Shown: piece after piece, positions 1-64,000 of the stretch
How positions within the stretch are numbered: the first letter of the stretch is position 1
Layout: every line of letters begins with the position of its first letter
Origin: a virus
DNA: 64,000 nucleotides
Reading direction: 5' to 3' (one strand)
Virus record (IMG/VR): IMGVR_UViG_3300050343_000255
Span: 42,358 to 106,357 of that record
Position numbers and translations under genes: made by a program
Notes under the pieces: model-generated
Databases searched by the model: none
What the model was told of the DNA's origin: nothing
What the model saw: the letters and a program-made list of their open reading frames with translations, nothing else

Positions 1-98
1 GTGTGGCAACGTCCTAAGAATGATCCTCTATTAGAAGATCACATTCTTAATGACTTCTAACTACACTTTAATTAAGTAAATACATATTTTTAAGTTAA

Positions 99-335
99 AT
101 GAAATCCACAGATATCAAGATTGGTCAACGAGTATTTGTTGCGCCACATAATCGAATTGCATTAGTCGTAGGAAAGCCAGAGTATTACACTCCTCGTGCT
201 CGTCTCGTTCGGATCAAGTTTGAAAATAGTACTAGGTTTGAATACAAACTCAACCACCAACTAGACCTACTGCCTACTGAGTACCAATACAAAGCACATG
301 GTGGTAGTCACGTAAAGCCTGCTGGTGATTTTTGA
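99..335 (+). CDS. Small hypothetical protein, possible KOW/SH3-like fold
   Basis: IKIGQRVFV...ALVVG...VRIKF pattern; stop overlaps the next start (TGATG). Confidence 0.5.
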   Translation: MKSTDIKIGQRVFVAPHNRIALVVGKPEYYTPRARLVRIKFENSTRFEYKLNHQLDLLPTEYQYKAHGGSHVKPAGDF

Positions 336-1135
336 TGCCTGAATCACAGCCCAGTAAAAAAGTAGGTGGGCACACTTACGGTCGAAGAAATTTAAACATG
401 TCTAATACCGCAGAAGAGGGAGCTCTCTGTCTCTATAGCGGTCACTCCATAGGCAGGTTTAGCTCTTCTTCTATGCGCTATGACAGTCACCAAGCTTGTG
501 TGCGCTGTGTAGCTGCTGCAAGAGAAGGGCGCATGTCTTTCAATATTGATCGGCTTCTCAAAAAAGAACGTAAGCGTGCACTGAAATTCTGGTCAAAAGT
601 TGATATTGGTCAACCTGATGACTGCTGGGAATGGCTTGGCTATAGGTGCAAAACAAATGGCATGCCTCAATTTCCATGGAGGCGTCCAGGAATTAGTACC
701 AGTACACAGCACCACCCACAAAGAGTTGCTATGTGGTTTACCTGGGGAGACCTTGGCTATACCGGAGTCAAGTCAACGTGTGGGAACAAGTACTGCTGTA
801 ACCCATTTCATCTTATACCCCAAAAGATTGGGGTTTTTGTTGACTGCGATTCCTATCTAGAAAGTTTTGAGTTGGCTTGTGAACTTCACACCTTAAAGCA
901 GCAAATTGCGGAATACAATTTAGAAGAAGCAATGAAAGAACAAGAGAAACTAATTAGTCAACAAGAACTTGAAGACCGATCAAATCTATTGTTCGAACCT
1001 GATTCAAATTTCTCAGACAGGTTCCAAGCTGTTGTGGAAGATATGTTGAGTGGGAGACACCCAAGTCAACAAATCAAAATCCTAATAGTCTTTTTCAAGA
1101 TGACGAGGAAAATACCACAGAAAACTTTTAATTAA
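335..1135 (+). CDS. HNH-endonuclease-like protein with N-terminal Cys motif and acidic C-terminus; catalytic His appears substituted
   Basis: FWSKVD...DDCWEWLG...HPQRVA...STCGNKYCCNPFHL resembles phage HNH_3 proteins (usually H-x-C-D-N-x-x-C-x-N-P-x-H-L). Confidence 0.6.
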   Translation: MPESQPSKKVGGHTYGRRNLNMSNTAEEGALCLYSGHSIGRFSSSSMRYDSHQACVRCVAAAREGRMSFNIDRLLKKERKRALKFWSKVDIGQPDDCWEWLGYRCKTNGMPQFPWRRPGISTSTQHHPQRVAMWFTWGDLGYTGVKSTCGNKYCCNPFHLIPQKIGVFVDCDSYLESFELACELHTLKQQIAEYNLEEAMKEQEKLISQQELEDRSNLLFEPDSNFSDRFQAVVEDMLSGRHPSQQIKILIVFFKMTRKIPQKTFN

Positions 1136-1163
1136 TCTATCCTTAGTAAAGAGTCATAAGAAT

Positions 1164-1586
1164 ATGTCAAGACGAAGCGATCTTATTCAACAACTAATTT
1201 CATCCAAGAAATTTGGTCCTGAAAAGAAACAAGAGCAGGAGTTCCTCATGGCTACTGCAGAGTTGATTCTTTCTGACCTGATTAATATTGCACTTACTGG
1301 TGTTGAAAAAAGGGGAACTGGCTCATTAGTCATCAACCTTATGAATGACTCTACGACGTTCATGTGGCCTGAATCAATTGAGTTTGATTTGAAAACAGCT
1401 GAGCGAGAAGAAGACGAGGATATCGTTGACTTTCTACGTGATCTGCTTGAAGAAATCGAAACCAATGACTGGTCAAAAAATGTATTAATAACATTAATTA
1501 GCGATGCTGGAACAAGAACATTTGCAGTCGAAGCAGGTCGGTGCCAAGAGGGCCTTAGAGCGCTCGCAGAAGAATTTATCGGATAA
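1164..1586 (+). CDS. Hypothetical protein
   Basis: 140-aa ATG ORF in the plus-strand run. Confidence 0.7.
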   Translation: MSRRSDLIQQLISSKKFGPEKKQEQEFLMATAELILSDLINIALTGVEKRGTGSLVINLMNDSTTFMWPESIEFDLKTAEREEDEDIVDFLRDLLEEIETNDWSKNVLITLISDAGTRTFAVEAGRCQEGLRALAEEFIG

Positions 1587-2172
1587 GCTTGCCGCCAAAG
1601 GTCTAAAGCTACCGTTATATCCGACACCTCAGATCATTGATCGAGCTCGTGCTGTCATGGGCAGTATCGACTTTGATCCAACTTCAGATCCTGTTCAACA
1701 GGTTCTTGTTGATGCAACATCCGTACCAAGCATTGAAGTCAATCCTTTGCAGGAGCATTGGCACGGAAACGTATGGGTAGCACCTAAAGGAGCTGTACGT
1801 GATTGCCGGATTTGGCTTAATAAAACACTGAGTGAATATCGCAATGGATATATTAATAGTTTTGTTTTATTCAGCAGTGCTTCAGAATTACTACGGGCTG
1901 CACCTGTTGTATGGGATTATCCAATCTGTATTCCGTTTAAACGGGTAAAGCAACTGCGTGCCACAGCTACTGGCTTTGAGCCAGTTTCTCCTTCTACTTG
2001 GAACCTAATCATATATGGTCCACCAATTAATCAAGCGCTAACTGATATTGACAAAGTCTCTCTGTTTTACGACAGCTTTAGAGACCTTGGTCGTGTCATC
2101 TATAGTGAATATGCAGGAGATGGTTGGAATAAAGATCTTGAGTACTACGAAGAAAACAAAGGTAGTATTTGA
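1504..2172 (+). CDS. Phage Dam-type N6-adenine methyltransferase homologue, degenerate
   Basis: YPTPQIIDRARAVMGSIDFDPTSD and HWHGNVWV match the family; the NPPY motif reads APKG. Confidence 0.6.
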   Translation: MLEQEHLQSKQVGAKRALERSQKNLSDKLAAKGLKLPLYPTPQIIDRARAVMGSIDFDPTSDPVQQVLVDATSVPSIEVNPLQEHWHGNVWVAPKGAVRDCRIWLNKTLSEYRNGYINSFVLFSSASELLRAAPVVWDYPICIPFKRVKQLRATATGFEPVSPSTWNLIIYGPPINQALTDIDKVSLFYDSFRDLGRVIYSEYAGDGWNKDLEYYEENKGSI

Positions 2173-2585
2173 TGTCAAAACATATTGCACCGGACTGTCT
2201 GTTAACTCTTCCTTCTAACGATCGGGTTCATCCTTGTCGTTTGATTTTAAAAGATGGCACACTAATGTGGAAACATGCACTCTTCTATGAAGATAGTCTT
2301 GCATGTATCCCAAAATCCGTTGCACATGAGAGGCACATAATAAAAACTGCTCAGCGCCTAGAGGAACTGAACAGTTGGATATCACAAGGATTAGAGCCTT
2401 GGAACTCTTTAACTATCAAAGGGTGGTATCAGCCTTTCAATCCTGAACTAAGTGAAGGTATATCTGTATGCTTTACACACAGTTCACATGAGCTTGATTT
2501 TACGTTTGAGAATTTATTGCCACACATCCAAGATCATGAGAAGCTTGAACTAAGAAAAAATTATCTATTCTTTCAACGCTGCTGA
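2172..2585 (+). CDS. Hypothetical protein, possibly a degenerate peptidase M15 homologue
   Basis: W..AL...IP...IIKTAQRLEEL...IKGWYQP..N resembles M15_3; the SxHxxGxAxD zinc motif is absent. Confidence 0.4.
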   Translation: MSKHIAPDCLLTLPSNDRVHPCRLILKDGTLMWKHALFYEDSLACIPKSVAHERHIIKTAQRLEELNSWISQGLEPWNSLTIKGWYQPFNPELSEGISVCFTHSSHELDFTFENLLPHIQDHEKLELRKNYLFFQRC

Positions 2586-2592
2586 CAACAAG

Positions 2593-2608
2593 GCCGCATA
2601 TCTGCGGC
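2593..2608. terminator. 16-bp palindrome between convergent genes; possible bidirectional terminator
   Basis: GCCGC-ATATCT-GCGGC, the same geometry as the early-region palindromes. Confidence 0.5.
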
Positions 2609-2609
2609 T

Positions 2610-2927
2610 TTAATAGTTTAACGAATCAATCAACCTAGTAAGATACCATTGTGCTTTTTCAGCATCTTCTTTACTGTTTGACTTATGCCACATACGCAAT
2701 AAATACTTCAAGACTTGCGCTTGCAAAAATCCTTGCTTACAGCTCGGAGCTTTATCAATTGCATCTTCAATTACTTCAATTGCTTCATGGCGTCCTGCCG
2801 TGTAATGAGCAGGGCTATTTACCATGTCAGTTGTAACGGGCTCTGTATATTCCCAAGTACTGAACTTGCTATTACTAAACCCAGAAACATAATCACCGTT
2901 GCTAAAAAAGCTATTCTTTTCGTTCAT
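2610..2927 (-). CDS. DUF3310 family protein (T7 gp1.7 nucleotide-kinase-like)
   Basis: DMVNSPAHYT.G..EAIEVI...KYL.R...K...EDAEKAQWYL. Confidence 0.85.
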   Translation of the reverse strand: MNEKNSFFSNGDYVSGFSNSKFSTWEYTEPVTTDMVNSPAHYTAGRHEAIEVIEDAIDKAPSCKQGFLQAQVLKYLLRMWHKSNSKEDAEKAQWYLTRLIDSLNY

Positions 2928-2991
2928 GAGTTTGTCTCGCGTATTGATTACTCCTTACTTAATATAGGAACTGGAATCATATATTGTGGAT

Positions 2992-3552
2992 ATGCCGAGC
3001 CCTAAAGGTGACCCGACTTACATCAAAAATAAAGAACGATTCTACATGAACGTTGCAAAGGCAATTAGCCAAGCATCAACACATCCAAAATGTCCAGGTG
3101 GATGTATTATTGTTCGTGATAGAGAGATTATTGGAGATGGTAGAAGCATACTGACGGATAGCATGGTTGAAATCGATTGCATTTCATATGCAGTCGCAGC
3201 TGCAGCCAAGGCAGGAACTCCTGCCATTGGTGGTGTGATCTATACAACAAGATATCCATTTTCAACTTCTGTGTTTCAAGCACACATGATGGGTATCAAA
3301 AAGATTGTTCTACTTGCCCATGACTGGGAACCGTATTACAAAGAAGAGTTCAGACGTTCTGCACGTCTAGCTCGTGAATTGAACATTGCTATTGAGCCAA
3401 TGTTTGAAGACGAAGACCCAAGATTTACTAAGAATTCAAATGACAGAGATATTGACGAAACTCTCTTCCCGGAAGCAAACCCGTTTGCGCCAGATGAATA
3501 TGATCCAAACAATGCAACACATACCTTCGATGAAAACACAACTCCTATTTGA
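2992..3552 (+). CDS. dCMP/cytidine deaminase-fold protein lacking zinc ligands
   Basis: YMNVAKAISQAS...GCIIVRD...IYTT.YP...GIKKIV; HAE reads DCI and PCxxC reads PFSTS. Confidence 0.7.
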   Translation: MPSPKGDPTYIKNKERFYMNVAKAISQASTHPKCPGGCIIVRDREIIGDGRSILTDSMVEIDCISYAVAAAAKAGTPAIGGVIYTTRYPFSTSVFQAHMMGIKKIVLLAHDWEPYYKEEFRRSARLARELNIAIEPMFEDEDPRFTKNSNDRDIDETLFPEANPFAPDEYDPNNATHTFDENTTPI

Positions 3553-4054
3553 CCTTGAATCCACAGGCTTACTTCGACGTGGCTCCACAATTCACTGCAT
3601 GGTTATGCGTGATGCTGTTGATAGCAGCACTCATGTCTTTGATCACAAGCCTGAACGTGCATTGATTCAAGGCATCAAACAACTAGAAGATGCAGATGTA
3701 ATCATCGGGCACAACATTATTGGATACGATATCCCATTGCTCAAAGAGCAGTATCCAGACTTTGAACCTAAGGGTCAAGCAATGGATACCCTTGTGCTTA
3801 GTCGTTTGTTCTATCCACACATCATGGATAGAGATCACGAACGTCGTCCACTTGGCATGCCTCAACGTTTGTATGGCAGGCACTCACTGGAAGCGTGGGG
3901 TTACAGGTTGAAGTGCTTCAAAGGTGACTTTGGTAAGCATGATGGCAACTGGGCTGTCTATACACCTGAAATGCTGGATTACTGCATCCAAGACACCGAG
4001 GTCACCCTCAAACTATGGCAACTTATGCAACGGAGAATGAACGACTATGCCTGA
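3530..4054 (+). CDS. Family A DNA polymerase, stand-alone 3'-5' exonuclease subunit
   Basis: ExoI FDLES, ExoII GHNIIGYD, HSLEAWGYRL, ExoIII YCIQD (T7 gp5-like). Confidence 0.9.
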   Translation: MKTQLLFDLESTGLLRRGSTIHCMVMRDAVDSSTHVFDHKPERALIQGIKQLEDADVIIGHNIIGYDIPLLKEQYPDFEPKGQAMDTLVLSRLFYPHIMDRDHERRPLGMPQRLYGRHSLEAWGYRLKCFKGDFGKHDGNWAVYTPEMLDYCIQDTEVTLKLWQLMQRRMNDYA

Positions 4055-4304
4055 TAAAAATGCACCACTAACTTCTGAAGAAATTACAGAAGCAGCAGAT
4101 ATCTTTTTTCCGCTCTTTAATATTGTCGATGAGCGTATGCCTGAAACAGCATCTACAGAAGATACGTTGAAAGTTATGGAAAACATTGCTAAGTTGGCAC
4201 AGAAGGAACGAATTAAAAAACGAGAAGAAGCTGTAAAGCTTAAGTTCGGATTTAATAAAACTACTGATTCAGATGAGGATACTGTCAAAGATGAAAGTGA
4301 TTGA
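4047..4304 (+). CDS. Hypothetical protein between the two polymerase halves
   Basis: 85 aa; overlaps both neighbours. Confidence 0.65.
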   Translation: MPDKNAPLTSEEITEAADIFFPLFNIVDERMPETASTEDTLKVMENIAKLAQKERIKKREEAVKLKFGFNKTTDSDEDTVKDESD

Positions 4305-5598
4305 TTCTGTCAAACTTGAAATGCGTATGGCCAGCATTATGGCCCAACAGGAAGCAAGCGGATTCCGTTTCGATCTAACCGCAGCTGAGCGAGTTCGTGG
4401 TGAGTTTGAACAAGAGATGTCTGATCTACAAGGTCAAATTTCTAAACGTTTTATTTATGTTCCTGGCAAGGTCTACACACCTAAGCGTTCAAATAAAACC
4501 AAGGGTTTTTTCGCTGGTGCTCCGATGACAAAGCTGCTCGACTTCAATGCAACGAGCCGTCAGCATATTGCGTGGGCTCTACAGAACTTCAGCAAAGCCA
4601 GGTTTATCAAGGTTACTGAGACCGGTAAGCCTAAAGTTGATGAAGCAACTCTGTCTGAGCTGCGAGATACCGCACTGCAGCAAGGGAATACCAAGCTGCA
4701 TGAGGAGTGTGAGATGTTTATCCGCCTGCTGACTTTGCAGAAGTGGATGGGACAGTTGTCGGAAGGATCTAACTCATGGTTCAACACCATTGAGGATGAC
4801 GGATGCATCCACCACAGCTGTTCACTGGCAACGATCAGCGGTAGAAATGCGCATCGGGGTCCCAACTTGGGGCAGGTCGTAAGTGCACCATGGGCACGTC
4901 AGCTATTCATTCCACACCCTGGCATGGTCATGGTGGGGGCTGACTTAGAAGGACTCGAACTTCGGGCGCTTGGGCACTACCTAGCCGTCTTCGATGAGGG
5001 CGCTTTTGCTGATGTTGTGGTCAACGGTGACATTCATACGCAGAATGCAGAGCGAGTTGGATGTACCAGATCTGAGGTCAAGTCGCTGGTCTATGGGTTC
5101 ATTTATGGGGCTGGCGATGTGAAGCTGGGTCATATTTTGCATCCCGAACTTAGTGACGCTCAGAAGAAATCTCTTGGCACAGAACTACGACGTAAGTTTC
5201 TTGATGCGATCCCTGGTCTAGAACCCCTGGTTGATGCAGTCAAAGCAAAAGTTCGTAGTGCTGGTCAGCTCAAAGCACTAGATGGTCGTCCAATCTTCTG
5301 CCGAGCAGAACACAGTTCACTCAACTTCCTGCTTCAGTCATGTGGTGCGATTTTGAGTAAGCGGTGGTGTGTCATCGGTCAAGACTTACTTGATCAAGCA
5401 GGGCTTGCCTATGACAACGACTACACCCGTTGTGCCTACGTCCATGATGAAGTTCAACTGTCTGTTGTACCAGCAGAGGTAGACCGTGTCAAAGAGCTCC
5501 TAGTGGCTGCTGCTCCTCAAGCAGGGCGTTACTACAACTTCCGTGTTCCGATTACAGCTGCCGCTGATCACGGAGACAACTGGGCAGCTACCCACTAA
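4291..5598 (+). CDS. polA: Family A DNA polymerase, polymerase subunit (T7-like, Tyr at the E. coli 762-equivalent position)
   Basis: Motif A GADLEGLELR, motif B RSEVKSLVYGFIYG, motif C YVHDE. Confidence 0.95.
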   Translation: MKVIDSVKLEMRMASIMAQQEASGFRFDLTAAERVRGEFEQEMSDLQGQISKRFIYVPGKVYTPKRSNKTKGFFAGAPMTKLLDFNATSRQHIAWALQNFSKARFIKVTETGKPKVDEATLSELRDTALQQGNTKLHEECEMFIRLLTLQKWMGQLSEGSNSWFNTIEDDGCIHHSCSLATISGRNAHRGPNLGQVVSAPWARQLFIPHPGMVMVGADLEGLELRALGHYLAVFDEGAFADVVVNGDIHTQNAERVGCTRSEVKSLVYGFIYGAGDVKLGHILHPELSDAQKKSLGTELRRKFLDAIPGLEPLVDAVKAKVRSAGQLKALDGRPIFCRAEHSSLNFLLQSCGAILSKRWCVIGQDLLDQAGLAYDNDYTRCAYVHDEVQLSVVPAEVDRVKELLVAAAPQAGRYYNFRVPITAAADHGDNWAATH

Positions 5599-5606
5599 TA
5601 AATACC

Positions 5607-5795
5607 ATGGATATATCTACACAACGTTGTATTGTCGCTCAAAACATTTCTAATCTACTGGAATGGACTAAAGGCTCTGTTCGAATTAAACAATTGGTTT
5701 ATAGCGATGGTAAGTCGCACACTGAACTTATATTTGATATGGACTCTGATATGTATGATTTCTTTAAGGATCGAGTTGATGTAATAACATCTTGA
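5607..5795 (+). CDS. Hypothetical protein
   Basis: ATG ORF right after pol. Confidence 0.5.
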   Translation: MDISTQRCIVAQNISNLLEWTKGSVRIKQLVYSDGKSHTELIFDMDSDMYDFFKDRVDVITS

Positions 5796-5812
5796 TTGAT
5801 ACAATAGTCTCT

Positions 5813-5998
5813 ATGGAAGACTTACATATTGCTGTTGAGTTTAATGAGCGTACAGTACGTGCGCTTCATTCTGCTGTGTCTATGACACTAGAGAAATGGA
5901 CAGGGCAAGGAGAAGTAGATCAAGAAGAGCTATTTAAGTTAAAACATTTCTTACAAGGAGCTATATTTGAATTTGATCTAGGTCGTTCGTTAAAATAG
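5813..5998 (+). CDS. Hypothetical protein
   Basis: ORF track; ATG at 5813 is the likely start. Confidence 0.5.
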   Translation: MEDLHIAVEFNERTVRALHSAVSMTLEKWTGQGEVDQEELFKLKHFLQGAIFEFDLGRSLK

Positions 5999-6019
5999 TA
6001 GTATTTCAAAGAGTGTAAT

Positions 6020-6673
6020 ATGGCTGCTCCTTTGCTAAGTATATTTCGTCCGGCAGGACAACGTTTATTAGATAATCTTTCTAATAATACTTTTATTGGA
6101 GGAACAATATTGGCTGCACAAGAAGCTATTCCTGCAGTCTTTGGGACCAAACGCACGGATACAAATATTGATCCAAAGATGACAACAGCTATTATTGAAG
6201 CTAAAAAATTAGCAGAAAAAAGTGGCAGAAAAAATGTAAAGTATGAAGACTACAATAACTCAACTCCCGGAGGATTTGCCGCTGCCAGGACATTTGGTCA
6301 AATTGCAGACAATGAATTCAAACGAGACGACAAAGGAAATATTACTGGAGTAGTTCAACGCTACGATACAAATAAATCACCTACACAAGCTTTGTCTGAA
6401 TTTAATATTTCTAATCCAAGTACTTATTACAAACCTGTTGAAGCATTTCTATCTTCTAATCAAAATAAAGGTGTTACAACCCACGATATCAATTTTTCTT
6501 CACCTGTCACGATTGAATCTAATAAGCCACCCAAACCAGTATCATACAAAGTTCAACAAGGAGATACACTTACTTCTATTGCAAATAGCATGGGTGTAAA
6601 CGTAAGTGAGCTTGCTAAAAGAAACAATATTGCTAATGCAAATTTAATTAATATTGGTCAAACAATTGTCTAA
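6020..6673 (+). CDS. LysM-domain protein
   Basis: C-terminal YKVQQGDTLTSIA...SELAKRNNIANANLINIGQTI. Confidence 0.9.
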   Translation: MAAPLLSIFRPAGQRLLDNLSNNTFIGGTILAAQEAIPAVFGTKRTDTNIDPKMTTAIIEAKKLAEKSGRKNVKYEDYNNSTPGGFAAARTFGQIADNEFKRDDKGNITGVVQRYDTNKSPTQALSEFNISNPSTYYKPVEAFLSSNQNKGVTTHDINFSSPVTIESNKPPKPVSYKVQQGDTLTSIANSMGVNVSELAKRNNIANANLINIGQTIV

Positions 6674-6708
6674 TACGTTATTGCCAATAAACAGCTAGAA
6701 TATAAATA

Positions 6709-6766
6709 CGTTCATCCCCTAACATAAGGGGACGCAAGTACCTCAGGAATGGAGGGAAGGAACGGG
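6709..6766 (+). ncRNA. Glutamine-II riboswitch (Downstream-peptide motif)
   Basis: CGTTCA-stem(TCCCCT/AGGGGA)-CGCAAG-stem(CCTC/GAGG)-GGAACGG directly upstream of a DUF4278 gene, the motif's known context. Confidence 0.8.
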
Positions 6767-6793
6767 AAACTACACCTCACTATGGAGTTTCCA

Positions 6794-6979
6794 ATGACCC
6801 AATTACAAGCTCGTGCTATCGAAAATGCACGTCGTGATTTTAATCGCGCACGCAATGAACTGCGTACCCATCGTCTTTCTGAGACTGCTTACCGTGGAGT
6901 TCCCACTATCACTGAGCGTAAGCAAGCATCTGAAGTCCATGGTAATTTTGTTTATCGCGGACGAACCTACACTAAATAA
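6794..6979 (+). CDS. DUF4278 family small protein
   Basis: Two YRG motifs (AYRGV, VYRGRTY); GGAG ribosome-binding site; riboswitch upstream. Confidence 0.8.
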   Translation: MTQLQARAIENARRDFNRARNELRTHRLSETAYRGVPTITERKQASEVHGNFVYRGRTYTK

Positions 6980-7000
6980 TTACTATCTAATTAAACATTA

Positions 7001-7026
7001 GCCCCCTTAACAGGGGGTCTTTTTTT
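7001..7026 (+). terminator. Intrinsic terminator
   Basis: GCCCCCT-TAAC-AGGGGGT followed by a T run. Confidence 0.85.
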
Positions 7027-7071
7027 GTGTTTTTATATTTATACAATAGATAAAGACTATGTAATAGATAG

Positions 7072-7740
7072 ATGCGTAAAGCGGGTGATCTAATTAATGA
7101 ATTTTTGCGTGAAGGTAAGCTAAAAGATAATCGCTCAGATCCTATTGGGAGTGGCGCTTATGGTGTTGTATATGAATCCGATACACCTGGTAATGTAATG
7201 AAGCAAGGTGTTACTGGTGGATTTGATAATGACTTTGTTCAAGAAGCTAACCTGCAGTCAATAGCAGCTGATATGGGCTTTGCACCACGTGTTGCAGGCG
7301 TTGAGCGCTTTACTGGTGGCATTGGTGATCGAATCGAAATGGAAGATGTACGTAGGAATTTTGAACCTGTCCAAGCTATCCAAGGCTTGTATCCAGCAGA
7401 TCCAATGTTTAATGTACGTTCATCACAACAGATAGGTCAACTAGCACTAAAAGGTGTGCGTTTAGATGATCGCAAAGCAGATAATATGATGCAAAATAAA
7501 ATGACAGGCAGACCAATGCAACTAGACTTTGGTATTGCTGATCGTGTAACAGCAGAAGATCAAGTAATGGCCTTAGCGGATGCTACAGAAGATGGCTTCC
7601 GTGCAGCAGGTATTGGTGATATAGGTGATATTTTTAGAGATACTGTTTATGATTTGATTAATGGTGGTCAAATTGATGAAGCTATGGATATAGCCAAGCA
7701 AGGCTTTAGTCGTTTGCAAAAGATCAAGCAAGTAGCTTAA
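7072..7740 (+). CDS. Protein-kinase-like (Hanks/RIO-type fold) protein
   Basis: GSGAYGVVY, VMK, alphaC Glu (QEAN), DRKADN, DFG. Confidence 0.85.
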   Translation: MRKAGDLINEFLREGKLKDNRSDPIGSGAYGVVYESDTPGNVMKQGVTGGFDNDFVQEANLQSIAADMGFAPRVAGVERFTGGIGDRIEMEDVRRNFEPVQAIQGLYPADPMFNVRSSQQIGQLALKGVRLDDRKADNMMQNKMTGRPMQLDFGIADRVTAEDQVMALADATEDGFRAAGIGDIGDIFRDTVYDLINGGQIDEAMDIAKQGFSRLQKIKQVA

Positions 7741-8048
7741 GCCGTAAATTCTTTGTATAGGTTTTCTTTCACCTGAGTTTCAGGTCGATAAGACTCCGCT
7801 CTTGCTTTGTCGTATGACGCCATTTGATTACGCATTTGTTGCGTAAATAATCCCCCTTTGAAGTCACCAAAACCACCACCAGCAGGTCCTCCATAAGGAA
7901 CTCCCTGCGTTCCTGGTGTTTGCTCAGTTCTGAATGGCTTACGACTTTGATTAAATCTATATGCTGCTGCACGTTGTTTTGCCAATGCAGGTCCACGCCT
8001 GCTTGGAGTGTAAGAATCACCTTGGCGTAAACGTCTTCGATCAACCAC
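7737..8048 (-). CDS. Hypothetical basic protein
   Basis: 103-aa ORF. Confidence 0.55.
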   Translation of the reverse strand: MVDRRRLRQGDSYTPSRRGPALAKQRAAAYRFNQSRKPFRTEQTPGTQGVPYGGPAGGGFGDFKGGLFTQQMRNQMASYDKARAESYRPETQVKENLYKEFTA

Positions 8049-8067
8049 TATAGATTCCTACTAATAC

Positions 8068-8250
8068 TTATCTATTATACTTTGGAAACCCTGGCTTACA
8101 TTCATCTTCAGCTTGAAAGCAAGTAACCCATTCTGCATCTGTACTCAATAGATGATCAGGCATTTGATCTTGAAGCATTGATATAGCAGCAAGATGGTGT
8201 GGATTCTCTGTAAACGCTTTGAAGTATTGCTGAAGCTTTATCTTTCTCAC
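8068..8250 (-). CDS. Small protein resembling the N-terminal domain of the endolysin at 14978
   Basis: YFKAF...HHLAAISML...LL...EWV vs FFKFY...HQQLAVEKL...AL...EWI. Confidence 0.6.
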   Translation of the reverse strand: MRKIKLQQYFKAFTENPHHLAAISMLQDQMPDHLLSTDAEWVTCFQAEDECKPGFPKYNR

Positions 8251-8474
8251 TGAATGCCTACTTGTTGGTTCAATACCTTTACAGCTTTTGCTAGAGGAAC
8301 CATTGTTGCAACAAGCTTTTTAGGAAGTTCAGTCTCACGCTGATCCATTGTCTTTTCTACAAGAGCCATTTGCTCTTGCACTGCGGTAACTTTACTTTCA
8401 ATATTTTTCTGTTTATAGTCAGTAAATTTCATTGCAAGCAGCAATGTCAATACTGGTCCAATAATATATTCCAT
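8247..8474 (-). CDS. Membrane-anchored coiled-coil protein, possibly lysis-related
   Basis: N-terminal hydrophobic segment followed by a coiled coil. Confidence 0.55.
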   Translation of the reverse strand: MEYIIGPVLTLLLAMKFTDYKQKNIESKVTAVQEQMALVEKTMDQRETELPKKLVATMVPLAKAVKVLNQQVGIQ

Positions 8475-8507
8475 TGATATTAATTAACTGAGTAAAGTCT
8501 AGCTCAA

Positions 8508-8843
8508 TTAAACAAATTGTAAGCCATCATCTTCTAGATCATCATCTTCCCAACCTTCATCCATAATATCTGTTGGCATCTCTTCTGAGTTATCAACTGA
8601 TAATTCCAACAAATCACAGAAGGTTTCTTCTGAGATGATTTCAGGTAACCCTGCCTGTTGCTCGTCAATTTTAAAAACAATGCCACTAGCCATTAGTGTT
8701 TGTTGAACTCCATTCTTTTGCTCCATCCGTGACTTAAGCAGGCGCAAGGCCGTTTTTTCCAGAGCAGGTCTGCTCATTCGAGTTACTTCGTATCTTGCTC
8801 GTGTGAGAGCAAACCGTTGTTCGATGGTAAGTTGGTTGTTCAT
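8508..8843 (-). CDS. nblA: NblA-like phycobilisome degradation protein with acidic extension
   Basis: LTIEQRFAL...VTRMSR.AL...LLK..M.QKN matches the NblA pattern LSLEQQF...V..MSREQ. Confidence 0.6.
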   Translation of the reverse strand: MNNQLTIEQRFALTRARYEVTRMSRPALEKTALRLLKSRMEQKNGVQQTLMASGIVFKIDEQQAGLPEIISEETFCDLLELSVDNSEEMPTDIMDEGWEDDDLEDDGLQFV

Positions 8844-9186
8844 CTAGTTCTTCCTCAATAAATCTCTTGTTTGTAATCCATTCTTCAATTAATTCTTGTG
8901 CAACTTCGTTATAGAAGGTTTGTCTTTTAAACCATACTAACCAAGGTTCTGTACCTTTTGAGTGATTACACTCAAGACATGCAGGAAGAAGATTACTGCG
9001 TAAACTTGAACCTCCATTGGCTCGTGGTTTGATGTGATCTAACGTTGTTGCTCGTTTAGATCTGCAGTAGCCACAAAGGCCACCCCAACCATATTTAATT
9101 GATTTTTTAAATCTGCGCTTGGCACTTTGTTTTGATAAACAAGTGAGGTCAAACAGTAGGTCCGACCAGTCTTCAGCAATACCCAT
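8734..9186 (-). CDS. HNH endonuclease
   Basis: CGYC...LDHIKPRANGG...NLLPACLECNHSKG. Confidence 0.9.
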   Translation of the reverse strand: MGIAEDWSDLLFDLTCLSKQSAKRRFKKSIKYGWGGLCGYCRSKRATTLDHIKPRANGGSSLRSNLLPACLECNHSKGTEPWLVWFKRQTFYNEVAQELIEEWITNKRFIEEELDEQPTYHRTTVCSHTSKIRSNSNEQTCSGKNGLAPA

Positions 9187-9251
9187 TCGTTCTTATTTAA
9201 GGAACTTACTACGAATGTAACGGAACTGCGTTCTTTATGTGTATTTAAGTA

Positions 9252-9494
9252 TCAACGATTGCGTGTTTGAGTTAATACAAGTTCATCTAACTTATCTTCT
9301 ATGCGAATCATGTGAGCTTCAACTCTTTCCAAAGTAGTAGCAAAATCAGCTTTTGATATATACGAGCGAGCCATGCACAGCTCAACTTCATCAATACGTT
9401 TATCAACGCTATCAATTTTACTATTGATTCTTGAAGTCAAGATAAAGCCACCAGTTACAACCGCTAGTCCTGCACTGACAATTGACTCAATCAT
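9252..9494 (-). CDS. Single-TM coiled-coil protein (holin-like)
   Basis: N-terminal TM helix; YISKADF...RIEDKLD tail common in phage lysis-region genes. Confidence 0.55.
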   Translation of the reverse strand: MIESIVSAGLAVVTGGFILTSRINSKIDSVDKRIDEVELCMARSYISKADFATTLERVEAHMIRIEDKLDELVLTQTRNR

Positions 9495-9581
9495 TTCAAG
9501 TATATGCACTTGGCTTTTTATCTATTGTATCTCACAATTGCTTTTAATAAACTGTAGACTTTTACTAGAATTATTTAAAAT

Positions 9582-9982
9582 ATGAATCTAGAATTATCCG
9601 AACTATATCTAAATCCAATATTGTTATAGCTAGTTCCAAGGTCCATCGCTGGGGCGTTTTTGCTCATAAAGATATTGCCAAGCACGATGTATTGCAAGAG
9701 TCTCCCTATTGTACTTTCTCTACAAAAGAGCTTAAGAAAAAATCTGATGTAGTTGTTCGCTATACCTATGACTCATATGACAATCCAGGAGCAGATGACG
9801 TTGTACTTGGATTTGGGTTTGCAGCTTTGTATAACCACTCATCCAGTAACAATGCAGCTTATGAGCTAGATACTGTTAATGAGGTCATGCGCCATTACGC
9901 AGTAGAAGATATTCCTGCCGGTTCAGAAATCTTCATTGACTATGGATATGAAGATGATGATTGTAATTTTGGAGATTACTAA
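9582..9982 (+). CDS. SET-domain lysine methyltransferase (one frameshift near the 5' end)
   Basis: SKVHRWGVFA..DI, YNHS...NA, A..DI.AG.EIFIDYG. Confidence 0.85.
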
Positions 9983-10242
9983 TCTTTCTTTGCTTTATGA
10001 CTGTACGAAATTGTCCAGCCATCTTGGCCAAACTCTCCAACCTCTTCAAATTTCCAATCCAACTCAGGATCAGGCTCTGGTGTTGAACGCTTGAAATCCT
10101 CCACCGCAGTATCTATCTTGTGCGGCAGAGTTGTATAAAATTTTCTTTCTTGTATCTTCCGTCGGACAGTTTCCAATGGACTGCGACTATTGAATTGATA
10201 TATCCATTTCCCGTCTGACGGTATGTTGCCTAAGCCTTTTTT
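9979..10242 (-). CDS. Open -1 frame with no ATG start; putative frameshift extension
   Basis: Open from the slippery site: KKGLGNIPSDGKWIYQFNSRSPLETVRRKIQERKF... Confidence 0.55.
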   Translation of the reverse strand, partial: KKGLGNIPSDGKWIYQFNSRSPLETVRRKIQERKFYTTLPHKIDTAVEDFKRSTPEPDPELDWKFEEVGEFGQDGWTISYSHKAKKD

Positions 10243-10373
10243 CCAGGCTTAATTGCATTGACTGCAGAAAGCACAAGCTGTACAACAGAGTTGGACTTCA
10301 GTGGAGTCAGTGCAATAATTTCACTTGCAGCAGCAATAATAATCCAAAAAATTGGAGACTCAATGATACCCAT
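10230..10373 (-). CDS. 47-aa membrane protein (holin-like), with a candidate -1 frameshift extension to 9979
   Basis: MGIIESPIFWIIIAAASEIIALTPLKSNSVVQLVLSAVNAIKPGKKA*; A AAA AAG just before the stop. Confidence 0.7.
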   Translation of the reverse strand: MGIIESPIFWIIIAAASEIIALTPLKSNSVVQLVLSAVNAIKPGKKA

Positions 10374-10401
10374 GATTATATATGTAAGTTGATTTTATTC
10401 T

Positions 10402-10527
10402 AACTACTTTGCTACGCAAACTACGAGGTTTTCTATATACCTATCTTGTTAATCCTGGCTACGTAGCATCTATAGCCTATTTAAAAAAACAGTATATAAG
10501 CAGTAGCGTAGTCAGCGTAGTTTTTGC
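10402..10527 (-). repeat. Dispersed CTACG inverted-repeat element, copy A
   Basis: Reverse complement aligns with 52270-52391 and 61518-61656. Confidence 0.8.
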
Positions 10528-10579
10528 AGCTTTTATCTATTAGCTCTATGCTGAGTAAGCGTAGATGCATATATAGATT

Positions 10580-10858
10580 ATGGAATTCTCGACAGAGCAG
10601 CAATTGTTCCTGGCGATTCGCAGCCTCGACACCAAGCTCGACAGCGTGCTTCGTCGTCTCAACTCAGAAGAACAAGCAGAGTGGCTCGACACTAAAGACA
10701 CTTGCTCGATGCTTGGTTGCACCGACCGTCACCTCCGCAACTTGATGGCAGAGGGCACCATCGCTGGTGACTGCATCCGTAATGTCGGCACCATCAAACG
10801 TGCTCGTTACAAGTTTCACCGCAGCAAGGTTATGAGTCAGTACCTCAAGCGCGTTTGA
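10580..10858 (+). CDS. Excisionase-like HTH protein
   Basis: EWLDTKDTCSMLGCTDRHLRNL HTH; convergent with the integrase. Confidence 0.75.
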   Translation: MEFSTEQQLFLAIRSLDTKLDSVLRRLNSEEQAEWLDTKDTCSMLGCTDRHLRNLMAEGTIAGDCIRNVGTIKRARYKFHRSKVMSQYLKRV

Positions 10859-11950
10859 ACTTGTCGCGCTGCTTTTCCCTCAGTGCACGCATGTTTTTCT
10901 TGTTGATCCACAGGTGGTAGTGCTTTCTATGTGTCGTTTCTGAGTGACCCATCAGCCTTGCAGCAGTGCTGATCTCTATCCCCTGCACTAGCGATCGAAT
11001 CGCATAGGCGTGACGCAGGTTGTACAGCGGCCTGTGCTTGAGATTGTTACGTTCCATGTAATCGGAGTACTGCCTGGCGACGTTCAAGCGGTGGCAGGTG
11101 GGCTTGTGTATCTCACACAGGTTCAGCTCCTTGATCCATTCTTCTGGCAACGCCCAAGCTTCACGCGAGTAAGGCTTGCCCTTGGTTTTGTAAGTCATCA
11201 GATTGATTACGTCATCCTCGAACTCGACGCTCAGTAATTCGCTGGGCCTGGTGCCAAAGGCCATGCTCATGCCATGCACCCATTTCCAGCGTGGATCTTC
11301 GATGCTGCTCCAGATCGACAGCAGTTCCTCATCACTAGGAATGTCCCGCTCAGTGAGCTGAGAAATTGTGTAGCCCTTCTCGCCTCGAACAGTGGCTGCT
11401 TATCCCACTTCAGTCCCATGTGATCAAGGGTGACTGAGACGATCGAGCCGAAGTTTTCCCGACTGCTCGGTGACTCGATGTCCTTAATCACCTGGCAGAT
11501 CGCCTCTAGATCAGCAGCTCCATAGAACTTGCTGAACAGGCTGATCGTCGGTTTGTACTTAGCGGTGTAGATGCCCGCGCCTGTCTTGGGCTTGTCTGGG
11601 TAATAGGCATCGAAGCGTGCCTCGATCGCCTGGCACAGCTCTGTGAACAGGATCGAATCACGTGGAGCACTGCTTTTCTTTGCAGTGATCTTGTCTTTGC
11701 TCCAGTTGCTCCAGCTGAAAGTGCCCATCGAAAGCTCCTCGTCCAAGCGGAACGCCAGCTCTTTGGCCTTATCAGGTGTACTTAAATCGCTGGCCCTTCA
11801 GCCTGTCGGAATTTGCTGCTGCTTACGCTTGCTCGGCTCCGTTTTGCAGGGCAGTGTGGCGACTAAGTACACAGCCTGTCGATCTGGCAGGGTTTTGATA
11901 GCGCAACGGTCCAGCTTCTTATTGAGGAACGTGACCCAATTTCTGTCCAT
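10845..11950 (-). CDS. int: Tyrosine integrase (broken by frameshifts, probably sequencing errors)
   Basis: GTRPSE, YKTK, YNLRHAYA, LMGHS...HRKHY; fragments 10845-11279, 11267-11746 and an N-terminus from ATG 11950. Confidence 0.85.
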
Positions 11951-12065
11951 CACTGACTTCTCGGCTCCCCCGAGTATGCCCCAAACTCACTGATCCTGTG
12001 TACTTAAAAACCGTCTTAAATCCCTGGTTTTGGTGCCGGAACAGACCGGAACACAGGTGAACCAA

Positions 12066-12091
12066 TAAAAAAGGGACCCTTGCGGATCCCC
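12066..12091 (-). terminator. Terminator downstream of the tRNA fragment
   Basis: GGGGATCC-GCAA-GGGTCCC followed by a T run on the minus strand. Confidence 0.65.
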
Positions 12092-12123
12092 TGGTATGAC
12101 TGGTGTTTAAGTCGGTGACTCAA

Positions 12124-12172
12124 TCGGAGCGGCGGGATTTGAACCCACGACCCCTACTACCCCAAGGTAGTG
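12124..12172 (-). mobile_element. attP core: 3' half of tRNA-Pro(GGG)
   Basis: CTACC-TTGGGGT-AGTAG-GGGTC-GTGGG-TTCAAAT-CCCGC-CGCTCCG-A; no 5' half; next to int. Confidence 0.85.
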
Positions 12173-12256
12173 ACAATTCTTTATAAACCCGCTTCGTAAC
12201 TGGCTTTTGATTCGTCAATTTTGTAAATGTACTTAATTTTGTACTTAAGTTCAGAA

Positions 12257-12634
12257 TTAGCTGACGGCTGTAATTGCCGCTCCACGCAGGGGTACTCGGT
12301 AATCAGTGCCGACTTTCAAGGCAGCATCTGATGTAACGAAAATACGAGTGACGTATTTACGCTTGTCATCTCCGTCAAAGACATAGGCAGAGCCGTTCCA
12401 CTCCACTTTCAAATGTGGGTTGGAGTCAGAAACTGCGATGTAAACAGACTGGCTGTTGTCACTGTTGTCAACACGCACGCAGCCTTCGTAGATCGTGTTA
12501 TCCCCATTCCACCACCAACGTGGGACATTCCAATAATTGCGAGGGCGATCAGTAGTCCTTGGACTGACGAAAGTTAAGTCGCCTGATTGGTCCTCAAAGG
12601 AATGCAATCCTGTAATAGTAATTGCACCAGCCAT
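12257..12634 (-). CDS. Hypothetical protein, possibly virion-associated
   Basis: 125-aa beta-rich ORF ending the minus-strand run. Confidence 0.6.
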   Translation of the reverse strand: MAGAITITGLHSFEDQSGDLTFVSPRTTDRPRNYWNVPRWWWNGDNTIYEGCVRVDNSDNSQSVYIAVSDSNPHLKVEWNGSAYVFDGDDKRKYVTRIFVTSDAALKVGTDYRVPLRGAAITAVS

Positions 12635-12783
12635 TAACCTTTGCCTCGCTGCATTACTTTACGCATTTTCTTATCCTTGAAATCTTGAGCATCAGGTTCT
12701 TTAGATGCTTCTTTCATAGGTTCTTGTTTGTCCCCATCTCCATCAATATCAAGGAAATCAGGTTTCATGCTTTGTCCTGGCAT
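12634..12783 (-). CDS. Small protein with a DxDxDG motif
   Basis: MPGQSMKPDFLDIDGDGDKQEPMKKA...; stop-start overlaps on both sides. Confidence 0.6.
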   Translation of the reverse strand: MPGQSMKPDFLDIDGDGDKQEPMKEASKEPDAQDFKDKKMRKVMQRGKG

Positions 12784-13019
12784 CAGTCTTTACTAATAAT
12801 GTTTTTATAGAAGTTAGCCTTCTTCTTCATTTTAGATGATGCATCTGAATCATTTAAAACTTCATTAGCAAAAGCCTTACGTCCTTCTGGTGTATCTGGA
12901 TGTCCAGCTTTTGTTGCTGCAGCAGTGAAGGTTCCTTTAGTTCCACCTTTCTTGCCATGCGACATTTTCTTGAATGCTTTGGCTAAGCCTTTTGCCTGCT
13001 TGCGGGGTTCCTTTGACAT
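12783..13019 (-). CDS. Small Lys-rich protein
   Basis: KGTFTAAATKAG...KKKANFYKN. Confidence 0.7.
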   Translation of the reverse strand: MSKEPRKQAKGLAKAFKKMSHGKKGGTKGTFTAAATKAGHPDTPEGRKAFANEVLNDSDASSKMKKKANFYKNIISKD

Positions 13020-13274
13020 TACGAACGATGCTTAGAAGTTTTCTTGGCAACATCTTTAGGCTGCTTACTGAACTGCTGACCTTTACGAGCAGCAGCGCGT
13101 TTTTTAGCAGTACTTCTTGCATACTCTTCATCAGTCAAAGCTTCCCTAGCTTTCTTAGGCAGGTAGCGTTCACCAGTTGCTTTCTTGCCTTGAGTACTGT
13201 TTTTACCCTGACTTAGTACCCCAATCTTCTTTAGTCCAACTATCTAGAGAATTTTGTGATTTTGCTTTAGCCAT
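13019..13274 (-). CDS. Small Lys/Arg-rich protein (DUF5872-like), frameshifted
   Basis: SLDSWTKEDWGT...GERYLPKKA..AL..EEYA...QFSKQP. Confidence 0.65.
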
Positions 13275-13457
13275 TAGTCTTTATACCCGCCACCTTTGGC
13301 TTTATATTGCTTGGCTAACATCTGTGCTTTACGAGCAGACCACTGACCAGGCTTTCCACCTTTACCACTAGCTTTAATTTGAGAGAATAGTTTCTTACGC
13401 ATACCTGGCATTGTGTAATTGCCAGCTTCGTTGACTTTATGATTTCTTGTCAGCCAT
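13274..13457 (-). CDS. Small Lys-rich protein, frameshifted near the start
   Basis: NYTMPGMRKKLF...GGKPGQWSARKAQMLAKQYKAKGGGYKD. Confidence 0.7.
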
Positions 13458-13800
13458 CAGTCTGCTCCATCATGTATTCATCTGACCCTTCTTGATTATA
13501 TTCATTTTTTGGCATGCATTCATCGGTAATTGGTCCTCCATGCACCCAAGCATCACATGTACGATCGCCTGCACATTTAAATTTAAATAGCTGACAATAA
13601 CCAATGTTGGCATTCATGATGACCTTACGTGGATCAACGTATGGCTCTTCATCTGTACCAATGCCTTTGCCAATGCAGCACATGACTTTCCATGTCTGAT
13701 CGAACGCGGCACAGTTACCACAGCGGGTAGACTTTGCCTCTTCAACTGATGTATGAAAGATGTCTGCCTTTTGTTCCCAGAACTCATCGTTAGGGAAGGA
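13450..13800 (-). CDS. Cys-rich phage protein, frameshifted; 5' end uncertain
   Basis: RCGNCAAF and GYCQLFKFKCAGDRTCDAW in adjacent frames. Confidence 0.5.
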   Translation of the reverse strand, partial: SFPNDEFWEQKADIFHTSVEEAKSTRCGNCAAFDQTWKVMCCIGKGIGTDEEPYVDPRKVIMNANIGYCQLFKFKCAGDRTCDAWVHGGPITDECMPKNEYNQEGSDEYMMEQTDG

Positions 13801-14184
13801 CCATCGAAGGATTGTCCAATTTCATTCTTTGGAACATCTTGATAACCTGAAACGTGTCCTAAGTTCGCCTTGCGTCCTTGATAATTAAAATTCGAACATT
13901 TAATATTCAATTTAGTATTCAACAATAATAAGGCCGTGAACATCAGTACAAACGGCTGAGTTAGCGTAAAGAATTGCATTAATGAAAGAGTTCCCAGCCA
14001 CGCACTAATGACTTCACTACTTAGATGATATTAGCTGTAACCTCGTGACGTCTCTGATGAAATAACAACAATTACTTACTTAAGCTTCTGCAATTGCTTC
14101 TGCTTCTTCTAGCTGTGAGCTTCGCGCAATGAAGCAGCACCCATCATTAGGCAAACCTTGATAATCCTTTGTCCACAATCATTA

Positions 14185-14490
14185 GTCACCATTTTATGTG
14201 ACCAGTAACGTGCACTAAAAATGATCTGGCTTACTATCCTGTGCATTATGCCTAGCGTAGTAAGACTTCTTACGTGCTTTGTCTTTTGCAGACTTAGGAT
14301 TTTTACCAGCACCTTTTACGCCTTGCTGACCAAAACGGATGATCTTTTCTTTACCGTTTTTACAGGCTTTTACAACGTGTGATTTTGTTGCGTGACCTTT
14401 AGTACGCATTGGTTTATTGCACTTAAGTTTATCTTTGTCTAAGTGAGACTTAGCTTTTGATTTAGCTTTAGCGCGAGCAGATGCTGCCAT
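14185..14490 (-). CDS. Small basic phage protein; C-terminus frameshifted, end approximate
   Basis: KSHVVKAC...KIIRFGQQG...RKKSYYARH then SARYWSHK. Confidence 0.7.
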
Positions 14491-14511
14491 GTTATCTACA
14501 CAATCCTTCTA

Positions 14512-14649
14512 TTATTTTAACGGTTCTAAAGGATCAGATTTACCATCTACGATTGCACAAGCACGTTTATAAAAGAAATTATCTGTAGTACCTTTCTCCT
14601 CCATAACTTCTTTAATCTTTAGCCAATTAGCTTTTTCTTCGTCACTCAT
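14512..14649 (-). CDS. Small cyanophage-type hypothetical protein
   Basis: MSDEEKANWLKIKEVMEEKGTTDNFFYKRACAIVDGKSDPL. Confidence 0.6.
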   Translation of the reverse strand: MSDEEKANWLKIKEVMEEKGTTDNFFYKRACAIVDGKSDPLEPLK

Positions 14650-14918
14650 TGGTTAGCTGCAATGTGATCCATCTCTGCATGCATGAGGTCACTAAGGTTT
14701 GACACCTGAGCACAGCAGCTCATAATCAATCCGCGTTGATTAGGGGTGAGATTGTCTGCATCAATAGCATCTTCTGATAGCACTACTGCTACGTCACCTA
14801 GTGCCATGATGATTGCAGGCATTCCCCACTTTTCAACCAATCCAGACATTACAGATAGAAGTGGATTGTCACCACTTTCTACTGATTGCCAGAATTGTTT
14901 GCGTTCTTCCGCAGTCAT
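14646..14918 (-). CDS. Hypothetical protein
   Basis: 90-aa ORF with TACAATAG upstream. Confidence 0.6.
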   Translation of the reverse strand: MTAEERKQFWQSVESGDNPLLSVMSGLVEKWGMPAIIMALGDVAVVLSEDAIDADNLTPNQRGLIMSCCAQVSNLSDLMHAEMDHIAANQ

Positions 14919-14977
14919 AATTAGAGCCCTAAGTATTACTATTGTAGATAGAATACCTGTAGAGATATGTAGACATT

Positions 14978-15726
14978 ATGGCACAGATATCCGTAGAGAG
15001 TTTCAAGAACTTTTTTAAATTTTACGAAGGTGAAGCACATCAACAACTTGCTGTTGAAAAGCTATATAAGTTAATTCCGTTAGATGCATTAGAAAATAAT
15101 TGTGAATGGATTCTTCAGTATCGTGATCAACTGAAAGATCAAACGGTAGAAACAAAGCAGTGGCCCATCACTAAAGTGCAAATGGGACTAATCATGAACT
15201 GTAGTACTGAAAGTCTTCCTGACTCACTGATGGATGACTTTGCTAGATGCGTAGATCTATATCAAATGGATCGTTTGAGCATTGCATATTTCTTAGGTCA
15301 ATGCGGTCATGAGTCAGCAGGACTCAGATATCCAGTAGAAATTGCATCAGGTAAAATTACGAGGGAAGAGATGATTTAAATAATATTTATCGAGGTGATG
15401 GCGTCAAGTTTGCTGGAACTGGTTGGATTGCAAGTTACTGGCAGATATTGGCATCAGCAGTACAGTCAGACTATCTTCAGAAGAGTGAATTTGACGATAA
15501 AATTATGGAAGTTGGAAAGACATATACAAGTGAAAAATATCCGTGGTCAATTAGTGGATACTGGTGGCATGAAATAATATGAATGATTTTTGCAAAATAA
15601 AACCACCCGTTGATCAAGTAGGTCAACGAGTGAATGGTAAGTATTTACCTAACGGATATGAAGACAGACGTCGTATATTCTAAAAAAGCTTTTGAAGTAT
15701 TAGGTTTACCATATCCTGGTAATTAG
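14978..15726 (+). CDS. GH19 chitinase-like endolysin, frameshifted
   Basis: AYFLGQCGHESAGL, GDGVKFAG.G.LQVTGR, W..SGYWW, RVNG...NG..DR. Confidence 0.8.
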
Positions 15727-15794
15727 TCAAAAGTTACTTCGTCGCCTCTATCTAAATACCGGCACCACTGCCACAACAATGATTATCTTCAATC

Positions 15795-16267
15795 TCAGGA
15801 GTCTTCTGATTTCTCTGGAGCTTCTAGGTGTAACGGTGGCTCCCACTCTGAATAAGAAGCTGATGTAATATATGCAGCTAATTCTTCAGTCGTTGTTGTT
15901 GCACTGATGGCTTCACGTTTGGTGTCACAGTAAGTACGAATCTCACCACGACGATCAAGAACATCTTGAGGAACTGCTACTTCTGTTTCTTGCTTACGAA
16001 TGACATACCAATCGCTAGGAGCAAGCAATGTATATGCAGTTTGATTGGTGTTATTAATCCAAAGAGTAACTAGATCTTCGTGATCTTTCGGAAGCTCTGG
16101 ACCCCAGTAGAAGCGTTGGTCATACCAAGGAGCATCAGCAACTTCTGTAATTCCAATGGCTGTTTTTTCTTCAAGTGAAGCCAATCGTAGCCAATTAGCT
16201 GGATACTGAATTCATTATGTGTGAATGCACGATCGTAAGATAGTGGACGTCCGTCTAAGATAAGCAT
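15795..16267 (-). CDS. Tail-fibre assembly/chaperone-like protein, frameshifted
   Basis: LLAPSDWYVIRK...R.EIR motif; follows a fibre gene. Confidence 0.65.
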
Positions 16268-16312
16268 GACAATTTCTCTGATGTTACTATTTTAGCTATT
16301 TAAATTGATTAA

Positions 16313-19300
16313 TTAGTTACGTGCACGTGCAGTTTTGAAGGGGTTAGAAGCAAAAGCGATATATATGTAAGTATTTCCACTGCCATTGTTTCGGCTTGTA
16401 GAGCTACGTAACTTAAATCCATTGCTTAAAATATCATACACTATTAATTGGTGACACTATCAAACTCAGCGTCACTGGTATGTGGCTGAAGAAGTTTAGA
16501 AACACGTTGTCAGGATCACGAATCATTCACTGTCGTGAAGCATCCACATCTCAGTCGTATTGGTGCATCTCAAAAGCAAGAATGCAACTTTAAACCCGGT
16601 ATACACAAACGGACCATCAGTAGGATCCATTTCCAACGTACGAACCCATTGCGCTATAGCCTTCGACAGGTGAGAAGCAGTAGGCGATGTTAAATCACCT
16701 ATGTATCCGTTACTACTTGGAGTCCATGCAGAATCGGTACCATTTAACTTAACGTTTGTGGTTGAAGCTAAAGAACTATGTTTAACCATCCATCCTGTGA
16801 GTGACACAGCACTTCTGCTTTTTGTAATAACCATTCCAGGTGTAGCATTCAATCCGTGCGCAACTGTTGCCGTTGTATTTGTACCGGTATAAGTGCAAAT
16901 ACTGAACCCAGCACTTGGGTTGGCACGTACTGTTGATGCGATGCTTGGGACGTTGGGTACTGATACGCCGGAGTCAACTAAAGTTTTTCCTGCTACTCTA
17001 ATTCCATAAATTAAAATTCCAGCCGAACCTAAGCCCGCCGAACTATCGTGTGAAGATCCACCAAATTGAATTTCATTTATATCAGCAAATGATCCACAAT
17101 TTATCCAACCACGAGATGATGGTGTATCCGATGCTTTTGTTCCGTTTACATAAACATCATAAACACCACTAGAACTCCAACAATTTATTTCAAGAGTTCC
17201 GGAAAGTGTATAGCTTGTTGTATCCCAGGTGACGTACTGACCACCTGCATTATTATTAATATTGTTATCAAAATTGGCATCAAAGCCATAGGATGGAGGT
17301 TGAGCCCCGAAGCCGTTTCCAGAAGCAGTCCAGTTATTACTCCACGTCTGACTCTGGTCATACAACGAGCTATTTAAACTACCAGCAGCAATCGTTGTGT
17401 TGGAAGATCCGGCGTCCCACGCCCATGCTACGTGAGCTTCTCCAGAAGGATAGTTTGTGCTATTTTGCCCTATATCATCGCCTAATGTAAATCCGTTCGA
17501 GTCAAAAGAATTAAATGTACCTGTACCATAACCAGAACCTGATGTTGTGTGCTCAGCGTTTGTTCTGTTAGAGGATAGAAATTGATTTGCTCCCCGAACA
17601 ACATCAAACAATCCGTGCATTTGTGCAGACGACCGATTCTTAATCCATACAAACGATGGAGAAAACTTGTAACCTGTTACTGACAAGCTTGATGAGTTAC
17701 TTGTATATAACTTCGTATCAAAATACTGACTGCCATCCGCAATCGTTGGCTCAGGTAAGTTCGCTGTGCAAAGTGACTTGAATCCTGAAATGTTGTTGCT
17801 ATAGGCAAACGGTCTTTGTCCCCAATTTGAATGTATTTTTTCGGCGGCCGAAATTCCAACTGCAAAAACGTACGTCCCGGTCAATCCTGTAAAGGCCGCA
17901 TTGCTTCCCGAATCAGGGTCGCCTGAAGCAAACCATGTTCCATTCTTGCCCCACCAGATCTTGCCGTTATCTAAATCAACAGCCATCATTATTTTGTCGT
18001 TTAGCGACATCCCAGACCCGTAGCTAGCGTCACTGCTATTCGTCCGTTTTGCCCCGCTAAAGCAATTTAAAGCATAACTATTAGCAGTCATGCCGACAAA
18101 ATTATTACTAAAACTTGCAGGATTAAATTGATCGTTGTCTTCCGGCACCTTTTGGATGCCGATCATCAAACCACCGTTTTGGCTACCAACTGTGTCAAAT
18201 TCTGCGTACCATTTACCTGAAAACACTGCCATGGTTGATGCAATGTTTCTCCAGCCACTTGACCCAGAGCCACTATGAGTGACAGTTAAATTTGCTTGTG
18301 AAAAAGTCGGACCTGTAGTTGATAATGGATTCCAAGTGCAGTAGTTACCAACAACCTCACCGCCCGCTCCAGTGTCTGTCTGCGTGCCATTGGTTGGGGA
18401 GTCAACTAGGGAGTCAATTTCTGCGGGATCAGCAACACCATAAGACGCAATAGTCACTGCGCTTGACATCTGGGTGTATTGAATGAAGCCAAAATAAAGA
18501 TCACCCGTAGAAGGTAGGGAAAAGGAAGGAGTAGAACTTGTGTTAGTTGGGTTTCCACCTCCTACCCAAGAGCTTCCATTATGAGTAACCCATGCCTTAT
18601 GATTCTTTCTATCAATAACCCAGGTAAGGGTGTCAGTTCCTTCGGGGTTTGTATCACTAAAACCAGTAATACTTCCGCTGCCGTCTGCAACACCATTAGC
18701 AGTCGAAAAAGAGCCAATAGTGCCTAAGCTAGCTGTCCCTCCTCGCTGTCCGATACTATTTGTGCCGCGCCCTTCATTTGGGTGACTACCACTAAGACTA
18801 GTGCTGTTGGAGTCGCAAATAAACCAACCACCATTAGTGTCGCCGCCAGTCCAATATGTCGTAAAGCCATAAACTTTGTTGGTCTGCAGAAGACCACTAA
18901 ATACGTCGGCATAACCAGCTGCACTCATGGAGGCTGAACCACCTCCACTGGCTATCGTCCATTCTGAATCGCCTGAAGTCCAAACTGTGCTGCTGTCAGC
19001 AATGCCTGCACCAACAGAAAGATTATTAACAGTCCACGTATTGCTGTTGCCACTTGTGTCCGTACCAAGCGCAGCGTTTGAACTGTTGTCCGCAAAGTCG
19101 AGGTGAAAACCGTTTACGCCTGGAGCGAATACAGCTGGTGTGCCAGTTGGGCTTGCAAACGTACTTCCGTTAGTAGAAAACTGTAAATTTCCGAGAGCCC
19201 AACCATCACTCGCAGATACAATCTCAAATGATGTGATATTTGTAGAACTGATTGTTTCAGTTCTTACTGCATAACTACTGTTTGTAGTTAAACCAGAATG

Positions 19301-20215
19301 AGTGACAGTACCATTAACTTTAATATCAAAAACTGCATTTACGCTATATCCACCACCATTGAACTTTATGTGAGTTACGTTGCTAATAGCCGGTGAAAAC
19401 TCTACTTTAATTGAACCCGACCCAGTGTTGCTAGTAGAACTAAATACGCCAGAGCTACTGTTTATGCCAGCAACAGTTCCGTATACTCCTGTTGAGCTTG
19501 TATATACAGCTGGGTATGTAATAGTTGGAGTATAGTTATAGCTACCATTAAACTTCTTCGGCTGCCACACACCGTTGTCATCAGTCTCACCAAAATCTGT
19601 TGCTGCTAATGCTTGACCATCGATGAAATGTACGTCAGCTAGATAAGCATCAAGATATTCAGAATAAGTTGGAATACGCCCAATACTATTTACGACTCCA
19701 GACAAATTTACAAGAGTGTCAGTATTTTGTGCTGCTATCGTTGCACTGCCAGTTCCACCAGCATCGACTTGATTTGTCAATTCACTATTAACATATATCT
19801 TGACGCGTTCGGCTGCTGCTGACTTCGTAAAATCTACAGAGAGTACTAAATGGTACCAAGCTGCGGGATCTCTTATAAATCTTTCGGTGTAAATATCAGT
19901 AATTGTACCGCCGTCATACATCTGAAAACAAAGTTTATAGGATCTTGATGCTGTGGGATCATCACCCATAAATCTAAATTCTGCATACTTAGACCCATCA
20001 TCAGCGGAAAAAAGAGCTTGGTCGTTTTTGTCAATATTTGCAAATTTTACCCATCCACTCCAAGTCCACGTCTTGCGATTACCTGTAGAACTTGGGGTTC
20101 TATTTAAGTACGCAGAATCACCTGAGTTAAACCTAAGACTACGTTCGATCTCGTAGCCACCTGCGCCTCCTTGTCCAGAGGCACCAGCGAGTATATTGCT
20201 TCCTACGAAACTCAT
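16313..20215 (-). CDS. Large tail fibre / receptor-binding protein with LamG/SPRY-like domains
   Basis: YEIERSLRFNSGDSAYL, GVNGFHLDF, GKWYAEF, GKIWWGKNG; frameshifted near the C-terminus (FASNPFKTARAR). Confidence 0.8.
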
Positions 20216-20931
20216 GAGTAATTAAGGGTAGCGACGGCTTGAATAGAGGTAGAGCTACGTACGATGTAATCGATACGATCTACCTGACTAGCTCCGGTTG
20301 AAAGTGTGGGTGCAGTTCCGCCTGCCCAATCCCAATAGGAGCCCCAACTTGCTGTACGACTTCCTGTTCCATCCTGTGTAATAAAGATTGAACCTGATTG
20401 TCCAGCTGTGATATTTGTTGGGTTAGCAATCGTCCGATTGCCTGCCAGAACTACAACGTAGTTATTTGAATCATTTAGATCTGGGGTAATTGTTGCTCCG
20501 TCTGTAAGAGTTGTAATCTCTGCACGTTGTCCTGCAGTCCAAGTATTTGCAACTGATAGGGATACACCACCAGCAGGGCTACTCCAGGAGAGTACGCCAC
20601 TACCATTAGTAGTTAGGAACTGACTATTAGTACCTGTGTTATTCGGGAGAGTTAGTGTATAACTTGCCGCCGCACTATGTGGGGGACCTTTAATCTTTAC
20701 ACCGTGTGAGTTGTTTTCACAATTTAGTGTAATTTGACCGGAGCCATTTGTTGCATCGCCTTTCGCTACAATCTCTCCATCAAAGTTGACGTCTCCAGTA
20801 AATGTAGCTCCTGCAAGCAGTGCGTAGTTACTCAAGCTTCCACCTGCTGTAATAGCAGATACCGTCAGTTCTACATCACTTCCACTGTTGTCATAAACTA
20901 AGGTATCAACTTTAATTTTCCCGTAAGCCAT
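20212..20931 (-). CDS. Tail-fibre adaptor / short fibre
   Basis: LNCENNSHGVKI, YTLTLP...L.TNGSGVLSW, ITQDGTGSRT. Confidence 0.75.
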   Translation of the reverse strand: MAYGKIKVDTLVYDNSGSDVELTVSAITAGGSLSNYALLAGATFTGDVNFDGEIVAKGDATNGSGQITLNCENNSHGVKIKGPPHSAAASYTLTLPNNTGTNSQFLTTNGSGVLSWSSPAGGVSLSVANTWTAGQRAEITTLTDGATITPDLNDSNNYVVVLAGNRTIANPTNITAGQSGSIFITQDGTGSRTASWGSYWDWAGGTAPTLSTGASQVDRIDYIVRSSTSIQAVATLNYS

Positions 20932-20994
20932 AATTAAATACTAGGCATCAATTCTCTAAACCTATTGTAGTAGATATTGGTCCTTACTCTACTT

Positions 20995-21505
20995 ATTAAC
21001 TAAGAAGGATTAGTAGGCCAAGTAATAGTGTGTGGAAAACCTTCTGCAGTGGGTACGTCACGTAATGCCTGGCGATATGTAACCCAAGTTGCCTTAACAG
21101 AATCAGACAGTGGGCAATCAGCTAATTGTGTCCAATCAGATTCAGCAATGAGCCTGTCTCGTTGAGCACGTACAGACGTTGCAGCTTCTGCATCAATACG
21201 TGCTTTGTATGCAACTTCGTTAGCTGCTGCTGTGGTTACAGCACCTTCGTCATCTGTAGTGTCGGTAAAAACTGGACCAGCGATGAACTTGGTAAACCAC
21301 TTGCCATCAACCTCTTCAATACCGTCACGAATACTGACGCCATAAGGGCCGTGACAGTTGCTGCTGGACCGTTTAGTACAGCGTCATAGCCAAAGCTATT
21401 TAAGACTTCTATCGTGATCTGTTTCGGAAAGCTGGTAGTGGGGTGTTCAGACTTGAACTGGCTGACAGTAGTGACAGCGCCTGTGGAGCGGTTGCGGATT
21501 TCCAT
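20995..21505 (-). CDS. Tail-fibre assembly chaperone, frameshifted
   Basis: R..RDRLIAESDWTQ..D...WVTYRQALRDVP...GFP. Confidence 0.75.
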
Positions 21506-21511
21506 GATTAA

Positions 21512-23503
21512 TTAAGCGATTGCGAGGAATAAGTAGGTGCCGCCACTAGCGTTAATGTCGGCAGAATTGCTGTTAGCAATAAAACCTGAGGAAAGTGGAT
21601 CAATATAATCAGTGTTTGTTACTTGTGATTCAGCATGGTTTACCTTTAAATATGGATCATTGCCACTACTAATTCCTCTTGTTGTGTCGTAAAGAAACCA
21701 GTCAGCGGTACTATCAGTGCGTTTAATCAATACAAACCTTGCACCATTCGTAAACCCACAGTCAACGTTAATGTCACTACCAGTTCCAGTGTAACTACCT
21801 ACTTTACTGATGCCGGGTAGGGTTGCAAATAGGTAGGCGACGTAGCGTTCTCCACTACCATTGGCTTCACTGTCAGATCCAACATAAAAGTTAGACGCAG
21901 TGGGTGCTGAGGCACCATTAAATGCAGACCCTGCTGCTACAGCACCAGCATCGTCTAAGCGCAATGCTGTACCAGCACCAAAAATACCAGTGTACTGAAC
22001 CCTCCAAGGATCAATATTATCAAATCTTTTTACTATTAATAGCTCTGGTGTAACACCTAAATTATGATCTACAGCACGATTGCTGGCTGCATCTCCTTTA
22101 TACACCACATTATCCATAAAACCTGGGGCACGTTTGAACATCCAAGCGTAATTAGCTGAATCCACGCCAGTATCTGTTCCAGCTCCATCCATCCGATCAA
22201 ATGTTACTCTTGTCAATGCGTTGTCACCTGTAGCGTTTGTGCTATTTAATTGAAGGTACTTGGATTTACCGGTCAATCTTGCCCTTGCTTGCCAGTTGGA
22301 TGCAGTAGTATCTCTAGTCCAAATCCAGTCAAGTGGAAAACCTGAATTATATGTTGGTGGAGTAGGACTTGTACCACCTCTGGTATCAATAGCAAACACT
22401 TCCGTCGCAGCTTCCGGCGGCTTATTCGGACGGCGAATTGCCATGTAGATGTAGGTGTCGCCGGACGAATTTACAACATCGCTAGATTGACTATCAATTG
22501 TAAATCCAGTACTTGTGACGTGGATTCTATACGCAGAAGTTTCTTGACCTGCGGAATCAAACTCCAACCGAGGTTGATCTAAACCATTAGATGCTGCTCC
22601 ACGCATAATATCAAACGTCTGCCAACTAGTAGAGCTAGTCGTAGAATTTTTTATAAAAAACCATTGTGGCTCAAAGCCCACATCAATGGCTTTAGTACCA
22701 CCATTACCTGTATAGCTTCCACATTTAATAATGCTTTCATCCTCATCAGTGCCAAACACTGGTTCGTCATGAGCAAAGACGTAGGCGACAAAATCATCAT
22801 TATCTTTATTTACAGACCCATGATCACCAAGTGTAAAATGCGTAGAAGTAGCTGTTGTGCTGTTCCAATAATTATTAGTACTTTCTGCTGTTGCAGTACT
22901 ATTTAACCGCATGTAATGAGTATTGGCAAGCGATCGATGGTAAACAGACCAGTCGTAACTGGAATCAAGATTTTTTATAATTATCATCCCAGGCACACTG
23001 CCTAAGCTATGTGCAATGGTTTTACCTGCAATACCATCTCCCGTCCAAGTAACTACATCAAAGAAACCAGGCGCTTTACGAAATGACCAGGAGACGAATT
23101 TTTTTCCACTCTGGTTAATAAGATTTGCAGCATCATCCGTAGAATTTGATGTAATTGTGAATCCATTAGAATTATATGAGTCTAAATAAGTATCTGACTG
23201 ACTCCCTTGGCTCGAGTCCGATCGTAATCTACCACCTCCACCTGCGCTTCCAGCAGAAGCTCCTGTTCTAACATTATCAAATAAACAGTGAAATTCAAGA
23301 TTAGTGTAAGGTGAAGATAAGGGCTCTCTAGCTTTAAACCAAACTAACCCCTTTTCACCAGCTAAATCAAGTCCATTTGTAATTTGCTTGGATAGCCCTG
23401 TACCCTCATACAAATACGTACTAAAAACATCATCAACGTAAACCTTCTCTCCACCTGCTGCACCTGCTGCAGCTAATACTGTTTGTTGTGTAATAGGATC
23501 CAT
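21512..23503 (-). CDS. Second tail fibre / receptor-binding protein
   Basis: Repeated GFFDVV.W.G and GSYTG.G...GF units; ends YLFLAIA. Confidence 0.75.
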   Translation of the reverse strand: MDPITQQTVLAAAGAAGGEKVYVDDVFSTYLYEGTGLSKQITNGLDLAGEKGLVWFKAREPLSSPYTNLEFHCLFDNVRTGASAGSAGGGGRLRSDSSQGSQSDTYLDSYNSNGFTITSNSTDDAANLINQSGKKFVSWSFRKAPGFFDVVTWTGDGIAGKTIAHSLGSVPGMIIIKNLDSSYDWSVYHRSLANTHYMRLNSTATAESTNNYWNSTTATSTHFTLGDHGSVNKDNDDFVAYVFAHDEPVFGTDEDESIIKCGSYTGNGGTKAIDVGFEPQWFFIKNSTTSSTSWQTFDIMRGAASNGLDQPRLEFDSAGQETSAYRIHVTSTGFTIDSQSSDVVNSSGDTYIYMAIRRPNKPPEAATEVFAIDTRGGTSPTPPTYNSGFPLDWIWTRDTTASNWQARARLTGKSKYLQLNSTNATGDNALTRVTFDRMDGAGTDTGVDSANYAWMFKRAPGFMDNVVYKGDAASNRAVDHNLGVTPELLIVKRFDNIDPWRVQYTGIFGAGTALRLDDAGAVAAGSAFNGASAPTASNFYVGSDSEANGSGERYVAYLFATLPGISKVGSYTGTGSDINVDCGFTNGARFVLIKRTDSTADWFLYDTTRGISSGNDPYLKVNHAESQVTNTDYIDPLSSGFIANSNSADINASGGTYLFLAIA

Positions 23504-23504
23504 G

Positions 23505-23981
23505 TCAGTTCACGTAATCAGCAAGGGCAGCGCCGCGATAACGCGTACCACCATCATCAGTTACAAAAACAAAAAGATGCGTTTTGCCTGCAGTAAGCGT
23601 TGGAGCAGTATCAGCAGGAAACTTAACACTATCAGGCCAAGTAACAGTGCCTGATGTATGAGTAAGTTCTAAAGTAAAGCTACACGCAGTACCACTTGCA
23701 GGAGGGTTAGAGAAGGTAAACGTAGAGTTAGCGCTGATAGTCTTGGTAAAATAATTACCAGTAGCAAGATCAATATCAAGAGCACCTACTGCTTCTGCTG
23801 TTTGCTTGTAAGGACCGTCAACAGCTACTCCTGCATTCAATGTTTGTAATGCTGTAAAGGTATTTGCACTTCCTGTGCCTGCCGTAGATCCCGCGCCAGC
23901 TAGTGCTGATATTGATACAGTTACATCAGTACCACTGTTGTCGTAGATGAGAGAATCAACTTTTAAATTACCGTAGGCCAT
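23505..23981 (-). CDS. Tail-fibre adaptor, paralogue of 20212-20931
   Basis: MAYGNLKVDSLIYDNSGTDV vs MAYGKIKVDTLVYDNSGSDV. Confidence 0.75.
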   Translation of the reverse strand: MAYGNLKVDSLIYDNSGTDVTVSISALAGAGSTAGTGSANTFTALQTLNAGVAVDGPYKQTAEAVGALDIDLATGNYFTKTISANSTFTFSNPPASGTACSFTLELTHTSGTVTWPDSVKFPADTAPTLTAGKTHLFVFVTDDGGTRYRGAALADYVN

Positions 23982-23983
23982 AA

Positions 23984-24539
23984 TTACTTTAGTACAAATA
24001 GAAGTGAGTTCGCTCCGACAGAAATAGTTATCGACGGATTGATGGCAACTGTCGGTCCCATCATTCCTGCATTTAGGTTTTCACCAATATCTTTATTAGT
24101 GATTAATGCTTTAGGTGTCTCTACAATGGTAACTTCTTTTGAATCAACGTACTGTTTTGTAGCAGCATGCAAAATTGCTGTGGGATCTCCATTAAGGGTT
24201 AGAAACCCTGTCATAGTTCCACCAGTAATTGGTAGACCCTCTGCACCTCCTCCCTGCCCCAGACTTACCTGAAAGAGTTCTAAAAGTAGAACTCGAAGGA
24301 ACTGTTAATACAACACCTGAGTTAATTGCAAGAGTTCCAACTGCACCTGTATTGGTGTTAGCAGGAACTACTTTATTAATAGTAAGTACAGTAGGTGTCT
24401 CTAGAAATTGACCCTCAGTTCCAACAGTTGAGGTTCCAAGTGTTTTCCACTTTTCACCATCATACGTATAGCGAATGCCATTACCTGCAACAAAAAGGTC
24501 ACCTGCACTGGGATTATTTGGAAACTGAATAGCGGCCAT
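23984..24539 (-). CDS. Tail-associated protein, frameshifted
   Basis: FPNNPS.G...YTYDGEKW; GGTMTG.L.L..DP....AATKQYVD. Confidence 0.65.
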
Positions 24540-24648
24540 TATTGCACTCCCTGCAGGTCCATGACATCAACAATGTATCTTTAGTATATCGAAAATTGCT
24601 ATTCGACTTCTTCTTTGGTTTCGCTTTGATCTTTAACTTGATTGTTCC

Positions 24649-24795
24649 TTATTCACCTTCACCTTCAAACTCTAATGTGTCTATCAGGCTTTGTACTAGG
24701 TTCACACTAAATGCTAGGAGTGTATTGTCACCGCTAGCTCTAGCTGCACCGAATGAGTTAATAGCAGATATTAGATCTGTTTTTTTGCAAGGCAT
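24649..24795 (-). CDS. Small hypothetical protein
   Basis: MPCKKTDLISAINSFGAARASGD...EFEGEGE*. Confidence 0.55.
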   Translation of the reverse strand: MPCKKTDLISAINSFGAARASGDNTLLAFSVNLVQSLIDTLEFEGEGE

Positions 24796-24837
24796 TTATA
24801 TAATTCAGCTATAAAGATTCTACTGTATTTATATTGA

Positions 24838-27282
24838 TCAGACTGCAGCCACTGTAAGACTTCCTGCGTTACTCACAGTAATTCTATATCGTGTGCTATC
24901 TGGGGATCTAATAATAATCCCAGCACCGTCTCCATTAATTTCAAGACGATCTCCTGGTGTTGCCGTACCAATTCCTAGATTGCCAGACGTATCCCAGTTA
25001 GGACCACCTGTACTTAAGTAGCTCGGAGTAATTGAACCAGTTGGAATACCACCATTCCAACTTGGATTCCCTTCTACCCATTGTGCAGAGTCTGTATCTA
25101 CATAGTAAATATAAGTACGTCCCTCATCCGAGTCATACCACTGATCACCTTCGTTAGCTGATGTTGGAGCAGCTGTCCCTACAAATGTTTGACGGCTACC
25201 AACTGTGATCCAACTTCCATCAGCACGCAGGAATTTCTGTGTACCTCCTCCAGAGAAGGGAACTAAACCGTTGTAGTTAGAAGTGAATGTAGGTAGAGCA
25301 ACACCAGTGCCTGTACTCGATGTAATAGTGGAGCTACTCGTTGTAAATCCAAGATTAGTTGCTGTACCAGGAGGAGATGCCCATGTTCCGTCTGCTCTTA
25401 AATAGTTAACTGATCCACCACCTGATGCTCCAGTAAGTCCTGCGGCAGTGCTGGTAAATAAAGGAATTGTTGCATCTGTACCTGTATCTGATTCAACAGT
25501 ACGTGTACCGATGTTATAACTCAGATTAGTCGTACCAGTAAAACTTGCGCTGGTATTAATAGAGACATCAGCGGAGCCATCAAAACTTACTGAACCTGTC
25601 AGATCTCCTGTTAATGAAATTGTGCGAGCTGTTTCAAGTGTTGTTGCAGTTGATGCGTTACCGATTAAGGCTGCTGTGATATTACGAGCAGTAAAATCAC
25701 CCGAACCATCCCGAGAAACAATTGCATTTCCTGAGTTTAAGTTCGTAGCAGTAGTTGCAGAGTTAGCAACCTTACCTGCTGCAGTAATAGTTGCCAAGTA
25801 GGTGTCTACAATTTCAGTTCCCTGCCAGACACCTGTACTGATTGTCCCTAGTCCAGTGAGGCTTGATCCTGTAATTCCACTTCCTAGTGAAGATGTATTT
25901 AATACTTCAGATCCATTAATATAATACGCTTTCCCTGTTGCTAAATTAAAGTGCTCACTAGACGTCCAGGCATCTGTACTATTCACCCATGACAATGTTT
26001 TATCTGTCGAACCTTTAAGAGTAATTCCTCCACCATCGGCAGTTGTATCCGTTGGTGTACTAACAACACCTAGCTGAATATTTCCATCTTTAATAGTGAC
26101 GATATTTGCATCTAGTGATACTGTCGAACCTGTGACAGATAAGATTACCCGCAACGCTTACATTGCTATCAAACGTGTTCCTATCCCTGTTACATCAAGT
26201 GTTCCAGGCACATCAATATTCGATGACCACTCAACATCGTTGCCAGCGGCATTAGTTTGTAGTAGTTGATATGCATTGCCATCAGCTAATTTACTAACTT
26301 GGATTTCAGCTGATCCACTGATGTCAGCATTGACAATACTTCCATCAACAATATTTGTAGATGTGACCGTCACATTGTTTGGTAAAGCACCAGCTGCAAT
26401 ATCACTTGGAGATACTCCACCAGCAATGCCAGACGAAGTAATCGTGATACCTGACGGCAAGCACCTGTCCCGAGTTTGGTTAATGCAATTGCTGCTGATG
26501 CATTAATGTCTGCATCAACAATTGTTCCATCAACAATATTTGAACTAGATACAGTAATCCCTGTTGGCAAACTACCTGTTGCCAGCTTTGACAATCCAAT
26601 AGCTGCACTATTACTTACATCTGCATCTTGAATTGTCCCATCAGCAATCATGGTACTGGTGACAGATCCTGTATCTCCAGTAGATACTAATGTTCCTGTA
26701 GTATCTGGCAGAGATAAAGTCCTGTCAGCAGTTGGCTCAATACTGTTAAGCGAATCTCATGAGCGTTGGCATTTGCCCCCTCAAAACAACCTTACCGTTG
26801 TTGAGATAAACATCTGATGAGTTAAGGTTTACACCTGCATTCAGGACAAGATTGCCTGTCATTGTGTCGCCGTTAGAATTCACATAGCGATCATCTAATG
26901 TCCCACTTTGATGACTAAGATTTGTAGGATCTGGAATTATAGTTACATCAAATTTTTCAGTACTAGCATCTACCCATTGAGTAGTTGTGCCATTATTGTA
27001 GTAGTAGTAAAGTCTATTATCGTCAGTATCAAAATATAGATTTCCTGCTTCTAATCCTGCAGGAGGTGTTGAAGCTGCTTGAATTGATGCCTCATATCCA
27101 GTAAATGATAGGTTATCTTTACCTGCAATTCGTACAATATTCACCATTACTATTTTTGATGAAGATAGCAGGATCACTAGCATTAAAGTTAACAGCTAAT
27201 TCACCATCCAGCATGTTAGGAGCTGTTGGTTGTTTTGCTGAACTACTGTCTAATACATTAGAGTGCTTTAATTGAATCTTCA
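24838..27282 (-). CDS. Long proximal tail fibre in several frameshifted fragments
   Basis: IADGTI..AD repeats, TTADGGGITLKG, A.TAT.L.TARTI, GDQWYDSD. Confidence 0.7.
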
Positions 27283-27320
27283 TCGAAAACGCCCTAGACT
27301 ATCTTCTTGATATATCTATT

Positions 27321-27554
27321 TTAACTGTATCTGTTAATTGGACTTTCTTCCTCAAACATCTTTGCTAAGTTTGAATGGATCTGATCTTGCAAGACTTTGC
27401 CTAGCATGTGTTGATATGTCATTAATAACTTAGTTGTATCTTTCAGACTATTTTGTAGTACCCCAACGTCTTTGCATGACTCAATGTCATCAGTAATTAC
27501 TCGTAGTGTTAATACCTTTTCAAGTGGAAGCTGATAATCTTCTGACTTAAACAT
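27321..27554 (-). CDS. Second NblA-like protein (divergent)
   Basis: LPLEKVLTLRVI...D...LQ..L....KLLM.YQ; two-helix NblA-like pattern. Confidence 0.4.
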   Translation of the reverse strand: MFKSEDYQLPLEKVLTLRVITDDIESCKDVGVLQNSLKDTTKLLMTYQHMLGKVLQDQIHSNLAKMFEEESPINRYS

Positions 27555-27598
27555 AAGAATCTATACGCAACTCTTATTTCTCACGATAACGTATATCT

Positions 27599-29486
27599 TT
27601 ATTGTTTGCCTTCAAATACTATATATGCTGTCTTGGTTGGATCTAAGTTAAGACCTCTAGATAATGCAAATACAATTTCTGATATTGAGATACCAGTACG
27701 TCTATACGAACGATCAAAGTTGTCATAACTCTCTTGTATTTCTTTAGCTAGTTTTTCTTCAAACCCTTCTCTTGCTTCTAATGTTGGATATTTATTCGGC
27801 TCGATTACTTTTATGTCTTCATTGAACATTGTTGCAATTGTATGCTTGCAAAGCTTGAAGCTTAATCGATGAGATTCTGATTCCCAACTACTGACTTTAC
27901 CTGCTGCTAATGATTGTCCTGCAATTCCATAGTCATCTTGTCCCTGTGCAGTAGGCAATGGATATCTTTTTTGCCTATTTGTTTTTCTTGTATCCTCATT
28001 CTGATTTGCTTGAGGCATACTCAACATAGACTGTGAATGGTTTGGACAGCTGCATGAGTACATGTCTGCTGGAAGTAACGTAGCACCAACAGTAAATACT
28101 TCATCCATCCATGGATTTACATCTGTATCTAAGTTTGTCCACTTAGTATCAGTTGTAGTATGACTTAGTAAAACTGTTGTCTGAGAATACTAATGTAGTC
28201 CCATTTGTTAGATCTGGATATAAATTGATCTCTGAAAAATATGGTTGAGCTTCAAATATAAAATTACCGTTTACAATATCTGACTTTTGTACTACAAAAG
28301 GCAAGATCGAATAAGAAATATCTTGTACTTTTGGTGATATGAAATCACCAGTTATATAGATTCCAGGAAAAAACTTTTGATAATCAGACTTTCTAAATAT
28401 GTATGATCCATCAATTGTAATAGATGCATTAGTCGTGCTAAATACTGTTGGCAGTGCAGTTAGATCTAGCATCGCTGGAGGCAGTGCGTTCACACCTTGA
28501 TCTAGTCCAACCAATGTTTGACTTGTTTCTGTCTCTCGCATTGAAAATTCAAAGAAGCGATCATCATCTGTGTAAGCTGAACTATCAAGTGATGCAATTG
28601 ACTTTTCAATAAAAAGTTGTCTACATAAATTACTTTGCCATCAAGCAAACTGGGATTGCTCAAGATATCTACTGAGCTTGTTCAGGCTTGTCTTTATAGT
28701 TGATACCTTGGTTTGGTACAAAACTTCCTGTATTATCACTAACAATTACATCTGCAATTGGTATGCTTACGTTTACAGTTGTTTTACTTTGAGTAAAACT
28801 TACTATCTTTTCTAATTCTGTCGATAACGTTTTGCCTTTATATAAACTTGGTAAACCCTCTGATGTCAATACTCTTTTTAATGTTGCTTCAGTTTTACCA
28901 TTTTGAGATAGTGGTCCATCAGCTATCCTGTCACCAATCATTTGAGGAAGTAAGTCTCTATTAGTAGTGTCTGGATTTATAGTTACATATATTTCTCCGT
29001 TTGCTTTGTTTGTTGGATAACAAGTGGATCGTTTTGAATACTGACAATTGTTCCTAACGATTTTGCTTCTGTGATTTTTTAACAACGTAATACGTATTGG
29101 TATCAGCATTGGCTGTGGGATACTCATATCCTGTGTAGGTATTATCAATCTCGTACGGCTTTCCTTTGTATAGTGTTGAATTAATTATTGCATCTTTAAA
29201 TGGTTTGTTGGTGACTGACTTTGGTAAGACCTGGATCGTAGCTAGTATCTTTGACTTTTAGATTTTCCCATGCAGCACGATTATAAATTTCAAAGCCTTT
29301 TCTCCACTTCACCCAATCACTATCTAGGTTCCATTTTTCAATAACAGTACGTTGCACAATGGATCCGTACTGACGATTACCTGGATAATATCCAGCAGCG
29401 CCAGTACCTTTACCTTTATCTAATCGTCCAAAGCCTTTAAATGCAAATGACTCTGAACTACCAAAGCCGTTCTGCTTTCTTGGCAT
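27599..29486 (-). CDS. Large hypothetical gene(s) in fragments; C-terminal SWIM-like zinc finger
   Basis: Four consecutive fragments; YSCSCPNH...LCKH. Confidence 0.45.
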
Positions 29487-29996
29487 CAATAGAATCCGCC
29501 GTGCACTCCAAGCAATGGAGCAGCTGTTGCAGTATCGTTTGCACTTTGTTTCTTAACAGCTGCCCATAGAGCTTTCCCTTTAGGAATATAAAGCGCTTGG
29601 AACTGAGTACCAATAACAATACTAGAATCTGTAGAACCTACTCCTGGTACTGGATTTAATACAATAGGCATTCCACCATAAACAGTCTTAGATCCTTCAG
29701 TTGTAGCTCCATTAAAGGTACCCAAGAAACAGCTTGAGAAGGAATCAAGAATATCCTTCACAGTTGCCAGATACATGTTCACTGTATAAGCAGTAGTTGT
29801 CTGCCTTGCAAGTGTATAGATCTCACCAAGGATTGCACCATCATTTGTGGTGCAATCAACGATCAGCTTAGCTCCGTTTGAACCACCAATGGTGATAACA
29901 GATGTTTGCTCAACTGTTGCACCGGCAAGGTCAACAATATTGTGCAGTACGTTATCAACTAGTAAGCGGTTGCTTATTAGTAGATGTAGAAGCCAT
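29486..29996 (-). CDS. Hypothetical virion protein, frameshifted
   Basis: MASTSTNKQPL...GVHGGFY. Confidence 0.55.
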
Positions 29997-30813
29997 TATG
30001 CATTACCTTTGTTTGATTTACCTTTCTTGGCGATAGTTGTTTTAGTGCTACCAGGAACCATTGCCATTGGGTCCGGCATCATTGCTGGCTGACCAGTTAG
30101 TCCCATAGCACTCTGTGGTTTACCATCATTGAGGTCCTGAGTTAATACCAACTGCTGCCATGTATAGTCTGCAGGAGCTTGCAGTGGTTTACAACCAAAT
30201 GGTGTGTTGCCTTGATTTTGCCAATGGCATTGATGTAGGAACTTCTGAACGTCCAATCATTGATGGGTCAACAGCACCCAATTGTGTTGCATTGACTAGA
30301 CCTTTATCTTGATAAGGGAATTTATTTACAGTCATGCCATTTGGTCCCTGTGGCATTGCACTAATTGAGGACCAAAGCTAACAACATTGTCTGGATTGTT
30401 ATTCTGTGTTGTTGGATCCCCTGGTGTCACTGACATGTTCATTGACAGCATCGCCCGTTTTGGATCCAGGTTGATTGAATTCTGTTGTGCTTTACTTAGA
30501 GCCATTATCAAATCCTCGTAGTTTGTTGACGATCATTGTTGCCATCGTCTGAATTACCAACAGCATTCCGATACATGGCAAGCTTTCTGTCTAGAGCATC
30601 TGAGGCCATATCAGTTTGTTGCTCTGCTTGAGGTTCAGGTTTTTCAAACCTTTCGTCAGGCATGGGTTCGCCAGTTGTAATTTGTGGCTGTACTCCTCCT
30701 ACATAAGGATTACCATCTGCTTGAGCTTGTGCTTGCTTAAGTTTCATCTGATAGTCAGCTTCCTGACTATTCATGGTAATTTTAGGAGCACCGTGTGTAT
30801 TTACGGCATGCAT
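29996..30813 (-). CDS. Two Gln/Pro/Met-rich hypothetical proteins (29996-30507 frameshifted; 30508-30813)
   Basis: ORF track and stop-start coupling. Confidence 0.5.
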
Positions 30814-30847
30814 AATTGTATGGTTTAAATCCTAAGACTATTCTACA

Positions 30848-31345
30848 CTTAACACCAACTTGTGCTGAGCATCATTCGAGTTCCCACAGCAGTATCAGCT
30901 GGTCCAGGTACTGCCAAGATAAACTCTGCACCAGCACGTTCAAATGCATATCGACGTACTTCTGGACGTCTGTAGTTTGGTACGTACAAGCTTTCAGCTA
31001 AACGATCAATTTCTCGAAGGTAGATCTCTCTAAAGTAATCATCACCTTTGAGTGGATCTGACGTTGAATTGTCCGATCAACGTCACCAGAAATAATTTCT
31101 TGACGTGATGGATTCAAGATCCTGCTTCCATTTGCATCGAAGTAATCATCTGGAATAGCAGCACTTGCTCGCCATGCAATATCACAACGTTTGATGTGAT
31201 ACACAATTTGCTCATACCAGTAGTTATCTGGAATAAGTGCCATCGCCTCTTCTAGGCGGGAACGATCACCAGCAGGAATCTGAGCACCAGCATTAAAGCC
31301 TAAGTGAAATCTAGTTTTTGACTTTAGATAATCGTCTAGTTCCAT
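30848..31345 (-). CDS. Putative head-tail adaptor, frameshifted
   Basis: Position after the capsid genes; MELDDYLKSKTRFHLG. Confidence 0.45.
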
Positions 31346-31819
31346 TACGCAGCTCCAGTGATGTTGCTGTAGGTATCAGCAAGGACAGATTGCAATTGCT
31401 GTGTTTCAGAAGGTGTTAGTGAACCTTCTGTCTGGAGTTTTGCTAGAAGTACTGGCTGCAGGATTGTCTTGCATTGCAGCTACCCTGTGCACCTGCTCCA
31501 AGTGCTCCACCTAGGATTGCTCCTACCAAACCCCCTGCAAAACGTGGTCCAGGTTTTACAGCTCTTACGCATTCTGCATTGGACCACTTACTACTAAGCC
31601 TTCTCCACCTGCTAAGCCGATCTTTAATTTATTAATTTGATTTCCACCTTGCATATGGAACTTCACCAGCTGCAGCACCAACAATGCACCTGCACCACTA
31701 CCTAATAAAGCAGTGGTGCCCAGTGCCCATTTGATTTTGTTGATCTTGCTGCGCTTTAGCTAGTAACGCCTCTTCAATACTAATTGCCATTACTATACTT
31801 TGACTTTAATATTACTAGT

Positions 31820-32254
31820 TTAACTAATAAAGATTAAGTCCTCTTCAATCAATTGATCCCAGTTAACCCTAGGAATATTTTCTAGTTGTTTGAGATTGGC
31901 AAAGCGCTCACCACTTAAAGACATACGTAGTTCAACAATTTTTTTAGCTGTTGCAAATCCAACGCCAGGTAGACGTTTGGCAATCTGCTCTGCTTGTGCT
32001 GCATTCAGATTCAATCGCATATCTTCAATAGGAACAATTGGATCAGGCAATGGCTCTTCAGGAAGCTCTTGTTCTAGTTGTGCAATCTTGACCATCCGAC
32101 CTTTTTCACGGTCATAAGGAACAAGTTGTTCCAAGGTCATAAATGTGACGTTACCTCCAGCATCTTTAACCATTGCAAATTCTTTATCGTGAGTACTGAT
32201 AAACTCAACTAGTTTTCCAGTCTTACTATCTTGAAATAACTTTTGTTCAGCCAT
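31820..32254 (-). CDS. Helix-hairpin-helix (ComEA-like) DNA-binding protein
   Basis: LNLNAAQAEQIAKRLPGVGFATAKKIVELR...F.NLKQL. Confidence 0.8.
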   Translation of the reverse strand: MAEQKLFQDSKTGKLVEFISTHDKEFAMVKDAGGNVTFMTLEQLVPYDREKGRMVKIAQLEQELPEEPLPDPIVPIEDMRLNLNAAQAEQIAKRLPGVGFATAKKIVELRMSLSGERFANLKQLENIPRVNWDQLIEEDLIFIS

Positions 32255-32288
32255 ATTTTTGGGGTATTCCTTTTCATATTATAGGCAC

Positions 32289-32314
32289 AAAAAAAGCGCC
32301 TCATAAGAGACGCC
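32289..32314 (-). terminator. Terminator after the capsid genes
   Basis: GGCGTCTC-TTAT-GAGGCGC followed by a T run on the minus strand. Confidence 0.75.
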
Positions 32315-32335
32315 TTAGTTATCTGATTGTTATTA

Positions 32336-32977
32336 TCAGGTGCCTTGACCAGCTTCAATTCCATAAGGAATGTGAGCGTCGCTTGCATCAGGTGCGGGAG
32401 CGGGACGGTAGTAGCAGATCTCGACCAAGATGGCAGAGGGGCTCTTACGGTCTGCACCAGCAGAAGGGTTCTGCTCAGCAGTGAAGTTGGCAGAAGTGAT
32501 GACTTGAACAGCAGTGTCAGCAGAAGTGCTGATAGCAGTGCCATTGACAATTCCCAACATTGCGGAGGCAGCGCCATCAGCAGGGAAGAACTTGTCAGAG
32601 CCTGCAGTCAGGGTTACTTCACTACCAGTGTCACCAGGAGCGTTACTACCAAGAGCAACGATCTTGACGGTGTTACCGGAAGCAGCAGCTTTGACGCCAG
32701 GTGCGTTCAATGCGGTGCGATAAACAACGGAATTCTTAGGAATCACGAATGCTTTATCTACACGTGGCTTGTCATCCTGACGAAGATCAGGGGACAGAAC
32801 CTTCAAGTTGTAGGTGCCAGCCGCCAAAACACCACCGGAAAGAACTCCAGCGTTATCGGGATCTAGAACGAGAGCACCGACGATGCGGTAGAACTCAACA
32901 CCTGGGAGAGCCTCAACACCCTGTTCGCGATATGCGTTCAGGTGGGCTACATAATTACCGGGAAAAATTACGGACAT
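32336..32977 (-). CDS. Capsid-associated (decoration/minor capsid) protein
   Basis: Directly after the major capsid gene; similar GC-rich composition; followed by a terminator. Confidence 0.6.
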   Translation of the reverse strand: MSVIFPGNYVAHLNAYREQGVEALPGVEFYRIVGALVLDPDNAGVLSGGVLAAGTYNLKVLSPDLRQDDKPRVDKAFVIPKNSVVYRTALNAPGVKAAASGNTVKIVALGSNAPGDTGSEVTLTAGSDKFFPADGAASAMLGIVNGTAISTSADTAVQVITSANFTAEQNPSAGADRKSPSAILVEICYYRPAPAPDASDAHIPYGIEAGQGT

Positions 32978-32993
32978 AGTTAGTTAGCTCCTA

Positions 32994-34141
32994 TCAATAT
33001 ACGAAAGAGTAACCAACCGTAATGAAATCGCGGTTAAGCGTTTCAAAACCGGCAAACAGCGACCAGATCATGATGATGAAACGGCTGAAGTCGTCGTTGT
33101 TGTTCAACAGAATCTGTGCGTTGTTACCACCAATACCCACGCCAACAGCCTGAGGGCCGAAGAAGACAAGTTGAGATGCTGTGTAATCAGCAGCGCCTGC
33201 GGCCTCATCAGTCACAATCAAGTTGTAAGTGGTTTCGGGCAGGTTGGTGGACTCGAACCAACGGACACCCTCAAAGAGGAAGCCAGTAGGCATAACGGGT
33301 TGACCGGCAACAAAGCCAGCTTGACCGTAAGCAGGACCCATGCCTTGGTAGAAGTTGGCATTAGGTGCTTCACCAGGGTTCATAGGATTAACAATCCCTT
33401 GACCTGGATAACGTGCGATTTCGCGGAAGTCGGCGTTCTGACGCAGATGCATCATTGCGGTCGGATCCACGATGCAACGGTAGTAACCATCAGCGAAGGT
33501 AGGAACGTTGCGCTTACGCATGTCCTTGACCACTTCGAGGAGGTCAGTCTTGACATCGAATTTGGCGGACTCACCAGCGGCGTACGTCACACCCAAGGTT
33601 CCACCAGCGCCACCCTTAGGCTTACCGCCGGGCAGGTAGTAACCACCTTGATCTTTGCTGGCTTGACCAGCAGCTTCTGCCTTCAGCAGTTCGTTTGCGA
33701 AGACACGATCACGCCAACGACGATAGTCATCCAGCAAGGTCAAAGAACCGATGCTTTGGTGGAAGACATTCAGGTTGCCGGTATCAAGCAGCAGACGCTG
33801 AGCAGTGATCAGGGTTTCACGAGCCACCTTGAAAGTAGAAGGCTGTGAAGCATCGCGAGAATCAGCAGGGCCGGTGTACTCACGAAGAGTAACGAGCACT
33901 TTGTCCTTAACGATGTTGCGTGCGGAGGCGGATCCAAGTGTTTGATCGGCAGTCCGCTCACGGGACTCCTTAGTACCAGGCTTACCCCAGAAGCGATACC
34001 GGTCAACTGAACAGTTTGACCAGGTTGCTTGGAGAAGTCATGAACAACTACTGGCTCAACTGCCATCTCAATGATGTAGGCAGGATGAGGACGGTAAAGT
34101 TCTGCACCAAGAAGCTTCGGAAAATCATTATCAATCCACAT
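32994..34141 (-). CDS. Major capsid protein (one frameshift near 34000)
   Basis: Position; ~380 aa when joined; VTLREY, GFLFEGVRWFESTN, NDDFSRF. Confidence 0.75.
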
Positions 34142-34255
34142 AGGATCGTAACTCCGTAAGCTAAAAAAGTTATAAGTGACTTCGACTTAGTCACATATAA
34201 CGATAGTACTTGTTATTGCTATACTTTTAACTATATACCCCAATATTTTGTGGTT

Positions 34256-34632
34256 ATGGAATTTATAGACGATAAAATTTGGACACCTATTCATTTTTGC
34301 CTGGATATGAGTGCTGTATTGAGTACTACATAAACTCAGTAGGGTGAAATAAAAAGTACCAAAGGTAAGTCAGAAAAGCTTCTAAACAACGTAAAAATAA
34401 GAATGGATATATGCAGGTTAATCTTGACGCAGCGTATTGGTCGAAGAGAACTATAACTGTTACAGTTCATAAGTTAGTTGCCCTTGCATTTTTAAAACCT
34501 CCACTGACAATGCCTGGTAGAACAAAAGCATGCAGTCGTGTAGCGCATGTTGATGGACATAAACATAACAACTCAGCTTGTAATCTTAAATGGACTAAAA
34601 TAGAAGAAAGTTGTAATAGCAAAAATGGCTGA
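34256..34632 (+). CDS. NUMOD4/HNH homing-endonuclease-like gene, frameshifted
   Basis: GYMQVNL...VHKLVALAF...HVDG.K.NN...NLKW. Confidence 0.7.
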
Positions 34633-35122
34633 TAGTCTTATTCTTACTGGTGTGAAAGATGTTACAAAAACACACCGGCAAGGAACTCTTGCTTACTCGC
34701 CCTAAGCGGGGTGGTGATACTCACAAGATCAAAGAATGGTGGCATGGAACAAATGGTGTTCAGTATGTTGACTGCACCATTTTTGATGTGACTGCCAAAG
34801 GAGAAAGATGAAGCTTGCTGTAGCTTCTACAAACGGAACCTTTGTGCGCATTGATCATGACGGTGAATTGAACTTCGCGTTCTATGCCTCACGCAATGTC
34901 ACTCGTGCTGCTCTATTCACTCAAGAACTTCAGCTTGTAGAGCACTATGTTCTACCTTCTATGAGCGGTGGCAAAGTGATGACTGTTACTCCTCATGGTG
35001 CAGTAACCAAGCCTGTATTTGTAATCAAAGAGGCAGTCAAAGCCTGCAGCACCTGTTAAAACAAAAGCCACAAAGAAAGTAGTTACTAAAGAATATAAGT
35101 CTGCTATCAAAAAAGAAGACTA
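34626..35122 (+). CDS. Hypothetical protein, frameshifted
   Basis: Includes ORF 34808-35059; TAAAATAG upstream. Confidence 0.45.
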
Positions 35123-35838
35123 GAAGCTAGGACGATCTGAAGTTCTCATAATATAATTCTTGTCACTGATTGATTCCAGTGACTTGTATTCATTACCAAT
35201 ATCAATTTGAATGTTATAAGGCAATCGTCTTAGTGTTTCTTGCGTGAATGCCAACATAGAAAAAGTCACGTGGTTTGATATACATCAAATCGTAAGGATG
35301 CTCTTCATGCTCACTTGTATATAAACGTACGTCTAAGTTTGCATCGTTATACATATTAGAAGTTTTTAAGTTAGTGAAGATCAATACTTAGGTAAGCATC
35401 TAAACCAATTGCAGGCAATGTAAGTGGAGGTGTAGCAGCAGATGAATATCCTGTATCTAGTTCTGCTCCTGCTCTGATCAAGGGCACTAGTTACAAATCC
35501 TGTATCGTCTTCTGTTTCAAAAAATTAATATCAGCTTTTATATAACCTGGCTCCATATATTCTTTAAGAACAATGTCACCAATAATATTTAGCTTTACTT
35601 TTATAAAGTGATTCTCTACTCCGAATAAACCAACAGCATCAGAATACGCAATGAAAAAGGTACAACGTTTACTTCAGCGAGTTCCGCTTTGTAATGCTTG
35701 CACCTGTTGCATAGTTAAGTGATCGACTAGATGAGTAGCGATCAGGGTTTGTATTATCACTAGCAGAATACGTTTGGTTTTGCTTTAGTAATTCTGTTGT
35801 GACATCCATGTCCGCATTGCTTCTTTACCTCTATTGTA

Positions 35839-36778
35839 TTAAAGATAGTCATTGACAGATTCTGATTCCTCACGCAAGTTCTTAAGTGCTTTGTGCTCTA
35901 ACGTTCTTACACGGTCACGGCTCATGTTCAACACTTGACCAATTGCTGTCATTGACATTGGTTCAAGAATATCCTCTCCAATTCCATATCTCATACTAAT
36001 TACAGCAGCTTGCATTTCAGGAAGCTCACCAATTAGTTCTCGAATATCATCTTTAATGAACTGTTGCTCTAGCAGCATTTCTGGTAGTTGTGTTTTATCT
36101 TCTAATAGATCAATCAATGCTGTATCCCGATTCTCTCCAATTTTAATTTCTAATGATGTAGGTTGACGAGCCTTACACATTAAATCTTTAATTTCATCTA
36201 CCTTTAGATTTAGGTATTCAGATAATTCAAATACATTTGGAAGCTGTCCATTGATCTGACTTAATTCACGTTGGGCTTTCTTAAGTTTGTTGAGGTTCTC
36301 AGTAACATGGATTGGTAACCGGATCGCCCTCGATTTCTCAGCGATTGCGCGAGTGATCCCTTGACGGATCCACCAGTAGGCGTAAGTAGAAAACTTGTAA
36401 CCACGGCCAGGATCAAACTTCTCGACGCCACGTACGAGACCGATCGTGCCTTCTTGGATAATGTCCAGAAGGTCCATGTTCCGCTTGGTGTATTTCTTAG
36501 CAACGGACACCACAAGCCGGAGGTTGGCAGTAACCATTTTGTCTTTGGCTTTTTCACCATCTCTGATTTGTTTGCGTAGATCCTTGTAAGGAACATCCAG
36601 CACTCGTGATACATCTTTGTGTCATCTAGCTGTAGTTCATCTTTAATGTTTTGATTTCCATCAAACGTTGAACTTGTCTGCCTAACAAGATTTCTTCGTC
36701 ATGCTCAAGTAAAGGAATTCGTCCGATATCACGGAGATATGCACGGACAGAATCTCCTGTACTCTTTGTAGATGCCAT
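35839..36778 (-). CDS. Sigma70-family (cyanobacterial group-2-like) sigma factor, frameshifted
   Basis: [62 protein letters not shown]. Confidence 0.93.
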
Positions 36779-37864
36779 ATTTGTCTTTTCGCTTATATTT
36801 AATTCTATCAGCCTAAGTGTTATTTATCAACTATAGATTCCAGCAAACCTAATGTACTTTCTTTTGGATTTTCTCCTGACTCAAGTGATTCAACTGCCAT
36901 CGCTTGTGCAGCATGTTCGTTATATCCTTTCTCTTTATAGTTAGTCAGATTTCGTTCGTACTGCTCAATCGAACTTTCAAAGTCTTCACCATGGTGAATC
37001 ATCTCAGCTGCCATTTGATTTGCAGCTTGATCTTCTACACCATCAGATTTCAGATGTTTCCATATTGCCTGAAAAATATCAGGATCACTTGCTAATCACC
37101 AGCCTTTCTTGTATTCACTTGGCAACACTATGAATCTCTATTTATTCTATCAATTACTACTAAACTAATCCTTTAAGTCGAGACTGTTGTGCAACAGATG
37201 CCAATGCTGCAGCGTAGTTTGGATCTGCCATTCTTGCCATTTCACTATCTTTTCACCTTTGGCAGCAAGAATTGCCATGAAATTTACGTGACCTGACTTC
37301 TGTTGATTTGCAATTTGTGCAGCACTAAGTCCTTGAACCTTTTGCATGCCTTCCATGGCTACACGTCCTTGGGTTTCATTGGTAATAGCTTGTTGACCAG
37401 CATTACTAACAAGTTGCTGATCTGAATGCCTTGTTGAAATTCTTGTGAGTTAAGCATGTCTACAATTAGCTTTAATTCTGTTATCTATATTGTACGTAAA
37501 TTAAATACGTCCTTGTTCAGGACCATCTACGTAATCAACTGCTGCCAATAAAGCAGCTAGTCCACCAGCTCCGGCTAGTACTTCTCCAGCCATGCGCTTT
37601 TCCTTGTCTTTCTTCAGGGCGTATGAACCACCTTCTCTAAGTAGTTCTTTGACAAAAATGTCAAGGTTTTTGTTCTCAGGTCGTGAGGCAAGCTCTAGTG
37701 CCTGAGCTACATCTTCTGACGTTGGCTTACGACCTAAGACTTTTTCTAAAACCTCAGGAGTAGTTTGCCGTGAAAGACATAATCCAAATCTGGATTAGAA
37801 GGCAACGACCCCGAAGAGCCGATGCCTAGTTCTCTTGCACGTCTGCCAGAGTTGTAGTAACCCA

Positions 37865-38853
37865 TTACATGTCTTGAATAAGAGCCTTAGCTTGCAGGGC
37901 ACCTTGAGGAGCCTGTGAGAGGTAACGCCATGCGTTCTCAGGGGAGCTATCCATCATTTCGCTGAAGGAGCCCCAGAAGTCATTTGCCTGGTTGACCTGA
38001 CGGCCAGGGGTAGGCATGTCCATTTGAGGACGCTGGAAGTTCTGTGGGACTTGTCCTTGCTCTTGAGCTTGGATCTCAGCTTCGAACTGTGCACGAGCTT
38101 CTTGCTGCTGACGGACTTGTGTCTCATCAGCGGTCTCGGTTGGGTAAGGACCCTGAGGACCGAAGAACTCATTGACGTAATCAGCCAACACATCAGGGTT
38201 GGTGAGCATCAGGTTCATTGCACCGTTCTCTTCGGTAGAAGCTTCGAATGCACTAAGGACATTGTTGCCACGCTGAACTTGCTCGATCAGTGCGTCTTCA
38301 ACTGCACAGGCATAGGTGTTCAGGAGAGCAGGGGCTTCAGCACCAAAGTGCTCAAGAACCTCAAGACTTTCTCCGCTGATTCCGCTTAGGTACTGATCCT
38401 GAGCCTGACTGGCTCCGTGCTGCACCGCTTGCTGCACCAGGCTGCTGACGTCGGATTCCGTATAGCTCTGGGTTGAAACTTGGGGCTGCGAAATCTGCTG
38501 AACCTGTGGGGCCATTGAAGCCCAACTGGGTTGAGTAGTTGCCTGCGGCGTCGGTGTCGTCTGGTATGCCGAGGGTGAAACCTGGGCCTGGGAGGGGCTG
38601 GACGTATTCAGGCTTGCGCTGAGCGCCTGGAACGCCTGCTGCCATGGATTGCCCTGAGTTGGAGCCGAAGGCTGCGGGGCCGGGGCCGATGCCTGGTAAG
38701 CCGGTGCCTGGGGTGCCATTGGCTGACCCATTGATGCCGGGGAGGTTGGGACTGGCTCGTCGCGTACTGGCTGGCCGCGCTGGGCACGTAGTTGGTCGGC
38801 GCTGCTGAGCTCGTCGGGGATACTTGTTGTGCTGGCTGGCTTGTAACTTCCAC
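37865..38853 (-). CDS. Putative scaffold protein (Gln/Pro-rich N-terminus); frameshift near 38750
   Basis: Between portal and capsid; GTG at 38853; low-complexity head and helical C-terminus. Confidence 0.6.
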
Positions 38854-40618
38854 TGTAACTTAACTCCTTACGTAAGAATTCTAAAGATCGATATAAGAAC
38901 CCTGTCATATCAAGGTTCGGGTCAGAAGCCAAAGGCATGTCTGGCATCTGTGGATGAGGCAATTGATAGAACTGCCCAAGTAAACTAATAAAACTATTAA
39001 TACTGCTTTGTGTTTGCTGGACCATTCTGAAGGGGAAGCCACTTAACATTGCAGCTCGTTCTTCATCAGTTTTTCCAGGGAATAAGTATTTGAGAGCTTC
39101 AATAGAATCAACTCCCAATTCTTGAAGGTTGCGAACGACGATACTGTTATTAAGCAGATCTTCAGTGCTTTCTTCAAAGACTTCTCCCATCCAACGCCAA
39201 CTGACTTTTGATGCTCCGTCAGGAACAAGGCCAGTAACACCAGGGGGTATTTCACCTGCGTCTAGTTTAGCACGCATCTCTTTATCACGTTTCTGAATAA
39301 ACTTCTGATAGTTGTCTTGATATTTACCATAAGCTTTTTCATATTCTTTCTCATCTTCAAACTCTTCAGGCAAAGGAAGTTCTGGTTCTTCAATCCATTG
39401 CAGCAGCGAATGAATCATTAAAGTTACGCTCCTCTGCATAAATCATCATTGAGAACAGAGGACATAAGCCATATGTAAATAAGTGCTCTTGCTTTCTTTT
39501 CAGCAGTAGCTGCTACACGTCCATATAGTGTTTTAATTTCATATGCTGTAGCAGCAGTATTAATGTCAATATCGTCTACGCCACCAAGGCAAGTCGAATT
39601 TCAGATCGGTACTGTTTGACGTATAAATTCTGGTCACCAGATACACTGTCAGGTGTCATATAACCAACTCGATCAGTTGGCTCTAGGTTTGCAATAACTC
39701 GTGGAACTTTGATCTGTCCATCAAGTGTTCCAGCCACCAAAAGGTTGACTTACACGTGTACTTGCTCTACCTGTGCCTCCAATAGGAGCAAATCCTGCTT
39801 GAGAGCTAATCGTAGGACGGAAACTATTGTCATCTCCACTATCAAGGATGTCATGACGTGGACGACTAGAGATAAGTGTTGGGTTACCGAAGAACTTCAT
39901 GTTCTTACGGATGTTGCGCACTAATTCATCGTGATACAAGATCTGATGTGCTAACCAATCAAATTCACCATTACCTGTTGCTTCACCTGTGCAGTCCATG
40001 TGGTTAAACACTTCAACCGCAGGAATAAATCCAAGACTGTTAGTCAATACTTCTGTTTGACCAGGCATCTTGAAGGGCATTGCACCCATTTGATTTGAGA
40101 ACTCAATTTTCTCGTCTGAGATCGTTTGCTCAATACGATCTTTGTAGACCTTCAGTTGAATCCACTTCTTTTTACCATTCGATCCATTTGAACCTGGCAG
40201 ATTGTCTGCTAATCCAATGGTTTGCTGAACATTAAAGGAATAAACAAGAACTAATGACTCAAGATCTCCAGCTTGGTCGCGATATGCCCTATAACTGTCC
40301 TTAGGGAAGTAGAGAATCTGATAACTTTCTCCTGCTGGTCGGAAATAAAATAGACCTTGCCATCACATAGGAAGTAATCAACAATGCTTTCGAATTTCAT
40401 CTCAAGCATGTTCTCTTCACAGAGTTTATTTATAAATTCCCTACGTTTCCAAATGAATCTTGTTCTGCATAGAACTCAATGCCTCTGCGAAGCATAAATG
40501 TTCTCATCTGTGCTAGATGAGAGGACACAATCATTGTGTCTACAGATAAATCTCCTCGCCTTTCTTTGGCAGCTAATAGTATTTGTTGAAATTCGCTATT
40601 AATTGAATTCATTGACAT
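38750..40618 (-). CDS. Portal protein in several frameshifted fragments; end approximate
   Basis: Position after terminase; NSLGFIPAV...N, FFGNP; ~600 aa when joined. Confidence 0.65.
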
Positions 40619-40644
40619 ATTTCATGCTGTCTTATAGTTCAATA

Positions 40645-41572
40645 CTACTTGATTTTGTCTAATGTGTCCTCATAAATCTTCTCAGCATTTGATGTGATTG
40701 GTGAGGGCATTCCAGGAATCTCAAAGTTGAAATCAAACGGACTCTTGCCTTTGAAGATCTTTTCACGTCCAGCATCAGGCTCGATTACGTGACTCTTGAA
40801 TTGAATTTTTAGTCCAGCATTTAGTTCAGCATCACGCTGAGGATTGTTCGGACTATAGTCAACATTCTTGTAAGTATCATACTCTCTACGATTAGCCCGT
40901 TGTGCTAAACGGTTGGAATCAATGTACATATCCATAAACTTTTGAGATGCTGCAGGACTGTCGTCCACATCATAGAATCCACCCATCGTTGCACTAGATA
41001 CAGGTGTGTCATAAAGCTTACTTTCACCATCTCCACCTGTGTAATTAAATGTGCGAGTACTGCCTCCATAAAAACGTCTTGAATTATCTGTGTTATCAAC
41101 ACTATTATCTATAGTCTGGGTAATGGAGTTATCCTGATTTGCTTGATTATTATTACCGTTGATGGTTTGTGGATTTGCTTGTGAAATTGGTGAATTAATA
41201 GATCCATCTCCTAGAATGTTCCAGCACTAAATGGTACGGGAGTTTGTGCAGCAGCTGGATCACTGTCAGTACTTTCTGGCTTATTAAAATGTAACACCAC
41301 TGCTTTTCTAAGTAAGATCGTTGCTTGACCTATTAAACTTGGCACCGTCATTAACTAGCCCTTGATATTTCGCAACCATACTATTATCACCTTCATCAAT
41401 AGATACTCCTTCAGGACGTTCACGGAATTCAGAAATTACTTCTTTAGCTGAGTATCTGCCATCTTTAGTTGGGTCTTGCTGACCTTCAGCTGAAATACGA
41501 TTGTATTCTTGATGTGCCAAGACGTTCTTCTAAAGCGTTTCTAAATCCATTACTACCTGCTTTACGAGCCAT
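40645..41572 (-). CDS. Hypothetical protein starting MARKAG, frameshifted; shares a block with 60869-61508
   Basis: Fragments 41308-41520 and 40645-40986; GDGSINSPISQA block. Confidence 0.5.
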
Positions 41573-41580
41573 CTCACTAT

Positions 41581-43121
41581 TTATAAATTAAAGCTGTCAC
41601 TATTGTAGTCCATTTGTAAACTACCTCTTCTTAGTAGTCCACCCATTGTTAGTACCATTGAATCTACAGCGTCATCATGTGGTGAATGTCCAAAGTTAAG
41701 TAGCTCTTCTTCTAGTACATCCCACTTACGCCATTTATTCCATATAACTTTCTTGTGTTCATATAAACCAAGTACACCTCGAAGCCTTGCAAGTTTATCT
41801 CCTTTAAATCCTTTAACTGGAGAAACAGATAAGGTTATACAGTGCACGTTGTTCCAAGAATTATTCTTTTAAAATCACCTTCAAATGAGTTTTGATAAGC
41901 AACGGCTTCAGGCCATATTATGCACGGCGACATTGTTGGAAAAAATTGACCTTCGTCATTCTCAAGGACTATATTCCAATCAGCAAGCATTTGGCAGAGC
42001 AGATCCATCTTATCGAGATTGCCCATCGTGCGAGCACGCCGTTGATCGATCATGTAGATTTTGCCTTCTTTAATTCCACCAAGAGTCATGACAGTCCAGT
42101 CATTCTTCTCTTTTAATCCAGCACTTAGGTCAATACCTACACCAAGACAATCGTAATCATCTGGTACTTCTCCTTTAATAATAAGTTCTGGTGAGATGCC
42201 AACATCAGTTGACTTAACTGCTGTATTCAAGTACTGATATGCAAAGGCAACACGATCTTCTAACTTACGATCATTAAGATATTTCATTGACCAAAACTCT
42301 GGCCAATAGGAACGCTGCTTTCCGTCAGCGTCTGTTATGACTGCTCGCTGAACAATCTGTTTCCACTTGTTTTTTGGAACGAATAACGTGGCGTGAATAT
42401 CGTCAAAGTGGAAGCGGGTTCCCAAACAGATAGCCCGTGCACCTTGAAACATCGTTGGTGCGATAACGTTAGACCACGTCTGCTCCATCTCACGGCGAAT
42501 GTCTGGGTTGTTGATCGAAGCGGCAGATTTGATAGGGTCATCAATAAGCACCAGCTGCGATCGTTTAGAGGTGATTGCACCTTTGAGACCACCACACGCA
42601 ATTGTGAAAGCTTCTTCACCTGCTGTGTCAATTCCTGCAAACTCATAATCAATAGACCAGTATTCATCCGAACGTTTTATTTTTGAGAGTCTGACCATTG
42701 GAAAGATCTCTCGATATTTGTTACTTATAAGTATCCCTTTAATCGTTGCTGACTTGGCACGACTAATGTCTACCATGTAAGCGATGTAAAGGATACGCAG
42801 CATCTGCTTGGCAGCTGCATGTCGTCCAATCATCCATGCTGCAAACAAACCAAGGACAGTACTTTTGGCAGAACCACGTGGTGCAAGGATCGATGTATTC
42901 GGACCTGCGATTCCTATTAAGCATTCACTATCTTCACCAGTACATAACTCTGCATGCCACTCCAGCATATGTTTTGCAGGAGCTTTACCCATGAACTTAC
43001 AAAAGTCTTGGAAATTATCTCTTGCTTTTAAAACTTCTTCACTAGGTGGTTTTACAGTTACCTTCGTTGCGTTCATCAACGCTATTCGTCTGTATGCTAA
43101 TGAAGCGCTAGGTATTGCCAT
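41581..43121 (-). CDS. terL: Terminase large subunit (frameshift near 41850)
   Basis: Walker A APRGSAKST, Walker B LVLIDD, GTRFH..D, nuclease GIDLS and HDDAVDS. Confidence 0.92.
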
Positions 43122-43152
43122 AAGTTAGCCTTTCCTTAAGTCTAACTAATAT

Positions 43153-43440
43153 TTAAGCTTTTGCTAAGCCAAAACTCTTTGCCATACGATCAGCAGCTTT
43201 GTCTTTCATCCTTCTAATTGCTTTCATTCTTGCTTCTCTTGCCTTACTCTCTGCAAACGATAACCCCATATCTCGTAAGAAAATAGCAGCCTCTTCTGCT
43301 CGTGCATTAGTTCCCGAACTACCATCAGGCATTCCTGGCAATGCTTTAGGTAAATTACTTAGAGACCGAATTGTAGTTACTGATGCATCTGATAATGCAG
43401 GTAATTCTTTTGATTTAGGTAAGTATGGAGAAACGCTCAT
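43153..43440 (-). CDS. Hypothetical protein
   Basis: 95-aa ORF coupled to the upstream gene. Confidence 0.55.
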   Translation of the reverse strand: MSVSPYLPKSKELPALSDASVTTIRSLSNLPKALPGMPDGSSGTNARAEEAAIFLRDMGLSFAESKAREARMKAIRRMKDKAADRMAKSFGLAKA

Positions 43441-43979
43441 TAGCCTAGTTCACTATAAATCTTGGCAAACACTGCATTGATTGCGTTATCAATTGGTTCA
43501 GCTAGGTGTGGATCATCTTTAAATATAGAAGTCATCTCACGCATCACACGATCAGCACCAGCAAGGATTAACCCACGCTTATCTGTTGTACGATTCATTC
43601 GATCAGACGTCTCAATGTGCGAACGTAGTTCCTTTTCAAGCGAAGCAAGGCGTGCCGCACCATCCGAACCTTTGATCTCTCCCGAGGTAATGGCCATTCG
43701 TAAGTCTTGTATATCGGAGTGGAGAGCAGCAATCTCGCTATTGAGTATTTCACGGCGATTGAGTTTCTTAAATTTCATCTTGACCCAACGGGCCATATCA
43801 TTGAATGTACCAGGATAGTTAAGGATTCCGGCATATACCCAAATTTCAATGATCGATGGAGTTACTTCAGCAAATTCTTTGAACTCTTCTGATTCAGACG
43901 CTGGCAAAGTATCCAACCACTGATCGACATACGTCATATAAACTTTACCAGTTTTGCTATTAGTTGTTGACGAGGTCAT
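43440..43979 (-). CDS. Candidate terminase small subunit
   Basis: Helical 179-aa protein two genes upstream of terL; positional evidence only. Confidence 0.4.
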   Translation of the reverse strand: MTSSTTNSKTGKVYMTYVDQWLDTLPASESEEFKEFAEVTPSIIEIWVYAGILNYPGTFNDMARWVKMKFKKLNRREILNSEIAALHSDIQDLRMAITSGEIKGSDGAARLASLEKELRSHIETSDRMNRTTDKRGLILAGADRVMREMTSIFKDDPHLAEPIDNAINAVFAKIYSELG

Positions 43980-44592
43980 CAGAAACCTCTAGCTAAACCA
44001 AGAGCTCGTGATTTATTCCGTGCTTCTCCACGTGCATTAATGTTGTCTTCAAATTCATAACTCTTTCTATCTTGATCACCTTGTGCTGCAATACCCAGTC
44101 GTTGCTGCTCCCCTTGTGTAACTGTACCTAAACGATTTTCAACTCCTTGTGCTCGGTAGTTTTTACGGGTCTGCTCGCCTTGAGCAGCCATTGTTCCAAT
44201 GTTCCTTCCGTAGCTCCTATCTGCATATTCATTAGTCAATTCAAACTGCTTATCTAAACTGCGCATTCCATATTCAAATGTATCAGCTCTGTTTTCACGG
44301 TTATTGCGCATTTCAAGGTTTGCACCAAATAGTGAATTATCCTTATACAACCCAGATCCAAAGTCAGCTTGTTGCTCTGACCTAGCCATATCCATATTTT
44401 TTCCAACCTGATCCGCATACATACCAGTCTGCAGATTAGTCATCCTGTCATAATCTTTATCTACTGGTTGAAAGAAGTTATCACTAAAGGTACTACCAAA
44501 GTTTGCATAACCACTAGAAATTTTATCAATAGCTTCTGATCCGCCTCACCTGATCGTTATTGTCATCTACGCCATCTTTATTTACGTCTACA
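43979..44592 (-). CDS. Hypothetical protein with QGEQ.R repeats (putative internal virion protein)
   Basis: AQGEQTR, AQGVENR, TQGEQQR, AQGDQDR. Confidence 0.55.
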
Positions 44593-44682
44593 AATTCTCT
44601 TGGTCTAGTCATTGTTCTTTTTAACCACTGATATAAATATTGTATCTAACTACAATAGATATATAAAAGACGTAGACGTGTC

Positions 44683-45000
44683 ATGCAATTTAACTATGGT
44701 AATTCCGCAAACTACCTTGCTGGTGGTGCAGCTGTAGCTAATACTTATCTTGATACCTATGACACGTCTCAGAAGACTGGTACTGATGTTAATAAGTTAG
44801 TACAAGCGGAAAGCAAGAAACGGAATCAACAGAGGGTCAATGCAATTGATCAGGTGACTACTGTTGGACAGTTAATACAGATACAGCTGTAGACATTCAG
44901 ACTGGGATGAAGATCACAGATATGGATGCAAAGCTTAAGAAGGATATTGCAAAAATACAGAAGCCTGCGAAGATGGCTGGTGCATTGGCAGCAACATTAA
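44683..45000 (+). CDS. Inverted hypothetical gene with its own TACAATAG motif, frameshifted
   Basis: ATG 44683; motif at 44651. Confidence 0.45.
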
Positions 45001-48000
45001 TAGTTCACCAAATTATTACTGACATTACCCAGCCCTTGCAGAATTAAAGCCAACGCCTCACGTTGATCCCTACGGTTGCTACGAGCGTTTTCCATATCTA
45101 ACCTACGGTTGTTCATTCCCATCTGACCCATTTGCAGTTGGAAATTATTTTGCGATTGCATTTGTTGAAATTGACGGTCAGCAAGATTCTGCTCCATCAA
45201 ATCAAGATACCTAGATTGTTCTTTAGACCGATCTTCAAGTAATCGATTTTCTTGTCGTTCTGCTCTTGATTCTGGACTGCCTTTTTGAGATTTGCGGAAT
45301 CTTTCACCTTCAGCATCAAGTTCATAACTACTCTTACCGAGTAAGCCATCAACTGCTAAACCTGGATAACTAGCTTTAAGGTTTTGCAAAGAGTTTAATT
45401 TCTTTAGTTCATCTTGAACACGTAGTGATGCTTCAGAAGTACCCTCACCCTCTCTGTAGCCAAGATTAGTTGGCATCCGATCTTTATAGCCAAGGTTTGT
45501 GTATCCTTGTTCAATTTGTTTAATACCCGTTCTTAGGCTGCTATTTACAGCATCAATAGCTTGTTGCCTAGCAGCATCTTTTACTTGTTTTGTAGAGATT
45601 CCTGTTCTTAATGCCCTTAAATTATCACCAATATCATCTTTGTAACTATCAGGCTTGTTTAGATCAAAGCTTTCACCTTTGGCAATTGATTCTGGTGTAT
45701 AGCCAATTGATTCTTTTAATCCTGGAATTAAATCAATAGCCGCTTTGGTAGCTAATGCACCGCCGGATAGAATTCCTGCTCCTGCTAAAAATGGCATCAG
45801 ACTAATCCTCGCTGTTGTAGCAATTTAAGCGCTTCTTCTAGTTTACGATCTTCTGCAGACTTACCTCCACCAAGTAAGAACTGAAGTCCATCACTTGCAG
45901 CTTTACCAAGAGATGCACCACCTGCAGCTACCAGAGGATTACCCATTCCAAGTACTCCACCAATAGTTCCACCAAACCCCATTGCCGCAGCATCCATAAC
46001 TTTATTACCAAAGACTGTCGTCACCTAAGACAATATCTCCAACATCACCAACAGCTTGAACGGCACCAAGTACAGGTAACGCTCGTCCTGCAAACCTCAT
46101 AGGTGCGGATCTAACAACACCCATTGCTCCTGCACGAAGCCCTTTAGGTAGAGCCTTAACTCCTGCTGCAACTAGCTGATCTCCTCCCATAACCCTGTTG
46201 GCATCATCAGCCATATTGCCGATGCCACTAAGGGTTTGTCCACCTAAGTTTCTTAGTGCTTTGCCTTGTACAACACCACCCATAAATTCAGGATTATTTT
46301 GAATGGCTTTTAGAAGTAGATCCCTTTCAAGTGGAGTCATGACATTGTATTTAATAGTTTAATTAACCGAATAGATTGCCGAGCATTTGCCCGCCTTTAG
46401 ATGCAAGTGCACCCACCATAGGATTGCCACCGGAAAGGATTGTTCCACCAATGCCAGCTACGGCACCAAGGCAGAACCCCACATGGATTTACTAGCGGCA
46501 TCTTTAGCATCCGCCTTCAGTTGCTTAGCTTCCTTTTCTGCAGCAGATACCAGTCCAATCGAGCCTAAACTTTTACCCATTGCATAAGCATCTGCATTAC
46601 TTGCTGCAGTTTCTACTGCTGACTTATTGGCAATATCTTGCGCAATAAAATCAGAGGGGCTAAAGGACTGACCTCTATTTGTTTTCCAGATCTTACCAAG
46701 ATCTACAGCATTTCCATAACGAGCGGCATTGCTGCTTGGCTCATTAAATGTTATAGGACTTAAGTTAAGACCTGTAGAAAAGCTGGTAGCCATATCTTTT
46801 TAATTAGCCTTTATTAAGTGTATCAATATTATCCAATGTAACCATGCATGTCAATTCCAAAACCTAAGGATTCTAATGTTCTTTCCAAAAATATCCGCAG
46901 GGCTTCTTCCAAATGATTGTAGTTCAGATACACCACTTGATCTGTTCCTCCACCAAAGTTACCAAACCCACCAGCTGCACCAAAAGATCCAACATTGCCG
47001 AGCCAGTCAAGACCTGCCACTTTACCGCACCTGCTGATCTGTTGTTGATTTGCAGATTGCTAGCATCATCCATAGATTTCTTTGTTCTCATTTTTCCAAA
47101 GATGTCTACACCTGCTCCACCAACCATAGCAGTATTAAGAAATGCATTAGCACTTCTTTTGCATCTTTCTGAGCACTAGTGCCTACTATTTTCCAGTATC
47201 AAATGAATCAAGAAAACCTGTGAAAACTCCAAAAGCCATAGTAATTACTATAAATATTGTTCAGCGTTTCCGCCTTGCATTTGATTCTCTAGAGAATTCC
47301 TGCGACGTCGCTCTCCTTCAATTATATTACCTCCAACTTGACCTGCTGCTAATCCTCCAAGTCCACCAAGTAGTCCACCAATTGCAGCTTGTTTAGATCT
47401 TGCACCATACTTAGCTCCTGCTAAGTCCACCAGCCAATGCTGCTGTATAAGGAACTATTCCTGTAGTAACTGGTAAGCCTCGACCAAGGAACTGAACCTC
47501 AGGTCCGTGAATACCTTCGTCGGTAAACTTCAGTGCTCCTGCACCAATAGTTAGATCACCATCTGTTGGATTGTAGTCTTCACGCTTGTCATACTTAAAG
47601 GCTTGATAACGCTTGTACTCATCTCGGCTTACATCAGGTCGTACTTTTTTGAACTCTTCGTAAGGAAGTAGTTGACCTGTACGTCCCATCAAATACTTAA
47701 GACCAACCTCACCAAGAACGTTTGAACTCTTTGTTGGATCGTCTTCTGAAGGTAGTGCCGCTTTGTATCCCTCAGCCCCACCAAATGGGCTCATAAGCCC
47801 TAGTCCGGTGTTAATTGCAATACCTGTAGGAATTGCTAACGACTGCACCATACCGGGGCTGTAGTTGCGCTTTTGAAGATCACCTGAATCATCAAAGCTA
47901 TAGCCACGTGATGCTTTAATTTATCGTCAACATACTTTGCCTTTTTTAGTATCCACCATTTCTTTGATGGCATCCTTATCACTGATGTTTAGATACCTTG

Positions 48001-51000
48001 GTGATTTTCCTTCAGGGGTAACAGTGAATGGAATCTCAGCGCTTTGTACACGAGACTTTTTGTATAGCTCTGGTACTACACGGGATAGTGCTTGCTCATT
48101 GATCACTTCACCTGTGGCCTGTAGTGCATTCAATAGCCAGTACACACTACGGGTAGTGTCTTGGGTTAAGTCATTAGCAATATCTCCTGTTAGCTGTCCA
48201 CTCTTTCGTGCAGTACTACCTTTTAGCTGCATATCAAACTCTTCAAGAGCTTGACGCTTCTCAGGTCTTAATGTGCCAGTAAGCTCCTGTAACCGAAAGG
48301 CAGCAGGGTGGGTTCCCATAAGAGAATCTGCTTTGGTTGATTCTTCTGTTAGACCACTTAGCTTGCGATCTCGAAGCATCACATTTCTACGATCCTCACG
48401 ACCTATCCCATAACTATCTCTAAAGCCCTTCACCAAAGTCGCTAAGGATATTCCGTATTTGCTGCATGCGATCTTTAGCCATTAACCAATACCTTGATTT
48501 CCGTATAGAAGCTTTGTGTAGATCCAGGCAGTAGTCCTAATTCAGCTAACAGCTTTCCTGTTTGATCCTGTCGGATCATGTTCTCCAGTGCTTCACGATC
48601 CTGTGCACTTAGCTTTTCATAAGGTGTCTGACCTTTTCCACCCATAGCAAGGTCTTTACCTTGTTGTAGTTTTTCAGAAACTACTCGACCACCCATATCT
48701 CCACCAATTGATCCAGCCATATCTAGCACCCTTGCTAGGTTTACATTTGTACCACCAAGTCGTCCTAAAGCTAATCCACCTAAGCCTCCACCCACTACTG
48801 AACCACCAGCAATTAATTTGTCTCCAATATCGCCAGGTGTCATTGCCAGCTTCCATGCCACCAAATAACATGATTCTGGAAGAAGACGTTCTCCAAGAGC
48901 CATATTGCCCATATATTTACCTGTAGCTGGATTACTGAATAAACCTTTGACAGCACTACCTGCAAATCTTCCTACTTTACCAATCATTATTTCTTACGCA
49001 TTTTGTGGGTTGTTCATATTATATCTAGGCATGAAAGAATTGTTCTCCTGGAGGAATTGACCTTGTTGAAAGTACTCCATGAATTCATATATGATCTGTT
49101 TTCCATCATCATTGTCCGCGTACTTTTGTGCAAGAAGTTTTGCACTTTGATCTGTTCTGCTGAAGCAGGGCGGCTAGGTCACGAGGTGTTCTTGATTCAG
49201 CTGCACCACTACTTGTTCCAAACCTTGTACCTTTCCTGAATCTCTTTGAACGTCAGCACCTGCAGCTTACGTAGGGATCCAAGGTCTACTCTTGCTTTAC
49301 CTGGATTATTACTGTTGCGCATGATTAAGCTCTAGGGAAACGTGAACGACGGCCTACAGGGAGGCAGTTGGGAAATAATTGAACTCATCGCATCTGCACG
49401 ACGAGAGAGATCTTCATCTGCTCTGCGTTGTACAGCTTGTGCACCAATGATGTTGGATTCATTGCGCTTACGGCGAATAGCCGCATCTGCTCTGGATTCA
49501 GTCTTCTTGGCACGACCTTCACTCAACTGTTCAAGTTTTGAGCGAATCGCGGCAGGGTCTGTTTCACCAGTGCGGTTATAGACCTCTTGCTGTCCAAACG
49601 TAGACAGTGGGTTTGTTGAGCGCTGCGCGGGCATCCCGATATATGGCTTTGCGGCTCCAGGGCTTTGAAGCTTTGCCATTGCAGCAACTACGTCCTCACC
49701 TGTGCTCTTCACACGAGTTCCACCCTTCTGTTGAGCAATACCTACGTTTCCGAAGCCCTCTTGTGGGGAATCAAAGGTGATACCAGCAGTGGGACCACCG
49801 GTACGGTCTAGGTAAGTGCCAGTTGGGTTCTGATTTACCGAAGAACGGCGTGCAGCATCCAGTTGGAACATGGAGTTAGCCAAACGTTGCTCATCTCCAC
49901 TGCTCATACCCAGTTTCTGCATGAGACCACTAACAACCTGTGTTCCTGCAGGGATGTTCTTACGAGTTTCGGGATCTACAACAAACAGTGTGTCTCCTTT
50001 GCGCTCTAGTTCCTGATTAACGAAGGTTGCAGCCTTCTCAAGCTCATCGATTGAACGAATATTGCCTGATACTTGCTGCAGAGAAGGGGAATCAATACGA
50101 ATACCCAGTTCTCGCAGTTTGTTTGAGAAGTTTGTCGTCTCTTTAGAGATATTTGCCTGTGGATACCGAGGAGGAGTGCTTCCTGTGTCCTGAACCATGG
50201 CAGGAAGGTTGCTTGCAGTCCACTCACGTGCAGTTTGTGGATTCTGTGGAGAGTTCATCATCTGAGCAGTGTCAGGTGTATTAGCTCCTTGGGTTGAGAG
50301 GCTGATTCCCAAAGCAGGATCCAAAGCAATAGGTGCCTTGGTCACTGGATCTGCGTATCCAACAATCCGTCCGGTGTTATCGACGATCTCTTCTGCATTA
50401 GACATGACTGCTTTAGCACCATCGAAGTCTTGCTGCGCTTGCTCCATACCTCCAAGGGAGCCTGCGGCTCCGAGGCGGCGAATTTCACCAATACGGCCAA
50501 TAGCTTCATCAGCCATGGCACCATCACTGCCACCTAAGAATTGAGTACGAGCAATGTTCTGTGCTTCTGCATCAGCACGGTTGTCGTTGTACTCCATCAT
50601 CTCTGGATTAAACCGAGCACGGTCACGACTTGCGGTTGCTCGTCCAATCGTGCGTCAGCTGCGCGTTCATTCCCTAAATAAACTTTGAGAGCGTCCATTG
50701 CTGTGGATGTTTCGCTATCAACCCCAGATCCACCGAATACACGGGCAATAGATCCACCAATTCCTTGCTGTTGACGTTCAGCAGAGCGTTGAAGGTCCGA
50801 CTAATGCATCAGTAAGCACTGATTTAGGTGCCATTACTGGAAAATCTTCTGGATTCAGCGCTAAATGTTTTCAGCACTCAAATCAGCGATTAGCCCTTTT
50901 TACTCCTAGATCCTTTGTATTCTTTGGCATCTAGCAGGTCTTCTTTGATTCTTCTTGCGTTCTTGATCAGTCATATTGACTGTCAAAACCTCGATATTCG

Positions 51001-52236
51001 TAGAATGTCTGCTCATTGATCTCTACCAAATCCTGCATCTAATTCGTCATCATCTAGGAACTTAATACCATCAAGCTCTGGACGTCCCACATTTGCAGTA
51101 GTTGTCTTCTCTGACTGTGCAATCTGCCGTAGATATTGGTCTGGATCAAACTGTTGGTCAGCCCTGGCCTGGCGACGTTGCTGACGAGACACAGCAGAAG
51201 CATTTCTTCTTGCGACAACCCAAGGGTTTGTCGGGCGGCCTGGAATTGTGCACTTTGGATTAATGCATTATTGAGGCTTTGTTTAGCTTCTAGTGACACT
51301 ATTTCTACTGCGTAAACCTACAACTATTGTAGATAATTTAAATATCTTTTATTTACCTAGCATGCTTGTTCATAAAAAGATCTTTCAAACCCTGGGATGC
51401 AAATCTTTTAGTAGGAATATCTAAACCTTTTGCTAATTGATTCATTACTCCATCTTCCATCTCAGCTTTGTAATCAGGTTTCACAGCTGTAGACAATTCA
51501 ATGCCTTCAATCATTGGAGTGACACCTGGAATAATTGGAGTGGATCCTGCATTCATCGAAGAGGGCAGTTGACCTTTTGCAACTAACTGGGCAGCAGCAT
51601 TTTTAAAAGCTTGAGCATCTTGTGGAGTTGAATTACCAATAGAACTGCCATCAATTACAGTCTCAAGTCCACCATTGTTAATAGCAATAATGTCATCACG
51701 GGATCTACCCGTATCATCCATTTGATCTTGGATATCAGCATTTTTCATACGAGTGCTTTGGAATCCGCTTTTGGCAAACTCCTTTTGTGCCAAAGCAGGG
51801 TTAGCCTTTGCCCATTCTTGAAGATCTTTACGGTCGGCATACATCTCTTGGATGTCACTCATATTTGCCTGACCGGCTTTAAAGTTAGATGCATACCTTG
51901 CTCTGTAGCATTTGGATCTAATTTTGGACCCTTTGCAGTATCTGGTGCTGATTGATTGCTTAGTTAATTGCTTCTTGTGTCTCTTCAGGTGAGAGCGTAT
52001 CAAAGCCTTGAATAGGTTTCTTATCTTCGATTTTGTTTTTTGAGCTTACCTGCCAAAAATTGCTTGAGAAAGTCGTCTTGCTCTAGTCCTAATGCTTGAC
52101 GTAAGTTTTTACCGTATTCACCATATGCTTGTGAAACTGCAGCACCTGCATTCATCAATGGATTAATTATTCCTGCATTTATATTTTTGACGTTCACACC
52201 TGGGATAAAATTTCACCAAAATATTTAATAGCCATT
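44997..52236 (-). CDS. Cluster of Gly/Ala/Gln-rich hypothetical genes, probably ejection/internal virion proteins (44997-45797, 45797-46340, 46458-46793, 47248-48436, 48475-48987, 49332-51299, 51353-52236)
   Basis: Glycine-zipper hydrophobic segments, coiled coils, late-operon position; many frameshifts. Confidence 0.5.
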
Positions 52237-52269
52237 GTCATTTTTAATACTGAATCAATTGTATCTAAT

Positions 52270-52391
52270 GCAAAAACTACTCTTGCTACGCTGTTTCCCT
52301 ATATTGTTTATTTAAAAAGGTAAGAGTAATAGGTAGCTAGGAATTAACAAAGGATATATACAAAACAAGCGTAGTTTGCGTAGTTCGTAGC
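52270..52391 (+). repeat. Dispersed CTACG inverted-repeat element, copy B
   Basis: GCAAAAACTAC..GCTACGCT...TATAT...TTTAAAAAGG...ATTAACAA...TATA.AAAAC..CGTAGTTTGCGTAG. Confidence 0.8.
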
Positions 52392-53083
52392 AAGGATTCA
52401 AACAAAGCAGCGTTGCCTCGATATTCCCACGATTGTCAACGTCCGCTCACACAGCCATATATAGTATGTACCCTAAGTTATGGGACATATACCCAAATTT
52501 AAAAGGGTAGGAGTCGGTCAATATTGACATATGGCACAAAAGAGTTCCCTATAGGACCCTAAATTAGTTAGAAAATTTTCGACACGTCTAATCCCTTCTG
52601 TACCCCGGTAACCGGTGGAACAAAAAAAATATACACACGTTTCACATGTGATTAACATTTGTTTTGAACACAAGTAACAACAGAAGGATTCAACTCAAGT
52701 TAACAACAGTAAAGTTTACACATAATGTTTCACATTTGTTTTACTTATGTTGTAACAGTTGAGTTCTTACACACGTCACGTTCGCTTTACAGAAGTATCA
52801 CTTTCGTTTATAGGAACATCTGTCGTTGACGTATGTGTATACATTGTTCCCCTGTGAAATTCATGGGCGTCATTTCGAGTCACACGATGACTACGATACA
52901 CGAGAGCTGGAATGTAACACAATGGCGTCAATGACGCCTCTAATTGTGTTCTTTATGTGTCACACATGCAATCACATGATCGGTCTTGTTCACTTAGCTG
53001 GCTATTTACCTTGTCCAGATTGGTACACAATGGCGTCAATTGACGCCTCTATTTCATTGTGTTCTTTCGATACTAAGTATCTC

Positions 53084-53419
53084 ATGCGTAAACTCGCTAC
53101 CCTTACCAAGATGACTGCCAAAGGTCTGTCAACTTGGACATTCGCTCAATGTGACAGTGTCTACGTCGCATTCGGTGGTACTACTAACCGATGCAGAGTA
53201 TTCACTACACATGCACAGCTTCAGGACTGCATGCTCAACTATGCGTCCTATGGCTATCAAGTAGAACGTCATACGACCAAGCGTCGTTGGGACGGAGCTA
53301 CTCCTAAGCCTATTAAGCGTGTACCACCATCAATGCAGCAGGAGCTTGCACTACTTGAGACTATGACTCAAGAGACTGCTCCCCGTCCTGCAGAAGATAC
53401 CTTGGTGGCACTCTATTGA
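53084..53419 (+). CDS. First early-region hypothetical protein, ends LVALY
   Basis: ATG shortly after the repeat element. Confidence 0.6.
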   Translation: MRKLATLTKMTAKGLSTWTFAQCDSVYVAFGGTTNRCRVFTTHAQLQDCMLNYASYGYQVERHTTKRRWDGATPKPIKRVPPSMQQELALLETMTQETAPRPAEDTLVALY

Positions 53420-53498
53420 GCAACAAGAGTCTTGGCGTCTATCGACGCCTTTCTCTTTCTATGCCCTTTTGGGCTTATTCACTTATTCGTTATCACTT

Positions 53499-53753
53499 AT
53501 GCGTATCAAAGTCCCTGGTCAAGATTTCAACGTCCGTCTCTTCGAGCGTGTTGAAACTGTTGACAACCAGTACGACATCTTCGATGTAGGCATCGAGCAA
53601 GCTGATGGCACTATCGACAGTGTCTGTGTCGGTGGTTCCTTTGCATATGCCAAGTCACTCGTCAAAACTATTGATGAGAAGGCTGAGCAAGCTAAGGCTT
53701 CCAAAGCTAACGAGCCTCTCGTCGCCGTCGCGCCTCCCGCCTCTGCGGCTTAG
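53499..53753 (+). CDS. Hypothetical protein
   Basis: ATG after the repeat element. Confidence 0.6.
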   Translation: MRIKVPGQDFNVRLFERVETVDNQYDIFDVGIEQADGTIDSVCVGGSFAYAKSLVKTIDEKAEQAKASKANEPLVAVAPPASAA

Positions 53754-54029
53754 CGCTTGACGCTGTGTCCACCGCTATTGCGGGGGCTTTTTTCATTTGT
53801 CCTTTACATCTGTATCACCAATGTTAAGTCCATTCAAAGTGATCTGTGCATTCAGAGAATCTCCTCTGTCATTGATGCACTAGATCTATCATTTGATGAC
53901 TATTCCAACGACCCTACTGCCAACTATTACTGGCGTAGGATGCTCACTCGTGCTATAACTCCTTACATTCTGTACTGAGTTTCGATTACACCCAAGGTGG
54001 CACTCGAACATGGCACAAATGTACTGTTA

Positions 54030-54386
54030 TCACATAAGTGATATCTGACCGGACTCCTGTTGGTCTGCGGGTCCTCCGAAGCCAGCAGCAATATCCATAA
54101 CTCCACGACCTGCTAAGGCTACGCCTGCGGCTGGAATTATGTATTTGGGGACTGTACTAGCTACTGGAAGTGCATACTCCATAGCTGTTTGTACAGCTCC
54201 CCCAGGTCCGTCTATCTCTCCCTTACGTAAGGAAGGGTGACCACCACCTGCAATTACTGCAGCAGCTTGAACAGCTGGGTTAGCTCCCTCGTACATCTTA
54301 TTGATACGAGTGGTGTAACCATCATCAAACTCACGAAGTTTGTTGACAATACTGTTCAGCATGTCACCTGCCTTACGTCTATCCAT
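54030..54386 (-). CDS. Inverted hypothetical gene starting MDRRKAG
   Basis: TACAATGA about 20 nt upstream; Gly/Ala-rich. Confidence 0.6.
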   Translation of the reverse strand: MDRRKAGDMLNSIVNKLREFDDGYTTRINKMYEGANPAVQAAAVIAGGGHPSLRKGEIDGPGGAVQTAMEYALPVASTVPKYIIPAAGVALAGRGVMDIAAGFGGPADQQESGQISLM

Positions 54387-54873
54387 ATCCTTATCCTGTT
54401 TTATACCTCATTGTATCTACATGTGGGATAACTAACAGTTACTATTGAATTGAGATTATTAACATAATGGCACCTATACTTATAACTATATTGATGACTA
54501 CCTTGGTCAACAATGTTTCCCCGCTGATAAGTACTCCAACCCGTCCTTTGAACGTGTGTGAAGAGATCGGTATCGAATTACAACTCGCTATCGATGCTTC
54601 CGTACTCACTCCCAAAGAGGCTCAAGGAATACTTAATCGCTGTTACGAACTACAAGAGTCACAAGAACCTGATGGTCTATACGTACGTCATAATCCTAGG
54701 TACATGGGGCATAGCCTCAGTCGTACTGCTACTACTTAAGCTTCTATAGCTTATTGAGAACTATTATCAACTATATATAGAATGGGTATTCACTACTCCC
54801 ATTACCGTATATACCGTTGCCTGTCCTATGAATTACATAGGTAAATTAGGGGAGCGGTATATATAAATAAGCA

Positions 54874-55113
54874 ATGTCCGTATTTGACCTTATGAGCCCA
54901 TTTGATCCATGGCTGACTTCACGAAGTCCGTCCGTTTATGTTATATCTGATTCAGAAATGAAGGCATATAAACAGAAACAAGCAGTCGCGGAAATCGCTG
55001 AACTGCAACGGCTAGTCGATGGTCACAAGAGTTCTATTGAACGCCTTGAGACACACATCAGCCAACTCGAAACAGAGCTTCCAAAGCTCACCGAAACATC
55101 TAATGCCGCATAA
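54874..55113 (+). CDS. Small coiled-coil protein
   Basis: VYVISDSEM...coiled coil; structured leader upstream. Confidence 0.65.
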   Translation: MSVFDLMSPFDPWLTSRSPSVYVISDSEMKAYKQKQAVAEIAELQRLVDGHKSSIERLETHISQLETELPKLTETSNAA

Positions 55114-55321
55114 CTGCGGCTGTAGATATAAATGTTCAATATATAGAAACAAGCAGTGATTGTCTTCGATCAAACTACCATCATTCTCGCTGTAATCGGC
55201 ATGGTTGGGCTCCTCTCCACAGGAGTTGTCCTAACCACAGCATTCAAGCGTAGACCTTTGAGTTAGTAACACTGGCGCTTATCAGCGCCTGTAATTACTT
55301 ATGTCCTTTGGATATTATTCC

Positions 55322-55519
55322 ATGACTACTATCACCAGCCGCAAAACAGCTGAACTTAAAGCCTTTCCTCCTATTACAGACACCGTTGTCTGGATTAAAC
55401 AGGTGGATTGGGCAGACGTTCGTCAACGCTGCCGTGGCGGAGTTAACAACGTCGGACTTGTCCTCGCTGTAACTGGTGAAAAGATCCATGACCTTGGCGC
55501 TTGGTTAGCTGAGGTCTGA
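55322..55519 (+). CDS. Hypothetical protein
   Basis: ATG after the repeat element. Confidence 0.5.
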   Translation: MTTITSRKTAELKAFPPITDTVVWIKQVDWADVRQRCRGGVNNVGLVLAVTGEKIHDLGAWLAEV

Positions 55520-55640
55520 TCTATCTGGGGATAACAGTGTGGGAGCTCTGCGTTTCGCATGACGAGGCATGACAACCCCAGAGTGCACAAGATTGCCGCT
55601 TAATCGCGGCTTTCTTTTTGTGTACTCTTTGCAAGATTAC

Positions 55641-56159
55641 ATGAACGCTATTGCTTCAACTCACTACGTAGGTATACACCGTACGTCTCCATCTAAACAA
55701 CGCATCGTGCATGCGTTTGACTTGGACGACACTATTACGATCAAGCCTGATCACTTCAACAACATAGGCATGACCAAAGACGAGTTCTTTGATGCCTCCA
55801 GGTCATTCAAACCTGATGACCGTGTTGTTGATTTACTACGGATGATGCATCAGTGGGGCGATTCAATCGCTATCTGCACTGCTCGTCCATCCGACAGGCT
55901 CACTGAATCCTATAACTGGCTTCGCAAGTGGTCTATTCCATTCGATTGCATCCTTGTTTCCACTGGTGTGGACAACAGCGGTAATACCAAGCAGCACATG
56001 CTTCAGTATTTACGCAAGCAATACCGGATGGTTGGCACCCTTATCGATGACAGTCCATACAACATTGAAGGTGCACGCCTTCAGAGGATCAAGCGTATCC
56101 ATGTACTCAAGAATTGTGAGTACTGGGCTGCCCATCCTGAGAGCGTGGTCAAGGTATGA
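55641..56159 (+). CDS. HAD-superfamily phosphatase (PNKP phosphatase-like)
   Basis: FDLDDT, ICTARP, K, IDDS. Confidence 0.8.
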   Translation: MNAIASTHYVGIHRTSPSKQRIVHAFDLDDTITIKPDHFNNIGMTKDEFFDASRSFKPDDRVVDLLRMMHQWGDSIAICTARPSDRLTESYNWLRKWSIPFDCILVSTGVDNSGNTKQHMLQYLRKQYRMVGTLIDDSPYNIEGARLQRIKRIHVLKNCEYWAAHPESVVKV

Positions 56160-56510
56160 AGTTAGTTCTCTATTTCCTTCTAGCCTTCTACTTCAATGCA
56201 GAAGCTACATCCATAGGTCTATGCCTACTACCTCCACTTAGTGGGACGGTTAAGCATGACATTTGTTCCGATGAACAATAGCCGCTAACTCGCGGCTCTC
56301 TTTTCTCGTGTCCAATGAATTGTCACTATGACTGATGTACAACTACGTGCTGCTGCTCGCCTTAAGGCTGAACTCCTACGTCAGACTAAAGAGCGAGTAC
56401 GTGACGCCTATTACCTGCGTAAAGCAGGGGTCATGACAGCCATCGTGTGAACACTTGAGGGTCGCTGACTCGCGACTCTCTTTTTTAGTGTTCTTCAAAT
56501 CGAATGCTTA

Positions 56511-56720
56511 ATGGCAATCACCTACGACTTCACCATTGTTGCTACCAACATTACTGGTTTGTCTAAGGTGGTTCCTCAGAACGAAGCTGCGTTCTGCTAT
56601 CTCGTAGATGAAACCGATTACACCGTCTTTGCTGACGGTTCCACCGCTCTATTCCAGGAGCGTGTCGGTGACTTTATCTCCGATGCAGGCCACGCACACA
56701 TGTGCTGCGATATCGCTTGA
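56511..56720 (+). CDS. Hypothetical protein
   Basis: ATG after the repeat element. Confidence 0.55.
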   Translation: MAITYDFTIVATNITGLSKVVPQNEAAFCYLVDETDYTVFADGSTALFQERVGDFISDAGHAHMCCDIA

Positions 56721-56780
56721 GTTGACCACCACTGGCGCAAATTTGCGCCTTTCTCATTTTTTGTAATTTAAGAGGTTTAT

Positions 56781-57173
56781 TTGACCCAATCTTTCAACGT
56801 CCCTGATGGCATCTCTATGGATGAGCTTACGTCTCATCTTAAGGATGCGCCAAATGAATCAGATATTCACGATGAGTGCACCTGTGAACGTGCAGAAAAT
56901 ACAGAAGATCTTATGGAGCTTGCTTCAGAACAGATCGCATTAACTGGACGCATGACAGATGATCCTGTTGCATTCCACAAAATCATGATAGTCATGATCA
57001 TTTCTAACATGATCGACTTTCACATGAATGTTGCAACTAAATCAGGTGGAATGGATGACGATACATCTCAAGCGTGGATTCGTGACGCTGGCAAATTACA
57101 AGCAGTCATGAACATCCTTACGACTATCTCATGTGGTCCTGATGACCCATATGTAACAGCATCCTGCAACTGA
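56781..57173 (+). CDS. Hypothetical acidic protein
   Basis: GAGG ribosome-binding site with TTG start. Confidence 0.6.
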   Translation: MTQSFNVPDGISMDELTSHLKDAPNESDIHDECTCERAENTEDLMELASEQIALTGRMTDDPVAFHKIMIVMIISNMIDFHMNVATKSGGMDDDTSQAWIRDAGKLQAVMNILTTISCGPDDPYVTASCN

Positions 57174-57234
57174 TTGCCTCAATAGCCGCTTAACAGCGGC
57201 TTTCTTTTTACATGTTCTTTATCAAAGGTTTCCT

Positions 57235-57720
57235 TTGAACAACACTTCACCTCGCTACGCTCAGTTCAACGCTCTCACCGTCACCGGTCGCATCTTCAAT
57301 GCTGAGATCGTGGACAACAAAGGCAACAAGTTCTTGAGTGTATCCGTAATCAGCACTGCCTCCAAGGATGGCGCTGACTTGGTCTACACCTTCAACAACT
57401 CCAATGGCTTGATGGGCCTCTTTGAGAAGGGTTACTTCTGCAAAGGTCGTCAAGTCACTATCACTGGACACCTTCACAACGTCTCTGAGGTCTACACCAC
57501 ACAGACTGGTGAAGTTCGCATGCGTAAGCGCCCTGAGATCCACCTCACAGGCGTAAACGTGCTTGATGGTGGCCTTGGTCCTATGCCTAACGCAGATGGA
57601 CAAGCACAGCGTCTCTCAGCAGGCACTGTCATCACTCAAGTGGGAACACCTGAGGTTGACGAAACTCCATCTATGGAGCCTGTTGAAGAAGCAGAAGAAG
57701 AGCTTGTAGCTCTTTATTGA
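57235..57720 (+). CDS. ssb: Single-stranded DNA-binding protein (OB fold)
   Basis: N.LTVTGRI...KGRQVTITGHL...Y....GE.R; acidic tail. Confidence 0.75.
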   Translation: MNNTSPRYAQFNALTVTGRIFNAEIVDNKGNKFLSVSVISTASKDGADLVYTFNNSNGLMGLFEKGYFCKGRQVTITGHLHNVSEVYTTQTGEVRMRKRPEIHLTGVNVLDGGLGPMPNADGQAQRLSAGTVITQVGTPEVDETPSMEPVEEAEEELVALY

Positions 57721-57728
57721 TAACAACT

Positions 57729-57767
57729 CCCGGCCGTGTATCCCACGGCTGGGTTTTTTCTTTTTTT
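57729..57767 (+). terminator. Intrinsic terminator
   Basis: CCCGGCCGTG-TATCC-CACGGCTGGG followed by a T run. Confidence 0.85.
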
Positions 57768-57800
57768 AAACTATGGACATCGCAATCTATCTAACTATCT

Positions 57801-58049
57801 ATGCCACGTTCGCAATCTACTGCTACGTCCTCACCAAAGTCCAAGAGGACTGATTGGACATACACCCTAAGTAAAAGCAGGTATGGGTTATACACATCTA
57901 TTCTTACTGACGGCACCCGAATGGTCACTGGAATGACAGAAGAAGGTGTTCGTGTAGTTACGGACACTATTCACATCCCTGTCATGAAAGGTGAGTTCGA
58001 TGGATACACATCAATACCACGTAAGGGTGTAGTGGACGGGAAGCTTTAG
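57801..58049 (+). CDS. Hypothetical protein
   Basis: 82-aa ORF. Confidence 0.55.
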   Translation: MPRSQSTATSSPKSKRTDWTYTLSKSRYGLYTSILTDGTRMVTGMTEEGVRVVTDTIHIPVMKGEFDGYTSIPRKGVVDGKL

Positions 58050-58954
58050 TGCTTGCCGTTCTTGCCGTTACCGTTGATCGCCTTATTCATGTAGACCTTG
58101 TCAGCAATGACAGTGACTGCCTTACCTTGGTCAGATGTATTGACATCACCCTGAAGTGCTTGACGGTATGCATCTAAGACAGACTTGTCTGCAAATCGTT
58201 TGTCATTAAATCCGTAATTCATTGCACGACCTTCCTGTTTGCCAACCATATTTTGAAAATCTTTGTACTTTAATAAACGTTGAATATCAACGTCATCTAA
58301 TACTTTACTATTGTATAACCCAGCAGCATTAATACGACGACGTGCACCGTCAATTAACTCAAGTCGTTTTGGACCTTCAGAATCTCCAAGCATTTGATTG
58401 ATTAATGATAATTCTGGACGCAACCTAGTACCACCTTGACTATTAGATTCTAAATGTCCTTGATCTTGTGATCTACCAATGATTGGTGCATCTGTATAAA
58501 GATCTCTTCCATATGAGCCTTTGTATAGCAACTCTTTTACAGCATCAACCTTTGAATCACGATTGCCTGCAGCCTTGCCATGCAATCCTCGTGTTGCAAG
58601 CATTTCAAGAGATTGTCCGTCTAATAAATTAGCCAATATCTCTGCACGTTCATAATCTAAATCATTTGCACTTGGATTTTCTCCTGCAGATAACTCTCTT
58701 TTGCCTGTTTTTATAAAGTCTTTTTCAACTCGCTCTGCAGCATCAAGAGCTTGCATGAGTAATGAAGGTGTATAAGCTTCTGCTTCAACAGCTTCAACTC
58801 CTAATGAACCCTCGCTGCCAACCCGAGTAGACGATAAATCAGCAATATTTCCTGAGTTATCACGTACAAATTTTAAATTAGACGGTGCCAGTAAATCACG
58901 TTCAATTGCTTTCAACGAATAATCATTATTACTGTTTAAATTTCTTGCACGCAC
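58046..58954 (-). CDS. Inverted hypothetical gene with a possible HNH-like segment
   Basis: GRDLYT...DQGHLESNSQGG...INQMLG; TAGAATAG upstream. Confidence 0.5.
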   Translation of the reverse strand: MRARNLNSNNDYSLKAIERDLLAPSNLKFVRDNSGNIADLSSTRVGSEGSLGVEAVEAEAYTPSLLMQALDAAERVEKDFIKTGKRELSAGENPSANDLDYERAEILANLLDGQSLEMLATRGLHGKAAGNRDSKVDAVKELLYKGSYGRDLYTDAPIIGRSQDQGHLESNSQGGTRLRPELSLINQMLGDSEGPKRLELIDGARRRINAAGLYNSKVLDDVDIQRLLKYKDFQNMVGKQEGRAMNYGFNDKRFADKSVLDAYRQALQGDVNTSDQGKAVTVIADKVYMNKAINGNGKNGKH

Positions 58955-59066
58955 TCATACACATACCTATGATTATTAATTCACATAGATATCACTTACT
59001 TCAATATCTATTCTATTAATTATTAATTACTAACTAATATATTTAGAAGCTGCTAACTAATATCTA

Positions 59067-59516
59067 TTGCATAAATCTTCGGACAAACGTAAGCAAAGTA
59101 AATATCAAGCATTTCACTATTTGTTAAAACAGCTTGCTGACTTTTATAAAGATGCAGATGAAGCAGCTCAACAGTTGCTAGAAACAACTGTGGGTGCAAC
59201 GATCTTCTATCTACCTACCCGTAAAAAGCTTCATTACTCAGGCATGATTTCTGCTGAAGCGTTGGAATCTGGCAAAGAAACTCAAGAACATATGTTTCCA
59301 CGCAAGATTGCAGCAACAGCTTTACTTAAATCTGTGCCTGATACTGTTCAACTATTAATTGACAAGTGTGATGGTCTGTACCTCAGGTATCACATCGTCA
59401 CACCTTCACAGAACAAACAACTATGTCCCTTTCAAAAACACGACGTATTTGTTAATCCTGAAACTGCTTACTTCAAAGCAGGTATTCAGTTGATTAACGA
59501 TCCACGGCTTGCATAA
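59067..59516 (+). CDS. Hypothetical protein, possible His-Me-finger-like motif
   Basis: EHMFPR...IVTPSQN. Confidence 0.45.
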   Translation: MHKSSDKRKQSKYQAFHYLLKQLADFYKDADEAAQQLLETTVGATIFYLPTRKKLHYSGMISAEALESGKETQEHMFPRKIAATALLKSVPDTVQLLIDKCDGLYLRYHIVTPSQNKQLCPFQKHDVFVNPETAYFKAGIQLINDPRLA

Positions 59517-59570
59517 GATTTGCCGCTGACTCGCGGCTTTCTTTTCTCGTGTCCTTTGACATCTAGATCT

Positions 59571-59792
59571 ATGGAACAACAAATGATCCTGATCTCTAAA
59601 CCAGAAGTTGAAAGGTTGCTAGGCAAACTTCAACGAGCAGAAGGCTATTGCCGTAATGCACGTTCGTCTACTCCTTTCAATCCTGAAACGGACATCCATG
59701 CAGAACCGTGGGAGTTCTTTGTCGGATCCTCTGGATTCGCAGGAGCTGTCATGCGTGATGCAATTCAATCACTCGAATCACATCTGAACTAA
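59571..59792 (+). CDS. Hypothetical protein
   Basis: ATG after the repeat element. Confidence 0.55.
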   Translation: MEQQMILISKPEVERLLGKLQRAEGYCRNARSSTPFNPETDIHAEPWEFFVGSSGFAGAVMRDAIQSLESHLN

Positions 59793-60229
59793 TGGGAACT
59801 CGATCTGCTATTGGCTATCTACAACCGTCCGGTTCCGTCCGTGCGGTTTATTGCCATTGGGATGGCTACCCAGAAAATCAACTCCCGATACTGAAGTCGA
59901 GGTACAACACTCTCGCCAAAGTAAAGGCTTTGATTAAACCTGGGTTTATGTCATGCCTAGAAACTACCCACACGTGGGAATCTGAATACCAGCGTGATGC
60001 CAACGGTAAAGCATTATTTGATTTACCACAGACACATAGCCGTGAACCACAACCTCTGTATCACGCAGAGCGTGGGCACGGTGAAAAACCCAAAACCAGT
60101 GGCAATGCCTTTGATTACTGGCGCGATATGGATTGTGAGTACTTGTATGTCTTTACTGGCACTTCGTGGATTACTTATTCACTACGCGACTCACCTCATA
60201 CACGTATGCATATCCATGATGAAACCTAA
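59792..60229 (+). CDS. Conserved phage protein of the YCHWDGYP type
   Basis: MGTRSAIG...VYCHWDGYP...EYLYVF. Confidence 0.7.
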   Translation: MGTRSAIGYLQPSGSVRAVYCHWDGYPENQLPILKSRYNTLAKVKALIKPGFMSCLETTHTWESEYQRDANGKALFDLPQTHSREPQPLYHAERGHGEKPKTSGNAFDYWRDMDCEYLYVFTGTSWITYSLRDSPHTRMHIHDET

Positions 60230-60408
60230 CCCATCTAAGTATATTTTTACCTAGTATGGATTGGTGTTCCCGTAGAAGAACAGCGGCAGGGACACTCAAT
60301 TAGGTTTCAGGCATTTTTGCTGTTTCTGTCTGAGTAATTAACCGGGTCGCCCCTTTTGGTGGCTCGGTCCCTTACTCGATCACATATATACACTCAAAAA
60401 GATTCACC

Positions 60409-60702
60409 ATGGCTAATTACACAATCGAAGTCACTACTGAAGATGGTGGCAACTTTACTTTCCCTTGTGAAAGTGACCAGTACATCATTGAAGCTGCAGA
60501 AGAAGCAGGCGTTGAACTCAACTATTCATGCCGTGCTGGTGCATGCTCAACCTGTGTAAGCAAGCTTGTGTCTGGCACTGTTGATCAATCAGATCAAAGC
60601 TATTTGGACGATGACCAACAAGCAGAGGGCTTCTTTATGTCCTGTGTTGCTTATCCAACCTCTGACGTAAAGATGATCTCTGATGTTGAAGACCAACTCT
60701 GA
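60409..60702 (+). CDS. petF: Plant-type [2Fe-2S] ferredoxin
   Basis: YSCRAGACSTC...VDQSDQSYLDDDQ...CVAYPTSD. Confidence 0.97.
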   Translation: MANYTIEVTTEDGGNFTFPCESDQYIIEAAEEAGVELNYSCRAGACSTCVSKLVSGTVDQSDQSYLDDDQQAEGFFMSCVAYPTSDVKMISDVEDQL

Positions 60703-60868
60703 CCTAACATTTATGACTGAACAACCTGACAAGTTCCCCTTCGACGACATCGAAGAACTAGAACGTGAAGAAGATGAGCTCCCTGCTATCCCTGCATGGC
60801 CCTCTATCTTCGAATCAAGCATCCTTAATAATTAAGTAAAATATCCATAGCATCTAAATTTATTAGCT

Positions 60869-61508
60869 ATGGGTAAGAAAAAAGATTTTGATAATTTCAG
60901 AAATCGTTTTAATAGTACTGGCAAAGTAGGCAAAAACGAATTTAGTGTTGACGGCAAATCCTTTGACTACCGTGATCCTAAAAATCTAGAAAATGCACAA
61001 GTTGGATCTAGAGGTGATCGTGGCATTAGAGACGATCAAAAATATAATCCAAATGCGTATGACTATACTGATCCTCTGTACGATTATTCAAAGGGAGCGG
61101 TACGTGATGCTGCAAAAGCACTAGGCATTGGTAATGTCAATGAAAAGTCTGAAGTAAAGCAAATCCTCAAATACATTCAAGATGTTCCAGATAAACCAGG
61201 AAGATGATAAACCAAAAGAGTTCTTGAAAAGATATATTGACAAGAAAGTGTCTCCTGCTGAAAACGAATCCACACAAGCAGAAGTAGAAATCCCCTCTAC
61301 TCCTACTGCGTCAGGTGATGGCAGTATTAATTCACCAATCTCACAAGCTAGTCCTATAAACATTGATGGCAATCGAAATAGTGTTAAGCAAAATAATGCT
61401 ATTTCTCAGGAAATTGACAATTCAACTGATAACTCAGACAACAGCTCCAAGATTTTTTTAGATAGCTATAAGCTCAATCTTGGCGATAAATTTAAAATGT
61501 TTGCTTAA
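60869..61508 (+). CDS. Hypothetical protein (frameshift near 61200); shares a block with 40645-41572
   Basis: GDGSINSPISQA block. Confidence 0.55.
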
Positions 61509-61517
61509 AATCCCCTT

Positions 61518-61656
61518 AAAACTACAAAGCTACACTTGCTACGCTACTTTTCCTATATGTGCATTTTTAAAAAGATAGTAATAAGAGAGGAGACTGCGTA
61601 ATAAAAAAAGATATATATAGGGAACTTGTGCGTTTTGCGTAGTTTACGTAGTTTGC
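61518..61656 (+). repeat. Dispersed CTACG inverted-repeat element, copy C
   Basis: AACTAC..GCTAC.CTTGCTACGCT...TATAT...TTTAAAAAG...TATATAG...TTTGCGTAGTTTACGTAGTTTG. Confidence 0.75.
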
Positions 61657-61851
61657 CTAGTACCCCAAAAAAGGCATTTTTAATTGCGGCGCAAGCACAT
61701 TCACGCAAAAAAACGCTTTTTAAAAACCGCTACAAAACCTATCTGCGACTCTTGTCAGCGACAGTTACAATTCGTAACCGAGCCCAGAATTGGCAACAAT
61801 GCTCTATTTGGACCAATTTTTAGTTATTTTATTCCCATTCAAGTCGCTTTC

Positions 61852-62199
61852 ATGCAGCGCATCGACGTTCCTTGTGACGAAAAATTCGCTGCTGTTCTCA
61901 AAGAGTACTGCGCCTACTGGGGCATGACTATGGGAGAACTCATGTACGAAGCAGCGAAACAGCACATCCACTCATCTGCACAAGTGTGTGACCTTGCAGA
62001 TGGCCTTTTGCGTAAGCAAGGGATGATTCCTGACAAACGCTCAGCAAAGCACTGTTATGGCTATTTATGCCGGTGCTGCAAACATCAGCTTGCTTGCAGA
62101 ACTGGTCTTTATAAAAACGAATGGGAAATTGCTGAACAACACCAGCATTTGTTAAAAGAACAACCTGAAGCATGTTCATGTGACAGTTGTATTTCATGA
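61852..62199 (+). CDS. RHH-like DNA-binding protein with a C-x4-C-x2-C-x5-C domain, paralogue 1
   Basis: RIDV..DE....LKEYCAYWGMTMGELM; CYGYLCRCCKHQLAC. Confidence 0.7.
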   Translation: MQRIDVPCDEKFAAVLKEYCAYWGMTMGELMYEAAKQHIHSSAQVCDLADGLLRKQGMIPDKRSAKHCYGYLCRCCKHQLACRTGLYKNEWEIAEQHQHLLKEQPEACSCDSCIS

Positions 62200-62513
62200 A
62201 AAAACTTCAAGTGCAAATGCCTGACCCATGTCATGCGGTATTAAAGGACTATGCCAATGCTTGGGGCATGACAATGTCTGAAGTGATGTATGAAGCCACT
62301 CGTTGCTTTATGCACAAACATTCAGAGAATTGTGGATACATCAATTCATTATTTACATTTAGACGTATCAAAGCTGACAAACGACTTACCAAAGAATGTT
62401 ATGGACATCCTTGTTTTGCCTGTGAGCACCTAGTTGCTTGTAAAACAGGACAATACAAAGGTGGCTGGGAAATGTCTGAGAAAGTTTCTGAGTACATTAA
62501 TCTGCAAGCATAA
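62196..62513 (+). CDS. RHH-like DNA-binding protein with a C-x4-C-x2-C-x5-C domain, paralogue 2
   Basis: KLQVQMPD..HAVLKDYANAWGMTMSEVM; CYGHPCFACEHLVAC; ATGA overlap. Confidence 0.7.
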   Translation: MKKLQVQMPDPCHAVLKDYANAWGMTMSEVMYEATRCFMHKHSENCGYINSLFTFRRIKADKRLTKECYGHPCFACEHLVACKTGQYKGGWEMSEKVSEYINLQA

Positions 62514-62690
62514 TTTTTTTTGCATGAAAGCTTAACAATAAGTTAGACGATTGATATCTGTATGTCTCGATATATTTAATCAAAAAAATGTATCAACGCA
62601 AACGTTGCACTTGTGGTGTGAATAATCATACTTTCATTGTCGCTTAGCAGCGACTTTCACAACTGGTGTCCAATACATGGCTACAACCAA

Positions 62691-63651
62691 ATGCCCTCAA
62701 ATTTCACATCTGGCTGGCTCGGCAATGGAGAACGTGCATGGCACGGGCAAGGGGTTGTCACCCCTGGCACACTCCCAGCGCGAGAAGCGTTTGAAACAGC
62801 AGACGCACTATTTTCTGTCGAGAAGCGCGAGCTCTTCTTCCCCAACAGCAACGCACTTCCAACCAATGATGAGTCCTTGTGGCTCCCATCAAACTCCTAC
62901 GGAGTTGTCCGAACTGACACCCAAGCCTTGCTCGGAGTTGTCACCAAGCAATACGAGATCGTCCAAAACGAATCGCTCCTACGCATGGCGGAGTTCATCC
63001 GTGAAGAGGCAGACATGGACTGCGTCATCGTTCTATCGGACGGAGCCAAAGTCTGTTTTACCGCCACACTCCGTGGTGCGGAGACGGACATCGTCCCTGG
63101 AGACACCGTCAAACGACGAATTGTTGGTTACTTGGGCCACGACGGTAAAACCGGCTGTGGAGCAAAGTTCACAAACATCCGTGTGGTTTGCCAAAACACT
63201 TTGACTGCAGCCTTATCTGGGACTGGTGCTTCTTCAAGCATCACTCACAAGGGAACTGCTAACGCTAACTTCGATGCTCTTATCAACAGTATCGATGTAG
63301 CACGTCAAGACTTCACTACTGAATGTGACCTGATGCGTGAGTTCTCACGATTCAGTATTACTTCTAGTCAATTTAATGACTTTGTAGATGAGGTCTACAA
63401 CATCGACGAAGGTCAAGCCTTCGTAAACGTGACAAAAGCTTGAGCAAGCATTCCGTGAATTGGATACGGTTCTGAATATGCCTCTTTCAGTCTTTGGAAT
63501 GGCTTTAATGCCATCACACAAGCTAGAAACAAGCACACGTAATCAAACTGCTGCTAAGTCTCGTGCACAGTTCGCACGTGGTACTTTCGGCCTTGGTGCT
63601 GTTATAAGCAAGAAAGCTTTCTCTATTGCACAAGAACTAGTTACAGCTTGA
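62691..63651 (+). CDS. DUF932 (LGT_TIGR03299-type) protein, frameshifted near the C-terminus
   Basis: AWHGQG, VVRTDT...LGVV...Y.IVQN, HDG, IRVVCQNTL. Confidence 0.85.
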
Positions 63652-63728
63652 TCGTTAACATTGAGGGTACGCATGAGTGCCCTCTAATTGTTACTTTATA
63701 TCTTCATGCAAACTAAGAATAATCTTAT

Positions 63729-64000
63729 ATGTTTATTAAATCAATCAGCACTATTGCTGCTGCTGTCCTCCTCAGTGTCAGCACATCAGTTAGTGCCACA
63801 AACTCAATGTTATCTTCCTGGTACGGTGGATATTTCCACGGCAGGACTACAGCGAACGGTGAAACTTACAATATGTACGGACTTACCGCCGCACATAAAA
63901 CGCTACCTTTCGGTACAAAGCTACGTGTCTGCTATCAAGGATGCGTGGACGTACGTATTAACGATCGTGGTCCTTACATTGGCAGTCGTGAGCTTGATCT
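63729..64000 (+). CDS. RlpA-like lytic transglycosylase with signal peptide (truncated by the window end)
   Basis: [29 protein letters not shown]...VRINDRGPY. Confidence 0.9.

What the first reader, a model, noticed from the sequence alone, without database searches (positions are those of the whole stretch)
335..3552. Cluster of four intact but apparently catalytically dead enzyme homologues
Seen in open ORFs of one plus-strand run: an HNH-like protein (335-1135) with Ser where the catalytic His is expected (VKSTCGN); a Dam-type MTase (1504-2172) with APKG in place of NPPY; an M15-peptidase-like protein (2172-2585) without the His/Asp zinc ligands; and a dCMP-deaminase fold (2992-3552) with HAE changed to DCI and PCxxC to PFSTS. 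These are substitutions, not indels, so sequencing error is an unlikely cause. Inference: a repurposed pseudoenzyme module, for example subunits of a replication/transcription complex, nucleotide or SAM sensors, or anti-defence decoys. The M15 assignment is the weakest.
Basis: partly seen in the sequence, partly recalled or inferred. Interest (0 to 1): 0.7.

Follow-up and report, generated by a model that had tools for sequence, protein, structure and literature searches.

The report
Four dead-enzyme genes in a cyanophage
Between the primase-helicase and DNA polymerase genes of a widespread marine cyanophage lie four well-conserved proteins built on enzyme folds (nuclease, adenine methylase, M15 peptidase, dCMP deaminase) that lack the residues those enzymes need, so they probably work as binding or accessory proteins whose function is unknown.

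Summary
The HNH-like ORF matches phage HNH families but has Ser/Thr at the catalytic His and has lost the Asn loop. The methylase-like ORF is homologous to PF05869 Dam-type methylases (hhalign 99.4%) with NPPY replaced by AP-KG. The 137-aa ORF folds confidently (pLDDT 92) into the M15A/LAS peptidase fold, apparently without the His/Asp/His zinc triad. The deaminase-like ORF aligns with T4 dCMP deaminase with HAE>DCI and PCxxC>PFSTS.

All four are syntenic in about 80 related marine viral contigs and under purifying selection (dN/dS 0.05-0.18; the methylase-like gene is as constrained as the polymerase). They are not pseudogenes or sequencing errors.

The phage belongs to the uncultured marine lineage related to Synechococcus phage S-EIV1. 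The 'single module' reading is only partly supported. The M15-like and deaminase-like genes are confined to the marine clade. No test of physical association was possible.

The scan found the same island before on another genome (e1-5850482), with the same verdict. Function is inferred, not shown.

The parts
99..335 (+). orf0: small basic protein (78 aa, pI 9.9) ending in G-D-F. Its stop overlaps the start of the next gene (TGATG).
   Evidence: no family hit
335..1135 (+). HNH-like (His-Me finger, HNH_3 type) protein. It has an N-terminal Cys/His cluster and retains the structural zinc ligands. The catalytic His is Ser/Thr and the Asn loop is lost. In relatives the C-terminus is acidic and ends in F; in this copy it is frameshifted from about 1065.
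1164..1586 (+). orfB: acidic 140-aa protein of no known family, homologous to the gene just upstream of the methylase-like gene in S-EIVl-type phages. It overlaps the next gene by 83 nt.
1504..2172 (+). Dam (PF05869)-like protein. The motif-I-like IDxDPxS is conserved; motif IV NPPY is replaced by AP-KG. It is the most conserved gene of the block.
2172..2585 (+). M15A/LAS-fold protein without the canonical His-x6-Asp...His zinc triad. Its start overlaps the stop of the methylase-like gene (TGATG).
2610..2927 (-). DUF3310 protein (PHROG label: 'nucleotide kinase' domain), present in both clades.
2992..3552 (+). Cytidine/dCMP-deaminase-fold protein with HAE>DCI and PCxxC>PFSTS and an acidic C-terminal extension of about 45 aa.
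3386..4054 (+). 3'-5' exonuclease part of the split family-A DNA polymerase. The likely start is the ATG near 3530, just before the Exo I motif.
4047..4304 (+). 85-aa acidic protein (phrog_2171) between the two polymerase parts.
4273..5598 (+). Polymerase part of the split T7-type family-A DNA polymerase.

Best explanation
The block encodes conserved, selected proteins descended from four enzyme families: HNH_3 His-Me nuclease, PF05869 Dam methylase, M15A zinc peptidase and zinc dCMP/cytidine deaminase. All four have lost the residues needed for the ancestral chemistry.

They most likely act as non-catalytic binding or accessory proteins of the replication and nucleotide-metabolism module of S-EIV1-like marine cyanophages, each with its own history rather than as one co-evolved unit.

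Inferred roles:
- HNH-like protein: keeps its zinc-stabilised DNA-binding finger and binds DNA without cutting. Its acidic C-terminus ending in Phe is of the same kind as the ends of the primase-helicase (NDF) and orf0 (GDF). It may dock on the T7-type polymerase as T7 gp4 and gp2.5 do.
- orfB + methylase-like pair: translationally coupled, the oldest and most constrained element. It keeps the motif-I-like pocket, so it may bind SAM, a nucleotide or DNA, but it cannot transfer methyl to an exocyclic amine.
- Deaminase-like protein: probably a zinc-free pyrimidine-nucleotide binder. It lies in the genome stretch where the freshwater clade has an active dCTP deaminase.
- M15A-like protein: a peptidase fold reused as a binding scaffold.

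Shown: fold or family descent, motif loss, synteny, purifying selection. Inferred: every statement about function.
For: Family descent and motif loss: HNH; Dam; M15A; deaminase.

Conservation: synteny in about 80 loci, with median amino-acid identity of 90.5% for MT-like against 80% for PolA. dN/dS is 0.05 for MT-like, 0.08-0.09 for HNH-like, 0.11 for deaminase-like and 0.17-0.18 for M15-like, against 0.05-0.065 for PolA.

Age of the losses: the freshwater S-EIVl clade has FPP[N] in place of NPPY (F, P, P invariant) and Arg at the HNH His column.

The orfB/up1 + MT-like pair is conserved in both clades. In the overlap at 1504-1586 all three codon positions are nearly invariant.

Context: RNR, ThyX, exonuclease and primase-helicase lie upstream; split PolA lies downstream.

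The record holds no other Dam, dCMP-deaminase, dCTP-deaminase or M15A gene. It does hold a separate HNH-family ORF with strong PHROG matches at 8734-9186.

[DE]-F C-termini: 8 of 208 ORFs have them, and 7 of those lie in the early/replication block. The HNH-like protein of relatives ends in ENF.
Against: No binding, ligand or interaction was tested.

Invariant polar residues could form new active or metal sites: D64, C65, H112 and E115 in the deaminase-like protein; H53, H56, H119, H123 and E124 in the M15-like protein; K95 in the methylase-like loop.

The very strong constraint on the methylase-like protein would also fit an enzyme.

The zinc-ligand mapping in the M15-like protein rests on a low-probability hhalign anchor plus hand alignment, not on superposed coordinates.

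The methylase-like fold could not be modelled (pLDDT 43).

Not all HNH-like orthologues end in an aromatic residue.
Confidence: 0.5

Rival explanations
1. Some or all of these are neofunctionalised enzymes. They kept the fold and ligand pocket but catalyse a different reaction with new residues. Examples: a non-amino methyltransfer or other SAM-dependent reaction by the Dam-like protein, a hydrolase using the new His/Glu cluster of the M15-like protein, or a metal-independent or Asp/Cys/His-based reaction on pyrimidine nucleotides by the deaminase-like protein.
For: The replacement residues are themselves invariant: K95-G96; D64, H112, E115; H56, H119, H123, E124. MT-like dN/dS is 0.05, equal to the polymerase. 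PF05869-positive relatives already show a graded series at motif IV: NPPY, NHPF, NPPG, NAPG.
Against: No known member of these four families works without the lost residues (established knowledge of (D/N/S)PP(Y/F/W) amino-methylases, H/C-x-E...PCxxC deaminases, the H-x6-D...H LAS peptidases and the His-Me finger). The first and last motif-IV positions differ between the two clades (APKG against FPPN), which argues against a conserved new catalytic loop there.
Confidence: 0.25
2. The first reader's module: the four proteins (with orfB) assemble into one complex, possibly with the polymerase or primase-helicase, as structural or regulatory subunits.
For: Gene order is fixed in the marine clade. 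Start/stop overlaps link orf0 to HNH-like, orfB to MT-like, and MT-like to M15-like. The genes lie between primase-helicase and polymerase.
Against: The components have different phyletic ranges and are separable. S-EIVl-type phages have HNH-like and orfB + MT-like genes but no detectable M15-like or deaminase-like gene, and they hold the first two about 10 kb apart.
Confidence: 0.12
3. Anti-defence or host-takeover decoys. For example, a dead methylase that masks sites or titrates a methylation-sensing defence, a dead deaminase that poisons the host's oligomeric deaminase, or a dead nuclease that blocks a host nuclease site.
For: Inactive enzyme mimics are a known phage strategy (general knowledge). 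The proteins lie in an early-type + strand block.
Against: No PADLOC match. Counter-defence genes usually evolve fast and vary in presence, whereas these are among the most conserved genes of the lineage.
Confidence: 0.08
4. Artefact: decaying pseudogenes, sequencing errors or chance resemblance.
For: One real lesion exists: the 1-nt deletion near 1065 in this copy of the HNH-like gene.
Against: Frames are open and motifs identical in dozens of independent contigs. dN/dS is far below 1. Profile and structural matches are significant.
Confidence: 0.02

Closest known systems
PF05869 'Dam' phage-type N6-adenine DNA methyltransferases (e.g. Vibrio phage 1.185.O gene NVP1185O_30; ParB-Dam fusions)
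   Same: Homologous over 155 columns (hhalign 99.4%). Shares the YTP...IDxDPxS region, W86, C142, R147 and the C-terminal F/G/Y columns.
   Different: Motif IV NPPY is AP-KG (FPPN in the freshwater clade). The protein has a 35-aa N-terminal helix and a C-terminal extension, does not reach the Pfam cut-off, and always follows a coupled partner gene (orfB).
HNH_3 / zf-His_Me_endon phage endonucleases (PF13392, PF05551), e.g. Corynebacterium phage StAB gp46
   Same: Shares the CWxW...TCxNxxCxNPxHL core with the Cys/Cys/Cys/His columns.
   Different: The catalytic His is Ser/Thr (Arg in S-EIVl) and the GT...N metal loop is cut by 4 residues. There is an extra N-terminal Cys/His cluster. A helical C-terminal half replaces the HTH, and the tail is acidic.
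Peptidase M15A / LAS zinc peptidases (PF08291; 1lbu DD-peptidase; Ma-LMM01 M15A protein; Hedgehog N-domain)
   Same: Same fold (Z 9.9; BFVD TM 0.65). Shares the long helix and the WY(R/Q)P strand.
   Different: The positions of the zinc His, Asp and His are Leu94, Cys/Tyr101 and Phe134/135. The loop before strand 2 is shorter. There is no profile match. The gene lies in the replication module, not the lysis module. Drosophila Hedgehog is a known LAS-fold protein without the zinc site (own knowledge).
Zinc dCMP/cytidine deaminases (PF00383; T4 Cd, S. mutans dCD 2hvv, RibD deaminase domain)
   Same: Same fold and helix/strand register. The N-terminal THP..GC(I/V)IV motif is RibD-like.
   Different: His>Asp64, Glu>Ile66, Cys>Phe92, Cys>Ser95. 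There is an added acidic tail of about 45 aa. Known inactive relatives such as ADAT3 lose the Glu but keep zinc (own knowledge); this protein loses all three canonical ligand residues (His to Asp, Cys to Phe, Cys to Ser).
Uncultured marine cyanophage lineage with split DNA polymerase and integrase (Flores-Uribe et al., bioRxiv 10.1101/325100) and Synechococcus phage S-EIV1
   Same: Split T7-type PolA, integrase, and closest isolate S-EIV1. TerL is 55% and a capsid-region protein 65% identical to S-EIVl.
   Different: A term search of that paper found no mention of methyltransferase or deaminase.

Membership tests
HNH_3 / His-Me finger endonucleases (PF13392, PF05551) | Catalytic His (general base) at the end of the first beta strand (HTCDN) | tested here: not met
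   The column is S in the window, T in most relatives and R in S-EIVl. It is H in four HNH_3-positive phage proteins.
HNH_3 / His-Me finger endonucleases (PF13392, PF05551) | Metal-binding Asn/His in the GT...N loop | tested here: not met
   There is a 4-residue gap at GT.., and the aligned position is variable (K/N).
HNH_3 / His-Me finger endonucleases (PF13392, PF05551) | Structural zinc ligands (Cys of CWxW, TC, C-x-NP, H of HL) | tested here: met
   C98, C150, C155 and H160 are invariant in 25 orthologues and in the canonical set. Metal binding itself was not tested.
HNH_3 / His-Me finger endonucleases (PF13392, PF05551) | Significant profile match | tested here: inconclusive
   PHROG 826 gives E 2.5e-11, but there is no Pfam or NCBIfam hit.
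PF05869 Dam N6-adenine methyltransferases | Homology to the family | tested here: met
   hhalign gives 99.4%, E 2.8e-21, against five phage proteins that pass the Pfam cut-off. The ORF itself gets no Pfam hit. In the Atlas cluster 21% of members carry PF05869.
PF05869 Dam N6-adenine methyltransferases | Motif IV (D/N/S)PP(Y/F/W) | tested here: not met
   The motif is AP-KG in the marine clade and FPP[N] in the freshwater clade.
PF05869 Dam N6-adenine methyltransferases | Motif-I-like cofactor region (IDxDPxS) | tested here: met
   I55, D56, D58, P59 and T60 are invariant in the marine clade (S61 nearly so). I55 and D58 are invariant across all clades. SAM binding was not testable here.
PF05869 Dam N6-adenine methyltransferases | Class-I methyltransferase fold | tested here: inconclusive
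   The AlphaFold model failed (pLDDT 43). No PDB sequence relative was found.
Peptidase M15A / LAS (PF08291) | Hedgehog/DD-peptidase fold | tested here: met
   Model pLDDT 91.8. 1lbu scores Z 9.9, with many M15/LAS rows below it. BFVD M15A proteins score TM 0.65, probability 1.0.
Peptidase M15A / LAS (PF08291) | Zinc triad His-x6-Asp ... His | tested here: not met
   Anchored on WYRP = W86-Y87-Q-P89 and the invariant G97, the positions fall on L94, C/Y101 and F134/F135. The register after the anchor is my hand alignment, not a coordinate superposition.
Peptidase M15A / LAS (PF08291) | Profile match to the family | tested here: not met
   No Pfam hit for any of the 32 members or in the genome. 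The family has only 66 representatives at 50% identity.
Zinc cytidine/dCMP deaminases (PF00383) | CDA fold / profile match | tested here: met
   PF00383 scores 22-23 bits, just under the cut-off of 25. The profile hits RibD at 5e-6 and 2hvv at 1.7e-3. The Atlas model scores TM 0.65/0.81 against a dCMP deaminase cluster.
Zinc cytidine/dCMP deaminases (PF00383) | H(C)-A-E: zinc His/Cys and catalytic Glu | tested here: not met
   In the ungapped alignment with T4 Cd these are D64-C65-I66. D64 is invariant.
Zinc cytidine/dCMP deaminases (PF00383) | PCxxC zinc ligands | tested here: not met
   The motif is P91-F92-S-T-S95, with P91 and F92 invariant.

The most novel reading that the evidence does not exclude
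The orfB + Dam-like pair is a previously unrecognised core factor of S-EIV1-type cyanophage DNA replication or its control. It is as constrained as the polymerase and is conserved, with a dead motif IV, across the freshwater and marine clades. The HNH-like protein is one of a set of replication-module proteins that use a shared [DE]-Phe C-terminus to dock on the T7-type polymerase. On this reading the phage has rebuilt part of its replisome from inactivated enzyme folds.
Probability: 0.15. Interest if true: 0.75.

Novelty: new variant of a known kind. Interest (0 to 1): 0.55.

Why it matters
Pseudoenzymes are well documented in eukaryotes but have seldom been mapped in phages. Here four of them, plus an unknown partner protein, lie in the replication module of an abundant, globally distributed marine cyanophage lineage. 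One is as conserved as the DNA polymerase.

If they are binders or subunits, they point to unknown parts of a T7-type replisome or of nucleotide-pool control in cyanophages. If they are enzymes, they define new chemistries on old folds.

They also serve as a warning for annotation. Fold- or profile-based pipelines would label them methylase, deaminase, peptidase and endonuclease, and would credit the phage with activities it probably lacks.

Tried and rejected
- AlphaFold on the methylase-like family (A1) gave an unusable model (pLDDT 43).
No interaction test was made.
- A second homologous-protein run with the mixed alignment A7 was swamped by near-identical marine relatives.
- The genome-contig scan gave only phage contigs binned into unrelated MAGs, plus ParB-Dam fusions. 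It gave no host clue.
- PDB sequence searches gave nothing for the methylase-like, HNH-like, M15-like or orfB profiles. The NRC2a hit to the HNH-like C-terminal helices looks like coiled-coil noise.
- tblastn of the deaminase-like protein found no cultured-phage relative, even at E 10.
- NCBIfam gave only sub-threshold ComEB/RibD hits. PADLOC gave nothing.
- Foldseek against PDB gave only weak Hedgehog rows (E 0.12). The VIA-align and BFVD searches settled the fold.
- Metatranscriptome contigs from four studies cover the whole block. Contigs in RNA libraries cannot exclude DNA carry-over, so I do not count this as proof of transcription.
- No T7-like RNA polymerase (PF00940; the control did not ring) and no PF00436 SSB were found. 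Neither absence is conclusive.
- I considered a T7-lysozyme-like role (regulation of a phage RNA polymerase) for the M15-like protein. I dropped it for lack of a phage RNAP gene.


Full report
WHAT IS THERE

The window is bases 42358-106357 of a 106-kb IMG/VR viral record. On the + strand, from 99 to 5598, the genes run in this order:
- orf0
- an HNH-like gene (335-1135)
- orfB (1164-1586)
- a Dam-like gene (1504-2172)
- a 137-aa gene (2172-2585)
- DUF3310, on the minus strand
- a deaminase-like gene (2992-3552)
- a split family-A DNA polymerase: exonuclease part, an 85-aa protein, then the polymerase part

Upstream lie ribonucleotide reductase, ThyX, an exonuclease and a 748-aa primase-helicase.

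The phage shares terminase (55%), a capsid-region protein (65%), portal-region proteins, ThyX and polymerase with Synechococcus phage S-EIVl. It fits the uncultured marine cyanophage lineage with split polymerase and integrase described in bioRxiv 10.1101/325100, whose closest isolate is S-EIV1. A term search of that paper found no mention of methyltransferase or deaminase.

THE FOUR FOLDS AND THEIR LOST MOTIFS

HNH-like gene. PHROG HNH families match residues 61-163 (best E 2.5e-11). I aligned it with four phage endonucleases that carry HNH_3 and zf-His_Me_endon.
- The core CW.W...TC.N..C.NP.HL is shared, and C98, C150, C155 and H160 are invariant.
- The catalytic His column is Ser here, Thr in most relatives and Arg in S-EIVl.
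- The following GT...N loop is four residues shorter.

Dam-like gene. It has no Pfam hit of its own. tblastn finds phage methylases that pass the PF05869 cut-off. hhalign of 24 orthologues against these gives 99.4% probability over 155 columns and aligns NPPYG with AP-KG.
- The motif-I-like IDxDPxS is conserved.
- ParB-Dam fusions recovered from bacterial contigs keep NPPY or NPPW.

137-aa gene.
- The AlphaFold model has pLDDT 91.8.
- An all-against-representatives structural search puts the zinc DD-peptidase 1lbu first (Z 9.9, rmsd 2.6, 103 residues). Below it come Hedgehog, VldE, LdcB, Ply500, LysB4, VanXY, MepA, VanY, VanX and the T5 endolysin.
- The best viral models are 'Peptidase M15A C-terminal' proteins (TM 0.65).
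- hhalign against the M15A protein of Microcystis phage Ma-LMM01 is weak (E 0.004, probability 8.5%). It anchors the long helix and the strand WYRP on W86-Y87-Q-P89.
- Carrying that register on by hand, the zinc His, Asp and His fall on Leu94, Cys/Tyr101 and Phe134/135. This last step is inference.

Deaminase-like gene.
- PF00383 scores just under its cut-off.
- The family profile finds RibD (5e-6) and dCMP deaminases.
- The ESM Atlas model resembles a dCMP deaminase cluster.
- hhalign with T4 Cd gives an ungapped alignment with HAE on D64-C65-I66 and PCPDC on P91-F92-S-T-S95.

ARE THE GENES ALIVE?

A scan of IMG/VR returned 250 relatives of the Dam-like protein, of which 80 loci were kept. 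All ten genes of the block are found in the same order in them. Median amino-acid identity is:
- Dam-like: 90.5%
- HNH-like: 80.5%
- deaminase-like: 80%
- M15-like: 66%
- polymerase: 80%

Pairwise Nei-Gojobori dN/dS (dS is near saturation, so the values are approximate) is:
- Dam-like: 0.05
- HNH-like: 0.08-0.09
- deaminase-like: 0.11
- M15-like: 0.17-0.18
- orfB: 0.15
- polymerase: 0.05-0.065

The substituted motif residues are conserved or invariant. These genes are neither pseudogenes nor sequencing errors.

There is one real lesion. This copy of the HNH-like gene lacks one A near 1063-1067, so its last 21 codons differ from all relatives. The conserved tail can still be read in the neighbouring frame.

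IS IT ONE MODULE?

A second IMG/VR scan, using the S-EIVl Dam-like protein, gave 45 freshwater-type loci. In these the gene order is up2, up1, Dam-like, an intact dCTP deaminase (PF22769, E 1.8e-24), then DUF3310 further on.
- Their Dam-like protein has FPP[N] at motif IV, with F, P and P invariant. The loss of the catalytic Asn/Asp therefore predates the split of the two clades.
- up1 is a homologue of orfB along its whole length.
- In both clades the pair is joined start to stop. In the marine clade the 83-nt overlap has almost no variation at any codon position, as expected for dual coding.
- S-EIVl also has the HNH-like gene, with Arg at the His column, downstream of its primase and about 10 kb from the Dam-like gene.
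- The M15-like and deaminase-like genes were found only in the marine clade. The M15-like family has only 66 representatives at 50% identity among 1.8 billion proteins.
- The marine record holds no dCTP deaminase, no other PF00383 or PF05869 gene and no PF08291 gene.

So the block is a mosaic of two old elements and two later ones.

HOW IT MOST LIKELY WORKS (INFERENCE)

I think these are non-catalytic descendants of enzymes that kept their binding surfaces.

The best lead concerns the HNH-like protein. In relatives it ends in an acidic stretch closed by Phe (...EENTTENF). The primase-helicase ends in NDF in all relatives examined (50+), and orf0 ends in GDF. Of the 8 ORFs among 208 in the record that end in [DE][FYW], 7 lie in the early/replication block. 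In phage T7 the acidic, Phe-terminated tails of gp4 and gp2.5 dock on the polymerase (own knowledge), and this phage has a T7-type polymerase. A zinc-stabilised but catalytically dead His-Me finger tethered to the replisome is therefore a concrete, testable model.

The orfB + Dam-like pair is the oldest and most constrained element. It keeps the cofactor-side motif but not the catalytic loop, which suggests SAM, nucleotide or DNA binding without amino-methylation.

The deaminase-like protein has lost all three canonical zinc-ligand residues and the catalytic Glu, and it carries an acidic tail. It lies in the stretch of the genome where the sister clade has a working dCTP deaminase, next to ThyX, RNR and a DUF3310 'nucleotide kinase' domain. 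A role as a pyrimidine-nucleotide binder or regulator is the simplest guess.

The main rival is neofunctionalised catalysis, because invariant polar clusters replace the lost sites.

COMPARISON AND NOVELTY

Each protein fails at least one defining catalytic feature of its parent family, so none should be filed as a member enzyme. Each does clearly descend from that family or share its fold.

Inactive enzyme homologues are a known phenomenon (METTL14, ADAT3, zinc-less Hedgehog; own knowledge). A literature search for phage pseudoenzymes found nothing relevant.

The scan had already noted the same island on another genome, and a follow-up there reached the same verdict (e1-5850482). My tests were made independently of it.

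I rate this a new variant of a known kind, of moderate interest.

Noticed in passing
window 1060-1135: This copy of the HNH-like gene lacks one A (about 1063-1067) compared with all near relatives. Its last 21 codons are therefore out of frame, and the conserved tail ...NQNPNSLFQDDEENTTENF can be read in the neighbouring frame. This is either an assembly error or a real strain variant.
   Followed up: yes
window 1-335 and upstream (genome 25045-42692); HNH-like tail in L002-L011: Proteins of the replication block end in [DE]-Phe/Tyr. The primase-helicase ends in NDF in all relatives examined, orf0 ends in GDF, two small upstream ORFs end in DEF and GDF, and the HNH-like protein of relatives ends in ENF. 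7 of the record's 8 such ORFs lie in this block. This may be a shared docking motif like the T7 gp4/gp2.5 tails.
   Followed up: partly
whole record (G000 1-25000 against 81900-106357; window 39500-64000): The first 25 kb of the 106-kb record matches its last 24.4 kb at only 87-98% identity, and the terminase is present twice. The record looks like a wrap-around assembly of two related strains. The unit length is about 82 kb, close to the 79 kb of S-EIVl.
   Followed up: partly
window 1504-1586: In the 83-nt overlap of orfB and the Dam-like gene, all three codon positions are nearly invariant across about 70 sequences. This is consistent with dual coding or an embedded signal.
   Followed up: partly
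L104-L148 (freshwater S-EIVl-type loci): Directly after the Dam-like gene, the freshwater clade has an intact dCTP deaminase. The marine clade has the M15-like and zinc-less deaminase-like genes there and no dCTP deaminase anywhere in the record.
   Followed up: partly
genome 34210-35308 (upstream of the window): Two adjacent short ORFs (169 and 193 aa) each match parts of a ribonucleotide reductase large subunit (phrog_367). The RNR alpha gene may be split or interrupted here.
   Followed up: no
window 5588-5796: Contigs from RNA libraries of two studies replace 207 bases (the small ORF 5607-5795) with the same 21 letters. This is a presence/absence polymorphism of that ORF among strains.
   Followed up: no
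window 8734-9186 (-): A separate ORF matches many PHROG HNH endonuclease families (best E 3.3e-23) and is 48% identical to the annotated S-EIVl HNH nuclease. Its catalytic residues were not checked. If it is active, the phage has a working HNH nuclease besides the dead one.
   Followed up: partly
L082, L083, L085, L086 (cultured phage Dam-type genes): PF05869-positive phage 'methylases' themselves show non-canonical motif IV variants (NHPF, NPPG, CNAPG). Some annotated phage Dam genes may also be inactive or atypical.
   Followed up: no

Follow-up and report, generated by a model that had tools for sequence, protein, structure and literature searches.

The genome of an uncultured marine cyanophage carries, at three fixed sites, a mirror-image cassette of about 130 bp composed of GTAG repeats spaced by 9 bp and of TATA-like boxes. 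These cassettes, A, B and C (Table 1), are most likely switch points at which one phage DNA-binding protein governs transcription both ways. Their anatomy, their conservation, their positions and the slot for a ribbon-helix-helix (RHH) gene behind C are established; the signal is real and conserved, and of a kind already familiar. The window, i.e. the whole stretch of DNA analysed, is 64,000 nucleotides long and belongs to a record of 106 kb.

An earlier note on this DNA had reported three dispersed stretches that align with each other. Their presence at the coordinates of A, B and C and their mutual alignment are borne out, and the 14-mer CGTAGTTTGCGTAG is indeed shared identically by A (10412-10425, minus strand) and B (52370-52383). 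The alignments were compared with the controls that the note had proposed. Relative to 500 dinucleotide shuffles, the local alignment score is 87 for A-B (shuffles 16.8 +/- 2.4; z 29), 69 for B-C (z 18) and 32 for A-C (z 5), and the three scores are also above those of AT-rich control windows (n=124, top score 26). The copies are mutually only about 72% alike. Seven clusters of CTACG/CGTAG with a spacing of at most 12 bp were counted, six of them within the elements, while Markov simulations expect 0.35. As the record covers about 1.3 genome lengths, an nhmmer profile gives five hits: A, B and C, plus B' and C', the orthologues of B and C in a second variant within the record. Over the entire 106-kb record the profile found nothing beyond these sites and no half copies.

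The layout of the cassettes had been described as inward-facing iterons, 9-10 bp apart, around an unwinding core, and it is better redrawn. The period of neighbouring GTAG/CTAC boxes in an arm is 9 (8-9) bp, and both arms are one module in mirror image, to which the TATA-like box belongs. Each cassette pairs two box-plus-iteron modules, set back to back and facing outward. Within a module an A/T tract comes first, followed by a TA(T/G)ATAG box, 8-9 nt, and two to four (C)GTAG boxes with the 9-bp period. Among about 34 distinct elements both arms align as this single module and the distance from box to iterons is fixed. The arms are inverted relative to each other and palindromic junctions occur. 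Composition next to the GTAG core is biased: of 166 units, 64% have a C at -1, and the 3' side is T-rich. The arm-to-arm span varies continuously from 80 to 104 bp, without any period, and helical phasing of the arms was rejected on this ground. The region between the arms measures 55-74 bp (24-42% GC); the A/T tracts within it reach only some 10-15 bp, and its centre is often G-rich, with G runs in many lineages. An Rfam search of the window gave no match on the elements, and a known RNA family was rejected. The sole gathering-level Rfam match in the window is a glutamine riboswitch at 6707-6768.

Table 1. Coordinates of the three cassettes, of their parts and of neighbouring genes in the window
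Feature	Position	Strand	Basis
Element A, whole cassette	10402..10527	minus	nhmmer E 3e-37, alignment
A, module 1 iterons: three GTAG boxes, 9/8-bp period, toward the 47-aa gene	10404..10425	minus	
A, module 1 box, GGTATATAGAAAAC on the minus strand	10428..10441	minus	
A, central 10-bp palindrome of two abutting boxes, CTAC/GTAG (CTACGTAG in the centre of A)	10458..10467		
A, module 2 box TATATAA, toward xis	10490..10501	plus	
A, module 2 iterons: CGTAG x2 + AGTAG	10502..10520	plus	
Solitary extra CGTAG + TATATAG box, 3 nt 5' of the xis start codon	10560..10576	plus	
47-aa membrane-protein gene, one flank of A	10230-10373	minus	
xis-like HTH gene, other flank of A	10580-10858	plus	
Element B, whole cassette	52270..52391	plus	nhmmer, alignment
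B, left module: CTAC boxes 52277, 52286; box 52299-52306; outward reading	52277..52306	minus	
B, central GGTAGCTAGG quasi-palindrome	52332..52341		
B, right module: box 52353-52366; CGTAG at 52370, 52379, 52386	52353..52390	plus	
Element C, whole cassette	61518..61660	plus	nhmmer, alignment
C, left module: CTAC 61522, 61530, 61539, 61544; box 61553-61561	61522..61561	minus	
C, right module: box 61610-61625, degenerate first box, CGTAG 61638, 61647, CCTAG 61656	61610..61660	plus	
RHH-1, 115 aa, RHH N-terminus + conserved His/Cys cluster, candidate iteron binder	61852..62199	plus	
RHH-2, 105 aa, RHH-1 paralogue, 4-nt gene overlap, candidate iteron binder	62196..62513	plus	

The gene map agrees with the placement given earlier: upstream of xis, at the late/early divergence and upstream of the RHH pair. 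At B, minus-strand late genes (from 52197 down) diverge from plus-strand early genes. A is located between xis and a minus-strand accessory operon that contains an nblA-like gene, and C about 190 bp 5' of the RHH gene pair. In genome G002 an intrinsic terminator precedes C, and G003 and G004 also show the 3' half of the hairpin with its T-run; a transcription unit must therefore have its start at C. The cassette box is similar to a late-type box of this phage, TAnAATAG, which occurs about 20 times, often just 5' of genes, and solitary TATATAG boxes of the early region are oriented toward the genes 3' of them. A consensus scan found no sigma-70-type promoter inside the elements, and TATATA does not end in the T that is conserved in -10 hexamers; further promoter-like motifs are present 45-90 bp 3' of B and C. 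Mosaic breakpoints between the two variants of the record fall at the left edges of B and C.

Absence from the corresponding positions of relatives, which the earlier note had named as a refutation, was also looked for: in relatives rated 100% complete the elements are kept, not missing. Seven genomes, this one among them, are rated 100% complete (the others include G002, G004, G005, G006 and G008), and every one of them has exactly three copies with an identical B-C-A spacing order. Flanking genes were compared for G002, G004 and G005; they are common to these three relatives, while the cores of the elements have diverged past alignment. Between the two variants of the record, C is 98.6% identical for 96.7% in its right flank, and B about 97% (BLAST) for 92.6% in the surrounding segment; a global realignment of B gives 93.5%, a value lowered by a 2-nt slice offset. 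The GTAG core is unvarying across lineages. The boxes are less constant: a variant, TTAGATA, replaces one box in A and B of the G002-type genomes, and the canonical box of A faces opposite neighbours in G002/G004 and in G000/G005. A true inversion and an unequal decay of either box cannot be told apart as the origin of this difference. Searches of named phage genomes gave no DNA match, and the nearest isolate, S-EIV1, has neither the element nor the RHH genes. Matches in genome collections are short phage contigs that had been binned into MAGs from several unrelated phyla, and thus yielded neither a host nor an att site by way of prophages.

An RHH gene lies 3' of C in every lineage checked. 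In G000-G005 two RHH + His/Cys paralogues occupy this place, in G006 an RHH protein of 50 aa, in G008 one of 64 aa, and in G007 a protein of the ParG family (PF09274, 25.6 bits for a cut-off of 21.4) together with a small RHH. Both RHH types have the RHH domain in common (hhalign 89.7%, E 2e-6). With the model of RHH-1, nearly all the Foldseek matches listed are RHH proteins, none of them significant. The residues presumed to read DNA differ between lineages (K-Q-Q and R-D-K versus R-T-L/M), whereas the GTAG motif is constant. As this motif does not vary, no covariation of the iteron sequence with the reading residues is possible, and because it remains the same despite different RHH reading residues, the iterons may be bound not by RHH but by some other conserved protein of the phage, or by a host factor. 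The xis-like HTH protein is unlikely to be a universal binder, since G004 has no xis beside A and close homologues are present in some element-bearing genomes only.

On the basis of these data we give about an even chance to the proposal that the cassettes are back-to-back promoter-operators bound by a candidate RHH protein encoded behind C. The TA(T/G)ATAG box would be a -10-like promoter element from which a transcript starts outward, and the GTAG array, which covers the presumed start site and the first ~30 bp, would be an operator accepting one protein dimer per box; the binder is most likely the RHH protein, or proteins, encoded directly 3' of C. Soon after infection the three cassettes would all fire. 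The RHH protein would then build up and coat the arrays, and all cassettes, including its own promoter, would be shut, or retimed. B would thus control the early operon and the first late-side genes, C the RHH regulators, and A both xis and the accessory minus-strand operon with the nblA-like gene. The earlier note had listed a nucleoprotein site and a genome-wide transcription switch among its options; both fit the box arrays, the location at the heads of transcription units and the RHH gene behind C. Against the proposal stand the negative sigma-70 scan, the constancy of GTAG despite differing RHH reading residues, the TTAGATA variant boxes and the promoter-like motifs beyond B and C. A further difficulty for outward promoters is that the left module of C would transcribe antisense into the upstream gene.

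Several known systems resemble the proposed promoter-operators. Reg576 of the Bacillus pumilus plasmid p576 binds direct pairs of heptamers with a 9-bp period (heptamer plus 2 bp), one RHH dimer per box, with inverted pairs flanking the promoter at some sites, and acts on four promoters, its own included (Val-Calvo et al. 2018, PMC6294495). These dispersed promoters under one RHH repressor produce a timed burst after DNA entry (PMC6294495). The cassettes have in common with them short boxes with a 9-bp period, direct and inverted, at several dispersed sites. The Reg576 box is nevertheless TTATCCC instead of (C)GTAG, and its promoters are canonical sigma-A and one-way, while the cassettes are dyads of box-plus-array modules with no recognisable -35. 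Reg576 is not a close relative of the phage RHH proteins either, whose binding is a candidate activity. ParG of plasmid TP228 recognizes ACTC boxes with an 8-bp period in the OF operator and the parH centromere (Wu et al. 2011, PMC3130281); the boxes of such arrays are 4 bp long and degenerate, stand in both orientations with short spacers of regular length, and each take one RHH dimer (PMC3130281). Arrayed 4-bp boxes are shared with the cassettes, and the G007 protein behind C is above the Pfam ParG cut-off. However, ParG uses a single long array of 8-20 boxes and a ParF ATPase partner, and the phage has no ParA-type ATPase. Two other RHH systems are comparable. The omega repressor of pSM19035 acts at about three promoter regions, on short contiguous repeats that may point either way, and the adjacent RHH repressor genes of the immI region of phage P22, Arc and Mnt, control divergent promoters of the phage and put an end to an early burst. 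Both have other repeat lengths and layouts, and neither has a 130-bp dyad cassette dispersed over the genome.

A regulation of the same class but of reversed polarity is unlikely. GTAG/CTAC would then be activator sites at the -35 of two convergent promoters, and the box in its inward reading (TATACT, TATATT) would serve as the -10 of each, as for the CII repeats at pRE, pI and paQ of lambda. There are three CII sites per lambda genome, one of them by int/xis, and as in the cassettes a short direct repeat stands at a fixed distance from a -10-like box. Read inward, the boxes of A and B are good TAnnnT hexamers, and the repeats fall at about -35 and -26 with a fixed distance. But in the left modules of A and B of the G002 type this inward "-10" becomes CTAACCC while the repeats are kept. 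Moreover, convergent promoters 55-65 bp apart have no obvious product, the core is not conserved, and both the solitary and the late boxes face their own genes when read outward. CII sites are also single repeat pairs straddling the -35 of one promoter, unlike mirror-image arrays, and no CII homologue was found.

Replication origins, either initiator iterons around an unwinding region as in P4 ori/crr and archaeal ORB pairs, or promoter-primed as in T7 and T4, appear distinctly unlikely; multiple origins had been one option of the earlier note. The inverted repeat arrays surround A/T tracts, the replication module of the phage is T7-like, and T7 and T4 origins are promoters beside an unwinding region. 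In addition, purines make up 74% of the half of the core that would come last in an inward transcript, and some lineages have G runs there; such a composition would favour an RNA-DNA hybrid. Cumulative GC skew changes slope near C and A, a weak signal confounded by gene orientation and uninformative about origins. In P4, ori and crr are short repeats in both orientations, located near the alpha gene and bound by the C-terminal domain of alpha; the cassettes likewise occur at more than one place in a phage with a primase-helicase. Iteron-type origins usually occur once per replicon and are located within or next to initiator or replication genes. Against origins here, none of the three copies adjoins primase-helicase or polymerase genes: the DNA polymerase gene is at 4273-5598, about 4.8 kb from the nearest copy, A, and B and C belong to the early region. 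The A/T tracts extend over no more than about 10-15 bp, and G/C-rich centres are frequent. S-EIV1, whose terminase is 56% identical to that of this phage, is annotated with its own primase and a family-A polymerase and lacks the element. A combined role is likewise distinctly doubtful: the cassettes would be promoter-primed bidirectional replication starts, or three anchors of a ParG-like RHH scaffold without ParA that folds the genome into early, replication/metabolic and late domains and serves as a preferred joint for module exchange.

A signal acting at the RNA level is very unlikely. Six outward transcripts would share a GUAG-repeat leader, bound by a protein or acting on RNA polymerase, with antitermination, stability or translation control as possible effects. 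The fixed distance from box to repeats would indeed place the repeats at the extreme 5' end of the transcripts, and in G002-type genomes the right arm of B is followed by a hairpin whose loop is conserved while its stems vary. But the conserved block downstream of B showed no covariation supporting an RNA structure, and the repeats themselves form none. The palindromic junctions (CTAC-n-GTAG, and CTACGTAG in the middle of A) rather suggest duplex DNA read by a symmetric dimer, and RHH proteins bind DNA.

Even less probable are centromere-like or looping sites, where a ParG-like RHH protein would coat and bridge the three arrays or partition a plasmid prophage. The ParG-family protein of G007 and the short boxes of the ParG centromere, in both orientations, speak for them. 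The segregation system envisaged by the earlier note is not supported, as the genome has no ParA/ParF-type ATPase: PF13614 and PF01656 gave no match in the 106-kb record, with positive controls. A ParA-driven partition site was therefore rejected. Instead of genes for plasmid maintenance the phage has an integrase and a tRNA-type attP, and the span of 80-104 bp follows no strict helical phasing. That the cassettes are mobile elements such as a MITE, or substrates of recombination (attP arms, or a site that can be inverted or resolved), is hardly credible. A adjoins an integrase module, its canonical box faces opposite neighbours in different genomes and the left edges of B and C are at mosaic breakpoints, but attP was rejected, as a tRNA-Pro-like 3' part with its own TGTACTTAA repeats lies 1.6 kb away (12124-12196) and two unrelated tyrosine recombinases flank the same element in G005 and G004, and a MITE was rejected on the ~72% similarity of the copies, their occurrence always at the same three sites and the lack of flanking target duplications.

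To our knowledge, nothing is known of gene regulation in this widespread uncultured marine cyanophage lineage. It is possibly temperate (Flores-Uribe et al., bioRxiv 10.1101/325100); besides nblA it has an integrase and a DNA polymerase that is split. The cassettes and the RHH slot suggest for it a concrete candidate regulatory circuit, with a defined DNA motif and a short list of candidate proteins; control is likely to extend to xis, to the early operon and to the operon containing the nblA-like gene. In addition, the cassettes mark points of module exchange between variants, and as such are landmarks for annotating and comparing these phages.

The three stretches that the earlier note described as dispersed CTACG-repeat elements, here A, B and C, are present as described, and they align with one another over ~130 bp with a mean column identity of 72%. 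Their local alignment scores (A-B 87, B-C 69, A-C 32) exceed those of the controls, i.e. ~17 +/- 2.5 for dinucleotide shuffles and 26 for the best of 124 AT-rich windows taken from the same 64 kb. CTACG/CGTAG pairs spaced by at most 12 bp form seven clusters in the record against 0.35 expected, and six of the seven lie within elements. A profile built from the copies detected no further site in the whole genome, half elements included.

When the elements were cut mid-way, the left half flipped and all halves aligned on their first GTAG, they proved to be one module: an A/T tract of ~10 nt, GG or CAG, a box, 8-9 nt (often AAAAC plus 2-3 nt) and then (C)GTAG boxes. The first box is TA(T/G)ATAG, mostly TATATAG, with TTAGATA in one arm of the A and B copies of the type found in the related IMG/VR genome G002. 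The (C)GTAG boxes, two to four per module, follow a 9-bp (8-9) period and often end in a T run; over 166 units the GTAG core is preceded by C in 64% and the next three bases are T-rich. Each element is made of two outward-facing modules placed back to back, which replaces the inward-facing iterons around an unwinding core of the earlier note. The inter-arm stretch (55-74 bp, mean 63) repeats the dyad, its first half being pyrimidine-rich and its second half 74% purine. The centre is variable, with a CTAC|GTAG palindrome in A copies of the type studied here and G runs in G002-type copies, and the arm-to-arm spans form a continuum between 80 and 104 bp.

The window is the final 64 kb of a 106,357-bp record, the first 25 kb of which are 85-96% identical to the last 24.4 kb (window 39566-64000 matching record 1-25000). 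The genome unit therefore measures ~81.9 kb and the record ~1.3 units, with two variants joined, so that three sites give five element matches. The duplicated ends, mosaics of two strain variants, probably result from the assembly having wrapped around across these variants and not from a true terminal repeat. The terminase shares 56% identity with its counterpart in Synechococcus phage S-EIV1, in which neither the element nor a homologue of the RHH (ribbon-helix-helix) genes was found. The gene content (integrase, a DNA polymerase fragment in a split arrangement, nblA-like gene, ferredoxin, glutamine riboswitch) agrees with that of the uncultured marine cyanophage lineage described by Flores-Uribe et al. 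(bioRxiv 10.1101/325100), who do not mention repeats, promoters or attP. Contigs of this lineage (L049-L055) sit in MAGs labelled Proteobacteria, Bacteroidetes, Planctomycetes and others, almost certainly through mis-binning, and the labels carry no host information.

Three approaches (a search by pattern, protein-anchored searches and a sequence-only model) located the element in many IMG/VR contigs of relatives, and ~34 distinct sequences were collected. The set of three holds in the relatives rated 100% complete (G002, G004, G005, G006 and G008): each has exactly three copies, and they share the B-C-A order, with spacings of ~8-13 kb and then 27-30 kb before the late region. Less complete records gave two strong matches each (G001, G003) or four (G007). 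Flanking genes are common to the three relatives compared, G002, G004 and G005. Within the record, the two variants of C are 98.6% identical versus 96.7% in the right flank, and those of B ~97% (BLAST) versus 92.6% across the surrounding homologous segment. To the left of B and of C the DNA of the two variants is unalignable, and homology at C begins exactly at the first repeat; the elements are thus also mosaic joints. A mobile element was rejected, the copies being divergent and their positions fixed.

Features of the window (64,000 nt) discussed in the text
Feature	Position	Strand	Remark
Glutamine riboswitch (glnA RNA)	6707-6768	+	45.9 bits; 76-aa ORF follows
nblA-like gene	8508-8843	-	below Pfam cut-off; near elements
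SET-domain ORF	9692-9982	+	near elements
Element A	10402-10527	-	47-aa gene, first of a minus-strand operon with HNH and nblA-like genes, on one side; xis-like gene on the other
Tyrosine integrase	10845-11954	-	
Probable attP	11770-12250		five TGTACTTAA repeats flank the tRNA-like part
tRNA-Pro(GGG)-like 3' part	12124-12196	-	Rfam tRNA 21.2 bits, under family threshold
Element B	52270-52391		between late and early genes
Noncoding block	52545-52650		~110 bp, 150-250 bp 3' of B
2Fe-2S ferredoxin	60409-60702	+	near elements
Element C	61518-61660		ahead of RHH genes
RHH-1	61852-62199	+	
RHH-2	62196-62513	+	
TAnAATAG boxes, examples	5800, 7042, 9529, 20969, 35838, 41607, 51331		

The three sites are most likely the heads of transcription units. 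In G002 an intrinsic terminator closes the upstream operon exactly at the left edge of C, and its T run and hairpin half are also present in G003 and G004. The module box is one base shorter than a related late-type phage box, TAnAATAG, which occurs at ~20 sites, mostly on the minus strand and many of them ~20-30 nt upstream of genes, and solitary TATATAG boxes of the early region are oriented toward the following genes. This kinship and placement, together with the orientation of the solitary boxes, favour candidate promoters of outward polarity; inward, CII-like promoters dependent on an activator are unlikely. Two results weaken the promoter reading: a scan for sigma-70-type promoters scored none inside the elements, and both B and C have additional promoter-like motifs on their downstream side. 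Origins of T7 and T4 type are promoters, which keeps alive the idea that the elements are replication origins, iteron-type or promoter-primed. It is nevertheless weakened by the copy number, the distance from replication genes and the short A/T tracts, and GC skew proved uninformative; we hold origins to be slightly less probable than inward promoters.

No Rfam family matches the elements, so a known RNA was dismissed, and an RNA leader signal appears improbable. The noncoding block 3' of B is nearly invariant across otherwise divergent lineages, and RNAalifold detected no covariation in it. G002-type B copies (L022:1625-1660, L056:13790-13820 and others) carry a hairpin immediately 3' of the right arm, with varying stems and a conserved loop, GACTCCAAA.

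An RHH gene lies downstream of C in every lineage checked. This slot is the strongest link of the element to a protein, and the link is positional. From G000 (this genome) to G005 it holds two paralogous genes that overlap, each coding for an RHH N-terminus and a conserved His/Cys cluster; G006 has a 50-aa and G008 a 64-aa RHH protein, and G007 pairs a 50-aa RHH with an 80-aa protein whose score exceeds the Pfam ParG cut-off. The two protein types have the RHH domain in common from residue 1 (hhalign 89.7%, E 2e-6). The AlphaFold model of RHH-1 is of moderate confidence over residues 1-60, and nearly all of its Foldseek matches are RHH proteins, though no match reaches significance. H40, C46, C68, C73, C76, H78 and C82 (RHH-1 numbering) are invariant in both paralogues (61852-62513), which points to a possible metal site in the C-terminal half, a part modelled with low confidence. 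In G008 (L077:468-901) HNH-endonuclease-like ORFs lie between C and its RHH gene, in this one lineage. Among 30 neighbouring ORFs the only other DNA-binding domain found was the xis-like HTH. The GTAG motif nevertheless stays constant between lineages whose RHH proteins differ in the presumed DNA-reading residues, so the binder may instead be some other protein of the phage or a factor of the host.

ParG recognizes arrays of direct and inverted 4-bp boxes, with one dimer loaded per box (PMC3130281). Reg576 reads heptamers spaced at a 9-bp period, in some cases with inverted pairs to either side of a promoter, and binds four promoters, its own included; expression follows DNA entry as a timed burst (PMC6294495). 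Such short-box arrays with RHH dimers are the mode of action we propose for the GTAG cassettes. Looping or centromere-like sites are very improbable; a ParA-driven centromere was rejected, as the genome encodes no ParA-type ATPase.

A recombination substrate is the least credible reading. A was rejected as attP since the probable attP, with its own TGTACTTAA repeats, is 1.6 kb away and since the same element adjoins two unrelated tyrosine recombinases, in G005 and G004 (25% identity, confined to the last 53 residues). That of G004 (L021:658-1503, 281 aa) occupies the slot beside A without xis, and its stop codon overlaps the last repeat. The integrase, a single 369-aa ORF in G005, is broken into two or more ORFs in this genome and in G002, whether by a frameshift or through an error of assembly.

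We prefer repressed outward promoters: both boxes of each cassette would fire outward, and the RHH product of the C unit would coat the GTAG arrays, which would overlie the start sites, and also bind the central palindrome where present. Coating would repress all three cassettes as well as RHH synthesis itself. What the sequences show directly is the module structure, its conservation, the placement of the copies and the RHH slot, from which promoter activity and its polarity, the identity of the binder and the sign of regulation are inferred. Systems in which a small repressor reads arrays of short boxes at promoters of a phage or plasmid are well known; the sequence family and the layout of three dyads per genome are undescribed. 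The cassettes give this cyanophage lineage its first regulatory circuit that is open to testing.

Follow-up and report, generated by a model that had tools for sequence, protein, structure and literature searches.

What is the palindrome that recurs in front of so many early genes in this DNA, and does it end messages, begin them, or mark a boundary within them? The window, by which we mean the whole stretch of 64,000 nucleotides that was analysed, comes from a marine cyanophage of ~81 kb belonging to the S-EIV1 lineage. The strict pattern GNCGY-N6-RCGNC-N12-TGYYC has nine matches in the window, all on the + strand, where none is expected (0 in 100 shuffles); the whole 106-kb record holds 19 forward matches and no reverse ones, and a control pattern gave none. 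The eight copies listed in the earlier note were all found at their coordinates and with their reported sequences. Its further variants (52924, 53770, 55105, 55595, 56734 and 2593) are all real but heterogeneous: 55105 fits the strict pattern and is the ninth match, and the hairpin at 2593 carries no box. A two-part signal, hairpin plus box, precedes most small early genes of the source phage; it is real, is conserved among relatives and marks the places at which strains have exchanged genes, and it is no ordinary promoter. The copies in the window are the following.

52924 to 52951, + strand: apparently decayed copy, GGCGTC-AAT-GACGCC (3-nt loop), 8-nt spacer and TGTTC; a weak covariance-model match (E = 0.03), within a leader and without a separate downstream gene.
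53032 to 53064, + strand: element, GGCGTC-AATT-GACGCC, 12 nt, TGTTC; ATG at 53084, 19 nt past the box; possible additional outer stem ACACAAT/ATTGTGT.
53434 to 53474, + strand: long-leader element, hairpin, 12 nt, TGCCC; ATG at 53499; the box lies in a second hairpin, GCCC-tttt-GGGC, followed by TTATTCACTTA.
53769 to 53802, + strand: variant, imperfect stem CCACCGC-TATT-GCGGGGG, 11-nt spacer, TGTCC; ATG at 53821; the allelic copy of another strain is a hairpin without a box.
55105 to 55137, + strand: element with a poor U-tract (TGTAGATATAAA); the TAA stop of the upstream ORF lies inside the loop.
55274 to 55306, + strand: element, GGCGCT-TATC-AGCGCC, 12 nt, TGTCC; ATG 15 nt past the box.
55595 to 55627, + strand: variant with box TACTC; ATG of a HAD-like 172-aa gene 13 nt past the box.
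56281 to 56313, + strand: element, (A)GCCGC-TAACTC-GCGGC(T), TGTCC; ATG 14 nt past the box.
56461 to 56493, + strand: element, GTCGC-TGACTC-GCGAC, TGTTC; ATG 17 nt past the box; it resembles a canonical terminator because U6 follows a stem that can be extended to 9 bp.
56734 to 56766, + strand: variant with box TGTAA.
57185 to 57217, + strand: element, GCCGCT-TAAC-AGCGGC, TGTTC; it scored highest in the window with the covariance model; a small hairpin contains the downstream TTG start.
59522 to 59554, + strand: element; another strain lacks the upstream gene, and homology resumes exactly at the box.
62639 to 62671, + strand: element preceding a DUF932-like gene, the true start of which is ATG 62691, 19 nt past the box.

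Covariance-model scanning recovered the element both in the genome and in its relatives: close relatives carry ~15-20 sense-strand copies per genome, and further copies lie in ~30 related contigs. The matches share the strand of the gene in essentially all cases among close relatives and in 42 of 42 cases in more distant contigs. The element is absent from the S-EIV1 genome itself, and none of the Rfam covariance models matched the elements at the gathering threshold or at E ≤ 1.

The earlier note had described co-varying stem positions with conserved pairing, and this holds for the entire stem. Both sides of all six pairs change, giving GC, CG, UA and AU pairs, and the covariation score is 0.69 compared with 0.16 in shuffles and <0.1 with the partner slid; because the seeds were picked for perfect pairing, the evidence lies solely in how diverse the pair types are. 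At orthologous sites before the same 213-aa gene the stems read GCCGCT, GCGCCC and GCCGGC, and pairing remains perfect despite the double changes. Loops are mostly 4 or 6 nt long (TAWC, TGACTC; range 3-6 nt), and stem sequences are partly genome-specific. Since the stem covaries freely, selection acts on pairing and not on sequence.

The fixed distance between hairpin and box was likewise borne out. Across ~37 related genomes and contigs, the hairpin end lies 12 nt from TGYYC in 79 cases, 11 nt in 16 and 13 nt in 15, a sharp peak over a background of ~4 per position, and a reversed box produced no peak. In the position matrix, T17 and T19 of the tail are invariant and T21-23 are frequent; within the box G30 and C33 are invariant, and position 28 is a purine in 56 of 57 copies. 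The U-tract is missing from several copies, as had been pointed out, namely those at 55105, 55274 and 62639.

The box is tied to the gene that follows. A same-strand ORF lies downstream of 43 of the 48 hairpins with a box and of 21 of the 65 without one (odds ratio 18, Fisher p = 7e-10), which, together with the boxless state of the phage's plain terminators, supports the previous claim that the element is more than a plain terminator. The downstream genes belong to unrelated families, each of which retains the element at orthologous positions. Start codons had been placed within about 15-35 nt; the distance from box to ATG in fact falls into two classes, one of 12-21 nt (mode 14, n=50) and one of 30-38 nt (n=24). 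Leaders after the box are G-poor, and no Shine-Dalgarno sequences were found in them. In the 30-38-nt (long) class there is a second covarying hairpin, the box itself being its 5' arm, and 22 of the 25 sequences have a downstream GGGC(A) with which the box pairs (4.0 in shuffles); the loops vary, TGCCT/AGGCA is among the compensatory forms, and some of the pairs are G.U, which on the opposite strand would read A.C. Of all 76 elements, 26 have a 5-bp complement of the box farther downstream, compared with 7.2 ± 2.3 in shuffles. Being part of a covarying hairpin, the box of the long class lies inside the transcript. A second TGTYM box sits only 2-3 nt past hairpin 2 in this class, so the box does not always depend on the 12-nt geometry.

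On its upstream side the element has features of a weak terminator. Of 60 elements, 42 have the upstream stop codon within the hairpin or ≤20 nt away from it, and 14 have no nearby upstream ORF. Most copies fit the terminator pattern of a GC-rich hairpin placed past a stop codon and directly before a U-tract; 9-10 copies satisfy a terminator scan, and several have poor U-tracts. Where the box is absent, the hairpin is a plain terminator closing a transcription unit, and three such hairpins in the window provide the contrast.

2593 to 2608, + strand: contrast hairpin, GCCGCA-TATC-TGCGGC, no box, at a convergent gene junction, and on both these grounds a plain terminator; conserved in relatives, in each with the stem type of its own genome.
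7002 to 7017, + strand: contrast terminator, CCCCC-TTAACA-GGGGG then TCTTTTTTTGTG, no box, closing the replication operon.
57729 to 57753, + strand: contrast terminator with a strong 10-bp stem and a long U-run, no box, closing a + strand unit.

The position matrix of the elements contains no sigma70-type -10 or -35 hexamer, and no -10 signal appears anywhere past the box. A scan of the region for sigma70-like promoters found 11 where 25 ± 6 are expected, a depletion, and none of them lies inside an element. The earlier note had also suggested looking for a phage RNA polymerase; no virion or T7-like enzyme was detected in the phage, and PF00940 had no match, though its control was silent as well. 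The largest ORFs match structural PHROGs (the largest is a 1230-aa structural, fibre-like protein), and the sole DxDGD motif occurs in a 748-aa ORF. The phage carries a gene for an RpoD-like sigma factor, which is relevant to whether the element is a promoter.

35839 to 36603, - strand: sigma-70 family factor with regions 2, 3 and 4, closest to cyanobacterial RpoD/SigD (E = 1e-103 against cyanobacterial RpoD).

Sigma factors of groups 1 and 2 are expected to favour TAnnnT.

How, then, should the element be read? Were it a plain intrinsic terminator, box and spacing would be hitch-hiking remnants of the repeated duplication of one cassette. We consider this improbable: hairpin and U-rich tail do look like a terminator, and partly genome-specific stems are expected if copies homogenise each other, but the spacer varies freely in sequence while its 12-nt length and the TGYYC box are kept across divergent contigs, even where the flanking protein is 31-45% identical, unrelated downstream families each keep the element at orthologous sites, and no box accompanies the true plain terminators of these genomes. 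A more serious, if rather unlikely, alternative is a joint of terminator and promoter, in which the hairpin stops the upstream message and spacer plus box form a phage-specific promoter, with a start near R28-G30, for a host RNA polymerase redirected by the phage sigma or by another phage protein. Its class- and orientation-specific signal at fixed distances from the ATG would suit such a joint, as would the purine at position 28, the phage-encoded sigma-70 family protein, the T4-type PeSL/PmSL analogy (PMC4122927), and at least one orthologous element (copy A 20601, G001 61848) that lies in a divergent gap, just past the start of a - strand gene and with no upstream + strand gene. Against it stand the lack of a -35/-10 consensus, with the would-be A-11 mostly T or C, the depletion of sigma70-like sites, and the long-class box, which is inside the transcript and in a covarying hairpin. 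An RpoD-like phage sigma should moreover want TAnnnT, the first genes after - strand genes at 54467 and 59067 in the window have no element, and early promoters must function before any phage protein exists.

Two further readings fare worse. A signal acting in the DNA, either an extruded hairpin promoter of the N4 kind, used by a phage polymerase that escaped recognition, or the operator of a dimeric regulator, is very improbable, although perfect palindromes could extrude as cruciforms and the stems are genome-specific in divergent relatives. No polymerase candidate was detected among the phage ORFs, and hairpin 2 has variable loops and G.U pairs; because stem sequence and loop length (3-6 nt) both vary, the element does not fit a dimeric DNA-binding protein. 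The operator and the N4-type promoter had both been proposed in the earlier note, and the latter also sits poorly with ~15 copies per genome rather than three and with the transcribed box. The idea of a recombination joint, in contrast, was supported: homology blocks between strains begin at the elements, with 60 of 166 block starts (36%) falling within -20 to +35 of a hairpin where ~5% would be expected, and the order of mini-gene cassettes is permuted between strains. Since the ~15 near-identical copies share one orientation, the cassettes would also serve as recombination seams. It is highly unlikely, however, that they are dedicated site-specific, attC-like sites at which a phage recombinase moves mini-gene cassettes. 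The arrays of tiny cassettes (1, 4, 7 and 4 in four strains), permuted in order, and an outer inverted repeat GAACAC...GTGTTC around 11 of 23 TGTTC elements would agree with this idea, but TGTCC boxes have no compensating GGACA, the outer repeat is missing from most copies, and the junctions are scattered: identity shifts where the hairpin begins in some cases and at the box or close to the ATG in others. In integrons, a conserved inverse core site and core site (RYYYAAC / GTTRRRY) close the imperfect palindrome of attC; these core sites are absent here.

The reading that we tentatively prefer is punctuation between cistrons at the level of RNA: a leaky terminator or 3' stabiliser joined to a start-of-cistron leader signal, doubling as a PeSL-like recombination seam. 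It corresponds to the RNA processing or leader option of the earlier note and draws on the box being transcribed and part of a covarying second hairpin, as well as on the shared orientation of elements and genes, the preserved pairing of hairpin 1, the nearby upstream stop codons, the tie of the box to the next ORF, the depletion of sigma70-like promoters, the SD-less leaders and the breakpoints at elements. The two-module cassette would act in the sense-strand RNA, as punctuation in the polycistronic early messages that host RNA polymerase makes. In module 1 a short GC hairpin (5-7 bp) stands before U-N-U-M-U-U-U; this module has the look of a weak intrinsic terminator and would most likely form or protect the 3' end of the preceding message, whether through leaky termination or by stabilising that end once it has been cleaved. 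Module 2, R-UGYYC-UUU, exactly 12 nt past the hairpin and ~14 nt before the AUG with a G-poor, SD-less leader in between, would mark the start of the next cistron, most likely as a processing point or 5' end, or as a loading site for the ribosome or S1. In the long-leader class the box would be sequestered in the second small hairpin, and recombination at the seams would swap, delete and reorder early genes.

Some observations sit uneasily with punctuation. The strict spacing, the invariant G30 and C33 and the position-28 purine suggest one reader of hairpin plus box, which the punctuation model does not name; some U-tracts are poor; the element in the divergent gap has no upstream + strand gene to terminate; and the second TGTYM box of the long class departs from the 12-nt geometry. 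It is possible, if doubtful, that one putative reader recognises the hairpin, the 12-nt spacer and UGYYC as a single site and sets the 5' end of every early message in the clade; the reader could be a phage or host endoribonuclease, an RNA-binding protein, or a factor redirecting host RNA polymerase. If so, a widespread clade of marine cyanophages would have a class-specific early-gene signal with neither a sigma70 promoter nor a Shine-Dalgarno sequence.

S-EIV1-related phages have been reported as an abundant, nearly unstudied group of marine cyanophages (PMC5332604). Of their regulatory signatures, none is clearer than this cassette, which labels the early gene set and accounts for the places at which early genes have been gained, lost or reordered; relatives can be annotated by searching with its covariance model. 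Should the box prove to define an RNA 5' end or to act as a loading signal, it would offer a handle on SD-less gene expression in picocyanobacteria and their viruses.

Several known systems share parts of this architecture. Intrinsic terminators, whose transcripts end 7-9 nt past the hairpin, place a GC-rich hairpin directly before a U-rich tract and just past a stop codon, as most copies here do. In the present element, however, stems are a short 5-7 bp, some copies have a poor or interrupted U-tract, and a conserved box linked to the next gene follows at fixed spacing. The boxB-boxA elements of lambda nut and rrn operons also combine a hairpin with a short conserved single-stranded box, and TGYYCTTT is superficially similar to E. 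coli boxA, TGCTCTTT; however, the present element has ~15 copies per genome instead of 1-2 per operon, its box lies past a terminator-like U-tract, and the cyanobacterial boxA GAACCTTGAAAA at ≤2 mismatches gave 9 matches where 8.3 are expected, none of them at elements. Promoters of the coliphage N4 virion RNA polymerase are small hairpins (5-7 bp stem) upstream of early genes in which structure outweighs sequence. N4 has three of them, each with a 3-nt loop with conserved bases, among them a purine, and a start a few nt from the hairpin, read by a giant virion polymerase; none of these features applies here, where loops are mostly 4 or 6 nt and the conserved box is 12 nt away. The RNase III sites of the T7 early region are likewise structured elements between the cistrons of a polycistronic early transcript, and in both systems each upstream message could be left with a 3'-terminal hairpin, but the T7 sites are irregular duplexes of ~20 bp or more cut by RNase III, and the present hairpins are far too short. 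The PeSL and PmSL stem-loop cassettes of T4-type phages (Arbiol 2010, PMC2839356; Comeau 2014, PMC4122927) are also repeated stem-loops with a downstream signal between small early genes, in a single orientation, concentrated in a plastic region and coinciding with indels, replacements and reordering between close relatives. As in PeSLs, a stem-loop lies directly upstream of the second module, here a covarying hairpin in every copy. The PeSL promoter is a sigma70 TTGACA-N17-TATAAT or close variant, or a Mot box plus -10 (PMC2839356, PMC4122927), whereas the module described here has no -35/-10 and consists of a 5-nt TGYYC whose distance from the hairpin is fixed at 12 nt and which lies only ~14 nt before the ATG, in an unrelated phage lineage with a cyanobacterial host. 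Even if the element proves to be only a terminator plus a leader, it would extend the examples of the PeSL principle to a new lineage of phages.

All eight copies that the earlier note had listed are present where it had placed them. The strict pattern GNCGY-N6-RCGNC-N12-TGYYC matched nine times in the window, on the + strand only (0 matches in 100 shuffles), and over the whole record it gave 19 forward and 0 reverse matches. The variants that had been added to the list fared less uniformly: those at 52924, 53770, 55595 and 56734 (+) do exist, yet in degenerate form (the spacer is shortened, the stem is imperfect, or the box reads TACTC or TGTAA), and the one at 2593 (+) is a hairpin devoid of the box. 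A covariance model was built from 48 non-identical copies from six genomes and used alongside a position matrix. Numbered from the start of the hairpin, the parts of the element are:

Positions 1-16, hairpin 1: GC stem of 5-6 bp, loop mostly T-A-W-C or TGACTC
Positions 17-28, tail: T17-N-T19-M-T-T-T, then four variable bases, then a purine at position 28
Positions 29-33, box: T29-G30-Y-Y-C33, then T-T-T

A8 of the loop is invariant among close relatives, and G30 and C33 of the box are invariant. The covariation claimed for the stem was seen at all six pairs. The fixed spacing between hairpin and box likewise held: among ~37 genomes and contigs, a distance of 12 nt occurred 79 times (background ~4), and the reversed box, used as a control in the same set, gave no distance peak. 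In L120, a more distant relative, a loop shortened to 3 nt (TCC or ACT) is combined with the usual 12-nt spacer and box. Relatives were collected with an alignment query in place of an HAD-like protein, which as query had returned five close-relative loci only. An outer stem, GAACAC/GTGTTC, was rejected as a defining part, being confined to a subfamily and lacking the compensating GGACA, although some individual copies do fold in this way. No Rfam family fits the element.

The large terminase shares 55% identity with its counterpart in Synechococcus phage S-EIV1, which places the phage in the S-EIV1 lineage of marine cyanophages, whose abundance in the ocean has been reported (PMC5332604). It carries psbA, transaldolase, hli, ferredoxin, thyX and mazG genes. 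S-EIV1 was located by protein search only, DNA-level searches of the phage collection, near and distant, giving no match; the element is absent from S-EIV1 itself. The two ends of the 106,357-bp record, 25 kb each (record 1-25000 and window 39566-64000), are 86-98% identical with indels, so that the record appears to join two strain variants of a ~81-kb genome in a concatemer-like assembly and not to be one genome with a true repeat. This allowed a strain comparison within the record, of copy A (record 13.9-30 kb) with copy B (window 52.9-64 kb). From the late/early junction (~window 52.9 kb) onward, the + strand genes are small and most belong to no known family. Further along this strand (record ~30 kb, ahead of the window) lies a tightly packed replication operon that is free of elements inside. 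The operon encodes a 75-aa IF-1 homologue (PF01176, E = 2e-14; L114:13195-13422 (+), that is record 33195-33422, outside the window), which is noteworthy in a phage whose genes largely lack Shine-Dalgarno sequences. Elsewhere, a glutamine riboswitch aptamer (RF01739, 45.9 bits, cut-off 35) was found at window 6707-6768 (+), upstream of a 76-aa ORF.

GC hairpins that precede T-N-T and a T-rich tail were divided by the presence of the box. A same-strand ORF starts just downstream of 43/48 boxed and 21/65 boxless hairpins (odds ratio 18, p = 7e-10). Three boxless hairpins, at window 2593, 7002 and 57729, are situated at the ends of transcription units (convergent junctions or operon ends), and boxless hairpins match the boxed elements of their own genome in stem type. 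Thus, as judged from position and sequence, the hairpin behaves as the phage's generic terminator-type hairpin, to which the box would be an add-on serving the next gene. On the upstream side, the stop codon of the preceding ORF is located inside the hairpin or at most 20 nt away from it in 42/60 elements, and for 14/60 no upstream ORF is close by. One orthologous element (copy A 20601; 61848 in the related genome G001) occupies a divergent gap, just past the start of a - strand gene. Orthologous elements ahead of the same gene differ in their stems (GCCGCT, GCGCCC, GCCGGC, GCCCCC), and the divergent relatives G003, G004/G005, L120, L126 and L155 have the genome-specific stems GCGCCC, GCCGGC, GCCCCC and GCAGGC. 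Since such stems are common to boxed elements and plain terminators, they suggest either that copies homogenise one another or that a reader co-evolves with them.

For ORFs of at least 30 codons, the first ATG falls into two distance classes past the box, 12-21 nt (mode 14, n=50) and 30-38 nt (n=24). The leader is markedly G-poor and, like most genes of the phage, without a Shine-Dalgarno sequence. In the class with the longer distance, the box, TGCCC or TGCCT, supplies the 5' arm of another small hairpin (hairpin 2) in 22/25 distinct sequences (shuffles: mean 4.0, maximum 10), as scored by a purpose-written script; RNAalifold did not call this hairpin. Compensatory forms were observed (TGCCT/AGGCA and TGCCC/GGGCA), together with G.U pairs, which on the opposite strand would become A.C mismatches. 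The same strand-asymmetry test applied to hairpin 1 had only three informative mismatches. A second box, TGTYM, follows hairpin 2 at 15-20 nt ahead of the ATG. Over all elements, a 5-bp complement of the box occurs within 45 nt downstream in 26/76 cases (7.2 +/- 2.3 in shuffles) and in several overlaps the start codon. The compensation in hairpin 2 and the downstream complements indicate, at the level of sequence, that the transcript includes the box, at least in the long class and in elements with a downstream complement. At -20 of late and middle genes, for which start calls were naive, the box is not enriched. The element of a DUF932-like gene (MPSNFTSGWLGNGERAWHG...; window 62691-63443 (+)) has a conserved start codon 19 nt 3' of the box. 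This window copy of the otherwise conserved gene is shortened at its 3' end, with 250 codons compared with 318 in the other strain copy (L114:3695-4651) and 311-331 in relatives.

Of the roles that the earlier note had considered, that of an operator does not hold, as both stem sequence and loop length vary. The main rival to an RNA-level role is a joint of a terminator with a phage-specific promoter, which would account for the hairpin and the box by two adjoining signals; we consider it less likely than that role. A host-type promoter was rejected, no -10 or -35 signal appearing at any position of the matrix, and sigma70-type promoter matches are depleted in window 51900-64000, where 11 were found compared with 25 +/- 6 in dinucleotide-preserving shuffles, less than half the number expected. 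A signal for a phage polymerase was discarded because no candidate RNAP was found in the phage: a search for a T7-like enzyme gave none, its control being silent too, and a cryptic two-barrel RNAP was not found, the sole DxDGD motif lying in a 748-aa ORF; the largest ORFs match structural PHROGs. There is a phage-encoded sigma factor, among the head and portal genes:

Window 35839-36603 (-), sigma-70 family factor, 254 aa, with regions 2, 3 and 4 and without region 1

It is closest to cyanobacterial RpoD/SigD (TIGR02997, E = 2e-103), and a factor of this kind is expected to require TAnnnT still. Mimicry of boxA was also rejected, the cyanobacterial boxA being unmatched at the elements. The real early promoter or promoters are probably located in the ~700-bp late/early junction without genes (window 52200-52920). 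This junction contains a CTACG/CGTAG-repeat element at ~52270-52391 and several GAACAC/TGTTTCACA words.

We tentatively favour a role of the element at the RNA level, as a cassette that is both intercistronic and part of the leader. Early transcripts would be polycistronic and driven by a small number of host-type promoters. Hairpin 1 and its U-rich tail could terminate transcription leakily, stabilise 3' ends, or do both. The box, fixed in its geometry, would signal where the leader of the next cistron begins, either as a processing point or within a pyrimidine-rich region for ribosome loading of the S1 type. In cyanobacteria, initiation that depends on S1 and not on an SD sequence has been described for pyrimidine-rich leaders.

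The idea that the element serves as a recombination joint was supported by homology-block analysis of pairwise comparisons among four early regions. Block starts fall within -20..+35 of the hairpin start in 60/166 cases (~5% expected), and block ends within -20..+60 in 25/166 (~7% expected). At element 59522 the two strains differ in upstream gene, hairpin and spacer, and homology begins exactly at the box; in the G001 counterpart, the hairpin of one strain is joined to the spacer of the other. The left-most array comprises 1, 4, 7 and 4 mini-gene cassettes across four strains, ordered a-b-c-d in one and y-z-b-a-c-d in another, with protein identities of 51%, 68% and 95%. Because the strain-to-strain junctions are scattered across the element, their pattern fits recombination between short repeats rather than a site-specific enzyme. 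In this respect the element resembles the PeSLs, the stem-loop and promoter cassettes between small early genes of T4-type phages, for which recombination between short repeats has been proposed (PMC4122927).
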